Assembly: GCA_026770705.1 (NCBI GenBank)
Contig: JANJGN010000385.1
Span: 248,001-312,000 of the forward strand
From: Isurus oxyrinchus
Taxonomy: Eukaryota
DNA length: 64,000 nucleotides
Reading direction: 5' to 3'
Shown: piece by piece, positions 1 to 64,000 of the stretch
Position numbering within the stretch: position 1 is the stretch's first letter
Layout of the letters: each line of letters begins with the position of its first letter
Program-made: the position numbers and the translations under genes
Notes under the pieces: generated by a model
What the model saw: the letters and a program-made list of their open reading frames with translations, nothing else
Told to the model about the DNA's origin: nothing
Databases searched by the model: none

Positions 1-420
1 AGGGAGCGCTGCACTGACGGAGGGATAATACTGTGGGAGTGCAGCACTATCGAGGGGTTAGTACCGAGGGAGTGCTGCAGTGTCAAAGGGTTAGTACTGA
101 GGGAGCACAACAATGTTGAATGAGACATTAAACTGAGTCCCCCGTCTGCCCTCTCGGGCGGGTGTGAAAGATCCCACAGCCACTATTTGGAGGAAGAGCA
201 GGGGGTGTTCTCCCCGGTGTCCTGGGACCAATATTTATCCCTCACCCAACATCACCAAAAACAGGTGATCTAGGCCATGATCACATTGCTATTTGTGGGA
301 TCTTGCTGTGCACAAATCAGCTGCCACATTTCCTACAGTGTGAGTGCACTTCAAAAACATCCTTCAGTGGCTGTGAAATGCTTTGGGATGTGGTGAAAGG
401 CGTTAGAGAAATGCAAGTCT
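1..420 (+). mobile_element. SINE with Deu-domain-like core and L2-type tail, preceded by degenerate 33-bp repeat units
   Basis: Motifs gagggagtgctgcactgtc, aaagatccca, ccaatatttatccctca, atcacattgct..tgtgggatcttgctgtgcacaaat and tail gtgaaaggcg..aaatgcaagtct resemble shark DeuSINEs. Family assigned from memory, not by search. Confidence 0.65.
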
Positions 421-519
421 GTCCTCCTCCCCCTCTCTCTCCTGTACCTCTCTCTCTCTCTCTCCCTCTCCCTCAATCCTCCTCTCACTTTCTCCCTGAT
501 AAATTCTTTCTTTTTGCAG

Positions 520-576
520 GTTGACACTGCTTTAGGTTCTTCGATGATTGAGAAATCTGTGGATTCCCCGGACACG
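520..576 (+). CDS. Possible 57-nt internal exon of an unidentified plus-strand gene (VDTALGSSMIEKSVDSPDT in phase 0)
   Basis: Strong polypyrimidine tract ending tttttgcag, donor ACG|gtaggt, length divisible by 3. No partner exons identified. Confidence 0.35.
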
Positions 577-844
577 GTAGGTGGAAATTCATTCCTTATT
601 TTAAGGTTTCTCCCTGCTCGTTTCTTCCACAGAAAGTTTTCTGATTTCAAGCTGATTTCAGTGGCAGTCTGTCTCGGTTATACTCAGGAGGCATGTTTGA
701 AATCGAACCCCCCCCGCCCCCATTTTTTGCAAAGCTGGGAAGAGACAATTCCAAGGAAGTGAACATATCCCCACAGGAATTTTAAATGTAACCCACGCCG
801 GGAATAGTGAGAGGGAGACTGATCCAGCCTGGGAGTGGGTTAAA

Positions 845-1265
845 GAGAGGCTGGGAGTCGAGAGTCGAAGAGAGGGATGGAATGGGGGAGGGAGGGATTG
901 GAAGAGAGAGACAGAGAGTGGGACGGGGAGGGGTGAAAGGGAAAGAACATAGGTGGGAGAGAGTGACAGAGGGAGAAATTAAAGAGATGCAGAGTGAGGG
1001 AAAGTGAAAAGAGAAGAGAGATTGTCCAAGAGAGAGAAATTAACAGGAAAGGGAGAGTTACAGAGTGAGCGAAAGGTACAAAAATAGTGTGAGAGAGAGG
1101 GAGAGATACAGAGTGGGAGAATGAGACAGGGGAGAGAGAGAGGGGGAGAGACAGGAAAGGGGAGAGAGGAGAGAAAGATTGGGAGAGAGGGCAATTGAGA
1201 GGAAGAGTAGGAGAGAGAGAGACAGGGAGAGGAGGAGTGGATGAGAGGAAGAGAGAGAGAGATAT
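845..1265. repeat. Purine-rich (GA) low-complexity tract
   Basis: Almost entirely A/G with (GA)n runs. The overlapping ORFs are low-complexity artefacts. Confidence 0.9.
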
Positions 1266-1829
1266 GGAGCAGGAGAACACCTCCTCCGGTCCCGATGTTC
1301 CTCCAAAATCTCTGACATTACTGCATCTCCCGGGTCCCCCTGATTCCCATCGCTCCACCATTGGTGGCCGTGCCTTCAGCTGCCTGGGGCCCTGAGCTCC
1401 GGAATACCCTCCCTTAACCTCTCTGCCTCTCTCTCTTTCTCTCTCTCTCTCCTTTAAGACGTTCCTTAAAAACTGACATCTTTGACCAAGCTTTTGGTCA
1501 CCTATCCCTAATATCTCCATATGTGACTCAGTGTTAGACTTCTCTCTGATTTACGCTCCGGTAATGTGGGCTGGGACATTTTGCAATGTCAGAGGCGCTG
1601 TGTAAATGCAAGTTGTGAGTGTTATGTGGAAGGGAGACCCCAGGCGGCAGTCAGTGCCAGAGACTGGAGTCAATGTGTGCAGACCGTATCTAATCTCTCC
1701 GAATGCACAATCGGTTTGACTGTCAGCCAAAGCACTTTTGATATTTGATCCTTCTACCTGTTTATAACCAGGCCTACATCATACACCGAGAGGCTGGTTA
1801 ACCACCAGGCGTAATTGAGAAATTACCGA

Positions 1830-2070
1830 GCTGTCGGAGGGTCAGTATTGAGGGTGTGCTGCACTGTCAGAGGGTCAGTACTGAGGGAGTGCTGCACTGT
1901 CAGAGTGTCAGTACTGAGGGAGTGCTGCACTGTCAGAGGGTCAGTACTGAGGGTGTGCTGCACTGTCAGAGGGTCAGTACTGAGGGTGTGCTGCACTGTT
2001 AGAGGGTCAGTCTTGAAGGAGTGCTGCACTCTTGGAGGGTGAGTTTTGAGGGTGTGCTGCATTGTCAGAG
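1830..2070 (+). repeat. 33-bp minisatellite (gagggagtgctgcactgtcagagggtcagtact)
   Basis: Direct tandem units, giving an 11-aa periodicity (SVLRECCTVRG) in the ORF track. Confidence 0.95.
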
Positions 2071-2229
2071 AGTCATTTGGCCCATCTGCTCCGTGCTGGT
2101 GTTTCTGCTCCACACGAGTCTCCGCCCACCCCTTCTCCATCTCACCCCATCACCATATCCTTCTATTCATTTCTCCCTCGTGTGTTTATCCAGCTTCCCC
2201 TTAAATACATCGACACTATTCACCTCACG

Positions 2230-2255
2230 TGACTGTGTTTGTGTCTGTCTTTATG

Positions 2256-2294
<39 letters not shown>

Positions 2295-2575
2295 CTGTCA
2301 ATATGTGTGTGTCAATGTGAATGAATGAGTGTGTCAGTGTGTCTGTGTGGGTGTGTGTGACTGTGTCAGTGTGTGTCAATGTGAATGATTGAGTGTGTCA
2401 GTGTGTCTGTGTGGGTGTGTGTGACTGTCAGTGTGTGTCAATGTGAATGAGTGAGTGTGTCAGTGTGTCTGTGTGGGTGTGTGTGACTGTGTCAGTGTGT
2501 GTCAATGTGAATGAGTGAGTGTGTCAGTGTGTCTGTGTGGGTGTGGGTGTGTGAGTGTGCAAGTGAATGTGTGAG
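2230..2575. repeat. (GT)n microsatellite and GT-rich tandem repeat of about 60 bp
   Basis: Repeated gtgtgtcagtgtgtctgtgtgggtgtgtgtgactg..tcaatgtgaatga units. Confidence 0.9.
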
Positions 2576-4419
2576 GAATCTTATGACTAAGTCATTTGAA
2601 TGGATGTTACTGGGGTTAATGATAGTTAAAATTCAGAGAGATGTAAAGCGGGCTCCTGATTTTGCTGCTTTATGCTCCCGGGCACAGATTCACCCCGACA
2701 ATGTGTTCATGATTCACCATCATCTTGTCGGGACTTTAATTGTAAAGATTATGATTTGTAAAAAAACATGAATAAACAAATTTTGTCTTCACAAAGTGTC
2801 TGGCTTGGTATTTCAGGCTACTTGTCTCCCCCTCACCCTCCCCCCCCACCATGCCCCCCACACCAGGGAACAATTGTCCCCCCTTCCTCTGAAGTTCTGG
2901 GTAAAGATCAGCTTTGTTCAATGCAAGCTGTTCCGACATCGAGAACGTTGTTACAAATATCACACAAAGGGCACACGCCATGATAGCCCACTTTCAACAG
3001 ATTTTACCAGTTGACCAGGTTGAAAACCTTTTCATAAACCACAACGTAGGTGTTCAATTCTTGCTGCTGTTTGCTTAATGTTCTCATAACTGCTATAACC
3101 TCTCTAGTTCCACTACATAACAACACCAACATAAATAAACAGAAGCAGGAGTAGGCCTTTTGGCCCCCCAAGCCAGCTTGTCCATTCAATTTGAACCTGG
3201 CTCCTGCTGAAAGTTATTTAAGTTGAAGCGATAAAGCCATCAGGTGCAGGGATTAAAATGTAAGCAAAGGAAAAATAATACTTAGACATGAGATTTAAAA
3301 TCAGTTTCTGTGAAGAATCATACTGAGGCCATTGCTCTGGATTCCTTCTTTCCAGAGTGAAGGGTTTAAAACTAGGAGTCACATTCAGCAGCTGCGTTGT
3401 CTTCTCTAGTTGACTATTTGGAGGTTGCCTGTAGATGTGAATCAGCAGGTCAGCAGCTTTGGGGAGTGAGTGAAGGTCCCTTTTATTTACAGGATCTGCC
3501 ACAGGGTGTGCAGGAATATTCCTGCTGAATTCTCCATCCTTGCATTCATGAAGGGTTTGAAACTGGAAGTCATATTCAGCAGCTGCAATGGCCTCTGTAG
3601 CCAACTGTCTGGAGGTTGCCTGTACAGCTGGACTCAGCAGGTCAACAGCTTTGTAGGGCGGGGGGGTGCATGGGTAGTAAAGGTCCCTTTACTTTAAAGG
3701 CTCTGCCAGTGCAACACTTGATGATCCTGGGTCAAAATCATGTATCACCCTCCCCAACAGCACTGTGGATGTGCCCTATGGAGGTTCCTTGGCTTCGACA
3801 AGCAGCCGACCAGCTCTGCTCTCAATTCCTCTTCGCACTTGCTTCCTTCCTCCTCTGGTCTTTACTTTGTTATAGTGTTAGTGTCCGCTCTGCCTTTTTT
3901 GTAGCTTTCCCAATTCTTCCCACCAACTCTCTCTGGCTTGATCCTTCTCTGTGCTCATCTCATTGGTTTGGGTTTCTATCCGTTCATTGACCTGGTATAA
4001 TCTGAAACTGGTGCAATCAGGTAGGGGTGGGGGGGTTGGCGCTGGCCGTGGGTGGTGATACACGGCTACCTTTTTACCAAAATTCTTTCACGGGATGTGG
4101 ACAACGTTTGTTACCTGTTCCAGACTGAGCCCTGGAGAAGGGGGTGCTGAGCTGCCTTTTCGAAGTGCTGCAGTTCGCCTGGTTTGACTGGTCTGTGGCG
4201 GGTTTTGATATAACTCAGTGGCTTGCTCGGCCATTTCAGGGGCCAGTTAAGAGTCAACCACATTGCTGTGGGTCAGGAGTCACACGTAGGCCAGAATGGG
4301 TAAGGACGGCAGGTTTCCTTCCCCAAAGGGCATTAGTGACCCAGATGGGTTTTTGCAACAATTGGCCTTAGTTTCATGGTCACCATTACTGAGACTAGCT
4401 TCGCATTCCAGATGTCACA

Positions 4420-5490
4420 TCCAGTCGTGGACAATCAAACAACTCACTGGAGGAGGAGTCTCCACAAATATCCCCATCCTCAATGATGGAGGAGCCCAGC
4501 ACACCAGTGCAAAAGACAAGACTGAAGCATGCGCAACAATCTTCAGCCAGAAGTGCTGAGTGGGTGATCCATCTCGGCCTCCTCCGGAGGTCCCCAGCAT
4601 CAGAGATGCCAATCTTTAGCCAATTCGATTAATTCCACGTGATATCAAGAAAGGGCTGAAGGCACTGGATATTGTAAATGCTCCAGGCCCTGAAAATATT
4701 CTGGCAATAGTACTGAAGACTTGTGCTCCAGAACTTGCTGCGCCCCTAGCCAAGCTTTTCTGGAATTTTCTAGTACAGCTGCAACACTGGCAACTACCCG
4801 GCTATGGGGTACGTCCTGTACACAAAAAGCAGGACAAATCCAACCCAGCCAATTCCCCAGCAGTCTATTCTTGATCATTACTAAAGTGATGGAAGGGGTC
4901 ATCAACAGCGCTTTCAAGCAGCACCTGCTTAGCAAGAACCTGCTCACTGACGCTCAGTTTGTGTTCCACCAGGATCATTCAGCTCCTGGCCTCATTACAG
5001 CCTTGGTTCAAACATGCACAAAGGAGCTGAACTCCAGAGGTGAGAGTGACTGTCCTTGACATCAAGGCAGCATTTGACTGAGTGTGGCAAATCAAGGAGC
5101 CCGAGCAAAACTGGAGTCAATGGGAATCGGGGGAAAACTCTGTGCTGCTTGCAGTCATACCCAGCACAAAGGACGATGGTTGTGATTATTGGGGGTCAAT
5201 CATCTCAGTTCCAGGACATCACTGCAGGAGTTGCTCAGGGTAGTGTCCTAGGCTCAAACATCTTCAACTGCTTCATCAATGTCCTTCCTTCCATCATAAG
5301 GTCAGAAGTGGGGATGTTTGCTGATGTTTGCACAATGTTCAGCATCATTCACGGCTCCTCAGATACTGAAGCAAGTTATGTCCAAATGCAGCAAGACCTG
5401 GACAACATCCAGGCTTGGGCTGACAGGTGATAAGTAACATTCATGCCACACAAGTGCCAGGCAATGACCAGCTCCAACAAGAGAGAATCT
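4420..5490 (+). mobile_element. Decayed LINE (CR1/L2 group) reverse-transcriptase fragment
   Basis: Broken frames give LLTDAQFVFHQDHSA, ITAGVAQGSVLGS and GMFADV (F/YADD motif region). Confidence 0.85.
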
Positions 5491-5964
5491 CACTGAAGGT
5501 GCAGAAAATTTGGATTTATTTTAAAGAGCCAGCCAGGACCAGCAGCTAGGGTGACAAAGCGTACACAGATAATCACATCCTTACGTGAAAGCTAAAAACC
5601 TGTACAAAGGGTTCAGCTGTAAATTTGCAATGAGGAAATGGGAGACACACACACAAGGACACAGGGTGACTCAATCAAGAAATGGGGAAGGTTATTTCAT
5701 ACCGTCCATTGGCCTTGAACCACATCCAGTCAGCCTCCGGAAACCTTTTGTAGCGAACAAACATAGATTCTTTGCTGTCTCAAAAGGACAATAGCCAGTC
5801 TCTGCCCTGTAATTACTGTACAAGAACACAATTATCAACCCACCGGAGGGTCATTGTGCTGTGGCCTTTGTCTAACTAATACCATTACCTTGTAACTGAG
5901 AGTAAAAAATATATAAACTGTGCTCATTTGAACCTCGGTGGAGAAGCACCTGGACTGCCCAGGA

Positions 5965-6900
5965 ATGGCGGCTAAATGAGCTGCTGACACAAAGATAGGT
6001 TGGAAAGTAAATTGTGAAGAGGATGTAAAGTGGTTAGAAAGTGACATCGATAGGTTAAGTGAGTGGGCAAAGATCTGACAAATGGTGTATAATGTGGGCG
6101 CATGTGAAATTGTTCATTTTGTCACAAAGAACAAGAAGGAAGATTATTATCTAAAAGGTGAGAGATTGCAGAGCTCTGAGATGCAGAGGGATCTGGGTGT
6201 CCTCGTGCATGAATCACAAAAGGCTGGTTTGCAGATACAGCAGGTCATGAGGAAAGCTAATGGGATGTTATAATTTACTGTGGGGGAATTGAATAGAAAA
6301 GTAGGGAGGTTACGTTCAGTTGTACAGGGCACTGGTGAGACCACATCTGGAGTACTCTGTACAGTAAGGTCACCTTACTTAAAGAAAGATGTAAATGCAT
6401 TAGAAGCAGTTCAGAGAAGGTTTACTTGACTAATACCAGGATTGGGCGGGTTGTCTTATGAGGTCAGGTTGGACAGGTTAGGCTTGTATCCACTGGAGTT
6501 TAGAAGAGTAAGAGGCAACTTAATTAAAACCTTTAAGATCCAGGGGAGTCTTGACAGGGTGGATATGGAGAGGATGTTCCCTCTTGTGTGAGAATCTAGA
6601 ACTAGGGGGTCATGGTTTAAAAATAAGGGGTCGCTCATTTAAGATAGAGATGAGGCGAAATGTTTTCTCTCAGAGGGTAGTAAGTCTTTGGAACACTCTG
6701 CCTCAAAAGGCAGTGGAAACAGGGTCTTTGAATATTTTTAAGGCAGAGCTAGATAGATTCTTGATTAACAAGGGGGTGAAAGGTCATTGGGGGTAGACAG
6801 GAATGTGAGGTTGAGGTGACAATCAGATCAGCCATGATCTTACTGAATGGCGGAGCAGGTTCGAGGGGCTGAGTGACCTACTCCTGATCCTAACTCAGAT
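5965..6900 (+). mobile_element. CR1 LINE 3' fragment
   Basis: QRDLGVLVHESQKA..KANGML and FSQRVVSLWNTLPQKAVE..FKAELDRFL are the CR1 ORF2 C-terminus. Confidence 0.9.
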
Positions 6901-8141
6901 ATCTATATGTTCTCAAAGGCAATTGGGGATGGGCAACAAATACTGGCCTAGCCAGTGACACCAACATCCCTGAAATGAATAAGAAAAAAATGTATCAATC
7001 AATTAAATTTATTGATTAATCGAATCGAAATTCCTCCAGCTGCCGTGGTGGGATTTGAACCCGTGCCTTCAAAGTATTCACCTGGGCCTCTGGATCACTG
7101 GCCTAGTGCCATTCCCATTGTGCGACTGTCTGCTATCATCATGGCTCTTTCACATCGATGTGGAAGTCCTGATAACAGAAGCATTGGACGAGGTACAGAA
7201 AGGTGACAAATCAGGAGCTCCATGGCTCAATATGAACGGATAATAAAGATAAATGAACATAAACCTTCCAGTCGCTAATTAGGGAGTCACTGTGGAGCCC
7301 ATGAGTCCCTCGCAGCGCTATTGCAACCGTCTGGATCCCCAGTAGGGGACTCGGGGTGCAGCTGTGTCTTCCTCATCATTTGGAAAAGCCGGAATTGTTC
7401 GGGTGCCCCTTCAAACAGGCCGAAGATGCAGTGGTTGATGTCTCCCACAGGCCCTGGGAGACCTCCCCTGCCAATTTGTTTTGTAGCTTATTCTTCAACT
7501 GCGACATTGGATCAGCTTGAAAAAGGGTGAGGCTGAGGCAATACCACCAGGTAAGCGTCTATCCCCTCACACTTCCCCCCCCCCACCCCCGTAACCGTCA
7601 CAATCCCTCCCATCGTGCTGGAGGAGCATAATGTGCACATTCCCCTCCTTCCAATCAGTCTCCTCCCTTCCTCTCTAATCCTTGATCTTATTGTGTTCAG
7701 GGTTGACATCCCAGTCCTCCTCCCTAGACTGTCTGATGTTGACATCCCAATGCCCCATGTAGACCTGACCTCTCTCCAACTAGAGGCCCATTGTACTGTG
7801 ACTTACAGAGACCACCGGCCCCCCTCTTTTCCACCCCCACCCCTACCCTCTATATTACCTGCTCCCCGCTGACCGGCTGCAGATGCCTCCCCTGACTGGG
7901 ATTGTGCCACCTGCGGCCTAGTATCAAGCCACCCACCCCCAGGACCGACGTGTGTGAGGGACTGACCACGTCCTGCACACCATGCTGGGCACCACCAAAC
8001 CAGGACTGCCAGACTCTCCCCACCACACTGGACTGGGACTAGAATAGGCGTGCCAAGCACAGCTCTCTAAATCGTGGCGCAGACCCACAGCACTCGCAAT
8101 GTTTTGTGGCCCGAATCCTTGCTGAGGAACTGCCCAGCACT

Positions 8142-8238
8142 AAAAGCAAAAAAACTGCAGATGCTGGAAATCCAAAACAGAAACAGAAACAGAAATACCT
8201 GGAAAAACTCAGCAGGTCTGGCAGCATCGGCGGAGAAG
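8142..8238 (-). mobile_element. Penelope-like pseudo-LTR fragment
   Basis: actgcagatgctggaaatcc..ctggaaaaactcagcaggtctggcagcatcggcggagaag is the same family as 27090, 48670 and 55510. Confidence 0.6.
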
Positions 8239-8722
8239 TACTGAGGTAGTGCGGCACTGTCGGATGGTATGAACTGAGGGAGTGCGGCACTGTCGGAGGG
8301 CTTGAACTGAGGAAGTGCTGCACTGTCGGATGGTTTGAACTGAGGGAGTGCTGCACTGTCGGAGGGTCTGAACTGAAGGAGTGCTGCACTGTCGGAGGGT
8401 CTGAACTGAGGGAGTGCTGCACTGTCGGAGGGTCTGAAATGAGGGAGTGCTGCACTGTCAAAGGGTCTGAACTGAGAGAGTGCTGCACTGTCAGAGGGTC
8501 TGAACTGAGAGAGTGCTGCACTGTCAGAGGGTCTGAACTGAGGGAGTGCTGCACTGTCGGAGGTTCTGAACTGAGGGAGTGCTGCACTGTCGGAGGGTTT
8601 GAACCGAGGGAGTGCTGCACAGTCGGAGGGTCTGAACTGAGGGAGTGTTGCACTGTCAGAGGGTTTGAACTGAGGGAGTGCTGCATTGTCGGAGGGTCTG
8701 ATCTGAGGGAGTGCTGCACTGT
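8238..8722 (+). repeat. 33-bp minisatellite array (tctgaact variant)
   Basis: About 14 tandem units of gagggagtgctgcactgtcggagggtctgaact. Confidence 0.95.
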
Positions 8723-9065
8723 CTAAAGAACATTGTACAAATTGCACAAAATTTCATCTGATGCCTGTGTCTCATGCTAACATGAAGTTCATGCACACAA
8801 CAGGAATATTTCTCGCTGTTTCTCTGCAGCAAGACAGCTTTGGTATCACACCACCCACTGGCAAGAGTGTGCAGTTACAATGTGACATGTTTACATTGGA
8901 AATTTCTATTATAAAGATGGACAGAGGAATTCATCTGATTGGAAAACGTGACAACAGGAAGCTATGTCTTTGAGCCAAGTATTTTGCAGCAAAACAAGAA
9001 TTTTAATCTTTAAATATCTACAGAACAGGCTGAGCATTTTAATCACTTGAGTTAATCAATGTAAT

Positions 9066-9071
9066 TTTATT
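9066..9071 (-). terminator. Candidate polyadenylation signal (AATAAA) of gene A/B
   Basis: tttatt on the plus strand about 390 nt past the stop. The same context is conserved at 32116 and 44693. Confidence 0.55.
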
Positions 9072-9454
9072 CATAACCCAAATGCTTCTTACAATCTATC
9101 GCAGCATGAAAAAGGTGCAGCATTCAGAAAGCACATTCCAATCAGAGAACAGAGTTTAGCAACGTCACATTTCTGTTCATTCCTATTCGATGAACAATTT
9201 CAAAAGGAAATTGGACGGAAATTGGAAATAAATTTGCAGGGATACGGGGATAGAGCAGGGGATGGGACTGAGTGGATTGCTTTACAGAGAGACAGCATAG
9301 ACTCAATGGGCCAAATGTCCTCCTCCATTGCTGGAATGACTCGATGATACGGAGATGATTATAACCAGGACACTGACCAGTTTTATTACAACTTAACACA
9401 ACATCACACGTTATTTGTCCGCACTGACTGACCAGATTGTTGCTGTACAAAGCT

Positions 9455-9594
9455 TCAAACAGTCTGTCGACTTCCTTTCACTGTTTGTCTCTCCCAGACA
9501 CAGACTCCAGTGATAGTGATAACCACAGCCACAAGGAATATCATAGCTCGTATTCCCAGGATCAGGATCACGTGCAGAATCTCTCCTCCACTGT
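9455..9594 (-). CDS. Siglec-like TM/cytoplasmic terminal exon TM1: (D)SGGEILHVILILGIRAMIFLVAVVITITGVCVWERQTVKGSRQTV*
   Basis: Acceptor tttctgtgtgttctctag, phase 1, hydrophobic segment containing Arg, stop TGA. Three paralogous copies in the window. Confidence 0.85.
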
Positions 9595-12500
9595 CTAGAG
9601 AACACACAGAAAGAAATCATCACTGACTCTCCGCTTTCAATCTCTCACTCTGGCTGAACAATCAAGCTTCATATCACTGCAACATTTGCTGTAATATTGA
9701 CCCATCCACTGGGATTCAATGTGGAATGAATGTTTTCATTGTAAACACTCTAAGAGTGGACAATCGGAACTTTCTCCTTAGCGTGGAACATTGGTGAGAA
9801 TGGATCATTGTGCTGTTGGACTCTCTGTCCAATGTTTCTCTCCATCGCTGTGTACAGGATTGTGCTGTAGAAAATTCTGGAAATGTTTAGTGCCGGGTGA
9901 AAATCCATCTCAGCCGTGTGTGCGAATCGGGCAGGATCGGGATGGACTCCCCCACGGACATACACCCCCCGCTTAATAAACAGTTCCAATCTTTACCCAG
10001 AGAGAGGGGAGAATATGGAACTCGCTCCCACAGGGAATGGTTGAGGTGAATAGTAGGAAATTAGGAAGTGAAATTGCTTGAAAAGCTTGGAGATGCAAGG
10101 GTTAAGTGTTACCGTGCTACCACTGGTGGGAGAGTGTAACTACAGCGTGATGTTTACATAGGCAATCCCCATTATGAACATGGACATCATGTGAAAAATG
10201 GGCACTGGAAAGCTGAGAACTTGGAGGAGGTGTTGCCATGGAAAATAATGTGTGTGAGATGTAAAGTTTAGACAGCTTGTCTCTTCATTCAGCAACAATC
10301 AAATAAAGATCAGTTAACTTCTATCGACAGTGAAGCACTTTGAGAGGCATGAGAATGTGGACACTGAGAACGGGCTGCACTGTCAGAGGGTCAGCGCTGA
10401 GGGAGTGCTGATGTAGAATGAAGGGTGTCCGTTCTTACCTTGCACAGTTAGTACGAGGGTCCGCTCCGATGAAACAGATGGATATCTCACTCTGCAGCTG
10501 AGAGTGTGTCCGTGGTGTTTGAGTGATGGGATCAGGGTCAGTACAGAAGTATAGGTCAGAGTGACACCATGCTGAGTTACAGTGTTTGAGACTGATCCAG
10601 GTACGTCAGTGGGAGTGTCCCAGGTTAAGACAGGTGCTGCTGTTCCATTGCACGTTGTGTTGAAGGTGCAGCTTACATCCACACGCTTTCCTGCAATAAT
10701 TTCAGCAGGGAATATCGTGGGTTTATCTGTGAAATCTAACAGACAGAGAATGGATCCTTTTAGAGAAATATAACATGAAGCATCAGTTCAAATAGAAATC
10801 ACAGTCCCACAAGAAAAAGCACTTTTACAAGGATGATATCAGATCTGAGAGGTTACAATGATTAGGATAGAATTTCCTGCTTTGAGACTTTGGTGTTTCT
10901 GTCTCTCAGCTTAATACACGTTCACTCCGAGACACTTGAACTGATAATAGTGGGTGAGGGTGGTGGAGCAGACCAGAGTTTGGAGTGCACTACCTCATCA
11001 TTCACTCAGCGATCTGGGCCATTTGTTACTTTGCAATTTGTGGGAGCTTGCTGTGTGCAAATTGGTTGCTGTGTTTCCCACATTACAATAGTAACTACAA
11101 TTCAGGAATCAGCTCATTGGCTGTGAAGTGATTTGGTCCATGCTGAGGTGGTGAAAGGTGCTACAGAAATGTGAATCTTTCTTCTGTCGCTAAGTCAGAC
11201 TTCGAGACAGGATTAGAGAGATCGATAGGAGTGGATAACCTGATAACATTGATGGACACAGTCAATACATTTAATCATTGATATTAAAGTGAGTATTAGA
11301 GGTTGCTTTAGGAGTGAATTGGAAGCGATCACCAGGTTATTGAGAATCAGACAGTGTGTTATAATAAGCTGTGTTTTGTGTTAATACGTAAACGTCACAG
11401 TTTGTGTTATTTCCCATTGAGTGTTGAATGTGAATTGTTGAGTAATTATAACACAGCACTTACCAGAAACATGAAGCTGGGTTACAGGGTAATAGTTATG
11501 TCTCGGACCATTGTCAAATTCTATTCTGAAAAAATAAGGTCCTGCATCTTCCCGTGTGATGTTGTTTATAATCAGGGAACAGTCGCCATCTTTCAGGTCT
11601 CCAGACAGCCGGGTCCGATGGTGGAACCGTGGTAACTCGTGACTGTGATCCTTGGAGTGAAAGGCTACAGACGATGTTCCCCGTTCCTCATTATTAAACC
11701 AGACTCCACCTCGTGGTTGGTTTTCCAGACACGATGGATAACTGTAATGACATGGAATCTGTACACAGGAACCTTCCTGCGCTGTCACCTCTCGTGGAGT
11801 GTCACCTTTCCACTCTTGTGACAGTCCAGCTGGGGAGAGAAATCTCAATATTTATCTCTGAATGGTTTGTGGATCCACTGAACCCGATATTTACAGATAA
11901 GGCTGAATTGGGGGGATGGTCAATACTGAGGAGAATGGCAACAAATTATTTTGGCAGGAAGAATAGAAAAACAGAATATTATTTAAATGGAGAGAGGCTG
12001 CAGAATGCGGTACAGAGGGATCTGGGTGTCCTTGTACATGAATCACAGAAAGTCAGCATTCAGGAACACCACGGAATGAGGAAGGCAAGTGGAATGTTGG
12101 CCTATATTGCAAAGGGATGGAGTATAAAAGGAGGGAGGTCTTGCAACAGCTGCACATGTTGAGATTGTATCAGGAGCAGTGTGTACAGTTCTGTTCTCCT
12201 TACTTAGGGAGGGATAGACTCTGCATTGGAGGCAGTTCAGAGGAGGTTCACTGGGCTGATTCCTGGGATTAAAGGGTTTGTCCTGTGAGGAAATGTTGAG
12301 CACGTTGGGCCTGTATCCATTGGAGTTTAGAAGAATGAGGGGTGAGCTTATTGAAACATATCCGATTCCGAGGGGGCTTGACAGGGTGGATGCTGGGAGG
12401 ATGTTTCCCCCTCGTGGGGGAATCTAGAACCAGGGAGCACAGTTTCGGAATGAGGGCTCCCCCATTTAAGACTGAGATGAGGAGGAATTTCCTCTCTCAG

Positions 12501-15500
12501 AGGGGCGCTAGCCTGTGGAATTCTCTTCCCCAGAGAGCAGTGGAGGCTGGGCCATTGAATAGACTCAAGGCTGAGTGAGGCAGGTTTTTGATCGACAAGG
12601 GAGTCAAGGGTTTGGGGGACAGGCAGGAGAATGGAGTTAAGGTCACAACCAGATCAGTGAGAGCAGGCTTGAGGGGCCGAATGGCCTGCTCCTGTCCCTA
12701 TTTCTTTTGTTCCTACATTCTTACCTTCTAAATATATTAAAGCTGCAGAATAAACACGCAAGTGACTGACCCGCTCGACCCACCTTCCATCTGGGGGTCC
12801 CATGGGGAGGACCCTTCCTGAGCCAGATCCATCAGCCAACATGGTCTGGATCCGAGCACAGGAGACACGGGGGGGAGTGACTAACAGGCTCCTTGTGACA
12901 GGCCCCATCTGTCCAATGGCTGGCTTTCAGCTGCCAAGGCCAGAGTGGTCCTTGCTAAAACCGGCTCAGGACAGGCCAGGATCCCTGTGCAGACCTCCTC
13001 CAGCGCTGCAGCCTCTGTACAAACCCCTCATGCGCTTGTGGAGAGACACAAACAAGGCTGCGCATTACCGAGGAGAATCCCCTCTATGGACTAAGGGGCT
13101 GACTCATCACCCTAAACTCAGCAAATGAGGAGGCTCTCGCTCGGTATCGGGGCTTGGCATTGGCTCAATAAAAATAATCAAATGACATTTTGGTCAGAAA
13201 TCTAAGGAGGTTTTCCTTCCCTCAAAAATAAGACTCAAGCTGGGGTCAAGGGTCAAAGGGCAACAACTTATATTTACACAACAACTTTAACATGACAAAT
13301 CACCCCAAGGTGCTACACAGGAGCGTCATAAAACAAAGTATGTCACCCAGACACATGTGGAGATATTAGCGACAGCTGGCCAGAAGATGTCGGTGTTATG
13401 GAGAGACAGAGAGAAAGAGACAGAGAGAGAGAGAGAGAGAGAGGGAGCGGTTTCGGGTGGGAATTCCAGAGCTTAGGTTCCCAGGGAACTGAAGGCACGG
13501 CCGGTAATTTTGGAGCGATAGCATCCGGTGATGGTCAAGAGTCTGGAATAGGAGGAGCGCAGTGATCTCGGGGGGTTGTAGGTGCTGTAGTTTGTACAGA
13601 GGCTGTAGAGAGGCTACAAATTAGGAAAATTTGGAGAGGCTGGAGGAGGTTACAGAGCTAGGGAGGGTTGTACAGTATGCAGGTGGTTACAGAGATAGGG
13701 AGGGTTGTAGGGGCAGGATGGGTTTACAGAGATACGGAAGGTTGTAGGGGCTGGAGGAGCTTACAGTGAAAGGGGGGGCAGTGTAGGGACTGGTGGAGGT
13801 TACAGGGTAAGGCAATCTTTAGGGGCCTGAGTAGGTTACAGAGACAGGGGGTTTGGAGGGACTGGAGAAATTTATAGTAAAAGGGAGTCTTTAGGGGCAA
13901 AAGATAGTTACAGAGATAGAGAGGCTGGACGGGAATGGGAAATGTTATGGAGATAGGGGGTTTGTAGGTACAGGATGGGGTTATAGGGACTGGATGAGGT
14001 TACAGAGATAGAGAGTGCTGTAGGGACTGGAGGAGGTTACAGAGATAGAGAGTGCTGTAGGGACTGGAGGAGGTTACAGAGATAGAGAGTGCTGTAGGGA
14101 GTGGAGGATGTTACAGAGATAGGGGTTGTTGCAGCGGTTGGTGAAGGTTACAGAGAAATGGACCGTTGTTGGAGCTGGAAGAGGTTTATGAGGTAGTGGT
14201 GGTTATAGGGACTGAAATAATTTACAGAGATTGGGAGTGTTGTAGGGGCTGGAGGAGGTTACAGAGATAGGGAGGGTTGTAGGTACTGGAGGAGGACGAG
14301 GAGATTACAGGGATAGTGAGGAAACAAAGATGAAAATTTGGACATTGAGACTTTGCTTGACCAGGAGCCAGTCTCGGTCATCGAGCAGAGCGGGTGATAA
14401 GGGAATGGGACTTGGTGTGAGTAAGGACGGGGTCAGCAGTTTTGGATGGCCTCAAGTTTATGGAGTGTAGAGCGTGTGTTGGAACAGTCGAGTCTGGAGG
14501 TAATGAAGGTGTGGATGAGGGTTTCAGCAGCAGATGAGCTGAGACAGGGTGAAGTCGTACGATGTTACGGAGGTGGAAATAGACGGTGTTAGTGAGGGCG
14601 CAGATATGAGGCCGGAAGCTCATCTCAGGATCAAATGGGACAACAAAGCTGTGAACAGATTGGCTTCAATCTCAGAGAGCTGTCAGGGAGAGGAATGGAG
14701 TTGGTAGCGAGGGAACAGAGTTTGGAGCGGGGAATGAAGATAATGGCTTCAGTCTTTCCAATATTTAATTGGAGGGAATTTCTGCCCATCCAGTACTGGA
14801 TGTCGGATAAGCAGCCTGATAATTTAGCAGCAGTGGAGGAGTCGAGAGAGGTGGTGGTGAGGTAGAGCTGGGGATCCTCAGTGGACAGGTGAAAACTAAC
14901 ACTGTTCAGATGATGCTGCAAAGCCATTGCAAGTGATTCTCTGGCTACGATGAGTTGGATAAGAATGGAGCCAGGGGAGAGCAGTCCCACCCAGCTGGAC
15001 GACAGTGGACAGGTGTTGGAGGAGGATGGTGTGGTCGAGCGTTTCAAAGGCTGCAGACAGATCGAGAAGGACGAGGAGGGAAAGTTGACCTTTGTCACAG
15101 TCACACAGGATGCCATTTGTGACTTTGATAAGAGCTGTTTCAGCACAGTGGCTGGGGTGGGAACCTGATTGGAGGGATTCAAACATGGAGTTCCGGGAAA
15201 GATGGGAACGGATTCGGGAGATGGAAACGCGTTCAAGGACTTTGGAGGGGAAAGAGAGGCTGGAGATGGGACGGGGGTTTACACGGACAGTGTGAGGGGT
15301 GGAAGGTGTAGTGGGGAGGAGACACTTCACTCAGGGGGGAGGTGTCATCACCCCTCAGCTCGGTTTACGTTACAGCTATGATGTGGATTCAATCACACAC
15401 AATAAGCTCATGGATCTGGGAGCAGAAATAGACAAATCATTAAAAATAGTGACGCTGGTTAACACGGCCAAAAAACAAGCAAATCAAACACTATTATTTC

Positions 15501-18500
15501 CCGTTGAGTGTTGGATGTGAATTGTTGAGTAATTATAACACAGCACTTACCAGAAACATGAAGCTGGGTTTCAGGATAGTAGCTGTAACTATTGTTGCCG
15601 TCAAATTCTATTCTGAAATAATAATATCCTGCATCTTCCCGTCTGATGTTGTTTATAATCAGGGAACATTCGCCATCTTTCAGGTCTCCAGACAGCCGGG
15701 TCCGATGGTGTAACCGTGTTAACTCGCGATTGTGATCCTTGGAGTGAAATGCTATGATCCCTCTAGACCTTGTATTCCATGTATTCCATGTGTACCATAT
15801 CACATACCAGATTCCGACACGTGCTTTCCCTACTAAACGTGCTGGGTAACTGTAATTACATGGAATCTGTACACACGAACCTTCCTGCGCTGTCACCTCT
15901 CGTGGAGTGTTGCCTTTCCACTCTTGTGACAGTCCAACTGGGGAGAGAAATATCAATATTTTACTCTGTGTGTTTTGTCAATCCACTAGACTCGATATCC
16001 ACCCCCTCCTTCACTGGGGCACAGTGGCTGCAGTGTGGACCATCTACAGGACACACAATGAACTCCCCAAGGTATCACAATAGATGGAAGTGAATCCTGG
16101 AAACAGGAGTGGACAAGTTCATTCTACATTGGCTCATGGTCCTCAGGACCCTGTTTGTGCACAAGCCTGCTATCCAACAGAACTGAAGTTGGGGAAAATC
16201 CATTTGGAATTCCATTGTCCAGGGCATTGTGTTAACTTGCTGAGTTTGTTTCAAATCTAACATCTATTTTTGGTCTGTTGCCTTAAAGGGAGTGTAACTG
16301 GGAGTCAGGTTAATTAGGAATTTTAGGAGTTATTATAGCAGTCATTGTAGTCTTACGTCTGTGCTTAAAATCTTTTATTTTGATGATAAATATTTTAATT
16401 TATTTTTTTAAATCTCTAAAGATCTTGGTGGACTTATTGCTTCTGAATTCAGTGCACACATCTCATAATAAATAAAAAAATCAAGAATCATTATGATCGT
16501 GTGACCACCTTTCTCTCAGGGACTTGGTCTGCCTGGCACACATCACCTGCCAAGTGATAACACTGTTGTAATATGCCTTTCAGGGACAGCAGCATGACAT
16601 CACTCGAGGGGAAGTGTGTCATGTGATTTTTCGGAACTGGGGTTGGCTTAAGGAAGCTCTCTGTGTATTTGTGTGCATTAGGCATAAGGTATATCTTTCA
16701 ATTCAAGTTTAGTTTGTCTTTCTGTATTTGGGTGTTTTGAAAAGGGGGAACTTGAGTTTTGGTTTCACTTTGGAAGAAGCCGCCTGTCTAATGAGTTTTT
16801 ATGACTCTTGAAGGGAAGTCAAAACAAACACAAGGTAGAATAAACTGTGCTGTTGCCTAGTAACAGTGATCCAGAGGGAAAGACCCACAGAGACCGAGAA
16901 AAACAGAAAAGTACTTTCAGTTCTGTTGAAAGGAGTTGCCAGGAGAAGCAGCAAAGGAGCGGGACAGATAGTCAGTCCCAAAGTAAAGATGAAGCCAAAA
17001 CCATCGAGTGGAACAGGAGAAAGGGCCCAAGAAAACCTTCTTGTCAAATCTGAAAAAGGCCCTGTTAAGTGAAGTTAAGAGTGAGGAGCAGAAAAAGGCT
17101 CCAAACATAAAGGGAGAAAGCAGCAGGACACAGGCCTAATGCAAAATAGGCTTGCGAGAAGCCAGACGATCCTAGGAGACACCACTGGTTGGTGACTCAT
17201 TACTACGGCCATGTGAAGCCATGGTGTCCCATTGACACGGCTGAGCATTGGAGAGACAGAGCGTGGAAGGAAGGCTGAATGCACGTGGCGATCCAGGGGG
17301 CAGGAACATGGGAAGGAGAGTTTGAAATAGTGAAAGTGGTCCCTTGTGGAAGGTGTCTGAGTGAAAGTGTCATGTTGGAGAAGATTCCAAAGCGAGTTCT
17401 TGGAGAGTGGAGATTGGAAACCCTCATATGGATATCTCAGTTCAGTGAGACTGGTGGTCCCACAGTGTAACAAACGTCTGGGGACAGATGAGGAGGGAGA
17501 CATAGCATTTGTTTCAAGTGGGTTCTGTCAGTTTCTTTCTGAATGTGGTGTCCCTGACCACAGGTCGTCTATTGGTTTACATCGACTGTGCACTTATTGT
17601 GAACATGAGAGTATAAGATAGCTATTGTAACATGTGTTCTACTTATGAATCTGTAAAGGTATAGGTCTGGGTGAAGGAGTAATGTAATATAGTTTGTCTT
17701 TCCTAGTTTAATAAATGTTTTATTCTTTAGTTAGAAGTTCATCAGATGACTCCTGTGACTCTGTTCAGTAGCTGCACTCCACATTCCTAAATAAAAAATA
17801 AAAGTTAGGACCTATCAAGCTGAGTTCCACCCTGGGATCTGACTTGCCCAGTAGTAACATCAGCTGGGATGATAACACCATCCAGTCCAAGTTTCACTTT
17901 GGCCTGTGAGCAGAACACAGCTCACACAGTTTGGCTGCAGGTGTCTCCCAGCTTTCTATCCTTGTATATCTGTTCTTATGTCCCTGTTCTAAATAACTGA
18001 ACCCACAATGTATTTACCCAATTCCGTATCAGTGGCTGGTGCCTTTATATCATTATAAAAACACAACATGGTGATCAGCGGTGGCCAACCATTCTGGCAG
18101 CAAGATTCAGTACAGGTATGACGTGGTGAACAGCCTTAGATCGAGCTACATGACATGAGATGACCCTCGACGCTTTGGTCAGACCACAACAGAGACACAG
18201 CATCAGAGAGGGTTGAAATCGCAGTGTACTGACTGCTCAGGAAACCTTTGAAGACACAGTGACGGGAAAGAGTTCAAGTAAAGAGCTGGGGAGCAGACGG
18301 ATCCCTCGTGGTGAGATTACAGCACACGGCCTGTAGGTCAGTGAGTGGGACAGTGTGTATCGCCAGGACCAGCAGCGGGTTAGCTCAGTCAGGGAAGGCG
18401 AGTGACCAGGGTGTGGGCTGGATCGATAGTGAGCGAGGGAGAGTCAAACACACAAAAACCATTATAAAAATCAGCCCAGAGAAGTTAGTGATTATAACGG

Positions 18501-21500
18501 GCGGCTTCGAGATTGCTGAACAGCAAATTGAATAAAAAACAAAGACTCCATTACTCCGTGGTGTGTTCCTGCCACAACCCGTCTTCGTGGGCGGAGCTTC
18601 AGAAAAGCACACAAAAGGGGCTAAAGCGACACTCATCCCAGGTCCTGTAGGATAAGGAAGGTCAAAGGAATATTGTCAGAATCTCCACGAAATTCCCCAG
18701 TTTGAACTGGGATGGAGCTGACCGACTATCTGAATTCAGAATGTTTAAACAGCGTACAGAACTCTGGTTTCCTGATTCAGGTGTGACTGAACCAGACGAA
18801 CAAGCCATAAAAATTCACCTCGCGATTGGGAATGAAAGTCTACACAGGCTGAACACATCAGCATTAACAGCAGAAGAGCGAAAGGATCCCCAATAGATAT
18901 GGACGATATTGGAAGACAGGGTCAGAATCAGGTTAAACTCCATATTCATCAACTAGAGTTTATGTCATTTCATCAGCCTACACAATCCATAGACCACTTC
19001 ATCAGCCGATGTAGAGAAAAGGGTACGCACTGTGATTTCAAACACAGAGCCTGCAGACACCGTTGTTGAGTTGGCGATCGCATCCACTCCCATGGAGGCC
19101 TTCCAGAAAGATCTGCTAGATAAGACCAAAACCTATAGCATTGAAGAGCTACTCAAGGATGGACATAAATACGAAGTGATCCTCGCAGGTCAACGAAGCT
19201 TACAGGTCCTCAGTACAACATCAATTGTTGACACACTCACTAGAACATCCAAACCTAGTGAGACATGTGGAAGGTGTGGCCTTCTGCAGGCACCAAGGAA
19301 ATGCCCAGCTTTCCACCAATCCTGCAAGGCTTGTGGCAGAAAGGGCCATTGACAGCGGCAGGGCACTAGAGCAAAGGCTGATGCAGCTATAAAGAGCCGT
19401 GCGCTGATCCAAACAGACCCTACACAACGGGGAACCTTCAAGCAAAAAGAATGACCATCCGGTATCCCATCAGGAACATAGACATGTGGTGACTGACAAA
19501 CCAGGAAATGGCGATGATGTACACGACGAGACTAGGAGCGGTGATCGATATTCCACCTCTCACACATATCCTGATGTGGCTTGCCAATAAATAATGGATT
19601 GTTGTCTTTATTGATCTCTCTGGGCTCATCAAATAAACTGAAAATCTCCCATAGGGGTTGGATTTTCTGGCCCCACCCACTGCCAGGATTGTCTGGTCTG
19701 GTCAAAAGCCAATGGATTTATTTTTGTCCCACTTTCACGTACTACCCTTTCACCTCAGTTCATGACATAACATTGAAATATGCAGAAAGTTTCAACAACA
19801 TTGGCAGTTTCAAAGGAGCTCCAACATTACACCGGCTGGAGAATGCAAGTCTGTCAATTGATCTAGTCCATTTAGCACAACACAAATGCCAGCAGCTGCA
19901 AGAGGGAATGGTGAGATTCCACACTACAGAAACTGAGGAAGCATCTTTGAAGTATCTCCTGATTCAACTTGACCTTATTGGGATGAGCAAGGCATCTCCC
20001 GGGGAGTCATTTCTAAAGACAGGCAGGGCATCAGACTGGAATCTTTGTGATCGGATATTCTTCAACAACTTGGCAGTGGGAAATGGTGGGGACAGCCTGT
20101 CACGGTTAGAAAATGAGGGGCTCATTGGCAGGTGTCAGTACTGTCCACATGTGTGTCCATCTCAGGCTGTTGGCTGGCAGAGTCCTTACAAGGCTTTGAG
20201 ATCACTTACAACATTTTGACTGTGACTCTCGACACTCCACTGTGCCTGCTCTTGGACAATGTCCTTTACAGAGCATCGAAGGGAGGGCCTGCTGAACCTG
20301 CAATGTGAAAGACTGCTCAGGGGTATGTCCAATCCAGCAGGACAAATCTAACCTGGACAATCACTACCTTATCAATTTACTCTTCATCATAAGCAAAGTG
20401 ATAAAGGTGTAATCGACATTAAGAGGCATTGACTGAACAATAACCTGCTCATCCAGCATGGTGGTAGTGCCACACAACACAATGGAGGGTATCCTCAGTG
20501 AAAGGACGGGACTTCATCTCGAAGGTTTCTGTTCAGAACCAGGGGCCTATGGAGTTATTACACACAAAGGATCAGCGGTGAGGCCTAACCAAGGAGAAAT
20601 CAGATCCATTCCCGCTCCTCAATCACCTTACAGTCCTGTTGCATGGAGTCATCGGGCTGAATTTTCCCGTTGGCGAGCAGGGGGCGGGGCCTGCTCAGTG
20701 ACACTATGATGATGCGGGATGACATCAGGAGGAAACCCTGACATCATCCTGCCTCATTTAAATATTCAGGCCCACCCGCCCGACAGGCAGGAAATTCAGC
20801 CCATAGAGTCAAAGATTCACAGGGGTCTACAGCACAGTAAAAGGCCCTTTGGCCCATCGAATCTGCGTCGGTCAAACAAGTACCTAATTATTCTAATCCC
20901 ATTAATGCACTGGGCCCAAAGCCTTGTATGCGATGGCATCACAAGTGCACATCCAAATACTTCTTAAATGTTATGAGGGTTTCTGCCTCTCCCACCCTTT
21001 CAGGCAGTGAGTTCCAGATTCAATCTATGCAACATCCTGGTAAATCTCCTCTGCACCCTCTCTAGGGCAATCACATTCTTCCTATAATGTGGGTTCCAGA
21101 ACTGCACGCAATATTCTAGCTGTGGCCTAACCAGTGTTCTATACAGTTCCAGCATAACCTCCCTGCTCTTATATTCTATCTCTCGGCTAATAAAGGCAAG
21201 TATTCCATATGCCTTCTTAACCACCTTATCCACCTGTCCCACAACTTTAAGGGAACGGTGGACATGCACACCAAGGTCCCTCTGATCCTTGTTACTTTCC
21301 AGGGTCCTACCATTCATTGTCTATTCCTGTGCCTTGTTTATCCTGCCCAAGTGCATCACCTCACACTTATCCAGGTTAAATTCCCTTTGGCACTGATCAG
21401 CCCATCTGACCAGCCCGTCTATATCCCCCTGTCATCTAAGGCTATCCTCCTCATTATTTACCCCCCCATCAATTTCCATATCATCCGCGAACTCACTGAT

Positions 21501-24500
21501 CAACCTTCCTACATTCAAGTTTAGACCGTTTATATATACCACAAACAGCAAGGGACCCAACACCGATCCCTGTGGAACCCCACTGGACACAGGCATCCAG
21601 TCACAAAAACACCCCTCGACCATCACCCTCTACTTCCTGGCACTCAGCCAATTCTTGATCCAATTTGCCAAATTCCCGGATCCCATGGGCTCTTACTTTC
21701 GTTTACAGTCTCCCATGCGGGACCTTATCAAAAGCCTTGCTGAAGTCCAAGTTGACTATGTCAAATTCATTGCCCTCATCTACACAATTGGTCACCTCTT
21801 CAAAAAATTCAATCAAACTGGTCAGACATGACCTCCCCTTAACAAGACCATGCTGACTGTCCTTGATTAATCCCTGCCTCTCCAAGTGTAGATTAATTCT
21901 GTCCCTCAGAATTGCTTCCAATAGTTTCCCCACCACTGAGGTTAGACTGACTGGCCTGTTGTTCCCTGGTTTATCCCTTCCTCCCTTCTTGAATAACGGT
22001 ACCACATTGGCTGTCCTCCAGTCCTCTGGTACCTCTCCTCTGGCCAGAGATGTATTGAAAATTATTGCCAGCACCCCTGCTATCTCCTCCTTTGCCTCAC
22101 TCAACAGCCTGAGATACATTTCATCCGGGCCTGCAGATATATCTACGTTTGAGACTGCCAGACCACTTAGAACCTCGTTCCTTTCTATTCTAATTTCTTT
22201 AACTATATCACAGTCCTTCTGCCTGATTTCCAAACCCTCATTGCCCCTCTCACTTGTGAACACTGACACAAAGTGTTCATTTAGAACCCTACCTACGTCT
22301 TCCGGCTCCACACACAAACTACCAATATGGTCCTTAATGGGCCTTAATCTTTCCCTAGTTATCCTCTTACTCTTAATGTACTTGTAAAATAACTTTGGAT
22401 TTTCCTTCATTTTTCCTGCTAATGTTTCTTCATGCCCCCTTTTTGCTCTACTAATTTTCTTTTTAAGGTCCCCCCTACACATTCTATACTCTTCTAAGGC
22501 TTCCACTGTTTTGAGCCCTCGGTATCTGCCATAAGCCTCCCATTTTCTCTTTATCCAATCCTGTAAATCTCTCGACATCCAGGATTCCCTGGATTTGTTG
22601 GTCCCACCCTTTGCCTTTACTGGAATATGTTGGCCCTGTACTCTCCCCACTTCCTTCCTGAATGAGTCCCATTGCTCTGACGCAGATTTCCCTAAAGGTA
22701 GCTGCTCCCAGTTCCACTCTGGCCAAATCATATTTGATCTTATTAAAATCAGCCTTTCCCCAATTGAGAACTCAGATTTCTGGCCCATCCTTGTTCTTTT
22801 CCATAACAACCTAGAATCTAATGGAATGATGATCACTATCTGCACAATGCTCCCCCACTGATACGTCTACCACTTGCCTGGTTACATTCCTTAAAATTTA
22901 CTCCAGGACCGACCCCTCTCTTGTAGGATCTTCTATGTACTGGCTTAAAAATCTCTCCTGGATGCATTTTAACAATTCTGCCCCCTCTAAAACTATCACA
23001 CTATGACTAACCCAGTTATTGTTGGGGAAGGTGAAAAGCCCCACCATTACAACCCGATTATTTTTATACTTCTCTGAATGTTGACTTTGTATCTGCAATT
23101 CTATTTCTCTGAGTGTCATTGGGCCTGTAGAACACTCTCAGCAAGCTGATTGCTCCTTATTTGTTTTTAGGTTCTACCCATATGGCTTCATTTGAGGAGC
23201 CCCCTAAGGTGTCTTCCCTCCTCACTGCAATAACTGATTCCTTGATCAATCTTGCAATACCCCCTCCTCTTTTACCTCCTTCCCTGTCTTGCCAGAAGAC
23301 CCTGTATCCTGTAATATTGAGCTGCCAATCCTGCCCCTCTCTCAACCATGTCTCTGTGACAGCAATGACATCATACATCCATGTGTTATTTGTGACCTCA
23401 ACTCATCTGCTTTATTCGTCAAGACTCCTTGCATTAAAATAAATACAATCCAACTTTGCCACGCTATCTTGTGCCTTAACTGGCCAATAATTTCTCTGCC
23501 TTCCAGGTTCACTTGCTCTCTCTTCTAATTTTGGCTGTGCATCTCCCTCTGCTGAACCTCCTCTCGGGATCCCATCCCCTGCCATGTTAGTTTAAAACCT
23601 CCCCAGTTGCATCAAGGGCAAAATGCCAATTGAAACCAGGGAGAACATCCAAGAATGACAATCCCACAGATCACTGTGAGCATTTAAAGACACCTCCAGA
23701 CAAGGTTACTACCACAAGATCTGGGCGTAAGTGCAGATTACCTCTACTCTTTAGAGACTCAAATATTCAACAAATCTATACTGTTATCTAATTGTCAATA
23801 AAATTGAAAATGATACCAGAAACCTCTTGTTCCCTGTCCTTCTCAAAGATCCATCCCTGCAGCTGGAGCCTTAAGAGTTATTGATGTGGGGCTTAATTTA
23901 TCAGATTGTCGAATGATCGGGAACAAAAGGAAGCCATTTGGCTCATCGAGCCTGTGCTGGGCCTTTGAAATATCTGTCCAATTAGTCCCACTCTCACCTC
24001 TGCTCTCTCCTCCACAGCCCTGCAAAATGTCCTCTTCAAGTATTTATCCAGTTCCCCTTCTGAAAGTTCCTGTTGAATCTGCTTCCACCGCCCTTTCAGG
24101 CAGTGAGTCAATGGTCTCTCTCTGAGCTGCAAAGTGCTAATGTTCTGTGAAATTTAAACTCTGCAGCAGGTCAGAGACAATTATGATAACTCAGAATATT
24201 TGACAGTTCTACACACAGACAGCTTTGCCTCCCTTGTCTCTTTCAGTTATCTTGCTCCCTTATTGAAGTATCTAGCATTGTGAGAATGGACAGGAAGAGT
24301 GACACTGAACAGCCTGTCTATTCTAGGAGCTGCTGTGTTGTCTTCATGGGAAATTCTGACTAAAATCAGCAAAAGACACGAAGTTTCAGGGCATTGTTAT
24401 CCGTGTCCTAACATCAGGGTAGACCTCATCCCCCAGTTTTTATCCCTGATTCTCTATTCAGCCGATCGCTGCCCTGTCACTGGCTGAACTACACTAACTC

Positions 24501-27500
24501 TCAGTCCAGCAATGACTCAAATTTCAAATTCTCATCATTGATTTCTTACCCCACCATCCCCCCTCTACACTCTCTATCACTGTAACCTCCTCCAACCCTA
24601 AATCCCTCTGAGATCTCTGCTCTCCTCCAATTCTGCTGTCAGACAGGGAGCCAGTGTGTATCAGTAAGCACAGAGGTGATGGGTGAATGGGACTTGGTGT
24701 GAGTTTGTACACTGGCTCACTGGCTCAATCGGGCAGGATTGAGATGGACTCCCCCACGGACTAACACCCCCCGCTTAATAAACAGTTCCAATCTTTACCC
24801 AGAGAGAGGGGAGAATGTGGAACTCGCTCCCACAGGGAGTGGTTGAGGTGAACAGTATCGATGTATTTAAGGGGCAGGAGGGTCGGTAACCAGAGGGACA
24901 CAGATTGACCAACTGGAGGGGGAGATGAGGAGAATTTGTTTTGACAGAGCGAGTTGTTGTGATCTGGAAGGTGCTGCCTGAAAGGGAGGTGGAAGCAGAT
25001 CCAATAAGAACTTTCAAAAGGGAAATTGGATAAACACTTGAAGGAGGAAGATGGGGGCAAAGTGGAGTGGTGGTTAGTGGATCTGATGGGATAGAACTTT
25101 GAAAGACCTGGCACAGTCTCAATGGGCTGAATGGCCTCCTCCTGTGCTGTATCATTCTCCGCTTCCATGATCTCTCCCCCAGTCAGTAACCACTCCAGAT
25201 CCCTCTTGAAGGTGACAGAGAAACAGCAACCACCACACCCACTGACAGCACATTCCCGAGGATCCCTACTCTCTGGGAAAAGATGAACTCCCCAACATCC
25301 AGCCTATTCCTGCTTCCCGGAGAGTGTAAACCCTTCAGGGAGGCACTGAGGAAGTTTTCAATAAAATGACATCAAATCTACCGTTTGAGAAATAATTGAA
25401 TTCCGATGAACTCACAGCTTGTGTAGCAAACTGGGAAGTAGATTGCTGGGAAAGCTGGGAAACACAACGATTAAGGGCTACAATGCCACCACTGGTGGGT
25501 GGCTGTAACTACACCGTGACGTTTACATAGGCAGTCATCATTACAAACAGGGGCATTGCACATAATGGGAATTATGTGCACGGAAATAGTGAGAACACTA
25601 TGTAAGCTTTTCATCAGCAGGAATTCCCTTCCTAAACCTCTCCAACTCTCTCTTACTCTCAGATACACAAAGAAAATCACACAGAATCAGATAAGGAAGA
25701 GTTGGGTTGGTGATTCGTCAAAGGGTTAGGTTTCAGGAAGCTTCTTAAAGGGAGAGAGAGAGTTGGAGAGGCAGAGAGTATCTGTGAGTGTCTCTATGCA
25801 TCTGAGTGTCTGTAATAGTAATTTCCATATTCTTCCATAAATATGAATGGGAACACAAATCCCAGAATTCAGGCCAACTCTCCAGTGCAGTACTGAGGGA
25901 GGTCAGGTAACCCATGAGGGAGTGAGTGTTAGTGTTTGTGTGTGAGTGTGTCTTTGTGTGTGTTCATATATGTGTGTCTGCACGTGTCTATTTAGGTGTG
26001 TATGTTCGATGGTGTTTGTGTCGTGTTCGAATCTGAGAGAGATGTTGAAGTCTGTGTAACTCACGTTCCACAGTGATGGTTATGAACCCATCCACTGCTC
26101 CATGTTCATTCTCTGCCACACACTGATAGTCTCCAGTGTCCCTGGATGTAACATGAGGAATCACCAATCACAGCTAATTTTTGGAACTTGTTCTGTTCAT
26201 TTGGACATTCAGATGTCATGGCAGGAATCAAGAAGCCCGTTCACAGGATTACCAACAGAAAGTGAACAACAATTTATACTTAATGGGAAGAGAGTGCTGA
26301 TTGGTTGGCAAGTGGTCTCTGATAGGTGGAGGTGTTGCCATGGAGAATGGTGTGTGCGAGATGTAAAGTTTAGACAGCTTGTCTCTTCATTCAGCAATAA
26401 TCATATAAAGATCAATTAACTTCTATCGACTTTGAAGCACTTAGAGAGGCCTTAGAATGTGGATACTGAGAATGGGCTGCACTGTCAGAGGGTCTGCGCT
26501 GAGGGAGTGCTGATGTAGCATGAAAGGTGTATGTAATTACCTTGCACAGTTAGTACGAGGGTCCGCTCCGATGAAACAGATGGATATCTCACTCTGCAGC
26601 TGAGATTGTGTCCGTGGTGTTTGAGTGATGGGATCAGGGTCAGAACAGAAGTATAGGTCAGAGTGACACCATGCTGAGTTACAGTGTTTGAGACTGATCC
26701 AGGTACGTCAGTGGGAGTGTCCCAGGTTAAGACAGGTGCTGCTGTTCCATTGCACGTTGTGTTGAAGGTGCAGCTTACATCCACACGCTTTCCTGCAATA
26801 ATTTCAGCAGGGAATATCGTGGGTTTATCTGTGAAATCTAACAGACAGAGAATGGATCCTTTTAGAGAAATATAACGTGAAGCATCAGTTCAAATAGAAA
26901 TCACAGTCCCACAAGATAAAGCACTTTTACAAGGATGATATCAGAACTGAGAGGTTACAATGATCAGGAAAGATTTTCTTGCTCTTTGGCAGTAGTGTTT
27001 CTGTCTCTCAGCTTAATACACGTTCACTCCGAGACATGTGAATTGAGAACACTGGATGAGAGAAGAGGCTCAGACCAGAGATTGGAGTTAAAAGCAGAAT
27101 ACTGTGGATGCTGGAAATCTGAAACAAAAACAAAAATTGCTGGAAAGACTCAGCAGGTCTGACAGTATCAGTGGAGAGGAAGACAGGGTTAACGTTTCGA
27201 GTCCGTATGACTCTTCATCAGACCAGAGGTTTGAGTTCACTGGCTTCTCATTTCCTCAGTGATCTGGGTGATTTATTACATTGTGGTTTGTTGGATCTTG
27301 CTGTGCACAAACTGACTGCTGTGTTTTACATCTGTGACTACAATTCAGGAATAATTTCATTGGCTGTGAAGGGATTTGGATCCTCCTGAGGTGGTAAATT
27401 GCGCTGCAGAAATGCACATCTTTCTTTTATCGATACGTCAGACTTTTAAACAGGACAGGAGAGATTGATGGGAGTGGATAACCTGATAATACAGTTAATG

Positions 27501-28965
27501 CTTTTCATCATTGATATTAAAGTGAGTATTAGAGGTTGCTTTAGGACTGAACTGGAAGCCATCACCAGGTTATTGAGAATCAGACAATGTGTTAAAATAA
27601 GTTGTGTTTTGTATTAATATGTAAACGTCACAGTTTGTGTTATTTCCCATTGAGTGTTGAATGTGAATTGTTGAGTAATTATAACACAGCACTTACCAGA
27701 AACGTGAAGCTGGGTTACAGGGTAATAGTTATGGCTCGGACCATTGTCAAATTCTATTCTGAAAAAATAAGGTCCTGCATCTTCCCGTCTGATGTTGTTT
27801 ATAATCAGGGAACAGTCGCCATCTTTCAGGTCTCCAGACAGCCGGGTCCGATGGCGGAACCGTGGTAACTCGTGACTGTGATCCTTGGAGTGAAAGGCTA
27901 TGGGAGCCCAGGGAATCTGTGTCTCATTATTAAACCAGACTCCACCTCGTGGTTGATTTTCCAAATGTGCTGGATAACTGTAATGACATGGAATCTGTAC
28001 ACACGAACCTTCCTGCGCTGTCACCTCTCGTGGAGTGTCACCTTTCCACTCTTGTGACAGTCCAACTGGGGAGAGAAATATCAAATATTTAACTCTGGAT
28101 GGTTTGTAGATCCACTAGACTCGATATCCACTCCCTCCATCACTGGGGCACAGTGGCTGCAGTGTGGACCATCTACAGGACACACATGGAACTCCCCAAG
28201 GTTTCATAATGGATGGAAGAGAATCCTGGACACAGGAGTGGACAACTTCATTCTACATTGGCTCATGGTCCTCAGGACACTGTTTAGTGAAGCCAGTCTT
28301 CCACCCAACACAGTGTCTACAAGACACACAGGGAAACTGTGTAAACATCTTATCTCTCTAAACTGACTGGTTTGTCTTCGGTTTAACTTTCAGTTATTTT
28401 ACTTCCTTATTAGGTTGCTATGGTGAAACTGTGCAGGAAGTGTGAGGGCTGGACTCTCTGTCTATTCTCACTGCAGCTGTGATGTAGTCGTGGTGATTTG
28501 CAGTAAAATGAAACCCTCTGATCTCCTACATCCCGAGGTTTAGGGAGTGAATTCCAGAGCTCAGGCCCCAGGCAGCTGAAGGCCCGGCCACCAGTATTGG
28601 AGTGATGGGAATCGAGGGATGGTCAAGAGGCCGGAATTGGAGTAACACAGAGATCTGGGACGTTGGTTGGGAGAGTTGCAGGAGGTTACAGAGATAAGGA
28701 AGCAGTGTGAGACAATGGATGCATTTGAACAAAGAGATGTGAATTTTAAGTTTGAGATGTTGTAGGACCAGGAGTCAGATAGTTTAGGGGTGATGGGTGA
28801 ATGGGACTTGGTGTGAGTATGTACACTGCCTCACTGCTGAATCAGTTCCCAATCACAGCTCAATAAGAATGATCTTTTACAAAGACTATTCACCATAAAT
28901 CTGTCCGAGCTGACAATGATATTACCTTGGAGAAGTGACAGGAGGAAGTAAGATTTCCCGATCAT
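9455..28965 (-). CDS. Siglec-like fusion gene A/B, predicted SP-V3-C2-V2-V1-C2-TM (about 631 aa, multi-exon span)
   Basis: Exons 28965-28926, 28065-27697, 26837-26541, 15937-15551, 11829-11464, 10735-10439 and 9594-9455 are all open, GT-AG and phase 1, summing to 1896 nt. Joining across the 24727 junction is inferred. Confidence 0.6.
10439..10735 (-). CDS. Siglec C2-set exon, copy 1 (DFTDKPTIFPAEIIAGKRVDVSCTFNTTCNGTAAPVLTW...SCRVRYPSVSSERTLVLTVQ)
   Basis: 297 nt, AG/GT boundaries, C-x5-C motif (interdomain Cys of Siglec domain 2), conserved W and F-strand Cys. Confidence 0.92.
11464..11829 (-). CDS. Siglec V-set exon V1 (intact, essential Arg in YFFRIE)
   Basis: 366 nt, phase 1-1. GSCVQIPC, DCSL and YFFR follow the CD33/MAG-type V-set signature (B-E disulfide, no F-strand Cys). 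Confidence 0.92.
11885..12700 (+). mobile_element. CR1 LINE 3' fragment in the V2-V1 intron
   Basis: QRDLGVLVHESQKVS and SLWNSLPQRAVEAG. A shared copy lies at 52903-53690. Confidence 0.9.
13570..14310 (+). repeat. 37-bp minisatellite (gggctggaggaggttacagagatagggagggttgtag) derived from an L2-like tail
   Basis: Degenerate tandem units next to the LINE at 14340. Confidence 0.85.
14340..15290 (-). mobile_element. L2-like LINE reverse-transcriptase fragment
   Basis: RPISSLSFPSKVLERV, QSG..SHCAETALIKVTN, LLVLLDLSAAFETLDH, LQLNIGKTEAI. Confidence 0.9.
15551..15937 (-). CDS. Siglec V-set exon V2 (distal type, long Trp-rich C-C' loop, YYFRIE)
   Basis: 387 nt open, AG/GT, phase 1-1, with GSCVQIPC and ECSL. 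Confidence 0.9.
16157..17877. mobile_element. Two adjacent LTR-like elements (partial 16157-16562; 16567-17877)
   Basis: TG...gataaCA termini and internal AATAAA. Paralogous copies at 57753-58678 and 58683-59998. Confidence 0.6.
17880..19900 (+). mobile_element. Decayed Gypsy-type LTR retrotransposon (LTR end, PBS-like tggtg, gag with zinc knuckle, start of pol)
   Basis: LNWD..SEFRMFKQRTELWF and CGRCGLLQAPRKCPAFHQSCKACGRKGH, with in-frame stops. Copy at 60000-61975. Confidence 0.8.
20654..20802. mobile_element. Short MITE with GGGCTGAATT terminal inverted repeats
   Basis: gggctgaattttccc ... ggaaattcagccc. Confidence 0.65.
20820..23600 (-). mobile_element. Long decayed CR1 LINE ORF2 (endonuclease plus RT)
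   Basis: YDVIAVTETWL, WRTANVVPLFKKG..RPVSLTSVVGKLLE, LDFSKAFDKVPH, SGVPQGSVLGP, FADD. Confidence 0.95.
26065..26217 (-). pseudogene. Remnant (3' half) of the third Ig exon
   Basis: Homologous to 47653-47805. The 5' half and acceptor are replaced by unrelated sequence, and there are two in-frame stops (KN*L*LV). Confidence 0.85.
26541..26837 (-). CDS. Siglec C2-set exon, copy 2
   Basis: 297 nt, one amino-acid difference from copy 1 (HGHN versus HGHT). Confidence 0.92.
27090..27222 (-). mobile_element. Penelope-like fragment with a minimal hammerhead ribozyme motif
   Basis: The minus strand reads ctgatga-a-gagtc-atacg-gactc-gaaacgtt. It is flanked by an imperfect direct repeat of about 19 bp, and the empty site is visible near 10968. 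Confidence 0.7.
27697..28065 (-). CDS. Siglec V-set exon V3 (intact, YFFRIE)
   Basis: 369 nt open, AG/GT, with the Siglec Cys pattern. Confidence 0.92.
28926..28965 (-). CDS. Signal-peptide exon, coding part (MIGKSYFLLSLLQ)
   Basis: ATG in acaATG context, 40 nt ending CAAG|gtaat (phase 1). It continues into VGLS-QEW of the V exon. Confidence 0.85.
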
Positions 28966-29038
28966 TGTCCACTCCCAGATATTTCCTCAGCTTCTAACTC
29001 TGAAGTTCTGAAAGAGAAAGGAGTTAATGAGACCTCAC

Positions 29039-29127
29039 CTCTTGTACGACAGCTCTCGAGAGATCAGATCTGCTTTTAGACAATGTCTTCACAGAATAGT
29101 TTGATTCTCTGTGGGATGATAGGTGTT
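29039..29127 (-). other. Probable 5'-UTR exon
   Basis: Acceptor ctctctgcag and donor AG|gtgagg, conserved upstream of each SP exon (for example 37884-37972). Confidence 0.5.
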
Positions 29128-29415
29128 CTGCAGAGAGTTACAAGGCTTTAAGAAGGAAAAACAATGAAGGACTTGCATTTCCATAGCACCTTTCACCACC
29201 TCAGGATGTCCCAAAGCTCATGTCTCTGCACTTCCCTCATCCCTTGAGCTAGAAAGATGTTCTGTACAACAGACTTGAGTCTCACACCCAGATCTCAATA
29301 ATCAGTAGAAATCTTTCAAAGGCGTCAAAGATTGGAATCTGTCTTTATAAAGTCACAACATCAACAAAGGATGATGTTGGTGGTGGAAGTGAATTCCAAT
29401 CGTTCCGTTACTTAC

Positions 29416-29560
29416 CCAGGACCTGTCCGACTGCTCGCCTGGGGAGGAACTGCCCACACGCTCTGCTTGGGCTGAATGACCTCTTCCTGTGCTGCTCCCT
29501 CTGTGTGTTTAATTAGAAAGGGTTGATGTGTCTCTGGGAGACAAAATGGGGAAGTGGGTA
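29416..29560 (-). promoter_or_regulatory. Putative first exon and Ets/PU.1-site promoter of gene A/B
   Basis: Donor GG|gtaagt at 29415, clustered GGAA cores including aaaatggggaagtg (29543-29556). Paralog similarity ends just beyond this site. Confidence 0.55.
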
Positions 29561-29779
29561 ATCAGTGAGAAGATCGAGGATGTTTTGTGCTCTCAGCAAA
29601 ACGTTTACCATGTGATGATCTGTCAGCTCATATTTGGGCAGCTGTAGTCATCAAGCTTCTCCATTGGCTCCGTGGGATTAGACCCCTCCCCCTCATCTCA
29701 GAGCTGAAGCGCAGGCGATAGACTTCCCAATACAGGTCTCTGGCCGTATGATACATATTGACAATCCCTGATATCATTA

Positions 29780-30450
29780 CTGAAGGAGTGCTGCACTGTC
29801 AGGGCTATAGTACTGAGAGAGTGCTGCACTGTGTGAGGGTCAGTACTGAGTGAGTGCTGCACTATCAGAAGGTCAGTAATGTGGGATTGCTGCACTGTCA
29901 GAGGGCCAGTAGTGAAGGATTGCTGCAATGTCGGAGGGTCAGTACTGAGGGAGTGCTGCACTGTCAGAGGGACAGTTATGTGGGAGTGCTGCACTGTCAG
30001 AGGGTCAGTAATGTGGGAGTGCTGCACTGGAAGAGGGTCATTAATAAGGGAGTGCTTCACTGTCAGGAGTATAGTACTGAGGGAGTGCTGCACTGTGGGA
30101 AGGTCAGTACTGAGCGAGTGCTGCACTGTTAGTGGGGTCAGTACTGAGGGTCTGCTGCACTGTCAGAGGGTCAGTAATGTGGGAGTGCTGCACTGTCAGA
30201 GGGCCAGTAGTGAAGGAATGCTGCAATGTCGGAGGATCAGTACTGAGGGAGTGCTGCACTGTCAGAAGGTCAGTAATGTGGGAGTGCTGCACTGTCAGAG
30301 GGACAGTAATGTGGGAGTGCTGCACTGTCAGAGGGTCAGTAATGAGGGAGTGCTGAACTGTCGGCGGGTCTGTACTGAGTGAGATTTGCACAGTCGGAGG
30401 GTCAGTATTGAGGGGGTGCCGGACTGTGGGAGGGTTAGTACTGAGGTAGA
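29780..30450 (+). repeat. 33-bp minisatellite array
   Basis: Tandem degenerate units. Confidence 0.95.
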
Positions 30451-30669
30451 GCGGAGTGTGAGAATATATCCTTTCATGGCAAAGTTTAACTGGAATTTAT
30501 TTAAACAGAGATTCTTGTACTGTGTGTTATTGCTAAAGAAAGGATATGAGGAACTAAGTCTTGTTCCCCTCAGCCTAAAAATAATTTTCACGGATTTCAA
30601 TGATTTAGCATTGAAACCTCCCTCTTTGGGCATCAGTCTTGATTTAAACAACTCGCACAGCACTTCGGG

Positions 30670-31760
30670 AGAGTGACTACTGAGGGTGTGCTGCACTGTG
30701 GGAGGGTGAGTACTGAGGGAGTGCTGCACTGCGGGAGGGGGAGAACTGATGGAGTTCTGCACTGTGGGAGGGTGAGTACTGAGGGAGTGCTGCACTGTGG
30801 GAGGGTGAGTACTGAGGGAGTACTGCACTGTGGGAGGGTGAGTACTGAGGGAGTGCTGCACTGTGGGAGGGTGAGTACTGAGGGAGTGCTGCACTGTGGG
30901 AGGGTGAGTACTGAGGGTGTGCTGCACTGTGGGAGGGTGAGTACTGAGGGTGTGCTGCACTGTGGGAGGGGGAGTACTGAGGGAGTGCTGCACTGTGGCA
31001 GGGTGAGTACTGATGGAGTGCTGCACTGTGGGAGGGTGAGTACTGAGGATGTGCTGCACTGTGGGAGGGTGAGTACTGAGGGAGTGCTGCACTTTGGGAG
31101 GGTGAGTACTGATGGAGTGCTGCACTGTGGGAGGGTGAGTACTAAGGGTGTGCTGCACTGTGGGAGGGTGAGTACTGAGGGAGTGCTGCACTTTGGGAGG
31201 GTGAGTACTGATGGAGTGCTGCACTGTGGGAGGGTGAGTACTGAGGGTGTGCTGCACTGTGGGAGAGTGAGTACTGAGGGTGTGCTGCACTGTGGGAGGG
31301 TGAGTACTGAGGGTGTGCTGCACTGTGGGAGGGTGAGTACTGAGGGAGTGCTGTACTTTGGGAGGGTGAGTACTGAGGGAGTACTGCACTGTGGGAGGGA
31401 GAGTACTAAGGGAGTGCTGCACTGTGGGGGTGAGAATACTGAGGGACAGCTGCATAGTGGGAGTTTGAATACTGAGGGAATGCTGCCCTGTCAGAGGGTC
31501 TGAACCGAGGGAGTGCTGAACTGTTGGAAAGTCATTAGTGATGGAGGGTTACAGTATCAGAGGGTCAATATTCAGGGAGTGTTGCACTGTCAGATTGTCA
31601 GCCATGAGGGAATCCTGCACGGTCAGAAGGTCAATGCTGACGGGGTGAAGCACTTGAAAAGGGTCAATAATGAGGTAGTGCAGCACTGTCAGAGAGACAG
31701 TAATGAGGGAGCGCTGCACTGACGGAGGGTCAGCACTGAGGAAACGCTGCACTGTCAGTT
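30670..31760 (+). repeat. 33-bp minisatellite array (homogeneous tgtgggagggtgagtact variant)
   Basis: More than 20 near-identical units. The 276-aa and 375-aa ORFs here are repeat artefacts. Confidence 0.95.
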
Positions 31761-32479
31761 CTGAGTGTGGTCTGCGCTGTCCTAAGTGCATTCTAGGCAC
31801 TGCCCAAGATTCCGCCTGATGTCTGTGTAACAACAACATCATGTACACGTCAAGAATAATTCTCACTGTGTCTGTGCAGCAAGACAGCTTTGGAATGGCA
31901 CCACCACTGACAGGAGTGTGCAACTACAATGTGACATGTTTACATTGGAAATTTCTATTATAAAGATGGGCACAGGAATTCATATGATAGAGAAAATGTG
32001 ACAACAAGAAGCTTTGTCTTTGAGGCAAGAATTTGGCAGCAAAATAAGAATTTTAATCGATAAATATTTACAGAACAGGCTGAACATTTTAACCACTTGA
32101 GTAAATCAATGTAATTTTATTCATAACCCAAATGCTTCTTACAATCTATCGCAGCGTGAAAAAGGTGCAGCATTCAGAAAGCACATTCCAATCAGAGAAC
32201 AGAGTTTAGCAACGTCACATTTCTGTTCATTCCTATTTGACCATGTTGGCTGCACACAGCCAGACAATGCCGTGGTTATGATGTGTCCACACAGCAGGAC
32301 TGGGGAGCACCAGGTATAAGGAAAAGTTTCAGCTTGCTGAGGAGAAGAAGGAGAATCTCTCGTTCCAGGTTTCTCTCCGTACATTAAGAAGCAGGCATGC
32401 CGATGTTTCATTGCACTCTGTCTGCTGATGGGAGTCCACTTGGAAATTGCTGTTTGTGCTGATGGAAAGAATAAGCTTT

Positions 32480-33070
32480 TCATAAATCGAGGGATTGAGA
32501 ACAAACACAGGGAGGTTATGCTGAACATTTATAAAGCTCTGGTTAGGTCACAACTAGAGTATTGTGCCCAGTTCTGGTCTCCTCACTTTGGGAAGGAAGT
32601 GAGGGTCCTTGAGAGGGTGGGGAGGAGATTGAGCAGAATGGGTCCAGGGATGAGGGATTTTAGCTACAAGGTTGGGTTGGAGAAGCTGGGGTTGTTCTCC
32701 TTGGAGCAAAGGAGATTGAGGGGGGATCTGATCGAGGTGTACAAGATGATGATGGGTTTAGATAAGGCAGACAAAGAGAAGCTGTTGCCATTAGCTGATG
32801 GGACAAGGACTGGGGGACACAGATTGAAGGTTTTGGGCAGAGGGGGATGTGAGGAGGAACTTTTTTACACAGCGAGTGGTAATGAGCTGGAACTCGCTGC
32901 CTACGAGGATGGTGGAAGCGGAGACGATGAACGATTTCAAAAGGAAATTGGATGGACACTTGAGGGGAAATAAACTCGCATGGATACGGGGATAGAGCGG
33001 GGGAATGGGACTGACTGGATTGCTTTACAGAGAGACAGCATGGAGTCGATGGGCCAAATGCCGTCCTTCT
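32480..33070 (+). mobile_element. CR1 LINE 3' fragment lying antisense in the 3' UTR of gene C
   Basis: YKALVRSQLEYCAQFWSPH..LGLFSLEQRRLRGDLIEVYK. Confidence 0.9.
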
Positions 33071-33102
33071 GTTCCATGATGAGATTGTTGCTGTACAAAG
33101 CT

Positions 33103-33242
33103 TTAAACAGTCTGTCGACGTCCTTTCACTGTTTGTCTCTCCCAGACACAGACTCCAGCGATAATGATAACCACAGCCACAAGGAATATCACAGCTCGTA
33201 TTCCCAGGATCAGGATCACGTGCAGAATCTCTCCTCCACTGT
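33103..33242 (-). CDS. TM/cytoplasmic exon TM2 (..ILILGIRAVIFLVAVVIIIAGVCVWERQTVKGRRQTV*)
   Basis: 140 nt, same acceptor as TM1, stop TAA at the same position. Confidence 0.8.
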
Positions 33243-34911
33243 CTAGAGAACACACAGAAAGAAATCATCACTGACTCTCCGCTTTCAATCTCTCACTCTG
33301 GCTGAACAATCAAGCTTCATATCACTGCAACATTTGCTGTAATATTGACCCATCCACTGGGATTCAATGTGGAATGAATGTTTTCACTGTAAACACTCTA
33401 AGAGTGGACAATCGGAACTTTCCCCTTAGCGTGGAACATTGGTGAGAATGGATCATTGTGCTGTTGGACTCTCTGTCCAATGTTTCTCTCCATCGCTGTG
33501 TACAGGATTGTGCTGTAGAAAATTCTGGAAACGTTTAGTGCAGGGTGGAAATCCATCTCAGACGTGTGTGCGAATCAGGCAGGATCGAGATGGACTCTCC
33601 CACGGACTTACACACCCCACTTAATAAACAGTTCCAATCTTTACCCAGAGGGAGGGGAGAATGTGGAACTCGCTCCCACAGGGAGTGGTTGAGGTGAACA
33701 GTATCGATGTATTTAAGGGGCAGGAGGGTCGGTAACCAGAAGGACACAGATTGACCAACTGGAGGGGGAGATGAGGAGAATTTGTTTTGACAGAGCGAGT
33801 TGTTGTCATCTGGAAGGTGCTGCCTGAAAGGGAGGTGGAAGCAGATTCAATAGGAACTTTCAAAAGGGAAATTGGATAAACACTTGAAGGAGGAAGATGG
33901 GGGCAAAGTGGAGTGGTGGTTAGTGGATCTGATGGGATAGAACATTGAAAGACCTGGCACAGGCTCAATGGGCTGAATGGCCTCCTACTGTGCTGTATCA
34001 TTCTCCGTTTCCATGATCTCTCCCCCAGTCAGTAACCACTCAAGATCCCTCTTGAAGGTGACAGAGAAACAGCAACCACCACACCCACAGACAGCACATT
34101 CCCGAGGATCACTGCTCTCTGGGAAAAGATGAACTCCCCAACATCCAGCCTATTCCTGCTTCCCGGAGAGTGTAAACCCTTCAGGGAGGCGCTGAGGAAG
34201 TTTTCAATAAAATGACATCAAATCTACCGTTTGAGAAATAATTGAATTCCGATGAACTCACAGCTTGTGTAGCAAACTGGGAAGTAGAGTTGCTGGGAAA
34301 GCTGGGAAACACAAGGATTAAGGGCTACAATGCCACCACTGGTGGGAGGCTGTAACTACAGCGTGACGTTTACATAGGCAATCATCATTACAAACAGGGG
34401 CAGTGGACATAATGGGAATTATGTGCACGGAAATAGTGAGAACACTATGTAAGCTTTTCACCAGCAGGAATTCTCTTCCTAAACCTCTCCAACTCTCTCT
34501 TACTCTCAGATTCACAAAGAAAATCACACAGAATCAGATAAGGAAGAGTTGGGTTGGTGATTCGTCAAAGGGTTAGGTTTCAGGAAGCTTCTTAAAGGGA
34601 GAGAGAGAGTTGGAGACGCAGAGAGTATCTGTGAGAGCCTCTATGCATCTGAGTGTCTGTAATAGTAATTTCCATATTCTTCCATAAATATGAATGGGAA
34701 CACAAATCCCAGAATTCAGGCCAACTCTCCAGTGCAGTACTGAGGGAGGTCAGGTAACCCATGAGGGAGTGAGTGTTAGTGTTTGTGTGTGAGTGTGTCT
34801 TTGTGTGTGGTCATATATGTGTGTCTGCTTGTGTCTATTTAGTTGTGTATGTTCGATGGTGTTTGTGTAGTGTTCAAATCTGAGAGAGATATTGAAGTCT
34901 CTATAACTCAA

Positions 34912-35064
34912 GTTCCACAGTGATGGTTATGAACCCATCCACTGCTCCATGTTCATTCTCTGCCACACACTGATAGTCTCCAGTGTCCCTGGATGTAACG
35001 TGAGGAATCACCAATCACAGCTAATTTTTGGAACTTGTTCTGTTCATTTGGACATTCAGATGTC
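34912..35064 (-). pseudogene. Remnant of the third Ig exon with the donor also lost
   Basis: Copy of 26065-26217 (offset 8847) with the donor GT mutated to TT. Confidence 0.85.
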
Positions 35065-35387
35065 ATGGCAGGAATCAAGAAGCCCGTTCACAGGATTACC
35101 AACAGAAAGTGAACAACAATTTATACTTAATGGGAAGAGAGTGCTGATTGGTTGGCAAGTGGTCTCTGATAGGTGGAGGTGTTGCCATGGAGAATGGTGT
35201 GTGCGAGATGTAAAGTTTAGACAGCTTGTCTCTTCATTCAGCAATAATCATATAAAGATCAATTAACTTCTATCGACTTTGAAGCACTTAGAGAGGCCTT
35301 AGAATGTGGATACTGAGAATGGGCTGCACTGTCAGAGGGTCAGCGCTGAGGGAGTGCTGATGTAGCATGAAAGGTGTATGTAATTAC

Positions 35388-35684
35388 CTTGCACAGTTAG
35401 TATGAGGGTCCGCTCCGATGAAACAGATGGATATCTCACTCTGCAGCTGAGAGTGTGTCCGTGGTGTTTGAGTGATGGGATCAGGGTCAGAACAGAAGTA
35501 TAGGTCAGAGTGACACCATGCTGAGTTACAGTGTTTGAGAGTGATCCAGGTACGTCAGTGGGAGTGTCCCAGGTTAAGACAGGTGCTGCTGTTCCATTGC
35601 ACGTTGTGTTGAAGGTGCAGCTTACATCCACACGCTTTCCTGCAATAATTTCAGCAGGGAATATCGTGGGTTTATCTGTGAAAT
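35388..35684 (-). CDS. Siglec C2-set exon, copy 3
   Basis: 297 nt open, two amino-acid differences from copy 1. Confidence 0.85.
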
Positions 35685-35929
35685 CTAACAGGCAGAGAAT
35701 GGATCCTTTTAGAGAAATATAACGTGAAGCATCAGTTCAAATAGAAATCACAGTCCCACAAGATAAAGCACTTTTACAAGGATGATATCAGAACTGAGAG
35801 GTTACAATGATCAGGAAAGATTTTCTTGCTCTTTGGCAGTAGTGTTTCTGTCTCTCAGCTTAATACACGTTCACTCCGAGACATGTGAATTGAGAACACT
35901 GGATGAGAGAAGAGGCTCAGACCAGAGAT

Positions 35930-36068
35930 TGGAGTTAAAAGCAGAATACTGTGGATGCTGGAAATCTGAAACAAAAACAAAAATTGCTGGAAAGACTCAG
36001 CAGGTCTGACAGTATCAGTGGAGAGGAAGACAGGGTTAACGTTTTGAGTCCGTATGACTCTTCATCAG
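35930..36068 (-). mobile_element. Duplicated copy of the Penelope-like fragment at 27090
   Basis: Same sequence within the segmental duplication, with the hammerhead GAAA core mutated (gactcaaaac). Confidence 0.65.
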
Positions 36069-36542
36069 ACCAGAGGTTTGAGTTCACTGGCTTCTCATTT
36101 CCTCAGTGATCTGGGTGATTTATTACATTGTGTTTGTTGGATCTTGCTGTGCACAAACTGCCTGCTGTGTTTAACATCTGTGACTACAATTCAGGAATAA
36201 TTTCATTGGCTGTGAATGGATTTGGATCCTCCTGAGGTTGTAAATTGCGCTGCAGAAATGCACATCTTTCTTTTATCGATACGTCAGACTTTTAAACAGG
36301 ACAGGAGAGATTGATGGGAGTGGATAACCTGATAATACAGTTAATGCTTTTCATCATTGATATTGAAGTGAGCATTAGACGTTGCTTTCGGACTGAACTG
36401 GTAGCTATCACCAGGTTATTGAGAATCAGACAGTGTGTTATAATAAGCTGTGTTTTGTGTTAATATGTAAACGTCACACTTTGTGTTATTTCCCATTGAG
36501 TGTTGAATGTGAATTGTTGAGTAATTATAACACAGCACTTAC

Positions 36543-36910
36543 CAGAAACATGAAGCTGGGTTACAGGGTAATAGTTATGGCTCGACCATTGTCAAATTTT
36601 ATTCTGAAAAAATAAGGTCCTGCATCTTCCCATCTGATGTTGTTTATAATCAGGGAACAGTCGCCATCTTTCAGGTCTCCAGACAGCCGGGTCCGATGGT
36701 GGAACCATGGTAACTCGTGACTGTGATCCTTGGAGTGAAAGGCAATGGGAGCCCAGGGAATCTGATTCTCATTATTAAACCAGACTTCACCTCGCGGTTG
36801 ATTTTCCAAATGTGCTGGATAACTGTAATGACATGGAATCTGTACACACGAACCTTCCTGCGCTGTCACCTCTCGGGGACTGTCACCTTTCCACTCTTGT
36901 GACAGTCCAA
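36543..36910 (-). pseudogene. Siglec V-set exon V4 with a -1 frameshift near 36584
   Basis: ggctcgacc versus ggctcggacc in V3 and V6 gives DNGRAITITL* before the donor. Confidence 0.85.
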
Positions 36911-37770
36911 CTGGGGAGAGAAGTATCAATATTTAACTCTGGATGGTTTGTAGATCCACTAGACTCGATATCCACCCCCTCCATCACTGGGGCACAGTGG
37001 CTGCAGTGTGGACCATCTACAGGACACACAGGGATCTCCCCAGTGTTTCACAATGGATAGAAGAGAATCCTGGACACAGGAATGGACAAGTTCATTCTAC
37101 ATTGGCTCATGGTCCTCAGGACCCTGTTTAGTGAAGCCAGTCTTCCACCCAACACAGTGTCTACAAGACACACAGGGAAACTGTGTAAACATCTCATCTC
37201 TCTACACTGACTGGTTGAGCTTCGGTTTAACTTTCAGTTATTTTACTTCCTTATTGTGGTTGCTATGGTGAAACTGTGCAGGAAGTGCGAGGGCTGGACT
37301 CTCTGTCTATTCTGACTGCAGCTGTGATGTGGTCGTGGTGATTTTCAGTAAAATGAAACCCTCTGATCTCCTACATCCCGAGGTTTAGGGAGTGAATTCC
37401 AGAGCTCAGGCCCCAGGCAGCTGAAGGCCCGGCCGCCAGTATTGGAGTGATGGGAATCGGGGGATTGTCAAGAGGCCGGAATTGGAGTAACACAGAGATC
37501 TGGGACGTTGGTTGGGAGAGTTGCAGGAGGTTACAGAGATAAGGAGGCAGTGTGAGGCAATGGATGCATTTGAACAAAGAGATGTGAATTTTAAGTTTGA
37601 GATGTTGTAGGACCAGGAGTCAGATAGTTTAGGGTTGATAGGTGAATGGGACTTGGTGTGAGTTTGTACACTGGCTCACTGCTGAATCGGTTCCCAATCA
37701 CAGTTCAATAAGAATGATCTTTTACAAAGGCTATTAACCATAAATCTGACCGAGCTGTCGATGATATTAC

Positions 37771-37810
37771 CTTGGAGAAGTGACAGGAGGAAGTAAGATT
37801 TTCCAATCAT
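37771..37810 (-). CDS. Signal-peptide exon of gene C (MIGKSYFLLSLLQ)
   Basis: 40 nt, phase-1 donor. Confidence 0.8.
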
Positions 37811-38253
37811 TATCCACTCCCAGATATTTCATCAGCTTCTCACTCTGAAACTCTGAAAGGGAAAGGAGTTAATGAGACCTCACCTCTTGTCCACCAGCTC
37901 TCGAGAGATCATAAATGCTCTTAGACAATGTCTTCACAGAATAATTTGATTCTCTGTGGGATGATAGGTGTTCTGCAGAGAGTTACAAGGCTTTAAGAAT
38001 GAAAAACAACAAAGGACTTGCATTTCTATAGCACCATTCACCACATCAGGGCATCCCAAAGTATCTACAGTTCCCTCATCCCTTGAGCTAGAAAGATTTT
38101 CTGTACAACAGACTTGAGCCTCACACCCAGATCTCAATAATCATAGAAATCTTTCAAAGGCATCAATCATTGGAATCTGTCTTTATAAAGTCACAACATC
38201 AACAAAGGACGGTGTTGGTCGTGGAAGTGAATTCCAATCGTTCCGTTACTTAC

Positions 38254-38395
38254 CCAGGACCTGTCTGACTGCTCGCCTGGGGAGGAACTGCCCACACGCT
38301 CTGCTTGGGCTGAATGACCTCTTCCTGTGCTGCTCCCTCTGTGTATTTAATGAGAAAGGGTTGATGTGTCTCTGTGAGACAAAATGAGGAAGTTG
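38254..38395 (-). promoter_or_regulatory. Putative first exon and PU.1-site promoter of gene C
   Basis: aaaatgaggaagt at 38381-38393, paralogous to 29416-29560. Confidence 0.55.
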
Positions 38396-38629
38396 GATCA
38401 AAGTGACAGAGCAGCTCATGTTTTGAGATGTTGGTGAACTGTTAACGCTTTGTGTCCTGACCCTGTGGTGATATTTCTGCTCACTGATGGACAGTCATTA
38501 ACCAGGAGTTTCTCCTGTGGGTCAGTGGGTTTCACACCCGAACTCAGGGAGTCAGTATGTTGTAGAATTTTCTGGGGTTCAAGACCCCATTCAGGAGATG
38601 CCTGCCCCACAGAGTAGACTGAAATTCCC

Positions 38630-39170
38630 CAGTGTCAGTACTGAGGGAGTGCTGCACTGTCAGAGGGTCAGGACTGAACGAGTGCTGCACTGTCAGAGGG
38701 TCAGTACTGAGGGAGTGCTACACTGTCAGAGGGACAGTACTGAGGGAGTGCTGCACTGTCGGAGGGTCAGTACTGAGGGAGTGCTACACTGTCAGAGGGA
38801 CAGTACTGAGGGAGTGCTGCACTTTCGGAGGATCAGTACTGAGGGAGTGCTACACTGTCAGAGGGTCAGTATTGAGGGGGTGCTGCGCTCTCGGAAGGTC
38901 AGTACTGAGGGAGTGCTACACTGTTAGAGGGACAGTATTGAGGGAGTGCTAATCTGTCGGAGAGACAGTTTTGAGGGAGTGTTGCACTGTCAGAGGGACA
39001 GTACTGAGGAATTGTTGCACTGTTGGAGGGTCAGTACTGATGGAGTGCTGCACTGTCGGTGGGTCAGTCCTGAGGGTGTGCCGCACTGTCGGAGGGTCAG
39101 TACTGACGGAGTGTTGTACTGTTGGAGGGTCAGTACTGAGAGAGCGCTGCACTGTCAGGGGGTGAGTACA
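38630..39170 (+). repeat. 33-bp minisatellite array
   Basis: Tandem units between the C2 exon of gene D and the promoter of gene C. Confidence 0.95.
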
Positions 39171-39380
39171 TTGCGATTCCTGCTCTGCTCTATCAGCCCC
39201 TTGGCTGGACATAAAAGCCCCTATGTTAATGTTCAGAAACTGTTATTAATTGTATTCTGGCCACCATTTTCTTTAAAAAACAGATTATCTGATTGTCATC
39301 AGAATACCTTTCTATGGGATCCGGCTGTGCGTCATCTAGACTGTTCCAGCGAATGTATAATGAAGGGTGTCCGTTCTTAC

Positions 39381-39677
39381 CTTGCACAGTTAGTACGAGG
39401 GTCCGCTCCGATGAAACAGATGGATATCTCACTCTGCAGCTGAGAGTGTGTCCGTGGTGTTTGAGTGATGGGATCAGGGTCAGAACAGAAGTATAGGTCA
39501 GAGTGACACCATGCTGAGTTACAGTGTTTGAGACTGATCCAGGTACGTCAGTGGGAGTGTCCCAGGTTAAGACAGGTGCTGCTGTTCCATTGCACGTTGT
39601 GTTGAAGGTGCAGCTTACATCCACACGCTTTCCTGCAATAATTTCAGCAGGGAATATCGTGGGTTTATCTGTGAAAT
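39381..39677 (-). pseudogene. C2-set exon, copy 4 (open, but inside pseudogene D)
   Basis: 297 nt, protein identical to copy 1. Confidence 0.8.
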
Positions 39678-39920
39678 CTAACAGACAGAGAATGGATCCT
39701 TTTAGAGAAATATAACGTGAAGCATCAGTTCAAATAGAAATCACAGCCTTAAGATTAGAGATAGATGGGAGTGGATGACCTGATAACATTGATGGACACA
39801 TTCAATACATTTAATCATTGATATTAAAGTGAGTATTAGAGGTTGCTTTTGGACTGAATGGAAGCTATCACCAGGTTATTGAGAATCAGACTCTGCGTTA
39901 TAGTAAACTGTGTTTTATGT

Positions 39921-40644
39921 TGTGATGAAACTATGATATTTTTCAGAATAATATTGTCGGCTTATGGGAATGAATGTGGATGGTTCCGTCTGTGGGTCTG
40001 ATTTAATTGAATTTGAGTCAGATCAACTATGAGGTTAAAATTATCAATAGAGTTTGGTGCAAAGCAGACTTCTGAAATGGGGATGGACAAGCTAGGATGA
40101 GGGTTCCACAGAAAAGCTGTAAATGAAATTTTAGATCAGTAAAGAGAATGTTTGATTGTCAAAGGGTAGTTGGGTGTTTATAATTAACAAGATAACCAGG
40201 GCAAGGTTATTATGTGTATTCTTCCCAAAAGGAATGGGCCATATTGACAACACGAAAGATTTTTATATTTTGGGAAAAGTGTATTTCCCAAGAAAGGTGC
40301 AACAATGGGATTTTATACATTGGAGAGAGAGAAACCAACATAAAGAAGGATGGAATGTTATGTGGGAGGGGGACATGAATTTCTTGAAAGGTACAGTAGG
40401 TGAAGCAGCCTTGGGTAAAACGTTTCTGTTCACTTTTGCTGCTCCAGTACTTAAAGGTGTGTTAAAAGACTTTGGAATTACACTGTCAAGTGGGTGCTGC
40501 AGTAACCTTGCCGGATTCCCATTTCCATTTAAGATTTATTGGGATTGTTGCCTTCAAGGGGGTGTGTAGTTGGAAATTATGCTTGGCCAAGTTCCCTTTG
40601 TGGATTCTCTCCACTTGGCACACATCACCTGCCATGTCATAACA
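39921..40644. mobile_element. Solo LTR-like insertion
   Basis: tgtgatgaaa...gtcataaca with a 4-bp atgt/gtgt duplication. It is absent at the paralogous sites (about 11378 and 52391), and its ends resemble 57753-58678. Confidence 0.75.
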
Positions 40645-40730
40645 GTGTTATTATGTAAACGTCAGAGTTTGTGTTCATTCCCATTGAGTGTTGAATGTGA
40701 ATTGTTGAGTAATTATAACACAGCACTTAC

Positions 40731-41096
40731 CAGAAACGTGAAGCTGGGTTACAGGGTAATAGTTATGGCTCGGACCATTGTCAAATTTTATGCTGAAAAA
40801 ATGAGGTCCTGCATCTTCCCGTCTGATGTTGTTTATAATCAGGGAACAGTCACCATCTTTCAGGTCTCCAGACAGCCGGGTCCGATGTTGGAACAGTGGT
40901 AACTCGCGATTATTATCCTTGGAGTGAAAGGCTATAAAGAATCTTATCAAGACTTTGTCATTAAATCAAATTCCAATTTGCAGTTGGTTTTCCAGACACG
41001 ATGGGTAGCTGTAATGACATGGAATCTGTACACACGAATATTCCTGCGCTATCACCTCTCGTGGAGTGTCACCTTTCCACTCTTGTGACAGTCCAA
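40731..41096 (-). pseudogene. Siglec V-set exon V5 (nonsense at the C-strand Trp, HFFSIK lacks the Arg)
   Basis: Stop codon at 40968-40966; splice sites intact. Confidence 0.9.
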
Positions 41097-41659
41097 CTGG
41101 GGAGAGAAATATCAATATTTAACTCTGGATGTTTTGTAGCTTCACTAGACTCGATATCCACCCCTTCCATCACTGGGGCACAGTGGCTGCAGTGTGGACC
41201 ATCTACAGGACACACAAGGAACTCCCCAAGTTTTCACAATGGATGGAAGAGAATCCTGGACACAGGAGTGGACAACTTCATTCTACATTGGCTCATGGTC
41301 CTCAGGACCCTGTTTAGTGAAGCCAGTCTTCCACCCAACACAGTGTCTACAAGATACACAGGGAAACTGTGTAAATATCTCATCTCTCTACACTGACGGT
41401 TTGCCTTTCAGTTAATTCATTTCATTATGGTGAAACTGTGCAAGAAGTGTGAGGGCTGGACCCTCTGTCTATTCTGAATGCTGCTGTGATGTAATCATGG
41501 CCTCTCAGGGAATGGACTATTGGAGTTTATTCATCCCTGAATTTTGATTTTGAATTCCAGAGCTCGGGGCCCAGGCAGCTGAAGGCACGGCCGCCAATAA
41601 TGGAATGATGGGAATCGGGGGATGGTCAAGATGCTGGAATTGGAGGAGTGCAGAGATCT

Positions 41660-41965
41660 CGGAGGGTTGTAGGTACTGGAGGAGATTACAGAAATAGGGA
41701 GGGTTGTAATGGTGGACGAGGTTACAGAGAAAGGGAGGTTTGTAGGGGCTGGAGAAATTAACAGAGATAGCGAAGGATATAGGGGCTGGAGTTGGTTATA
41801 GAGTTAGGGAGAGTGGTAGGGGCTGGAGGAGGTTACTGAGATAGGGAGGATTGTAGGAGCAGGGCGAGGTTACAGAGGTAGGGAGTAATATATGTGCTGG
41901 AAGATGTTACAGAGATAGGGAGGTTGGTATGGGCTGGAGGAGGTAACATGGATAGGGAGAGTTGC
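41660..41965 (+). repeat. 37-bp minisatellite, L2-tail derived
   Basis: Same unit as 13570-14310. Confidence 0.85.
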
Positions 41966-42343
41966 AAAATTTTGGAGGGATTTCTACAGGATGACCTGGA
42001 TTTTAATTTTCTGTTGCTGTCAGACAGGGAGTCAGTGTATATCAGTGATCACAGGGGTGATGGGTGAATGGGACTTGGTGTGAGTTTGTACACTGGCTCA
42101 CTGCTGAATCGGTTCCCAATCACAGCTCAATAAGAATAATCTTTTACAAAGACTATTAACCATAAATCTGTCCGAGCTGACGATGATATTACCTTGGAGA
42201 AGTGACAGGAGGAAGTAAGATCATTGTCCACTCGCAGATATTTCATCAGCTTCTCACTCTCAAGCTGTGAAAAAGAAAGGAGTTAATGAGACCTCACCTC
42301 TTGTCCGACAGCTCTCCAGAGATCAGAACTGCTTTTAGACAAT

Positions 42344-42980
42344 GGGCAGAGTTTCGCTGTCGGTGAGCAGGAGACAGGCGTGCAGTGAAATCAGCTGAGG
42401 GCCCGCCGACCTGTCAATGGCCATTTGAAGCCATTGACAGGAACATTTAAACAATGAACCGACCTGCCGGTCTAACCTTAAGGCTGGTGGGCAGGGCAGG
42501 AGCTCCAGCGACAACTAGAGAAAACATGAAACCTCATCCACCGGCGGGACGAGGACTCATGTCGGTTTTAAAAGAGTTTATTCAAGTTTTGGTGCAGTTT
42601 ATTAACATGTCCCATCTAGCGTGACATTGTCACGTGAGGGGGACATGTTGAGGATTTTTTTATTTTTCTATTTTGATTGTTTGAAAACCTTTCAGCGATC
42701 TCCCTGAGGCAGCACTTAGCCTCAGGGTGATGTGGGCTTTATCATGCGCATGTGTGACAGAGCGCACTCACGCATTTGGGGAATGTCCCCACCCCCACCC
42801 CCCACCCCCGGCCCACACAGGAAGGGCATAGCCCTTCCCGCCGGACATCATGCTGGGTGGGCCTTAATTGGCACGCCCACTTAAAATGGCGGCGGGTCCC
42901 GCTTCTCCGGTGGGGATTGGCTCCCCGCCCGCTGGAGATTGGGTCAGGCCCACCCGCTCGACAGGCTGGAAATTCAGCCC
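42344..42980. mobile_element. Non-autonomous DNA transposon (MITE) with a 3-bp AAT target duplication
   Basis: aat|gggcagagtttc...gaaattcagccc|aat interrupts gacaatgtcttc, which is intact in the other copies. A 3-bp TSD suggests the Harbinger class. Confidence 0.8.
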
Positions 42981-43314
42981 AATGTCTTCACAGACTAATT
43001 TGATTCTCTGTGGGATGATAGTTGCTTTGCAGAGAGTTACAAGGCTTTAAGAAAGAAAAACAATGAAAGACTTGCATTTCTATAGCACCTTTCACCACCT
43101 CAGGACGCCCCCAAGCTCATGTCTCTGCACTTCCCTCATCCCTTGAGCTAGAAAGATTTTCTGTACAACAGACTTGAGCCTCACACCCTGATCTCAATAA
43201 TCAGTAGAAATCTTTCAAAGGCATCAATCATTGGAATCTGTCTTTATTAAGTCACAACATCAACAAAGGACGGTGTTGGTGGTGGAAGTGAATTCCAATC
43301 GTTCCGTTACTTAC

Positions 43315-43455
43315 CCAGTACCTGTCCGACTGCTCGCCTGGGGAGGAACTGCCCACACGCTCTGCTTGGGCTGAATGACCTCTTCCTGTGCTGCCCCCTC
43401 TGTGTATTTAATGAGAAAGGGTTGATGTGTCTCTGTGAGACAAAATGAGGAAGTA
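43315..43455 (-). promoter_or_regulatory. Putative first exon and PU.1-site promoter of gene D
   Basis: aaaatgaggaagt at 43442-43454 and a conserved donor at 43314. Confidence 0.5.
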
Positions 43456-43644
43456 GTAAAGGAGTGAGTAAACAGGCATTAGGAATGAGTGCGTAATTTC
43501 ACAATGCGTTACAACAGAATCAAACTGTTGGCAATTCATCATGACTCTGTGATCTTTCTGTTTGCTGTTTGTTAACTTCAAATTTCTACCATGGCTCTGA
43601 GGGTTTATATTTAAAAATGCTGTTGGAGGAGAAATACTAAGCAT

Positions 43645-44350
43645 GTTCTGCACTGTCGGAGGGTCAGTATTGTTGGAGTGCTACCCTGTCAGAGGGTCAG
43701 TACTGAGGGAGTGCTGCACTGTTGGCGCGTCAGTATTGAGGTGTGCTGCACTGATGGAGGATAAGCAGCGAGGGAGTGCTGCTCTGTTTGAGGGACAGCT
43801 GTGAGGGAGTTCTGCACTGTCAGAGTGTTGGCACTGAGGGAGTGCTGCACTGTCGGCCGGTCAGAACTGAGGGAGTGCTGCACTGTTGGAGGGTCTAAAC
43901 TGAGAGAGTGCTGCACCCGTTGGAGGGTCTGAACTGAGGGAGTGCTGCACTGCTGGAGGGTCTAAACTGAGGGAGTGCTGCAGTGTCGGAAGGTCTGAAC
44001 TGAGGGAGTGCTGCACTGTTGGAAGGTATAAACTGAGGGATTGCTGCACTGTAGGAGGGTCTAAACTGACGGAGTGCTGCACTGTCGGAAGGTCTGAACT
44101 GAGGGAGTGCTGCACTGCTGGAGGGTCTGAACTGAGGGAGTGCTGCACTGTTGGAGAGTCTGAACTGAGGGAGTGCTGCACTGTTGGAGGGTCTGAACTG
44201 AGGGAGTGCTGCACTGTTGGAGGGTCTAAACTGAGGGAGTGCTGCACTGTTGGAGGGTCTGAACTGAGGGAATGCTGCACTGCTGGAGGGTCTAAACTGA
44301 GGGAGTGCTGCACTGTTGGGGGGTCTGAACAGAGGGAGGGCTGCACTGTC
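43645..44350 (+). repeat. 33-bp minisatellite array
   Basis: Tandem units, tctgaact/tctaaact variant. Confidence 0.95.
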
Positions 44351-44692
44351 TAAAATACATTGCACAAATTGCACAAAATTGCATCTGATGTCAGTGTCTG
44401 ATGCACACATGACGTTCATGCATTTATCAGGAATATTTCTCTCTCTTTCTGAGCAGCAAGACAGCTTTGATATCACACCACCTACTGGCAATTGTGTGCA
44501 GCTGCAATGTGACGTGTTTACATTGAAAATTTCCATTATAAAGATGGGCACAGGAATTCATCTGACTGGAAAAAGTGACAACATGAAGTAATGTCTTTGA
44601 GCCAAGAATCTGGCAGCAAAATAAGAATTTTAATCTATAAATATTTACAGAACAGGCTGAGCATTTTAATCACTTGTGTTAATCAATGTAAT

Positions 44693-44698
44693 TTTATT
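44693..44698 (-). terminator. Candidate polyadenylation signal of gene E
   Basis: AATAAA on the minus strand, conserved in all three 3' ends. Confidence 0.55.
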
Positions 44699-45059
44699 CA
44701 TAACCCAAATGCTTCTTACAATCTATCGCAGCATGAAAAAGGTGCAGCATTCAGAAAGCACATTCCAATCAGAGAACAGAGTTTAGCAACGTCACATTTC
44801 TGTTCATTCCTATTCGACCATGTTGGCTGCACACAGCCAGACAATGCCGTGGTTATGATGTGTCCACACAGCAGGACTGGGGAGCACCAGGTATAAGGAA
44901 AAGTTTCAGCTTGCTGAGGAGAAGAAGGAGAATCTCTCGTTGCAGGTTTCTCTCCGTACATTAAGAAGCAGGCATGCCGATGTTTCATTGCACTCTGTCT
45001 GCTGATGGGAGTCCGCTTGGAAATTGCTGTTTGTGCTGATGGAAAGAATAAGCTTTTCA

Positions 45060-45660
45060 TAAATCGAGGGATTGAATACAAACACAGGGAGGTTATGCTG
45101 AACATTTATAAAGCTCTGGTTAGGTCACAACTAGAGTATTGTGTCCAGTTCTGGTCTCCCCACTTTGGGAAGGAAGTGAGGGTCCTTGAGAGGGTGGGGA
45201 GGAGATTGAGCAGAATGGGTCCAGGGATGAGGGATTTTAGCTACAAGGTTGGGTTGGAGAAGCTGGGGTTGTTCTCCTTGGAGCAAAGGAGATTGAGGGG
45301 GGATCTGATCGAGGTGTACAAGATGATGATGGGTTTAGATAATGTAGACAAAGACAAGCTGTTGCCATTAGCTGATGGTACAAGGACTGGGGGACACAGA
45401 TTGAAGGTTTTGGGCAGAGGGGGATGTGAGGACGAACTTTTTTACACAGCAAGTGGTAATGAGCTGGAATTCGCTGCCTACGAGGATGGTGGAAGTGGAG
45501 ACGATGAACGATTTCAAAAGGAAATTGGATGGACACTTGAGGGGAAATAAACTCACAGGGATACAGGGATAGAGCGGGGGAATGGGACTGACTGGATTGC
45601 TCTACAGAGAGACAGCATGGACTCAATGGGCTCAATGGGCTCCCACTGTGCTGGAATGCC
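45060..45660 (+). mobile_element. CR1 LINE 3' fragment lying antisense in the 3' UTR of gene E
   Basis: Paralog of 32480-33070. Confidence 0.9.
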
Positions 45661-45774
45661 TCTCTGATACGAAGGTGATTCTTACCAGGACACTGACCAG
45701 TTTCTTTACAATTTAACCCAACATCACACGTTATTTGTCCGCACTGACTGACCAGATTGTTGCTGTACAAAGCT

Positions 45775-45914
45775 TCAAACAGTCTGTCGACTTCCTTTCA
45801 CTGTTTGTCTCTCCCAGACACAGACTCCAGCGATAGTGATAACCACAGCCACAAGGAATATCACAGCTCGTATTCCCAGGATCAGGATCACGTGCAGAAT
45901 CTCTCCTCCACTGT
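45775..45914 (-). CDS. TM/cytoplasmic exon TM3: (Y)SGGEILHVILILGIRAVIFLVAVVITIAGVCVWERQTVKGSRQTV*
   Basis: 140 nt, phase-1 acceptor, stop TGA. Confidence 0.87.
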
Positions 45915-48900
45915 CTAGAGAACACACAGAAAGAAATCATCACTGACTCTCCGCTTTCAATCTCTCACTCTGGCTGAACAATCAAGCTTCATATCACTGC
46001 AACATTTGCTGTAATATTGACCCATCCACTGGGATTCAATGTGGAATGAATGTTTTCATTGTAAACACTCTAAGAGTGGACAATCGGAACTTTCCCCTTA
46101 GCGTGGAACATTGGTGAGAATGGATCATTGTGCTGTTGGACTCCCTGTCCAATGTTTCTCTCCATCGCTGTGTACAGGATTGTGCTGTAGAAAATTCTGG
46201 AAACGTTTAGTGCAGGGTGGAAATCCATCTCGGACGCGTGTGCAAATCAAGCAGGATCGAGATGGACTCCCCCATGAACTTACACCCCCCGCTTAATAAA
46301 CAGTTCCAATCTTTACCCAGAGAGAGGGGAGAATGTGGAACTCGCTCCCACTGGGAGTGGTCGAGGTGAACAGTATCGATGTATTTAAGGGGCAGGAGGG
46401 TCGGTAACCAGAGGGACACAGATTGATGAACCGGAGGGGGAGATGAGGAGAATTTGTTTTGACAGAGTGAGTTGTTGTGATCTGGAAGGTGCTGCCTGAA
46501 AGGGCAGTGGAAGCAGATTCAACAGGAACTTTCAAAAGGGAAATTGGATAAACACTTGAAGGAAGAAGATGGGGGCAAAGTGGAGTGGTGGTTAGTGGAT
46601 CTGATTGGATAGAACATTGAAAGACCTGGCACAGGCACAATGGGCTGAATGGCCTCCTCCTGTGCTGTATCATTCTCCGCTTCCATGATCTCTCCCCCAG
46701 TCAGTAACCACTCCAGATCCCTCTTGACGGTGACAGAGAAACAGCAACCACCACACCCACTGACAGCACATTCCCGAGGATCACTACTCTCTGGGAAAAG
46801 ATGAACTCCCCAACATCCAGCCTATTCCTGCTTCCTGGAGAGTGTAAACCCTTCCCAGAGCGCGGATGAACCTTTCAATAAACTGTATTATCAAATCTCC
46901 CGTTTGATATATGTTAATTTCGATGAACTTACACCATATGTAGTATGTTAATTTCGATGAACTTACACCATATGTAGCAAATTGTGAAGTGAAGTTGGCT
47001 GAAAAGCTGGGAGGTGCAAGCTTAAGCACCACAGTGCCACCACTGATGGGAGGATGTAAAGACAGTGTGACGTTTACATATGTTGCCCCCATTATAAACA
47101 GGGTCATTGGACATGATGGCAAAACTGAACACTGGAAAGGTGAGAAAAAGAAGTAAGCTCTTCACTAACAGGAAATCCCTTCCTAAACTTCCTTATCTCT
47201 CCCTTTCTCTCAGATACACAAAAAATTTGACACAGGGACTTATAAGGAGGAGTTAGGACAGGCAAGAGTTACGGATTAGGAAGCTTCTTAAAGGAGGAGA
47301 GAGATACACAGAGAGGTGGGGAGTATCAGTTGGAATCTTTGTGCATGTGAGTTTCTGGAATAGACTTTGTAATTTGGATATTCTTCGATAAATATGAATG
47401 GGAACACAAATCCCAGAATCCAGGAGAACTCTCCAGTGCAGTACTGAGGGAGGTCAGGTAACTCACAGGGAAGTGTGTACTACTGTGTTAGTGTGTGAGT
47501 GTGTCTTTCTGTGTGCTCATGAGTGTGGGATTGTGTGTGTGCATGCACTTTGGGTCTGTACATTTGTGAGTGCTTGTGTGTGTGTGCGTGGGAGAGCATC
47601 TGAGTATATGTGTTCGGAGATGAGAGAAATTTTAAAGTCTGTGTACACTCACATTCCACAGTAATGGTTAGGAACCCCTCCACTGCTCCATGTTCATTCT
47701 CTGCCACACACTGATATTCTCCAGTATCCCTGGATGTAACGTGAGGAATCACCAACCACAGCTCATTGTTGGAACTTGTTCTGTTCATTGGGACATTAAG
47801 ATGTCGCCACATCAGGTTAGAAGCTGGGAAGCTCTCGACAGAGCAGATTATCACTGTAGAATTCCCCTCAATTATATTGATCGATGAAGCGTTAATCATA
47901 TCTGGAGAAGTAATTGAGAGATTCCGTGGTGCGTCTAAAAACAAATACAGATCAGTTAACTTACACTGACTGTGAAGCACTTTGAAAGACACTGAGAATG
48001 TGAAAGGTGTGATGTCAATGTAGGTTCTTTCACCACATAGTCCGTAATCCAGGCAGACACTTCAGTTCAGTATTGAGGGCGTGCTGCACTGTCAGAGGGT
48101 CAGTACTAAGGGAGTGCTGCACTGTCAGAGAGTCAGTACTGAGGGAGTGCTGCACTGCCAGAGGTTCAGTGCTGAGGGAGTGCTGCACTGTCAGAGGGTC
48201 AGTCCTGAGGGAGTGCAGCACTGTAGGAGGGACAGTACTGTGGGAGTGCTGCACTGTAGGAGGGTTACTGCTGAGGTAAAACTGCACAGTCAGAGCGTCA
48301 GTTCTGATTGACCAGTGCAATGTTGGAGGAGCACTACTGAGGGATCATTATACTATTAGAGAGACAGTAATGAGGGAGTGCTGCACTGTAGAAGGGTCAG
48401 TGCTGAGGAGGCAAACACGCTGTTATGTGTGTACTATAGGCCTCCTGTGATAATGTGGAGTGCCAGGTACCTTTAAGAGAATACAAGTGGATAAACCATG
48501 TGACAGTACTGACCAATCACTGGACAGTGTGGGCCACTGGTTAACTGTAAGTCTAGAGCTGGAGGTGGCTGTGGGAGCAGGCAAGGATTTAGTGCTCTGC
48601 CCTCTGTTACAATAAATAATCAGCTTGTTCTAATGTCGGTCTCTCTTGGTTATTGATAGCGAGCATCAGCTAAGAATAACTCAACAGGTCTGGCAGCATC
48701 GGGGGAGAAGAAAAGAGTTGATGTTTCGAGTCCTCATGACCCTTTGACAGAACTGAGGTCATGAGGACTCGAAACGTCAACACTTTTCTTCTCCGCCGAT
48801 GCTGCCAGACCTGCTGAGTTTTTCCAGGTAATTCTGTTTTTGTTTTGGATTTCCAGCATCCGCAGTTTTTTTGTTTTTATCAACTAACAAGTGTATGTGA

Positions 48901-51900
48901 AGGAGTGCAATTCGAATTTAATCAACCAGTGAACTCATAGACTCAAGATATAAAACCAACAAACAGTCAGGGAGAGATGGACAATCCAACATGTGATCAC
49001 ATTTCAGAGATGTGTAAGAATAACAAAGCAGTAATACTCAGGGATTTTAGCTACCCAAATATTAACTGGGACAGCTTTAGTGAGCAAGGTAGGGAGGGAG
49101 AAAAATTCTGAAGTTGCATCCAGGAGAAGATTTTTAGCCTGTGCATAGAAAGCTCAACAAGGGAGGGGACAGTTCTGGACCTAATATATGGAAAAGCGCC
49201 GGGGAAGTTGGAAAGCGTATCAGTAGGGGAGATAGTGACTGGAACTCAATTGGATTTAGGACAGTTATGGAGAAGGATAAGTTTGTGCTGGGAATAAAAA
49301 TTCTAAACTGGGGAAAGGCTAATTTTACTAAGATGAGATATGATTGGGCCCAAGTGGACTGGGAGAAGCTCTTTGCAGATAAAACTGTGTCAGAGCAGTG
49401 GGAGGCATTCAAGGAGGGAATAGCGAGAGTACAGAGCAGATATCTTCCTGCAAAGACAAAGAGGGAGACCAAGTCTGGAGAACCCTGGAAGACAAGGAAC
49501 ATAAAGGTTTGGATTGAGAAAAAAGAGAAGCTTATGGCAGATACTGAGGGCTCAATACAGCAGAGTCCCTAGAGGAGTATAAATAGTGCAGAGGGGAACT
49601 GAAAAAGGACATTAGGAAAGATAAGAGAGTGCATGAGAAAGCACTGGTGGGTAGAATAAAGCAAAACCCAGAGGGGTTTTTTAAATATGTAAAGAGCAGG
49701 AGAATAACTCGGGAAAGAGTGGGGCTGATTAGGGACCATCGAGGTAATGTGTGTGTGGACCTGGAAGACGTGGGTACAGTCCTCAATGAATACTTTGCAT
49801 CAGTCTTCGCAATGGAAAAGGATGATGCAGGTATAACATCAGGGTGGAGGACAGTGAAATATGAGAGGAAATTAACACAGAGAGAGGAGGTACTAGTGGG
49901 TTTAGCGGCCTGAAAAGTGGATAAATCCACAAGCCCAGATGAGATGAATCCAAAGCTGTTGAGGGAGGCAAGGGAAGAGATATCAGGGGCCCTGGCAGTA
50001 ATTTTCAAATCCTCTCTGGCCACAGGTGAGGTGCCAGAGGACTGCAGGATGGCTAATGTTGTCCCATTATTAAAAAAGGGAGGAAGGGACAGATCAGGAA
50101 ATTACAGGCCAGTCAGTCTAACCTCGGTGGTGGGGAAGTTACTAGTAAGAATTCTGAAGGACAGAATGAATCTGCACTGGGAGAGACAAGGATTAATCTG
50201 GGATATTCAGCACGGATTTGTTAAGGGAAGGTCATGTTTGACAAACCTGATCAAATCTTTTGAGGAGGTAACCAGGAGTGTTGATGAGAGTAATGCCTTT
50301 GATGTGGTCGACATGGGCTGAGGAAGGCTTTTGATAAGGTGCCTCTTGGCAGAGAGGCCAAGAAAGTAAGAGCCCATGGGATCCAAGGCAAAGTGGCACG
50401 TTGGATCCAATATTGGCTGAGGCAGGAAGCAGAGGGTGATGGTGGAGGGATGTTTCTGTGACTGGATGTCTGTTTCCAGTGGGGTTCCACAGGGCTCAGT
50501 GCTGGGGCACTTGCTGTTTGTGGTGTATATAAATGAATTGGACGTAAATATAGGGGGAATGATCACGACGCAAATGGACTTCAACCTGGAAAAGTGTGAG
50601 GTGATGCACTTGGGGAGGGAGTTGCTGACCAGAATGGACATGATGGGCTAAATGGCCTCCTTCTGTCCTGTAAGTGTCTATGAGTCTATGAGTCCATGAT
50701 GCACTGTCGGAGAGTCAGTAGTAAGGATGTACTGCCTGTCAGGGGTCACTTTTTCCCAGTTAAACACCAATGGTTTGTTTATAAACAAAGTGCAGGATGT
50801 GGGAGCTTGCTGTGCACATTTGATACTATTCCAGCTAATGTAGAATGAAGGGTGTTTGTACTTACCTTGCACAGTTAGTACGAGGGTCCGCTCCGATGAA
50901 ACAGATGGATATCTCACTCTGCAGCTGAGAGTGTGTCCGTGGTGTTTGAGTGATGGGATCAGGGTCAGAACAGAAGTATAGGTCAGAGTGACACCATGCT
51001 GAGTTACAGAGTTTGAGACTGATCCAGGTACGTCAGTGGGAGTGTCCCAGGTTAAGACAGGCGCTGCTGTTCCATTGCACGTTGTGTTGAAGGTGCAGCT
51101 TACATCCACACGCTTTCCTGCAATAATTTCAGCAGGGAATATCGTGGGTTTATCTGTGAAATCTAACAGACAGAGAATGGATCCTTTTAGAGAAATATAA
51201 CGTGAAGCATCAGTTCAAATAGAAACCACAGTCCCACATGAGAAAGCACTTTTACAAGGATGATATCAGAACTGAGAGGTTACAATGATCATTAAAGAAT
51301 TGTCTATTTTTACACTTGTTGAATCTCTGTCACTCAGATTAATACACTCTCACTCAGTGACCCTTGATTTGACCAGACTGGGTGAGGGTGGAGGAACAGC
51401 TCACAGCTCGGGGAGAGCAGACTCAGCATTTGGAAAAGAATATAGAGACACTGGAGAGGGTGGTAAAAAGCTTCACAAGGATGATCTCAGCAATGTGAGG
51501 CTTTACCTATCAGGAGAGGATGTACAGGCTGGGACTCTGTTCTCTTGAACAGAGAAGGTTGAAGGGTGACATCATTTGACCTTTGAAGTAGTGAAAGGTT
51601 TTGATCGAGTAGACATGGAGAGAGTGTTTCCACTCCTCACAATGAACAAAACCAGAGGCTGACAATATAACATCCTCACTAATAAATCCAATGGGGAATT
51701 CAGGAGGAACTTCTTTACCCAGAGAGTGGGGAGAATGTGTGCTTCAAGAATCACTTCATTGGCTGTGAATCGATTTAGGATCATCCTGAGGTATTGAAAG
51801 GCGCTATGGAAATGCGAGAATTGCTTTTGTATTTTGAAAGCAGGTTTCCAAGGATGAGATGGGAACTGAGAGGTAACAACAATCAGCAGCAACTTTCCTA

Positions 51901-54900
51901 TTTTCAAACTTGGTGGGGAACGTGTCACTGAGCTGAATACACTTTCACTCCCAGACCCTTGAATTGCCAACACTGGGGTGTGGGTGATGGAGCAGCCCAC
52001 AGCTCATGGAACCCTGGCTCATCATTCTCTCAGAGATCTGGGTCACTGATCCCATTGCTCTCTGTGGGATCTTCCTGTGCACAAACTCACTGCCACGTTA
52101 GACAGTGACTATACTTCAAGAATTTCTTCATTTTCTGTGAAATGATTTGAAATTTGCTGAGGTGGTGTAAGGCGCTATAGGAATGCACATCCTTCTTTTG
52201 TCAAATTGTTAGACATTTAAAAAGCATTAGGTAGACTGATGGGAGTGGATAACCTGATAACATTGATGGACACAGTCAATACATTTAATCATTGACATTA
52301 AAGTGAGTATTAGAGGTTGCTTTAGGACTGAACTGGAAGCTATCACCAGGTTATTGAGAATCAGACAGTGTGTTATAATAAGCTGTGTTTTGTGTTAATG
52401 TGTAAACGTCACAGTTTGTGTTATTTCCCATTGAGTGTTGGATGTGAATTGTTGAGTAATTATAACACAGCACTTACCAGAAACGTGAAGCTGGGTTACA
52501 GGGTAATAGTTATGGCTCGGACCATTGTCAAATTCTATCCTGAAAAAATAAGGTCCTGCATCTTCCCGTCTGATGTTGTTTATAATCAGGGAACAGTCGC
52601 CATCTTTCAGGTCTCCAGACAGCCGGGTCCGATGGTGGAACCGTGGTAACTCGTGACTGTGATCCTTGTAGTGAAAGGCAATGGGAGCCCAGGGAATCTG
52701 TTCCTCATTATTAAACCAGACTCCACCTCGCGGTTGGTTTTCCAGACACGATGGATTACTGTAATGACATGGAATCTGTACACACGAACCTTCCTGAGCT
52801 GTCACCTCTCGTGGAGTGTCACCTTTCCACTCTTGTGAGGGTTCAGCTGGGGAGAGAAATCTCAATATTTATCTCTGGATGGTTTGTGGATCCACTAGAC
52901 TCAAAATTTACAGATGTGGCTGAATTGGGGGGATGGTCAATACTGAGGAGAATGGCAACAAATTATATTGTCAGGAAGAATAGAAAAACAGGATATAATT
53001 TAAATGGAGACAGGCTGCAGAATGCAGTACAGAGGGATCTGGGTGTCCTTGTACATGAATCACAGAAAGTCAGCATTCAGGAAAACCATGGAATGAGGAA
53101 GGCAAGTGGAATGTTGGCCTTTATTGCAAAGGGATGGAGTATAAAAGGAGGGAAGTCTTGCAACAGCTGCACAGGGCGTTAGTGAGATTGTAACACGAAC
53201 ATTGTGTACAGGCAGTTCAGAGAAGCTTCACTGGGCTGATTCCTGGGATTAAAGGGTTTGTCCTGTGAGGAAATGTTGAGCAGGTTGGGCCTGTATCCAT
53301 TGGAGTTTAGAAGAATGAGGGGTGACCTTATTGAAACATATCCGATTCCGAGGGGGCTTGACAGGGTGGATGCTGGGAGGATGTTTCCCCCTCGTGGGGG
53401 AATCTAGAACCAGGGAGCACAGTTTCGGAATGAGGACTCTCCCATTTAAGACTGAGATGAGGAGGAATTTCCTCTCTCAGAGGGGCGCTAGCCTGTGGAA
53501 TTCTCTTCCCCAGAGAGCAGTGGAGGCTGGGCCATTGAATAGACTCAAGGCTGAGTGAGGCAGGTTTTTGATCGACAAGGGAGTCAAGGGTTTGGGGGAC
53601 AGGCAGGAAAATGGAGTTAAGGCCACAACCAGATCAGTGAGGGCTGGCTCGAGGGGCCGAATGGCCTGCTCCTGTTCCTATTTCTTATGTTCCTACATTC
53701 TTACCTTCTTAAAATATTAAAGCTGCAGAATAAACATGCAAGTGAATGACCCGCTCGACCCACCTTCCATCTGGGGGTCCCATGGGGAGGACCCTTCCTG
53801 AGCCAGATCCACCAGCCAACATGGTCTGGATCCGAGCACAGGAGACACTGGGGGGAGTGACTAACAGGCTCCTTGTGACAGGCCCCGTCTGTCCAATGGC
53901 TAGCTTTCAGCTGCCAAGGCCAGAGTGGTCCTTGCTAAAACCGGCTCAGGACAGGCCAGGACCCCTGTGCAGACCCCCTCCAGCGCTGCAGCCTCTGTAC
54001 AAACCCCTCATGCGCTTGTGGAGAGACACAAACAAGGCTTCACATTACCGAGGAGAATCCCCTCTACGGACTAAGGTGCTGACTCATCACCCTAAACTCG
54101 GCAAATGAGGAGGCTCTCGCTCGGTATCGGGGCTTGGCATTCGCTCAATAAAAATAATCAAATGACATTTTGGTCAGAAATCTAAGGAGGTTGTACATTC
54201 CCTCAAAAATAAGACTCAAGCTGGGGTTGAGGGTCAAAGGGCAACAACTTATATTTTCACAACAACGTTAACATGACAAATCACCCCAAGGTGCTACACA
54301 GGAGCGTCATAAAACAAAGTATGTCACCCAGACACATGTGGAGATATTAGCGACAGCTGGCCAGAAGAGGTCGGTGTTATGGAGAATCTTCAAAGAGGGA
54401 TGAAATGGATAGTGAGAGAGAGAGAGTGGGAGTGAGGGATGGAGAAGGCTTGAGGGAGGGTATTACGGAGCTCGGTCCCCAGGCAGCTGAAGGCATGGCC
54501 ACCGATGTTAGAGTGTTGAGATCGGGGGATGGTCAAGAGGCTGGAATTGGAGGAGCGCAGAGACCTCTGAAGGTTGGTGGGTCTGGAGGAGGTTACAGAG
54601 ATAGGGAGGGTTGCAGGGGCTGAAGGAGGTTACAGAGATAGCGAGGTTTGTAGTGATTGGAGGAGTTATAGCGATAGGGAGGTTTGTAGGGGCTGGAAAA
54701 GTTAAGAGAGATTGGGAGAGTGTAGGGTCTGGAGGAGTTTGCAGAGGTTGGGAGGGTTGTAGTGACTGGGGCAGGTTACAGAGGCATGGCAGGTTGTCGG
54801 AACTGGAGCAGGCTACAGAGATAGGGAAGCTTTTAAGGGCATGAGGAAGTTACAGAAATAGGGAGGTTTGTAGTGGCTGGAGGATGTTGCAGAGATTGGT

Positions 54901-57900
54901 AGGTTTGTAGGGCAGGATGAATTTACAGATATAGGGAAGCGGTAGAGGCTTGACGAGGTTACAGAGATAGGGAGGGTTGTAGGTACTGGAGGAGGACGAG
55001 GAGATTACAGGGATAATGAGGAAACAAAGATGAAAATTTGGACATTGAGACTTTGCTTGACCAGGAGCCAGTCTCGGTCATCGAGCAGAGCGGGTGATAA
55101 GGGAATGGGACTTGGTGTGAGTAAGGACGTGGTCAGCAGTTTTCGATGGCCTCAAGTTTATGCAGTGCAGAGCGTGTGTTGGAACAGTCGAGTCTGGAGG
55201 TAATGAAGGCGTGGATGAGGGTTTCAGCAGCAGATGAGCTGAGACAGGGTGACGTCGTGAGATTTTACGCAGGTGGAAATAGATGGTGTTAGTGAGGGCG
55301 CAGATATGAGGCCGGAAGCTCATCTCAGGATCAAATGGGACAACAAAGCTGTGAACAGATTGGCTTCAATCTCAGAGAGCTGCCAGGGAGAGGAATGGAG
55401 TTGGTAGCGAGGGAACAGAGTTTGGAGTGGGGAATGAAGACAATGGCTTCAGTCTTTCCAATATTTAATTGGAGGGAATTTCTGCCCATCCAGTACTGGA
55501 TGTCGGATACAAAAACAGAATTACCCGGAAAAACTCAGCAGATCTGGCAGCATCGGCGGAGAAGAAAAGAGTTGACGTTTCGACTCCTCATGACCCTTCG
55601 ACAGAACTTGAGTTCGAGTCCAAGAAAGAGTTGAAATATAAGCTGGTTTAAGATGCGTGTGTGTGGGGCGGAGAGTGGGAGAGAGAGAAGTGGAGGGGTC
55701 TGTGGTTGTAGGGACAAACAAGCAGTGATAGAAGCAGATCATCAAAAGATGTCAACAACAATAGAACAAAAGAACACATAGGTGTTAAAGTTGGTGATAT
55801 TATCTAAATGAATAATATTTATTCTTCGGCTCATCTGACGCCTCAACAAGAAACTTTTTCTCTTTTTCGTTTAGATAATATCACCAACTTTAACACCTAT
55901 GTGTTCTTTTATTCTATTGTTGTTGACATCTTTTGATGATCTGCTTCTATCACTGCTTGTTTGTCCCTACAACCACACCACCCCCCCTCCACTTCTCTCT
56001 CTCTCTCTCTCTCTCCCCCCACCTCCACACACACAGCTTAAACCAGCTTATATTTCAACTCTTTATTGGACTCGAACTCAAGTTCTGTCGAAGGGTCATG
56101 AGGACTCGAAACATGAACTCTTTTCTTCTCCGCCGATGCTGCCAGACCTGCTCAGTTGTTCCAGGAAATTCTGTTTTTGTTTTGGATTTCCAGCATCCGC
56201 AGTTTTTGTGTTTTTATCTCTGGATGTCGGATAAGCAGCCTGATAATTTAGCAGCAGTGGAGGAGTCGAGAGAGGTGGTGGTGAGGTCGAGCTGGGGATC
56301 CTCAGTGGACAGGTGAAAACTAACACTGTTCAGATGATGCTGCAAAGCCATTGCAAGTGATTCTCTGGCTACGATGAGATGGATAAGAATGGAGCCAGGG
56401 GAAAGCAGTCCCACCCAGCTGGACAACAGTGGAGAGGTGTTGGAGGAGGATGGTGTGGTCGAGCGTGTCAAAGGCTGCAGACAGATCGAGAAGGACGAGG
56501 AGGGAAAGTTGACCTTTGTCACAGTCAAACAGGATGCCATTTGTGACCTTGATAAGAGCTGTTTCAGCACAGTGGCTGGGGTGGGAACCTGATTGGAGGG
56601 ATTCAAACATCGAGTTCCGGGAAAGATGGGAACGGATTCGGGAGATGGAAACACGTTCAAGGACTTTGGAGGTGAAAGAGAGGCTGGAGATGGGACGGGG
56701 GTTTACACGGACAGTGTGAGGGGTGGAAGGTGTAGTGGGGAGGAGACACTTCACTCAGGGGGGAGGTGTCATCACCCCTCAGCTCGGTTTACGTTACAGC
56801 TATGATGTGGATTCAGTCACACACAATAAGCTCATGGATCTGGGAGCAGAAATAGACAAATCATTAAAAATAGTGACGCTGGTTAACACGGCCAAAAAAC
56901 AACCAAATCAGACACTATTATTTCCCATTGAGTGTTGGATGTGAATTGTTGAGTAATTATAACAAAGCATTTACCAGAAACGTGAAGCTGGGTTTCAGGA
57001 CGGTCGTTGTATCTATTCCTGCTGTCAAAATCTGTTCTGAATAAATAATATCCTGCATCTTCCCGTCTGATGTTGTTTATAATCAGGGAACTGTCGCCAT
57101 CTTTCAGGTCTCCAGACAGCCGGGTCCGATGGTGGAACCGTGGAAACTCACGATTATGATCCTTGGAGTGAAAGGCTATAGACCGTTCATTCCATGTTTC
57201 CCAATTCCTTCTCATATACCAGATTCCGACTGGTGATCTCGCTACTAAATATGATGGATAACTGTACTTACATGGAATCTGTACACACGAACCTTCCTGC
57301 GCTGTCACCTCTCGTGGAGTGTCGCCTTTCCACACTTGTGATAGTCCAACTAGGGAGAGAAATATCAATATTTAACTCTGAATGTTTTCTCAATCCACTA
57401 GACTCAATATCCACTCCCTCGATCACTGGGACACAGTGGCTGCAGACTGGATAATCCACAGGTCACACAATGAATGCCCCAAGGTTTCACGACAGATCGA
57501 AGAGTATCCTGGACACAGGAGTGGACAAGTTCATTCTACATTGGCTCATGGCCCTCAGGAACCTGTTTAGTGAAGTCAGTCTGCCACCCAACACAGTGTC
57601 TACAAGACGCACTGATTGAAGTGAGTTCACTGCTGATTTACAACGTAGGACAATGGATTAGGAGCCTTCAGAATTCCCCCATTATCACCATCATGAATCA
57701 TGAATTGGCCTAGCTGTCCGATATCCTCAATGTCTAAGGCAGTGGTTCCTATTGTGATGAAAGTATAATAATTTTCATAATATTTTATAGTATATTGTGA
57801 AGTAGGTTTATGGGGGTACGCATGATGGGTCTGCATGTGATTTAAGTACATTTGGAGTTAATTAGATTGGAAGTTTAAAATGATCAAAAGGAGCTAGGTG

Positions 57901-60900
57901 CTTGACATGCTATTGAGGAAACATGGATGCTGCTTAGCATGGAAGGTATGAAGAAAATTTGCATTTTTATCTCAATGAAGGGGTTGTTAGATTTCAAAGG
58001 AATCTTAGCTTGTTTACAACTAGGCAGATAAGCAAGACTAAGGAATGTGTTTATTTTTCTCAAAGGCTCCTGGCAATATGGGCACCACGAAAGAATTTGT
58101 TATGAGGAAGATACAGTTTCAAAAACATTTGGAACAATAGAATTTTCATGTTACAAAGAGAGAAATATATATCTATCAGGGAGAATGAAAGGCTATGTGT
58201 CAGAATGCCATGTAAGATCTAACACGAGTGTGTGATATAGTCTTAATGAAACCTCTAGCATTTGTGCACAAGCCTGCTATCCAACAGAACTGAAGTTGGG
58301 GAAAAGCCACTTGGAATTCCTCTGTGCAGGGTATTGCTTTTATATTGTCTTAACTTGCTGAGTTTGTTTTAAATATAAAGTCTATTTTCGGACCGTTGCC
58401 TTAAAGGGAGTGTAACTGGGAGTCAGGTTAATTTGGAATTTTAAGAATTATTATAGTGGTAATTGTAGAGTTATGTATGTGCTTGAAATCTTTTATTTTG
58501 AGAGCAAGAATTTTAATTTAATTTTCAAATCTCTAAAGGTCTTGGTGTAATTATTGCTTCTGAATTCAGTGCACACATCTCATAATAAATACAAATTGCA
58601 AAATCATTATGATAGTGTGACCACCATTCTCTCATGGACTTGGTCTGCCTGGCACACATCACCTGCCAAGTGATAACACTGTTGTAATATGCCTTTCAGG
58701 GACAGCAGCATGACATCACTCGAGGGGAAGTGTGTCATGTGATTTTAGAACTGGGGATAGCTTAAGTAAGTTCTATGTGTATTTGTGTGTGTTAGGGATA
58801 AGGTCTATCTTTAAGTTCAAGTTTAGTTTGATTTCTGTATTTGTGTGTTAAGAAAGGGGGAAACTTCAGTTTTGGTTTCATTTTCGTTTAGCAATCTAAT
58901 GGGGTTTGATGTCTCTTGAAGGAAAGTCAAAACAAACACAAGGTGTAAGAAACTGTGCTGTTGCTAAGCAACAGTGATCCAGAGGGACGGACCCATAGAG
59001 ACAGAGAAAAACAGAAATGTGCTTTCAGTTTGGTTGAAAGGAGTTGCCAGGAGAAGCAGCAAAGGAGCGGGACAGATAGTCAGTCCCAAAGTAAAGAAGA
59101 AGCCAAAACTATCGAGTGGAACAGGAGAAAGAGCCAAGAAGACCTTCTACTCCAAAGAAGATCAGGAATCTGAAAAAGGTCCTGTTAAGTCGAGATAAGA
59201 TTGAGGAGCAGAGGAGGGATCCAAGCTAAAAGAGAAAAAGCAAAAGGACACAGACATAAAGCAAAAAAGGCTGATTAGAAGCCAGAAGATCATAGGAGAC
59301 AGCCAAATGTTGATGTCTTCTTACTATGACCATGTGAAGCCATGGTGTTCCATTGGCATGACTGAGCATTGGAGAGACAACGCGTAGAAGGAAGGCTGAA
59401 TGCATGTGGCGATCCAGGGGGCAGGAACATGGGAAGGAGAGTTTGAAATCGTGGAAGTGGACCCTTGTGGAAGGTGTCTGAGTGAAAGTGTCATGTTAGA
59501 GAAGATTCCAAAGAGAGCACTTGACGAGTAGAGATTGGAAACTCTCATGTGAAAGATACAGTTTTGTAAGACCAGTTGCCTCATGGTGAAACAAGTGTCT
59601 GGAGTCAGTTGAGCTGAAACCCATAGCATTTGTTCCAATTGGGGTCTATCACTTGGTTACAGAATGTGGTGTCCCTGACACCAGGTCGTCTATTGGTTTG
59701 CATGAACTGTGTACTTAGTGTGAACATGAGAGTATAAGATAGTTATTGTAACTTGTGTTATCCTTATGAATCTGTAAATGTATAGGTCTGGGTGAAGGAG
59801 TAATGTCATATAGTTTGTCTTTCCTAGTTTAATAAATGTTTTATTCTTTTGTTAGAAGGTCATCAGATGATTCCTGTGACTCTGTTCAGTAGCAGCACTC
59901 CACATTCCTAAATAAAAAATAAAAGTTAGGACGTATCAAGCTGAGTTCCACCCTGGGATCTGACTTGCCCAGTAGTAACATCAGCTGGGATGATAACACC
60001 ATCCAGTCCAAGTTTCACTTTGGCCTGTGAGCAGAACACAGCTCACACAGTTTGGCTGCAGGTGTCTCCCAGCTTTCTATCCTTGTATATCTGTTCTCAT
60101 GTCCCCATTCTAAATAACTGAACCCACAATGTATTTACCCAATTCCGTATCAGTGGCTGGTGCCTTTATATCATTATAAAAACACAACATGGTGATCAGC
60201 GGTGGCCAAACATTCTGGCAGCAGGATTCAGTACAGGTATGACATGGTGAACAGCCTGAGATCGAGCTACATGACATGAGACGACCCTCGACGCTTTGGT
60301 CAGACCAGAACAGAGACACAGCATCAGAGAGGGTTGAAATCGCAGTGTACTGACTGCTCAGGAAACCTTTGAAGACACAGTGACGGGACAGAGCACAAGT
60401 AAAGAGCTGGGGAGCAGACGGATCCCTCGTGGTGAGATTACAGCACACGGCCTGTAGGTCAGTGAGTGGGACAGTGTGTATCGCCAGGACCAGCAGCGGG
60501 TTAGCTCAGTCAGGGAAGGCGAGTGACCAGGGTGTGGGCTGGATCGATAGTGAGCGAGGGAGAGTCAAACACACAAAAACCATTATAAAAATCAGCCCAG
60601 AGAAGTTAGTGATTATAACGGGCGGCTTCGAGATTGCTGAACAGCAAATTGAATAAAAAACAAAGACTCCTTTACTCTGTGGTGTGTTCCTGCCACAACC
60701 CGTCTCCGTGGGCGGAGCTTCGGAAAAGCGCACGAAAGGGGCTAAAGCGACACTCATCCCAGATCCTGTAGGAGAAGGAAGGTCAAAGGAATATTGTCAG
60801 AATGTCCACGAAATTCCCCAGTTTGAACTGGGATGTAGCTGAACGACTATCTGAATTCAGAATGTTTAAACAGCGTACAGAGCTCTGGTTTCCTGATTCA

Positions 60901-63395
60901 GCTGTGACTGAACCAGACGAGCCACCCATAAAAATTCACCTCGCGATTGGGAATGAAGGTCTACACAGGCTGAACACCTCAGGATTAACAGCAGAAGAGC
61001 GAAAGGATCCCCAATAGATATGGACGACATTGGAAGACAGGTTCAGAATCACGTTAAACTTCATATTCATCAACTAGAGTTTATGTCATTTCATCAGCTT
61101 ACACAATCCATAGACCACTTCATCAGCCGATGTAGAGAAAAGGGTACGCACTGTGATTTCAAACACAGAGCCTGCAGACAGAGTTGTTGAGTTGGTGATC
61201 GCATCCACTCCCATGGAAGCCTTCCAGAAAGATCTGCTAGATAAGACCAAAACCTACAGCATTGAAGAGCTACTCAAGGATGGACATAAATACGAAGTGA
61301 TCCTCGCAGGTCAACGAAGCTTACAGGTCCTCAGTACAACATCAATTGTTGACACACTCACTAGAACATCCAGACCTAGTGAGACGTGTGGAAGGTGTGG
61401 CCTTCTGCAGGCACCAAGGAAATGCCCAGCTTTCCACCAATCCTGCAAGGCTTGTGGCAGAAAGGGCCATTGACAGCGGCAGGGCACTAGAGCAAAGGCT
61501 GATGCCGCTACAGAGAGCCGTGCGCTGATCCAAACTAACCCTACACAACGGGGAACCTTCAAGCAATAAGAATGACCATCCGCTATCCCATCAGGAACAT
61601 ATACATGTGGTGACTGACAAACCAGGAAATGGCGATGATGTGCACGGTGAGACGAGGAGCGGTGATCGATATTCTACCTCTCACACATATCCTGACGTGG
61701 CTTGCCAATAAATTGTGGATTGAGGTCTTTATTGATCTCTCTGAGCACATCAAATAAACTGAAAATGTCCCAAGGGGTGGGATTTGCTGGCCCCACCCAC
61801 TGCCAGGATTGTCTGGACCAGCCGAAAGCCAAAGGATTTATGTCTGTCCCAGTCTCAGAAACTACTCCATCACCTCAGTTCATGACATAACATTGAAATA
61901 TGCAGAAAGTTTCAACAATATTGGCAATTTCAAGGGAGCTGGAACATCACACCTGCAGGAGAATGCAAGTCTGTCAGACTCCTTGCATTTAAATAATTGC
62001 AATCCAACTTTGCCATTCTATCTTCTGCCAATAATTTCTCTGCCTTCCAGGTTCATTTGCTCTCTCTTCTAATTTTGGCTGTGCATCTCCCTTTGGTCAA
62101 CCTCTTCTTGGGATCCCATCCCCTGCCATGTTAGTTTAAAGCCTCCCCAGTTGCATCAAGGGTAAAATGCCAATTGAAACAAGTGGCAACATCGAAGAAT
62201 GACAATCCCACAGATCAATTTGAGCAATTAAAGACACCTCCAGACAAGGTTCCCACCACAAGACCTGGGCGTAACAGCAGATTACCTCTATGCTTTAGAG
62301 ACTTAAATATTCAACAGATCTATACATTTATGTAATTGTCAAGAATTATGAAAATGATACCAGAAACCTCTTGTTCCCTGTCCTTGTCAAAGATCCATCC
62401 CTGCAGCGGGAGCCTGAAGAGTTATTGATGTGGGGCTTAATTTGTCAGATTGTAGAATGATCTGGAACAGAAGGAAGCCATTTGGTCCATCGAGCCTGCG
62501 CTGGGCCTTTGAAAGATCTGTCCAATTAGTCCCACTCTCACCTCTGCTCTCTCCTCCACAGCCCTGCAAAATGTCTCCTTCAAGTATTTATCCAGTTCCC
62601 CTTCTGAAAGTTCCTGTTGAATCTGCTTCCACCGCCCTTTCAGGCAGTGAGTCAATGGTCTCTCTCTGAGCTGCAAAGTGATAATATTCTGTGAAATTTA
62701 AACTCTGCAGCAGATCAGAAACAATCATGATAACTCAGAATATTTGACAGTTTTACACACAGACAGCTTTACCTTCCTTCCCTCTTTCAGTTATCTTGCT
62801 CCCTTATTGAAGTATCTAGCAAGGTGAGAATGGACAGGAAGTGTGACACTGAACAGCCTGTCTATTCTAGGAGCTGCTGTGTTGTCTTCATGGGAAATTC
62901 TGATTAAAATCAGCAAAAGACACAAAATTTCAGGGCATTGTTATCCGAGTCCCAGCATCAGGATAGACCTCATCCCCCAGTTGGTATTCCTGATTCTCTA
63001 TTCAGCGGATCGCTCCCCTGTCACTGGCTGAACTACACTGACTCCCAGTACAGCAATGTCTCAAATTTCAAATTCTCATCATCGATTTCTTACCCCACCA
63101 TCCCCCCTCTACACTCTCTATCTGTGTAACCTCCTCCAACCCTAAAACCCTCTGAGATCTCTGCTCTCCTCCAATTCTGCTGTCAGACAGGGAGTCAGTG
63201 TATATCAGTGAGCACAGGGGTGATGGGTGAATGGGACTTGGTGTGTGTTTGTACACTGGCTCACTGCTGAATCGTTTCCCAATCACAGCTCAATAAGAAT
63301 GATCTTTTACAAAGACTATTAACCATAAATCTGTCCAAGCTGATGATGTTATTACCTTGGAGAAGTGACAGGAGGAAGTAAGATTTCCCGATCAT
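45775..63395 (-). CDS. Intact Siglec-like gene E, SP-V7-V6-C2-Ig-TM (about 500 aa, multi-exon span), predicted activating sialic acid-binding Ig-like lectin
   Basis: Exons 63395-63356, 57349-56975, 52846-52478, 51162-50866, 47934-47653 and 45914-45775 are all open, GT-AG and phase 1, summing to 1503 nt. Confidence 0.85.
47653..47934 (-). CDS. Third Ig (I/C2-set) exon: DAPRNLSITSP..VIICSVESFPASNLMW..DTGEYQCVAENEHG..ITVE
   Basis: 282 nt, canonical C, W and DxGxYxC motifs, acceptor tttttag, donor gtgagt. Confidence 0.92.
48070..48410 (+). repeat. 33-bp minisatellite array in the C2-Ig intron
   Basis: Tandem units. Confidence 0.92.
48670..48880. mobile_element. Penelope-like pseudo-LTR inverted pair (hairpin)
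   Basis: caggtctggcagcatcgg..tttcgagtcctcatgacc is followed by its reverse complement ggtcatgaggactcgaaac..ccgatgctgccagacctg. Confidence 0.75.
49000..50680 (+). mobile_element. Decayed CR1 LINE ORF2
   Basis: NWGKANF, MANVVPLLKKGGRDRSGNYRPVSLTSVVGK, QHGFVKGRSCLTNLI, SGVPQGSVLG. Confidence 0.93.
50866..51162 (-). CDS. Siglec C2-set exon, copy 5
   Basis: 297 nt, donor gtaagt, one amino-acid difference from copy 1. Confidence 0.93.
51430..51740 (+). mobile_element. Short decayed CR1 3' fragment
   Basis: ctgttctcttgaacagagaaggttgaagggtgac..ttcaggaggaacttctttacccagagagtgg. Confidence 0.7.
52478..52846 (-). CDS. Siglec V-set exon V6 (intact, YFFRIE)
   Basis: 369 nt open, begins AEPSQEW, and has an extra Cys in NPSCLEN. 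Confidence 0.92.
52903..53700 (+). mobile_element. CR1 LINE 3' fragment (paralog of 11885-12700)
   Basis: Near-identical to the V2-V1 intron copy. Confidence 0.9.
54580..55010 (+). repeat. 37-bp minisatellite
   Basis: Same unit as 13570-14310, with a different array length. Confidence 0.85.
55040..56715 (-). mobile_element. L2-like LINE RT fragment interrupted by a Penelope-like insertion
   Basis: Paralog of 14340-15290, containing LLVLLDLSAAFDTLDH. Confidence 0.88.
55510..56219. mobile_element. Penelope-like insertion with inverted arms and a 14-bp TSD
   Basis: Arms at about 55510-55808 and 55870-56175 are reverse complements. ctggatgtcggata occurs at 55496-55509 and 56220-56233, and as a single copy at 14796-14809. 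Confidence 0.85.
56975..57349 (-). CDS. Siglec V-set exon V7 (distal type, YLFRTD, E-strand Cys replaced by Ser)
   Basis: 375 nt open, acceptor ccctag, donor gtaaat. Confidence 0.85.
57753..59998. mobile_element. Two adjacent LTR-like elements (57753-58678; 58683-59998)
   Basis: TG...CA termini, paralogous to 16157-17877. Confidence 0.65.
60000..61975 (+). mobile_element. Decayed Gypsy-type retrotransposon (gag with zinc knuckle)
   Basis: MSTKFPSLNWD..EFRMFKQR and CGRCG..CPA..CKACGRKGH. Duplicate of 17880-19856. Confidence 0.8.
63356..63395 (-). CDS. Signal-peptide exon of gene E (MIGKSYFLLSLLQ)
   Basis: 40 nt, phase-1 donor gtaat, exon acceptor at 63438. Confidence 0.87.
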
Positions 63396-63617
63396 TGTCC
63401 ACTCCCAGATATTTCATTAGCTTCTGACTCTCAAACTCTGAAAGAGAAAGGAGTTAATGAGACCTCACCTCTTGTCCGACAGCTCTCAAGAGATCAGAAC
63501 TGCTTTTGGACAATGTCTTGACAGACTAATTTAATTCTCTGTGGGATGATAAGTGCTCTGCAGAGAGTTACAAGGCTTTAAGAAAGAAAAACATTGAAGG
63601 ATTTGCATTTCTAAAGC

Positions 63618-63911
63618 ACCTTTCAGCGATCTCCCTGAGGCAGCACTTAGCCTCAGGGTGATGTGGGCTTTATCATGCGCATGTGTGACAGAGCGCACTC
63701 ACGCATTTGGGGAATGTCCCCACCCCCACCCCCCACCCCCGGCCCACACAGGAAGGGCATAGCCCTTCCCGCCGGACATCATGCTGGGTGGGCCTTAATT
63801 GGCACGCCCGCTTAAAATGGCGGCGGGTCCCGCTTCTCCGGTGGGGATTGGCTCCCCGCCCGCTGGAGATTGGGTCAGGCCCACCTGCTCGACAGGCTGG
63901 AAATTCAGCCC
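63618..63911. mobile_element. Partial copy of the MITE at 42344-42980
   Basis: Near-identical to 42687-42980, including the right TIR and the aat flank. Confidence 0.85.
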
Positions 63912-64000
63912 AATGTCTTCACAGACTAATTTGATTCTCTGTGGGATGATAGTTGCTCTGCAGAGAGTTACAAGGCTTTAAGAAAGAAAAACAATGAAAG

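Follow-up and report, generated by a model that had tools for sequence, protein, structure and literature searches.

A 64,000-nt stretch of shark DNA (Isurus oxyrinchus; hereafter the window) holds three Siglec-like genes that end in a transmembrane (TM) exon with an arginine inside its hydrophobic span, and the assembly contains 220 such exons together with 210 TM exons of an ITIM/ITSM type on the same contigs. The best explanation, which we hold with moderate confidence, is that the Arg-type genes encode the activating arm of a paired Siglec-like cluster, with the Arg pairing with an ITAM adaptor, most likely FcR-gamma. In such a very large paired-receptor cluster, the Arg of the activating members would lie within the outer portion of the bilayer and recruit the adaptor, and the receptor would signal "on" through the pairing of this Arg with the aspartates of the adaptor dimer. 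The parts of this explanation differ in strength: activation through some adaptor is very probable, and the FcR-gamma/zeta family as the source of that adaptor is somewhat favored.

A six-frame search located three minus-strand copies of the Arg-type TM exon in the window (Table 1). Each copy is 140 nt long from a CTCTAG acceptor to a stop codon and is in phase 1, matching the Ig exons upstream. The hydrophobic span comprises 26 residues, from a His to the first charged residue, with the Arg (codon CGA) at position 8; the tail, counted from that charged residue, has 12 residues and lacks Tyr. Translation confirmed the preliminary description of this DNA, which had placed TM exons with an Arg and a Tyr-free 12-residue tail at 9455, 33103 and 45775; the hydrophobic stretch that it quoted has Met in the 9455 copy and Val in the 33103 and 45775 copies. 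The exon is not a chance frame, since it continues the reading frame of the V and C Ig exons before it, is spliced, and ends annotated shark proteins. The three copies are 98-99% identical duplicates, so their agreement on the Arg counts as one observation, not three.

Table 1. Siglec-like genes and exons in the window (positions from the first nucleotide of the window)
Feature	Position	Strand	Remark
Gene D terminal TM exon, Arg type	9455-9594	-	Arg codon 9550-9548; AATAAA at 9387
Gene D C1 (C2-set) exon	10439-10735	-	direct splice to TM exon; joint 9594/10439 in 3 of 4 runs
Gene D Siglec-type V exon	11464-11829	-	essential Arg kept
Siglec-type V exon, long C-C' loop, essential Arg kept	15551-15937	-	own leader missing
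C2 exon, 5'-truncated, contains stops	26066-26236	-	
C1 exon, intact	26541-26837	-	
V exon, intact	27697-28065	-	
Leader exon, nearest one for gene D	28926-28965	-	
Gene B terminal TM exon, Arg type	33103-33242	-	probable pseudogene
Gene B C2 exon, 5'-truncated, contains stops	34913-35083	-	
Gene B C1 exon	35388-35684	-	
Gene B V exon	36543-36910	-	368 nt, frameshifted; stop at codon 130 of spliced frame
Gene B leader exon	37771-37810	-	
Broken gene fragment	39382-42220	-	damaged leader, V with stop (41096-40731), C1; no TM exon
Gene A terminal TM exon, Arg type	45775-45914	-	gene intact
Gene A C2 (I-set-like) exon	47653-47934	-	
Gene A C1 exon	50866-51162	-	
Gene A inner V exon	52478-52846	-	best PDB matches Siglec-5, CD33; essential Arg aligned
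Gene A outer V exon	56975-57349	-	Arg kept; E-strand Cys to Ser
Gene A leader exon	63356-63395	-	

The minus strand of the window carries seven V exons, five C1 exons, three C2 exons of which one is intact and two are broken, and the three TM exons. The exons of gene A, joined as L-V-V-C1-C2-TM, give an open frame 500 codons long. Gene D retains an intact V, V and C1 but has lost its own leader, its homology to gene A stopping at 24731/63274, before the leader; joined to the nearest leader (28965) as L-V-C1-V-V-C1-TM, its exons also form an open frame, of 631 codons. Gene B is a probable pseudogene. The description of all three as activating receptors therefore stood only in part: their anatomy is of the activating type, while the only V exon of gene B is frameshifted, so that not all three can be working receptors.

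The C2 exon is 5'-truncated not only at 34913-35083 and 26066-26236 but also in most Arg-type genes on a second contig, C52, so the usual product would be V(-V)-C1-TM, shorter than most inhibitory members. Inner V domains (52478-52846 and 11464-11829 in the window) often have an extra Cys in the BC loop. Copies of the first cytoplasmic exon of a third tail type, described below, occur on the minus strand at 43333-43407, 38272-38346 and 29434-29496; almost all leaders of the cluster, irrespective of gene type, have such a copy ~470-1100 nt upstream, which travels together with the promoter region. A decayed, mobile-element-like insertion of 3.7 kb is common to 16154-19856 and 58261-61976, in the leader-to-V intron, and two of its open frames, scanned against Pfam, gave no match. 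LINE fragments (RVT_1 match) lie at 21500-23000 and 49100-50500, and 33-nt minisatellite arrays, which are common here and were copied with the gene units, lie at 1700-2170, 8127-8855, 29700-31750, 38630-39170 and 43620-44350.

The V domains are of Siglec type by several measures. Pfam V-set and Ig_CD22 models scored above cut-off in all four V exons tested, and matches to C2-set_2 and I-set/Ig_3, together with exon order, place C2-set domains behind the V. The best solved relatives of window V domains in the PDB are Siglec-5 and CD33, with Siglec-7, Siglec-8 and MAG also among the best matches; the bit scores against mammalian relatives (Siglec-5 55.6, MAG 50, sialoadhesin 41) lie too close together to single out the CD33-related clade. 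The essential Arg of the F strand aligns with that of Siglec-5/CD33; it is kept in 39 of 45 intact V exons sampled, including 22 of the 26 on Arg-TM genes. A three-Cys V pattern, with B-E intrasheet and interdomain cysteines, is a feature of the Siglec family, and the corresponding columns hold Cys in 44, 45 and 44 of the 45 exons. The V domains are predicted to bind sialylated glycans. A single-sequence fold of one homologous protein (P0032) had a mean pLDDT of 38.8, with only the TM helix confident. Databases carry the shark homologs under automatic Siglec names, many models being called "Siglec-12-like".

To follow splicing, contigs of four runs, presumed to be RNA from other animals at 90-99% likeness, were aligned to window positions 8800-11950. 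Runs X1 and X2 (one sample) and X5 (another study) contain both the V-to-C1 joint (11464/10735) and the C1-to-TM joint (10439/9594); run X21 shows neither. One X5 contig spans C1, the TM exon and the 3' flank, and an X1 contig covering 9571-9280 reads through the stop of the TM exon. Over this region, no splice-type joint leaving the Arg-type exon was present in the contigs of the four runs. Splicing on to ITIM exons, which the preliminary description had named as contrary to its reading, was thus not seen in them. An internal splice donor carrying the Arg exon to an ITIM was considered and rejected, as no GT of the exon stands in a donor-like context and no such joint occurs in these contigs. 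Given their origin and likeness, the runs speak for the family rather than for the window copies.

The Arg is conserved across three shark orders. We found 105 homologs, of which the 104 named ones all come from sharks and rays, the closest being those of Carcharodon and Cetorhinus at 88-97%. The Arg-type exon ends seven of the 105 and six further annotated proteins. These 13 proteins represent three orders (Carcharodon, Chiloscyllium and two Scyliorhinus species), and each combines the TM Arg with a Tyr-free tail. Among the copies in the genome, variation at the Arg codon affects 1 of 35, compared with 1, 5 and 9 of 35 at other CpG sites of the exon; since it is no less variable than one of these sites, selection on the Arg is shown only across species.

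The preliminary description had also expected an inhibitory partner outside the window and had proposed a search of the flanking contig for ITIM exons. Such exons are indeed nearby and throughout the genome, although in place of a single partner there are some 200 inhibitory-type exons. On the window's own contig (C385), the nearest inhibitory tail exon lies at C385:232219-231974, 16 kb outside the window, an ITIM-type TM exon lies 14-16 kb outside it, and a complete inhibitory gene lies at C385:342659-359802. A genome search for the tail exon gave 150 scored matches among 1128 candidates. Among 15 tail exons that were read, six have a canonical ITIM and nine a YANP variant, and 12 keep an ITSM-like Tyr; in the homologs, a TEYAQI tail motif is found in 21 of 105, often with an LLYANI-type ITIM. 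The nearest inhibitory-gene V to an Arg-gene V is a median of 94% identical in nucleotides, and up to 99%. Some inhibitory genes (C52:368436, 433824, 490086 and 676567) have two tandem tail exons, with YANP replacing the ITIM in one or both, and alternative tails are possible in these genes.

The scale of the cluster was assessed by exact-motif counts over the whole assembly, for which reversed-pattern controls gave 0. Besides the Arg-type exons, of which 215 of 220 use CGA for the Arg, and the inhibitory-type exons, there are 106 TM exons of a third type, whose tail contains Tyr, and 624 V-exon ends. The third type (for example C52 57504-54813) has an uncharged TM and several Tyr motifs, none of them a canonical ITIM; a few TM exons of this type, with V exons, are present on the large contig C34 (C34:15134638-15272594), through which the cluster might be placed on a chromosome. 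In 944 kb that were mapped (C52:1-800000 and C385:218001-362000), 23 Arg-type, 13 ITIM-type and eight third-type genes are interleaved on both strands. An intact leader with at least one intact V was found in 13 of 23, 8 of 13 and 5 of 8 of these, respectively, counts from which the motif finder missed some V; roughly 40% of the sampled copies, including 10 of the 23 of Arg type, are without this intact head. The Arg-type exon itself is full length in 22 of 23 and keeps its Arg in 22 of 23.

With the biology as described, the genome-wide count could still be inflated, up to twofold, by allelic contigs, and we take this to be a substantial possibility, if somewhat short of probable. The FcR-gamma-like exon presented below is present on each of two small contigs with ~34 kb of collinearity, for which reason allelic contigs may inflate the totals, and an identical 301-nt TM stretch is found on C385 and C150. 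However, C52 (4.17 Mb) alone carries 66 Arg-type, 65 ITIM-type and 32 third-type TM exons, 163 in all. Its internal duplicate segments of at least 5 kb (n = 71) are 89.6-98.7% identical (median 95.6%), and the median divergence among introns of 35 copies is 2.75%, so these copies are real paralogs. C52 and C71, moreover, show no run of matching gaps.

We now consider the adaptor. An FcR-gamma-like TM exon with an Asp is present at C1723:88553-88636 and C1648:27629-27712, on two contigs that look allelic; it matches FcR-gamma with an E value of 1.7e-10, as compared with 3.5e-8 for zeta, and a separate zeta-like TM exon with an Asp is found on C18. A search of the 25 kb from the FcR-gamma-like exon to the contig end found no ITAM exon, and the ITAM model matched nowhere in the genome, controls included. 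In the excerpts of a 2014 paper (PMC4016189), no FcR-gamma had been found in sharks. A complex predicted between the Arg TM and a dimeric FcR-gamma-like TM scored 0.14 against a mark of 0.34, a "no answer" verdict. According to the pertinent passages of PMC1440944, Arg type I receptors favor FcR-gamma and Lys ones favor DAP12; FcR-gamma prefers an Arg near position 3, the position in Fc-alpha-RI, and DAP12 prefers a Lys at 7-12, where its partners have theirs. The topology check proposed in the preliminary description puts the shark Arg within the hydrophobic span, at position 7-8 by hydropathy windows (11 in two windows of one copy) and at about 3-5 on the assumption of a helix anchored at its cytoplasmic end. 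The first cytoplasmic charge follows 19 residues after it, compared with 16 residues after the adaptor Asp. A Gln five residues before the Arg in two Carcharodon models fits an outer position, and CD89 tolerates its Arg one turn lower (PMC13107469, in part). The resemblance of the LGIRA context to the FcR-gamma type, to which the preliminary description had pointed, proved a weak guide, since the parts of PMC1440944 on specificity report that polyleucine can replace the flanking TM sequence and that specificity comes from Arg versus Lys together with depth.

The same activating receptors might instead be coupled to DAP12 or DAP10, like the activating Siglecs of mammals, which we consider unlikely though worth weighing. 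Siglec-14 pairs with DAP12 through an Arg. Siglec-14, -15 and -16 signal through DAP12 (PMC13358205 for activating Siglecs, in the passages concerned), an Arg at position 7-8 falls within the 7-12 range given for DAP12 in PMC1440944, and NKG2D-DAP10 uses a central Arg. On the other hand, assembly of KIR with DAP12 fell to 15% on a Lys-to-Arg change in the experiments excerpted from PMC1440944, and the residue in the shark exon is Arg in place of the central TM lysine of DAP12-coupled Siglecs (Siglec-15; type I rule of PMC1440944, as excerpted). A search of the genome with a DAP10 model returned one match, with an E value of 0.41 and no credible exon.

It is improbable that the Arg-type proteins are non-signaling decoy or adhesion receptors, in which the Arg would snorkel to the outer head groups, the TM would start behind it, and no adaptor would be bound. 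The 18 uncharged residues after the Arg would nearly suffice as a TM, and many Arg-type copies are broken. Yet seven hydrophobic residues precede the Arg, and the L-G-I-R-A columns are invariant across three shark orders while neighboring columns vary. In Chiloscyllium, the same exon also terminates a divergent, CD22-like branch (P0111: Ig_CD22 E value 3e-24, 33% to the window V), which suggests a portable signaling module; this branch still belongs among the Siglecs and is not a plainly separate family.

At C385:235411-231974 lies a cassette of C2, uncharged TM, first cytoplasmic and tail exons without its own leader, V or C1. That the gene at 9455 makes both activating and inhibitory forms, by skipping the Arg exon and joining C1 to this cassette 22 kb downstream, is very improbable: the cassette has intact splice sites and a compatible phase, no same-strand leader, V or C1 intervenes, and the arrangement occurs three more times in 800 kb of C52, but those recurrences are recent duplicates and not independent, an inverted truncated V lies between Arg exon and cassette as if an inversion had beheaded an older gene, the C385 cassette lacks the ITSM Tyr, no first cytoplasmic exon is apparent in the C52:80852 copy, and an AATAAA stands 66 nt 3' of the Arg exon stop codon. 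The headless C2-TM-ITIM cassettes of C52 (83950-78559, 276181-281631 and 577149-572438), found ~20-25 kb behind an Arg-type gene with splice sites intact, are either relics or alternative 3' ends, and the inverted truncated V between Arg-type genes and such cassettes is of a divergent type.

Returning to an activating arm paired with an inhibitory one, we asked how heads and tails are distributed. The 45 intact V proteins are all different, with 29 C-C' loop variants. The Arg-type label changes 13 times on the V tree, compared with 14.7 times when shuffled (107 of 500 shuffles were as low), so there is no grouping of V heads according to tail. In 8 of 26 V exons from Arg genes, the closest other Arg-gene V is no nearer than a V of an inhibitory gene, and tandem V heads are present on all three tail types. 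Four-gamete incompatibility is 0.34 at near sites versus 0.46 overall; no value this low arose in 2000 permutations, a sign of recombination within the V exon. A crude test did not support positive selection on V, with pN/pS at 0.43-0.77 by region and below 1 in every region. Unequal crossing-over and conversion would be expected to shuffle heads among the three tail types, such that a microbe engaging an inhibitory member would also meet its activating twin, and birth-and-death would leave many copies broken.

Judged by sequence, the shark cluster appears to be a paired-Siglec system like Siglec-5/14, on a far larger scale. The design is known; what surprises is its size here and how freely heads and tails are combined. 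A single contig with at least 163 anchor exons, activating and inhibitory types being at 1:1, would put the paired-Siglec design as old as jawed vertebrates or have it arise twice, and if true, the design can reach the size of a sensory-receptor family. Paired Siglecs are known from mammals. The ~220 Arg-type and ~210 inhibitory-type anchors, totals that may include allelic contigs, compare with five to ten comparable genes in mouse and human; in the relevant passage of PMC4384638, CD33-related genes number five in mouse and ten in human. Only tentatively do we suggest that this is the largest Siglec-like repertoire on record, with about 500 genes, more than half having intact heads, V heads recombining across activating, inhibitory and third tails, and an activating arm that would be the first of Siglec type to act via FcR-gamma and not DAP12. 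With this cluster, the Arg/Lys adaptor rule can be tested directly on a non-mammalian Siglec.

In the mostly open-access literature searched, we found no description of shark paired Siglecs: the word "siglec" is absent from a review of cartilaginous-fish immunity, and the excerpted whale-shark paper mentions Siglecs once, in a list. Fish have four regular Siglec members, with no ITIM-bearing CD33-related Siglecs in the sections of PMC7226832 concerned, and a 2026 preprint, in its corresponding part, gives teleosts the same four and no inhibitory CD33-type ones. These teleost proteins (Siglec1, CD22, MAG and Siglec15) are likewise Siglec-family members of fish, and Siglec15 has a basic TM residue; this is a Lys, however, whereas the shark exon has an Arg (PMC7226832, as excerpted).

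LILRA, GPVI and OSCAR are Arg receptors coupled to FcR-gamma. Of this kind, Fc-alpha-RI/CD89 and NKp46 resemble the shark receptors in being type I, with an Arg in the outer span and a short Tyr-free tail (PMC1440944 and PMC13107469, in the passages concerned). They differ in the ectodomain, which is Siglec V-C in the shark and of the leukocyte-receptor-complex C2 type in the FcR-gamma-coupled Arg receptors, and the shark Arg, with seven hydrophobic residues before it, may lie deeper than their position 3. Siglec-XII carries a pair of V-set domains, a tandem V as in the shark (PMC6829431, in part); unlike Siglec-XII, most shark V domains keep the essential Arg (39/45), and the tandem V is not confined to one tail type. 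The closest parallel is with the primate pairs Siglec-5/14 and Siglec-11/16. As described in the pertinent parts of PMC13358205 and PMC5701461, these share with the shark cluster a V-set domain of Siglec type that carries the Arg for sialic acid, linked inhibitory (ITIM and ITSM-like) and short-tailed, TM-basic members with near-identical heads, sequence exchange between heads, and frequent pseudogenes. In place of two pairs, the shark has hundreds of exons, three tail types, and heads of one to four V domains.

Follow-up and report, generated by a model that had tools for sequence, protein, structure and literature searches.

The immunoglobulin-domain exons on the minus strand of the window (the whole 64-kb stretch of Isurus oxyrinchus DNA that was analysed) form a cluster that we believe, with a probability of about three in four, to belong to a large expansion of Siglec receptors specific to elasmobranchs, activating in type, evolving by birth and death and presumably working through sialic acid binding. 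The kind of receptor is known and gene models of the family are already in RefSeq; as judged from sequence, its function as a receptor is putative.

Querying every exon type by tblastn over the whole window recovered seven V, five C2, one intact third Ig (Ig3), three transmembrane (TM) and four signal peptide (SP) exons, all on the minus strand and bordered by AG/GT, which bears out the counts (7 V, 5 C2, 3 TM and 4 SP) and coordinates of an earlier sequence-only reading, although two dead Ig3 half-copies and three relic cytoplasmic exons had been overlooked. The cluster extends from 9455, the final base of the stop codon in the lowest TM exon, to 63395, the A of the ATG in the highest SP exon. 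All intact Ig exons start and end in phase 1 and so are symmetric, with lengths of 366-387 nt for V, 297 nt for C2 and 282 nt for Ig3; TM exons begin in phase 1 and intact SP exons finish in phase 1. The earlier statement that all exons are phase 1 therefore holds for intact exons but fails for V4 (368 nt, frameshifted) and for the SP exon at 42224-42193, which ends in phase 2. Since Ig exons are generally in phase 1 throughout the immunoglobulin superfamily, the phase pattern is nothing peculiar to the shark cluster.

Four duplicated units make up the cluster; they arose by segmental duplication and are 90-97% alike in a duplication map of the window. Although the exons of the four architectures described in the sequence-only reading are present, they represent an intact V-V-C2-Ig-TM gene, a dead gene, a V-C2-TM gene with a frameshift and a fusion made by a deletion, for which a V-C2-V-V-C2-TM transcript is predicted. 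The intact gene, unit D, has six of six exons open with intact splice sites (all unit coordinates refer to the minus strand). Its intact SP exon (63356..63395) encodes MIGKSYFLLSLLQ plus one base, a leader shared with a great-white CD33-like protein, P0014. The membrane-distal V exon, V1 (56975..57349; 375 nt, phase 1-1), keeps the key Arg (YLFRTDFD) and has Ser at the E-strand Cys position, and the second V exon, V2 (52478..52846; 369 nt), carries the Arg in YFFRIE and an extra Cys in a YPSCL-type loop. A C2 exon with the C-x5-C motif (50866..51162; 297 nt), the sole intact third Ig exon of the window (47653..47934; 282 nt, I-set/Ig_3) and a TM exon (45775..45914) that encodes an Arg within the membrane, 13 tail residues and the stop complete the gene.

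Three of the four SP-headed units bear a lesion or an oddity, and three exons are broken. Two of these lie in the pseudogene unit, where the SP exon (42193..42224) has lost 8 bp and the V3 exon (40731..41096) has both a TGA in place of a conserved Trp codon and a Ser in place of the key Arg (FFSIKFD); the C2 exon of this unit (39381..39677) is 99-100% like the other C2 exons and is followed by a satellite array, with no TM exon. Unit C has an intact SP exon (37771..37810), the third broken exon, V4 (36543..36910), in which a 1-bp deletion causes a frameshift and a stop near the 3' end, a C2 exon (35388..35684), a dead Ig3 half-copy with two stops (34913..35062) and a TM exon (33103..33242) that includes the Arg and the stop. 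Between the units lie three copies of a relic juxtamembrane cytoplasmic exon of inhibitory type, also on the minus strand (43315..43407, 38254..38346 and 29416..29496). Arrays of a 33-bp satellite, the largest at 29774..31758 (strand not assigned) and others at 1831-2075, 8240-8723, 38634-39169, 43648-44349 and 48067-48408, sit between units or in the intron downstream of a C2 exon and are likely recombination substrates.

The fusion joins units B and A. Unit B retains an intact SP exon (28926..28965), the only possible start for a fused gene, an intact V5 exon of the single-V type without the extra Cys (27697..28065), a C2 exon (26541..26837) and a dead Ig3 half-copy (26066..26215). At a junction with GATT microhomology (24727..24731) the last intron of unit B, which resembles unit C at 33.57 kb, passes into intron 1 of unit A, which resembles unit D at 63.27 kb; the TM exon of unit B is gone, as are the promoter and the SP exon of unit A. 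Unit A continues with the intact V6 exon of the membrane-distal type (15551..15937; 387 nt), the intact V7 exon of the second-V type with the extra Cys (11464..11829), a C2 exon (10439..10735) and a TM exon (9455..9594), again including the Arg and the stop. Read together, the seven exons are all open, with intact splice sites, and predict V-C2-V-V-C2-TM in frame. That the intron-to-intron deletion at 24.7 kb made a working chimeric receptor, leader-V-C2-V-V-C2-TM(Arg), is a reading that we think improbable.

The three TM exons read EILHVILILGIRAVIFLVAVVITIAGVCVW ERQTVKGSRQTV*, and each has an Arg inside the membrane segment, within ILILGIRAVIFLV. The tail that follows is 13 residues long (ERQTVKG(S/R)RQTV), lacks Tyr and ends at a stop within the TM exon, so that the activating type previously assigned to these exons is supported for all of them. 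A tblastn search of the 64-kb window with the tails of eleven elasmobranch relatives found no inhibitory TM or ITIM exons, only the three relic juxtamembrane exons, and no inhibitory partner with a near-identical ectodomain was found within the window. The tails of elasmobranch relatives, LLYASINF...TEYAQIRF, are much like the mammalian LHYASL...TEYSEI. The label of an activating-type cluster thus suits the TM exons of the window but not the family, which, judging from the ITIM and ITIM-like tails in other elasmobranchs and the inhibitory-type exon relics between units, appears not to be purely activating.

Members of the family are spliced as the exon arrangement predicts. RNA contigs, examined over 10200-16100 (V6, V7 and the C2 exon of unit A), contain the V-C2 splice 11464 -> 10735 (minus strand, GT..AG) in three runs, each from a different study, and in run X1 one contig passes from a distal-type V at its donor (15551) straight to a second-type V acceptor, showing tandem V splicing. 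Because eight letters at the X1 joint fit V2 better than V7, this joint is evidence at the level of the family, and at base 10542 four of four runs show the letter of the other C2 copies and not that of unit A. The contigs document V-to-C2 and V-to-V splicing at the level of the family, without assignment to copies of the window, and the expression of any given copy is presumptive.

The exon types have diverged at very different rates. Among C2 pairs dS is 0-0.026 (about 0.01), with flanks about 86-89% identical (11-14% divergence), and among V exons dS is 0.11-0.35. Since synonymous divergence between C2 exons is almost nil, these exons have probably been homogenised by short-tract gene conversion. 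The ratio dN/dS is 1.12 for the membrane-distal pair V1-V6 and 0.33-0.34 for V2-V7 and V2-V5, and the distal V domains vary strongly from the B-C to the C-C' region, where insertions are rich in Trp and Asn. The earlier proposal that V domains diversify on a fixed C2 and TM module is therefore right in that V diverges while C2 and TM are nearly fixed, but the sameness of C2 looks like gene conversion and not like a designed constant module. Similarly, the duplicated units agree with an expanding cluster, but the lesions within them indicate birth-and-death evolution and not expansion alone; the cluster is recently duplicated and partly decaying.

How far the decay has gone bears on whether few or none of the copies in the window make a working receptor, as may be the case. 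In the extreme, the window would be a graveyard, with the family expressed from other loci and no copy here yielding a functional receptor: the first V domain of unit D would be destabilised, the 40-kb unit dead and unit C frameshifted, and B and A would not form one mRNA, leaving at most a truncated V-C2 product from unit B and a silent unit A. The lesions in V3, V4 and the 42-kb SP exon fit this account, as do the E-strand Cys that V1 alone lacks among the 50 rows of a V alignment (it is present in all 49 others), the dN/dS of V1-V6, which fits relaxed constraint equally with positive selection, the paralogue-type letters in RNA contigs such as that at 10542, and the want of a leader exon and promoter of unit A's own. 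Set against these are the open exons and intact splice sites of unit D (six exons) and of B+A (seven), the V2-V7 ratio of 0.34, which marks past purifying selection, lesions that are few and look recent, and predicted multi-V models with the same TM tail in other sharks. On balance, we judge it unlikely that no copy here is functional.

The assignment of the domains to Siglecs draws on several matches, obtained for the window one exon at a time. In Pfam, V exons match V-set (E 1e-11 to 1e-13) and Ig_CD22 (about 1e-9), C2 exons match C2-set_2 and the Ig3 exon matches Ig_3/I-set; with PDB Siglec matches at E 1e-15, the V-set values exclude chance matches for the Ig exons. When V5 was compared with PDB by phmmer, the best 17 matches were all Siglecs (E 2e-15 to 5e-13), in the order Siglec-5 (1.9e-15), Siglec-7, CD33, Siglec-8, Siglec-10, MAG and sialoadhesin, with pIgR as the next family (2e-8); V6 gave the same picture, with Siglecs best. 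For the C2 exon, the match is to the second domain of MAG, CD33, Siglec-8 and Siglec-10, and the order V-set, C2-set, single-pass TM is that of the Siglec family. The great-white homologue P0014, 75% and 93% identical to the V and C2 exons of the window, respectively, scores best against the V-C2 structure of CD33 (86 bits), followed by MAG (74), Siglec-5 (66) and CD22 (34). Together, these matches uphold the Siglec-type identity that the motifs had first suggested. V2 to V7 share the Cys pattern SCVQIPC ... DCSLII (CxxxxC in strand B, Cys in strand E), to which V1, with Ser at the E strand, is the exception, and all C2 exons have CTFNTTC ... SCRV (C-x5-C plus a third Cys); by these patterns the disulfide pairing of the V and C2 domains would be as in Siglecs.

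Sialic acid binding is suggested by the F strand, where the Arg of YFFRIE in V5 aligns with that of YFFRVE in Siglec-5. The (Y/F)FR Arg is kept in six of the seven V exons (V1, V2, V4, V5, V6 and V7), the only copy of the window without it being the dead V3, and in most of the elasmobranch rows in the V alignment, a few ray and skate domains having Lys, Ser or Glu instead. This distribution and the conserved Siglec Cys pattern argue against Siglec homologues that lost sialic acid binding, or never had it, and that recognise another ligand (for instance a protein, a different glycan or a molecule of a pathogen), as with several mammalian Siglec-related proteins in which the Arg is present or lost without lectin function. 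Such a non-lectin role would suit the strong variation of the distal V domains with their Trp- and Asn-rich insertions, as well as the aromatic residue on the G strand beside the Arg motif, which is His in the shark V domains and Tyr in Siglec-5. Trp occupies that position in several mammalian Siglecs. No paper with glycan data for any elasmobranch member was found, and we give a role without sialic acid a rather low probability.

Finally, we reject as very improbable the possibility that some copies are assembly artefacts (false haplotype duplicates, or collapsed or expanded repeats) of a smaller cluster: although units B and C match at 96.6% of positions across 4.8 kb and satellite arrays and transposon fragments hinder assembly here, the copies differ by 3-15%, a divergence of 3.4% far exceeds ordinary allelic difference, the copies are told apart by private indels and stops, by a LINE insertion and by the exons that they contain (unit C having a TM exon, unit B running into unit A), and a DNA-like run, in which exons and introns are covered evenly, yields contigs 96-100% identical to the introns of unit A.

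The placement within an elasmobranch expansion comes from trees and gene models. In a quick tree the V domains form an elasmobranch-only clade (SH-aLRT 95), in accord with the lineage-specific cartilaginous-fish family envisaged earlier. This clade is tentatively sister to tetrapod CD33-type proteins, with a weak support of 51 in a tree from which true MAG, CD22, Siglec-1 and Siglec-15 are absent, the search with a primate Siglec-12 query having returned mammalian CD33-related Siglecs only; a placement in the CD33-related subgroup, as opposed to that of MAG or sialoadhesin, is accordingly tentative, and of the V and C2 phylogeny that the sequence-only reading had proposed the tree supplies the elasmobranch V clade. 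For at least nine elasmobranch species, automatic RefSeq annotation labels close relatives "CD33-like" or "Siglec-8/12/13/14", multi-V models included, for example XP_072326180.1 (Scyliorhinus torazame), XP_078093144.1 and XP_078093145.1 (Mustelus asterias), XP_038670873.1 (S. canicula), XP_078389734.1 (Cetorhinus maximus) and XP_041037180.1 (Carcharodon carcharias). The family is therefore already predicted by automatic annotation, and a literature search on Siglecs in sharks and cartilaginous fish found no paper describing it. Compared with the window, elasmobranch RefSeq models are 72-88% identical in V exons and up to 97% in C2, share the leader, and have V-V-C2, V-V-V-C2 or V-V-Ig-Ig-TM architectures. 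The Arg-TM tail ...KGSRQTV is common to the window and RefSeq P0006 (Scyliorhinus torazame), and P0022, a further cluster representative, ends alike, whereas many models carry the long ITIM and ITIM-like tails that are absent from the window. The order V-C2-V-V-C2 predicted in the window is seen in none of the elasmobranch-clade models examined, which are predictions from other species.

Mammalian activating Siglecs are described as having a basic TM residue, a short ITIM-less tail and a presumed ITAM adaptor (PMC7226832). Papers on fish Siglecs, which are teleost-based, give fish only Siglec-1, CD22, MAG and Siglec-15, without CD33-related Siglecs (PMC7226832). With Siglec-14, Siglec-16, mouse Siglec-H and the conserved Siglec-15 the shark exons share a Siglec V-set domain with the essential Arg, a C2-set domain, a basic TM residue and a short ITIM-less tail; unlike the mammalian activating Siglecs, they belong to an elasmobranch-only clade, carry as many as two V domains, or three if B and A are read as one, and lack an inhibitory partner within the window. 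In primate paired Siglecs, gene conversion keeps both the V and the C2 domains of a pair alike, whereas in the shark cluster the C2 exon alone is homogenised and the distal V diverges. Two consecutive V-set domains before C2 are shared with primate Siglec-12, and the "Siglec-12" names given by NCBI to several shark and ray relatives presumably reflect these tandem V domains. However, primate Siglec-12 has an ITIM tail, is inhibitory and falls, as do the mammalian double-V proteins of the tree, among the CD33-related Siglecs of mammals, whereas the shark double-V proteins fall in the elasmobranch clade; since the two lie in separate clades, the tandem V arrangement probably arose independently in mammals and sharks. 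In human, the hepcidin gene HAMP has MAG and CD22 as its neighbours on 19q13.1, and the mammalian cluster of CD33-related Siglecs corresponds to 19q13.3-13.4. Cao et al. 2009 (Immunogenetics) reportedly proposed one ancestral region for all Siglecs, and the V-C2 part of shark P0014 scores closer to CD33 than to MAG and far above CD22.

We propose that these receptors are encoded with one exon per domain, namely a leader, one or two V-set domains, a C2-set domain, an optional further Ig domain and a last exon with the Arg-TM segment, the 13-residue tail and the stop. The membrane-distal V domain would bind a sialylated glycan through the conserved F-strand Arg, and the TM Arg would pair with an acidic residue in an adaptor of the ITAM kind, such as DAP12, DAP10 or FcR-gamma; a search of the literature on DAP12 in cartilaginous fish found no relevant paper. 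Ligand binding would therefore activate the leukocyte, as for mammalian Siglec-14, -15, -16 and -H. Segmental duplications made the four units, with C2 held nearly identical, probably by gene conversion, and distal V domains evolving fast, and a deletion at 4-5 bp of microhomology joined two units intron to intron with the reading still in frame.

If the B+A fusion does encode a working receptor, it would represent exon shuffling between tandem paralogues, caught shortly after the event, and, with gene conversion limited to C2 and fast distal V domains, it would show a route to new ectodomain lengths and numbers of heads on one signalling module. In any case, the cluster is a natural and clean illustration of three processes: duplication of domain exons, fusion through a deletion and homogenisation confined to an exon. 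On the reading that we prefer, sharks have a large, fast-evolving Siglec expansion that includes activating-type members and multi-headed ectodomains, from which it follows that mammals did not invent rapidly evolving Siglec clusters nor, probably, paired signalling.

Domain searches place the cluster within the Siglec family. In Pfam, the V exons matched the V-set and CD22-type first Ig families, the C2 exons matched C2-set_2, and the third Ig exon (Ig3) matched Ig_3/I-set. In a comparison of V5 with every solved structure, the top 17 hits were Siglec-5, -7, CD33, -8, -10, MAG and sialoadhesin (E values of 2e-15 to 5e-13), and pIgR followed as the next family at 2e-8; V6 gave the same picture, and the C2 exon matched domain 2 of MAG, CD33, Siglec-8 and Siglec-10. 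The structure-database alignment sets YFFRIE of V5 on YFFRVE of Siglec-5, the motif of the sialic-acid-binding arginine, and the Siglec cysteine pattern is present in the cluster exons (SCVQIPC, DCSL and CTFNTTC). Together, these matches bear out the family identity assigned by the sequence-only reading.

Every feature of the cluster lies on the minus strand, as indicated by ORF listing and alignments across the window, which identified seven V-like exons (V1-V7; 375, 369, 366, 368, 369, 387 and 366 nt) flanked by an acceptor of the form TCTCTCCC(C/T)AG and a G|GTAA donor, five C2-like exons of 297 nt each, one Ig3 exon of 282 nt, three last exons of 140 nt each that encode the transmembrane (TM) helix, and four leader exons of the form ATG...CAAG|GT. 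Searching the entire window by tblastn, with every exon type as query, returned no extra copies save two dead Ig3 half-copies. These counts and positions are those of the sequence-only reading, whose cluster limits were exact (a stop codon ends at 9455, and an ATG has its A at 63395), although it overlooked three broken exons: V3 (41096-40731, minus strand), in which a conserved Trp codon has become TGA and the key Arg has become Ser; V4 (36910-36543, minus strand), in which a 1-bp deletion near 36590 produces a frameshift and a stop; and one leader (42224-42193, minus strand) with an 8-bp deletion. The intact Ig exons are of symmetric phase 1-1, the general rule across the immunoglobulin superfamily. 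The reading frame of V1 (56975-57349) is open; the E-strand Cys of the intradomain disulfide, found in 49 of the 50 aligned V domains, is Ser in V1 only, and the surroundings of its Arg motif are also altered (YLFRTDFD).

Self-comparison of the window resolved four units, all on the minus strand. Unit D (63.4-45.8 kb) comprises a leader, V1, V2, C2, Ig3 and TM; a truncated unit (42.2-39.4 kb) has the broken leader, the dead V3 and a C2 exon followed by a satellite array; unit C (37.8-33.1 kb) has a leader, the frameshifted V4, C2, an Ig3 relic and TM; and unit B (29.0-24.7 kb) is 96.6% identical to C up to position 24727, where the match ends. Below 24731, the sequence is that of unit D intron 1, starting about 80 nt past the leader donor, and leads into unit A (V6, V7, C2 and TM), which is approximately 90% like D. 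A three-way alignment of the junction showed one sequence giving way sharply to the other at a GATT microhomology, and thus a deletion that removed the TM exon of B, the spacer, and the promoter and leader of A. The sole open reading left in the joined units is predicted to be leader-V5-C2-V6-V7-C2-TM, with every joint in phase; its fusion joint would run from the C2 donor of unit B at 26541 to the V6 acceptor at 15937. What had been read as four architectures breaks down into an intact gene, a dead one, one with a frameshift and a predicted fusion.

V2 (52478-52846), V3 (40731-41096) and V7 (11464-11829) are set apart by an additional Cys in their B-C loop (YPSCLEN); among sharks and rays it occurs in 10 rows of V domains located behind another V and is absent from all of the roughly 22 V domains that come first or stand alone. 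Since the dead V3 retains this Cys, though it now lies directly behind a leader, the truncated unit probably descends from a two-V gene. Dead 3' halves of Ig3 remain in units C (34913-35062) and B (26066-26215), both on the minus strand, 86% like the intact exon and with two stops each, and no trace of Ig3 was found in unit A, indicating that ectodomain length was changed by loss of this exon.

A 33-bp satellite with a consensus resembling TCAGTACTGAGGGAGTGCTGCACTGTCAGAGGG coincides with the borders of the units and with the point where the dead unit is cut short. It forms arrays between the units and in the intron after C2 (1831-2075, 8240-8723, 29774-31758, 38634-39169, 43648-44349 and 48067-48408) and occurs as a lone unit within about 30 nt past the C2 exons of units C, B and A (for A, near 10374-10410); its depth of thousands-fold in public runs indicates a genome-wide repeat. 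The fused B/A intron contains a minus-strand LINE fragment with a reverse-transcriptase ORF of 380 aa (21703-22845; motifs judged by eye). A shorter RT-like fragment is common to the V-V introns of A and D (14631-15330 and 56214-56754, minus strand) and therefore predates their duplication. The same two introns (13980-14295 and 54572-54995) and the region upstream of V3 (41661-41964) also carry a tandem repeat of 37 bp, GGTTGTAGGGGCTGGAGGAGGTTACAGAGATAGGGAG.

The protein sequence of the last exon is EILHVILILGIRAVIFLVAVVITIAGVCVW, then ERQTVKGSRQTV up to the stop codon, and this intramembrane Arg with a tail devoid of tyrosine agrees with the predicted activating-type anchor. No inhibitory TM or ITIM exon was found within the 64-kb window. 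Three copies of a short exon-like segment bordered by AG and GTAAGT (43315-43407, 38254-38346 and 29416-29496, minus strand; about 94% alike), each approximately 450 nt upstream of a leader exon, encode SSTGRGHSAQAERVGSSSPGEQSDRSW and match the juxtamembrane cytoplasmic exon of P0014, an ITIM-bearing great-white CD33-like homologue (E of about 1e-8 to 1e-10). These copies are probably a relic from an inhibitory ancestor, transported within the duplication unit. The Arg-TM exon itself (9455-9594, 33103-33242 and 45775-45914) aligns weakly with the uncharged TM exon of P0002, an inhibitory basking-shark relative (...FIFI-CVRKRKTVTEER versus ...VIIIAGVCVWERQTVKGRR; 41% over 34 residues, E 0.08), a match that hints at derivation of the activating exon from an inhibitory one.

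Searching 1.84 billion representative proteins in full yielded 1432 matches, 34 with E < 1e-30. The best relatives, from Scyliorhinus canicula and torazame, Cetorhinus, Mustelus, Hypanus, Hemitrygon, Pristis, Carcharodon and Chiloscyllium, are labeled by NCBI as 'sialic acid-binding Ig-like lectin 8/12/13/14', 'CD33-like' or 'MAG-like'; such proteins are thus already predicted by automatic annotation in many elasmobranchs. Mapping the window exons on the relatives yielded the architectures V-V-C2, V-V-V-C2, four V plus C2, and V-V-Ig-Ig-TM. Two relative models end in the same Arg-TM tail as the cluster; in others the tail closes with LLYASINF...TEYAQIRF, in which an ITIM and an ITIM-like motif are arranged much as in mammalian CD33-related Siglecs. 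Our splice predictions agree with the relatives' exon joints (QVGLS for leader-V, HVSDFTDKP for V-C2), and the Ig-TM joint TVQYS of P0022, a relative with the Arg-TM tail, fits the Tyr codon predicted at the Ig3-TM joint in the window. Receptors of this kind are known from activating Siglecs and the two-V Siglec-12. We found no paper on this receptor family in the literature on shark and cartilaginous-fish Siglecs, and teleost-centred papers describe fish as being without CD33-related Siglecs (PMC7226832).

A quick ML tree built from 140 V domains placed the V exons of the window within an elasmobranch-only clade (SH-aLRT 95), upholding the lineage specificity that had been proposed. V1 and V6 clustered with the first V of a basking-shark protein and V2, V5 and V7 with its second, so the distal and proximal V types arose before these sharks diverged. 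As sister group the tree gave a tetrapod CD33-type clade (labelled members: primate Siglec-12, bat Siglec-8, tree-shrew CD33, and frog 'Siglec-12' and 'Siglec-5'), a placement with support of only 51 in a tree without true MAG, CD22, Siglec-1 and Siglec-15 sequences. Against V-C2 structures, the great-white homologue scored best with CD33 (86 bits), followed by MAG (74), Siglec-5 (66) and CD22 (34). In the human genome, the hepcidin gene HAMP adjoins MAG and CD22; if the shark cluster too lies near hepcidin, it may occupy the ancestral Siglec region.

Expression was examined with contigs from four public runs (X1, X5, X7 and X19) aligned on 10200-16100 only. An RNA joint from 11464 to 10735, present in X1, X5 and X7 and thus in three studies, skips 728 bases bounded by GT..AG on the minus strand and corresponds exactly to the V7 donor and the acceptor of the unit A C2 exon. 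In one X1 contig, the V6 donor at 15551 is joined to the beginning of a V exon of the second type, and the eight letters at this joint fit V2 better than V7. Run X19 showed no joints on 10200-16100, and its contigs continue through introns, so it looks like DNA. At position 10542 the window has a T specific to the unit A C2 exon, and all four runs have the A shared by the other four C2 copies; either the transcript of this copy is missing from the runs, or only the assembled individual carries the T. The family therefore makes spliced V-C2 and V-V transcripts, and the contigs are evidence for the family as a whole, not for any particular copy in the window.

Pairs of C2 exons have a dS of 0-0.026, or 0-2 synonymous differences, where the divergence of their aligned flanks (identity only about 86-89%) predicts approximately 8-11 differences over the 77 synonymous sites per pair; even the C2 of the dead unit is 99.7% like that of unit A. 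The simplest reading of this pattern is gene conversion in short tracts that have the C2 exon at their centre. The V exons have a dS of 0.11-0.35, matching their introns. Between the distal exons V1 and V6, dN/dS is 1.12, with changes and indels mostly in the B-C to C-C' region, and among second-type V exons it is 0.33-0.34. The proposal of variable V domains on a constant C2 and TM holds.
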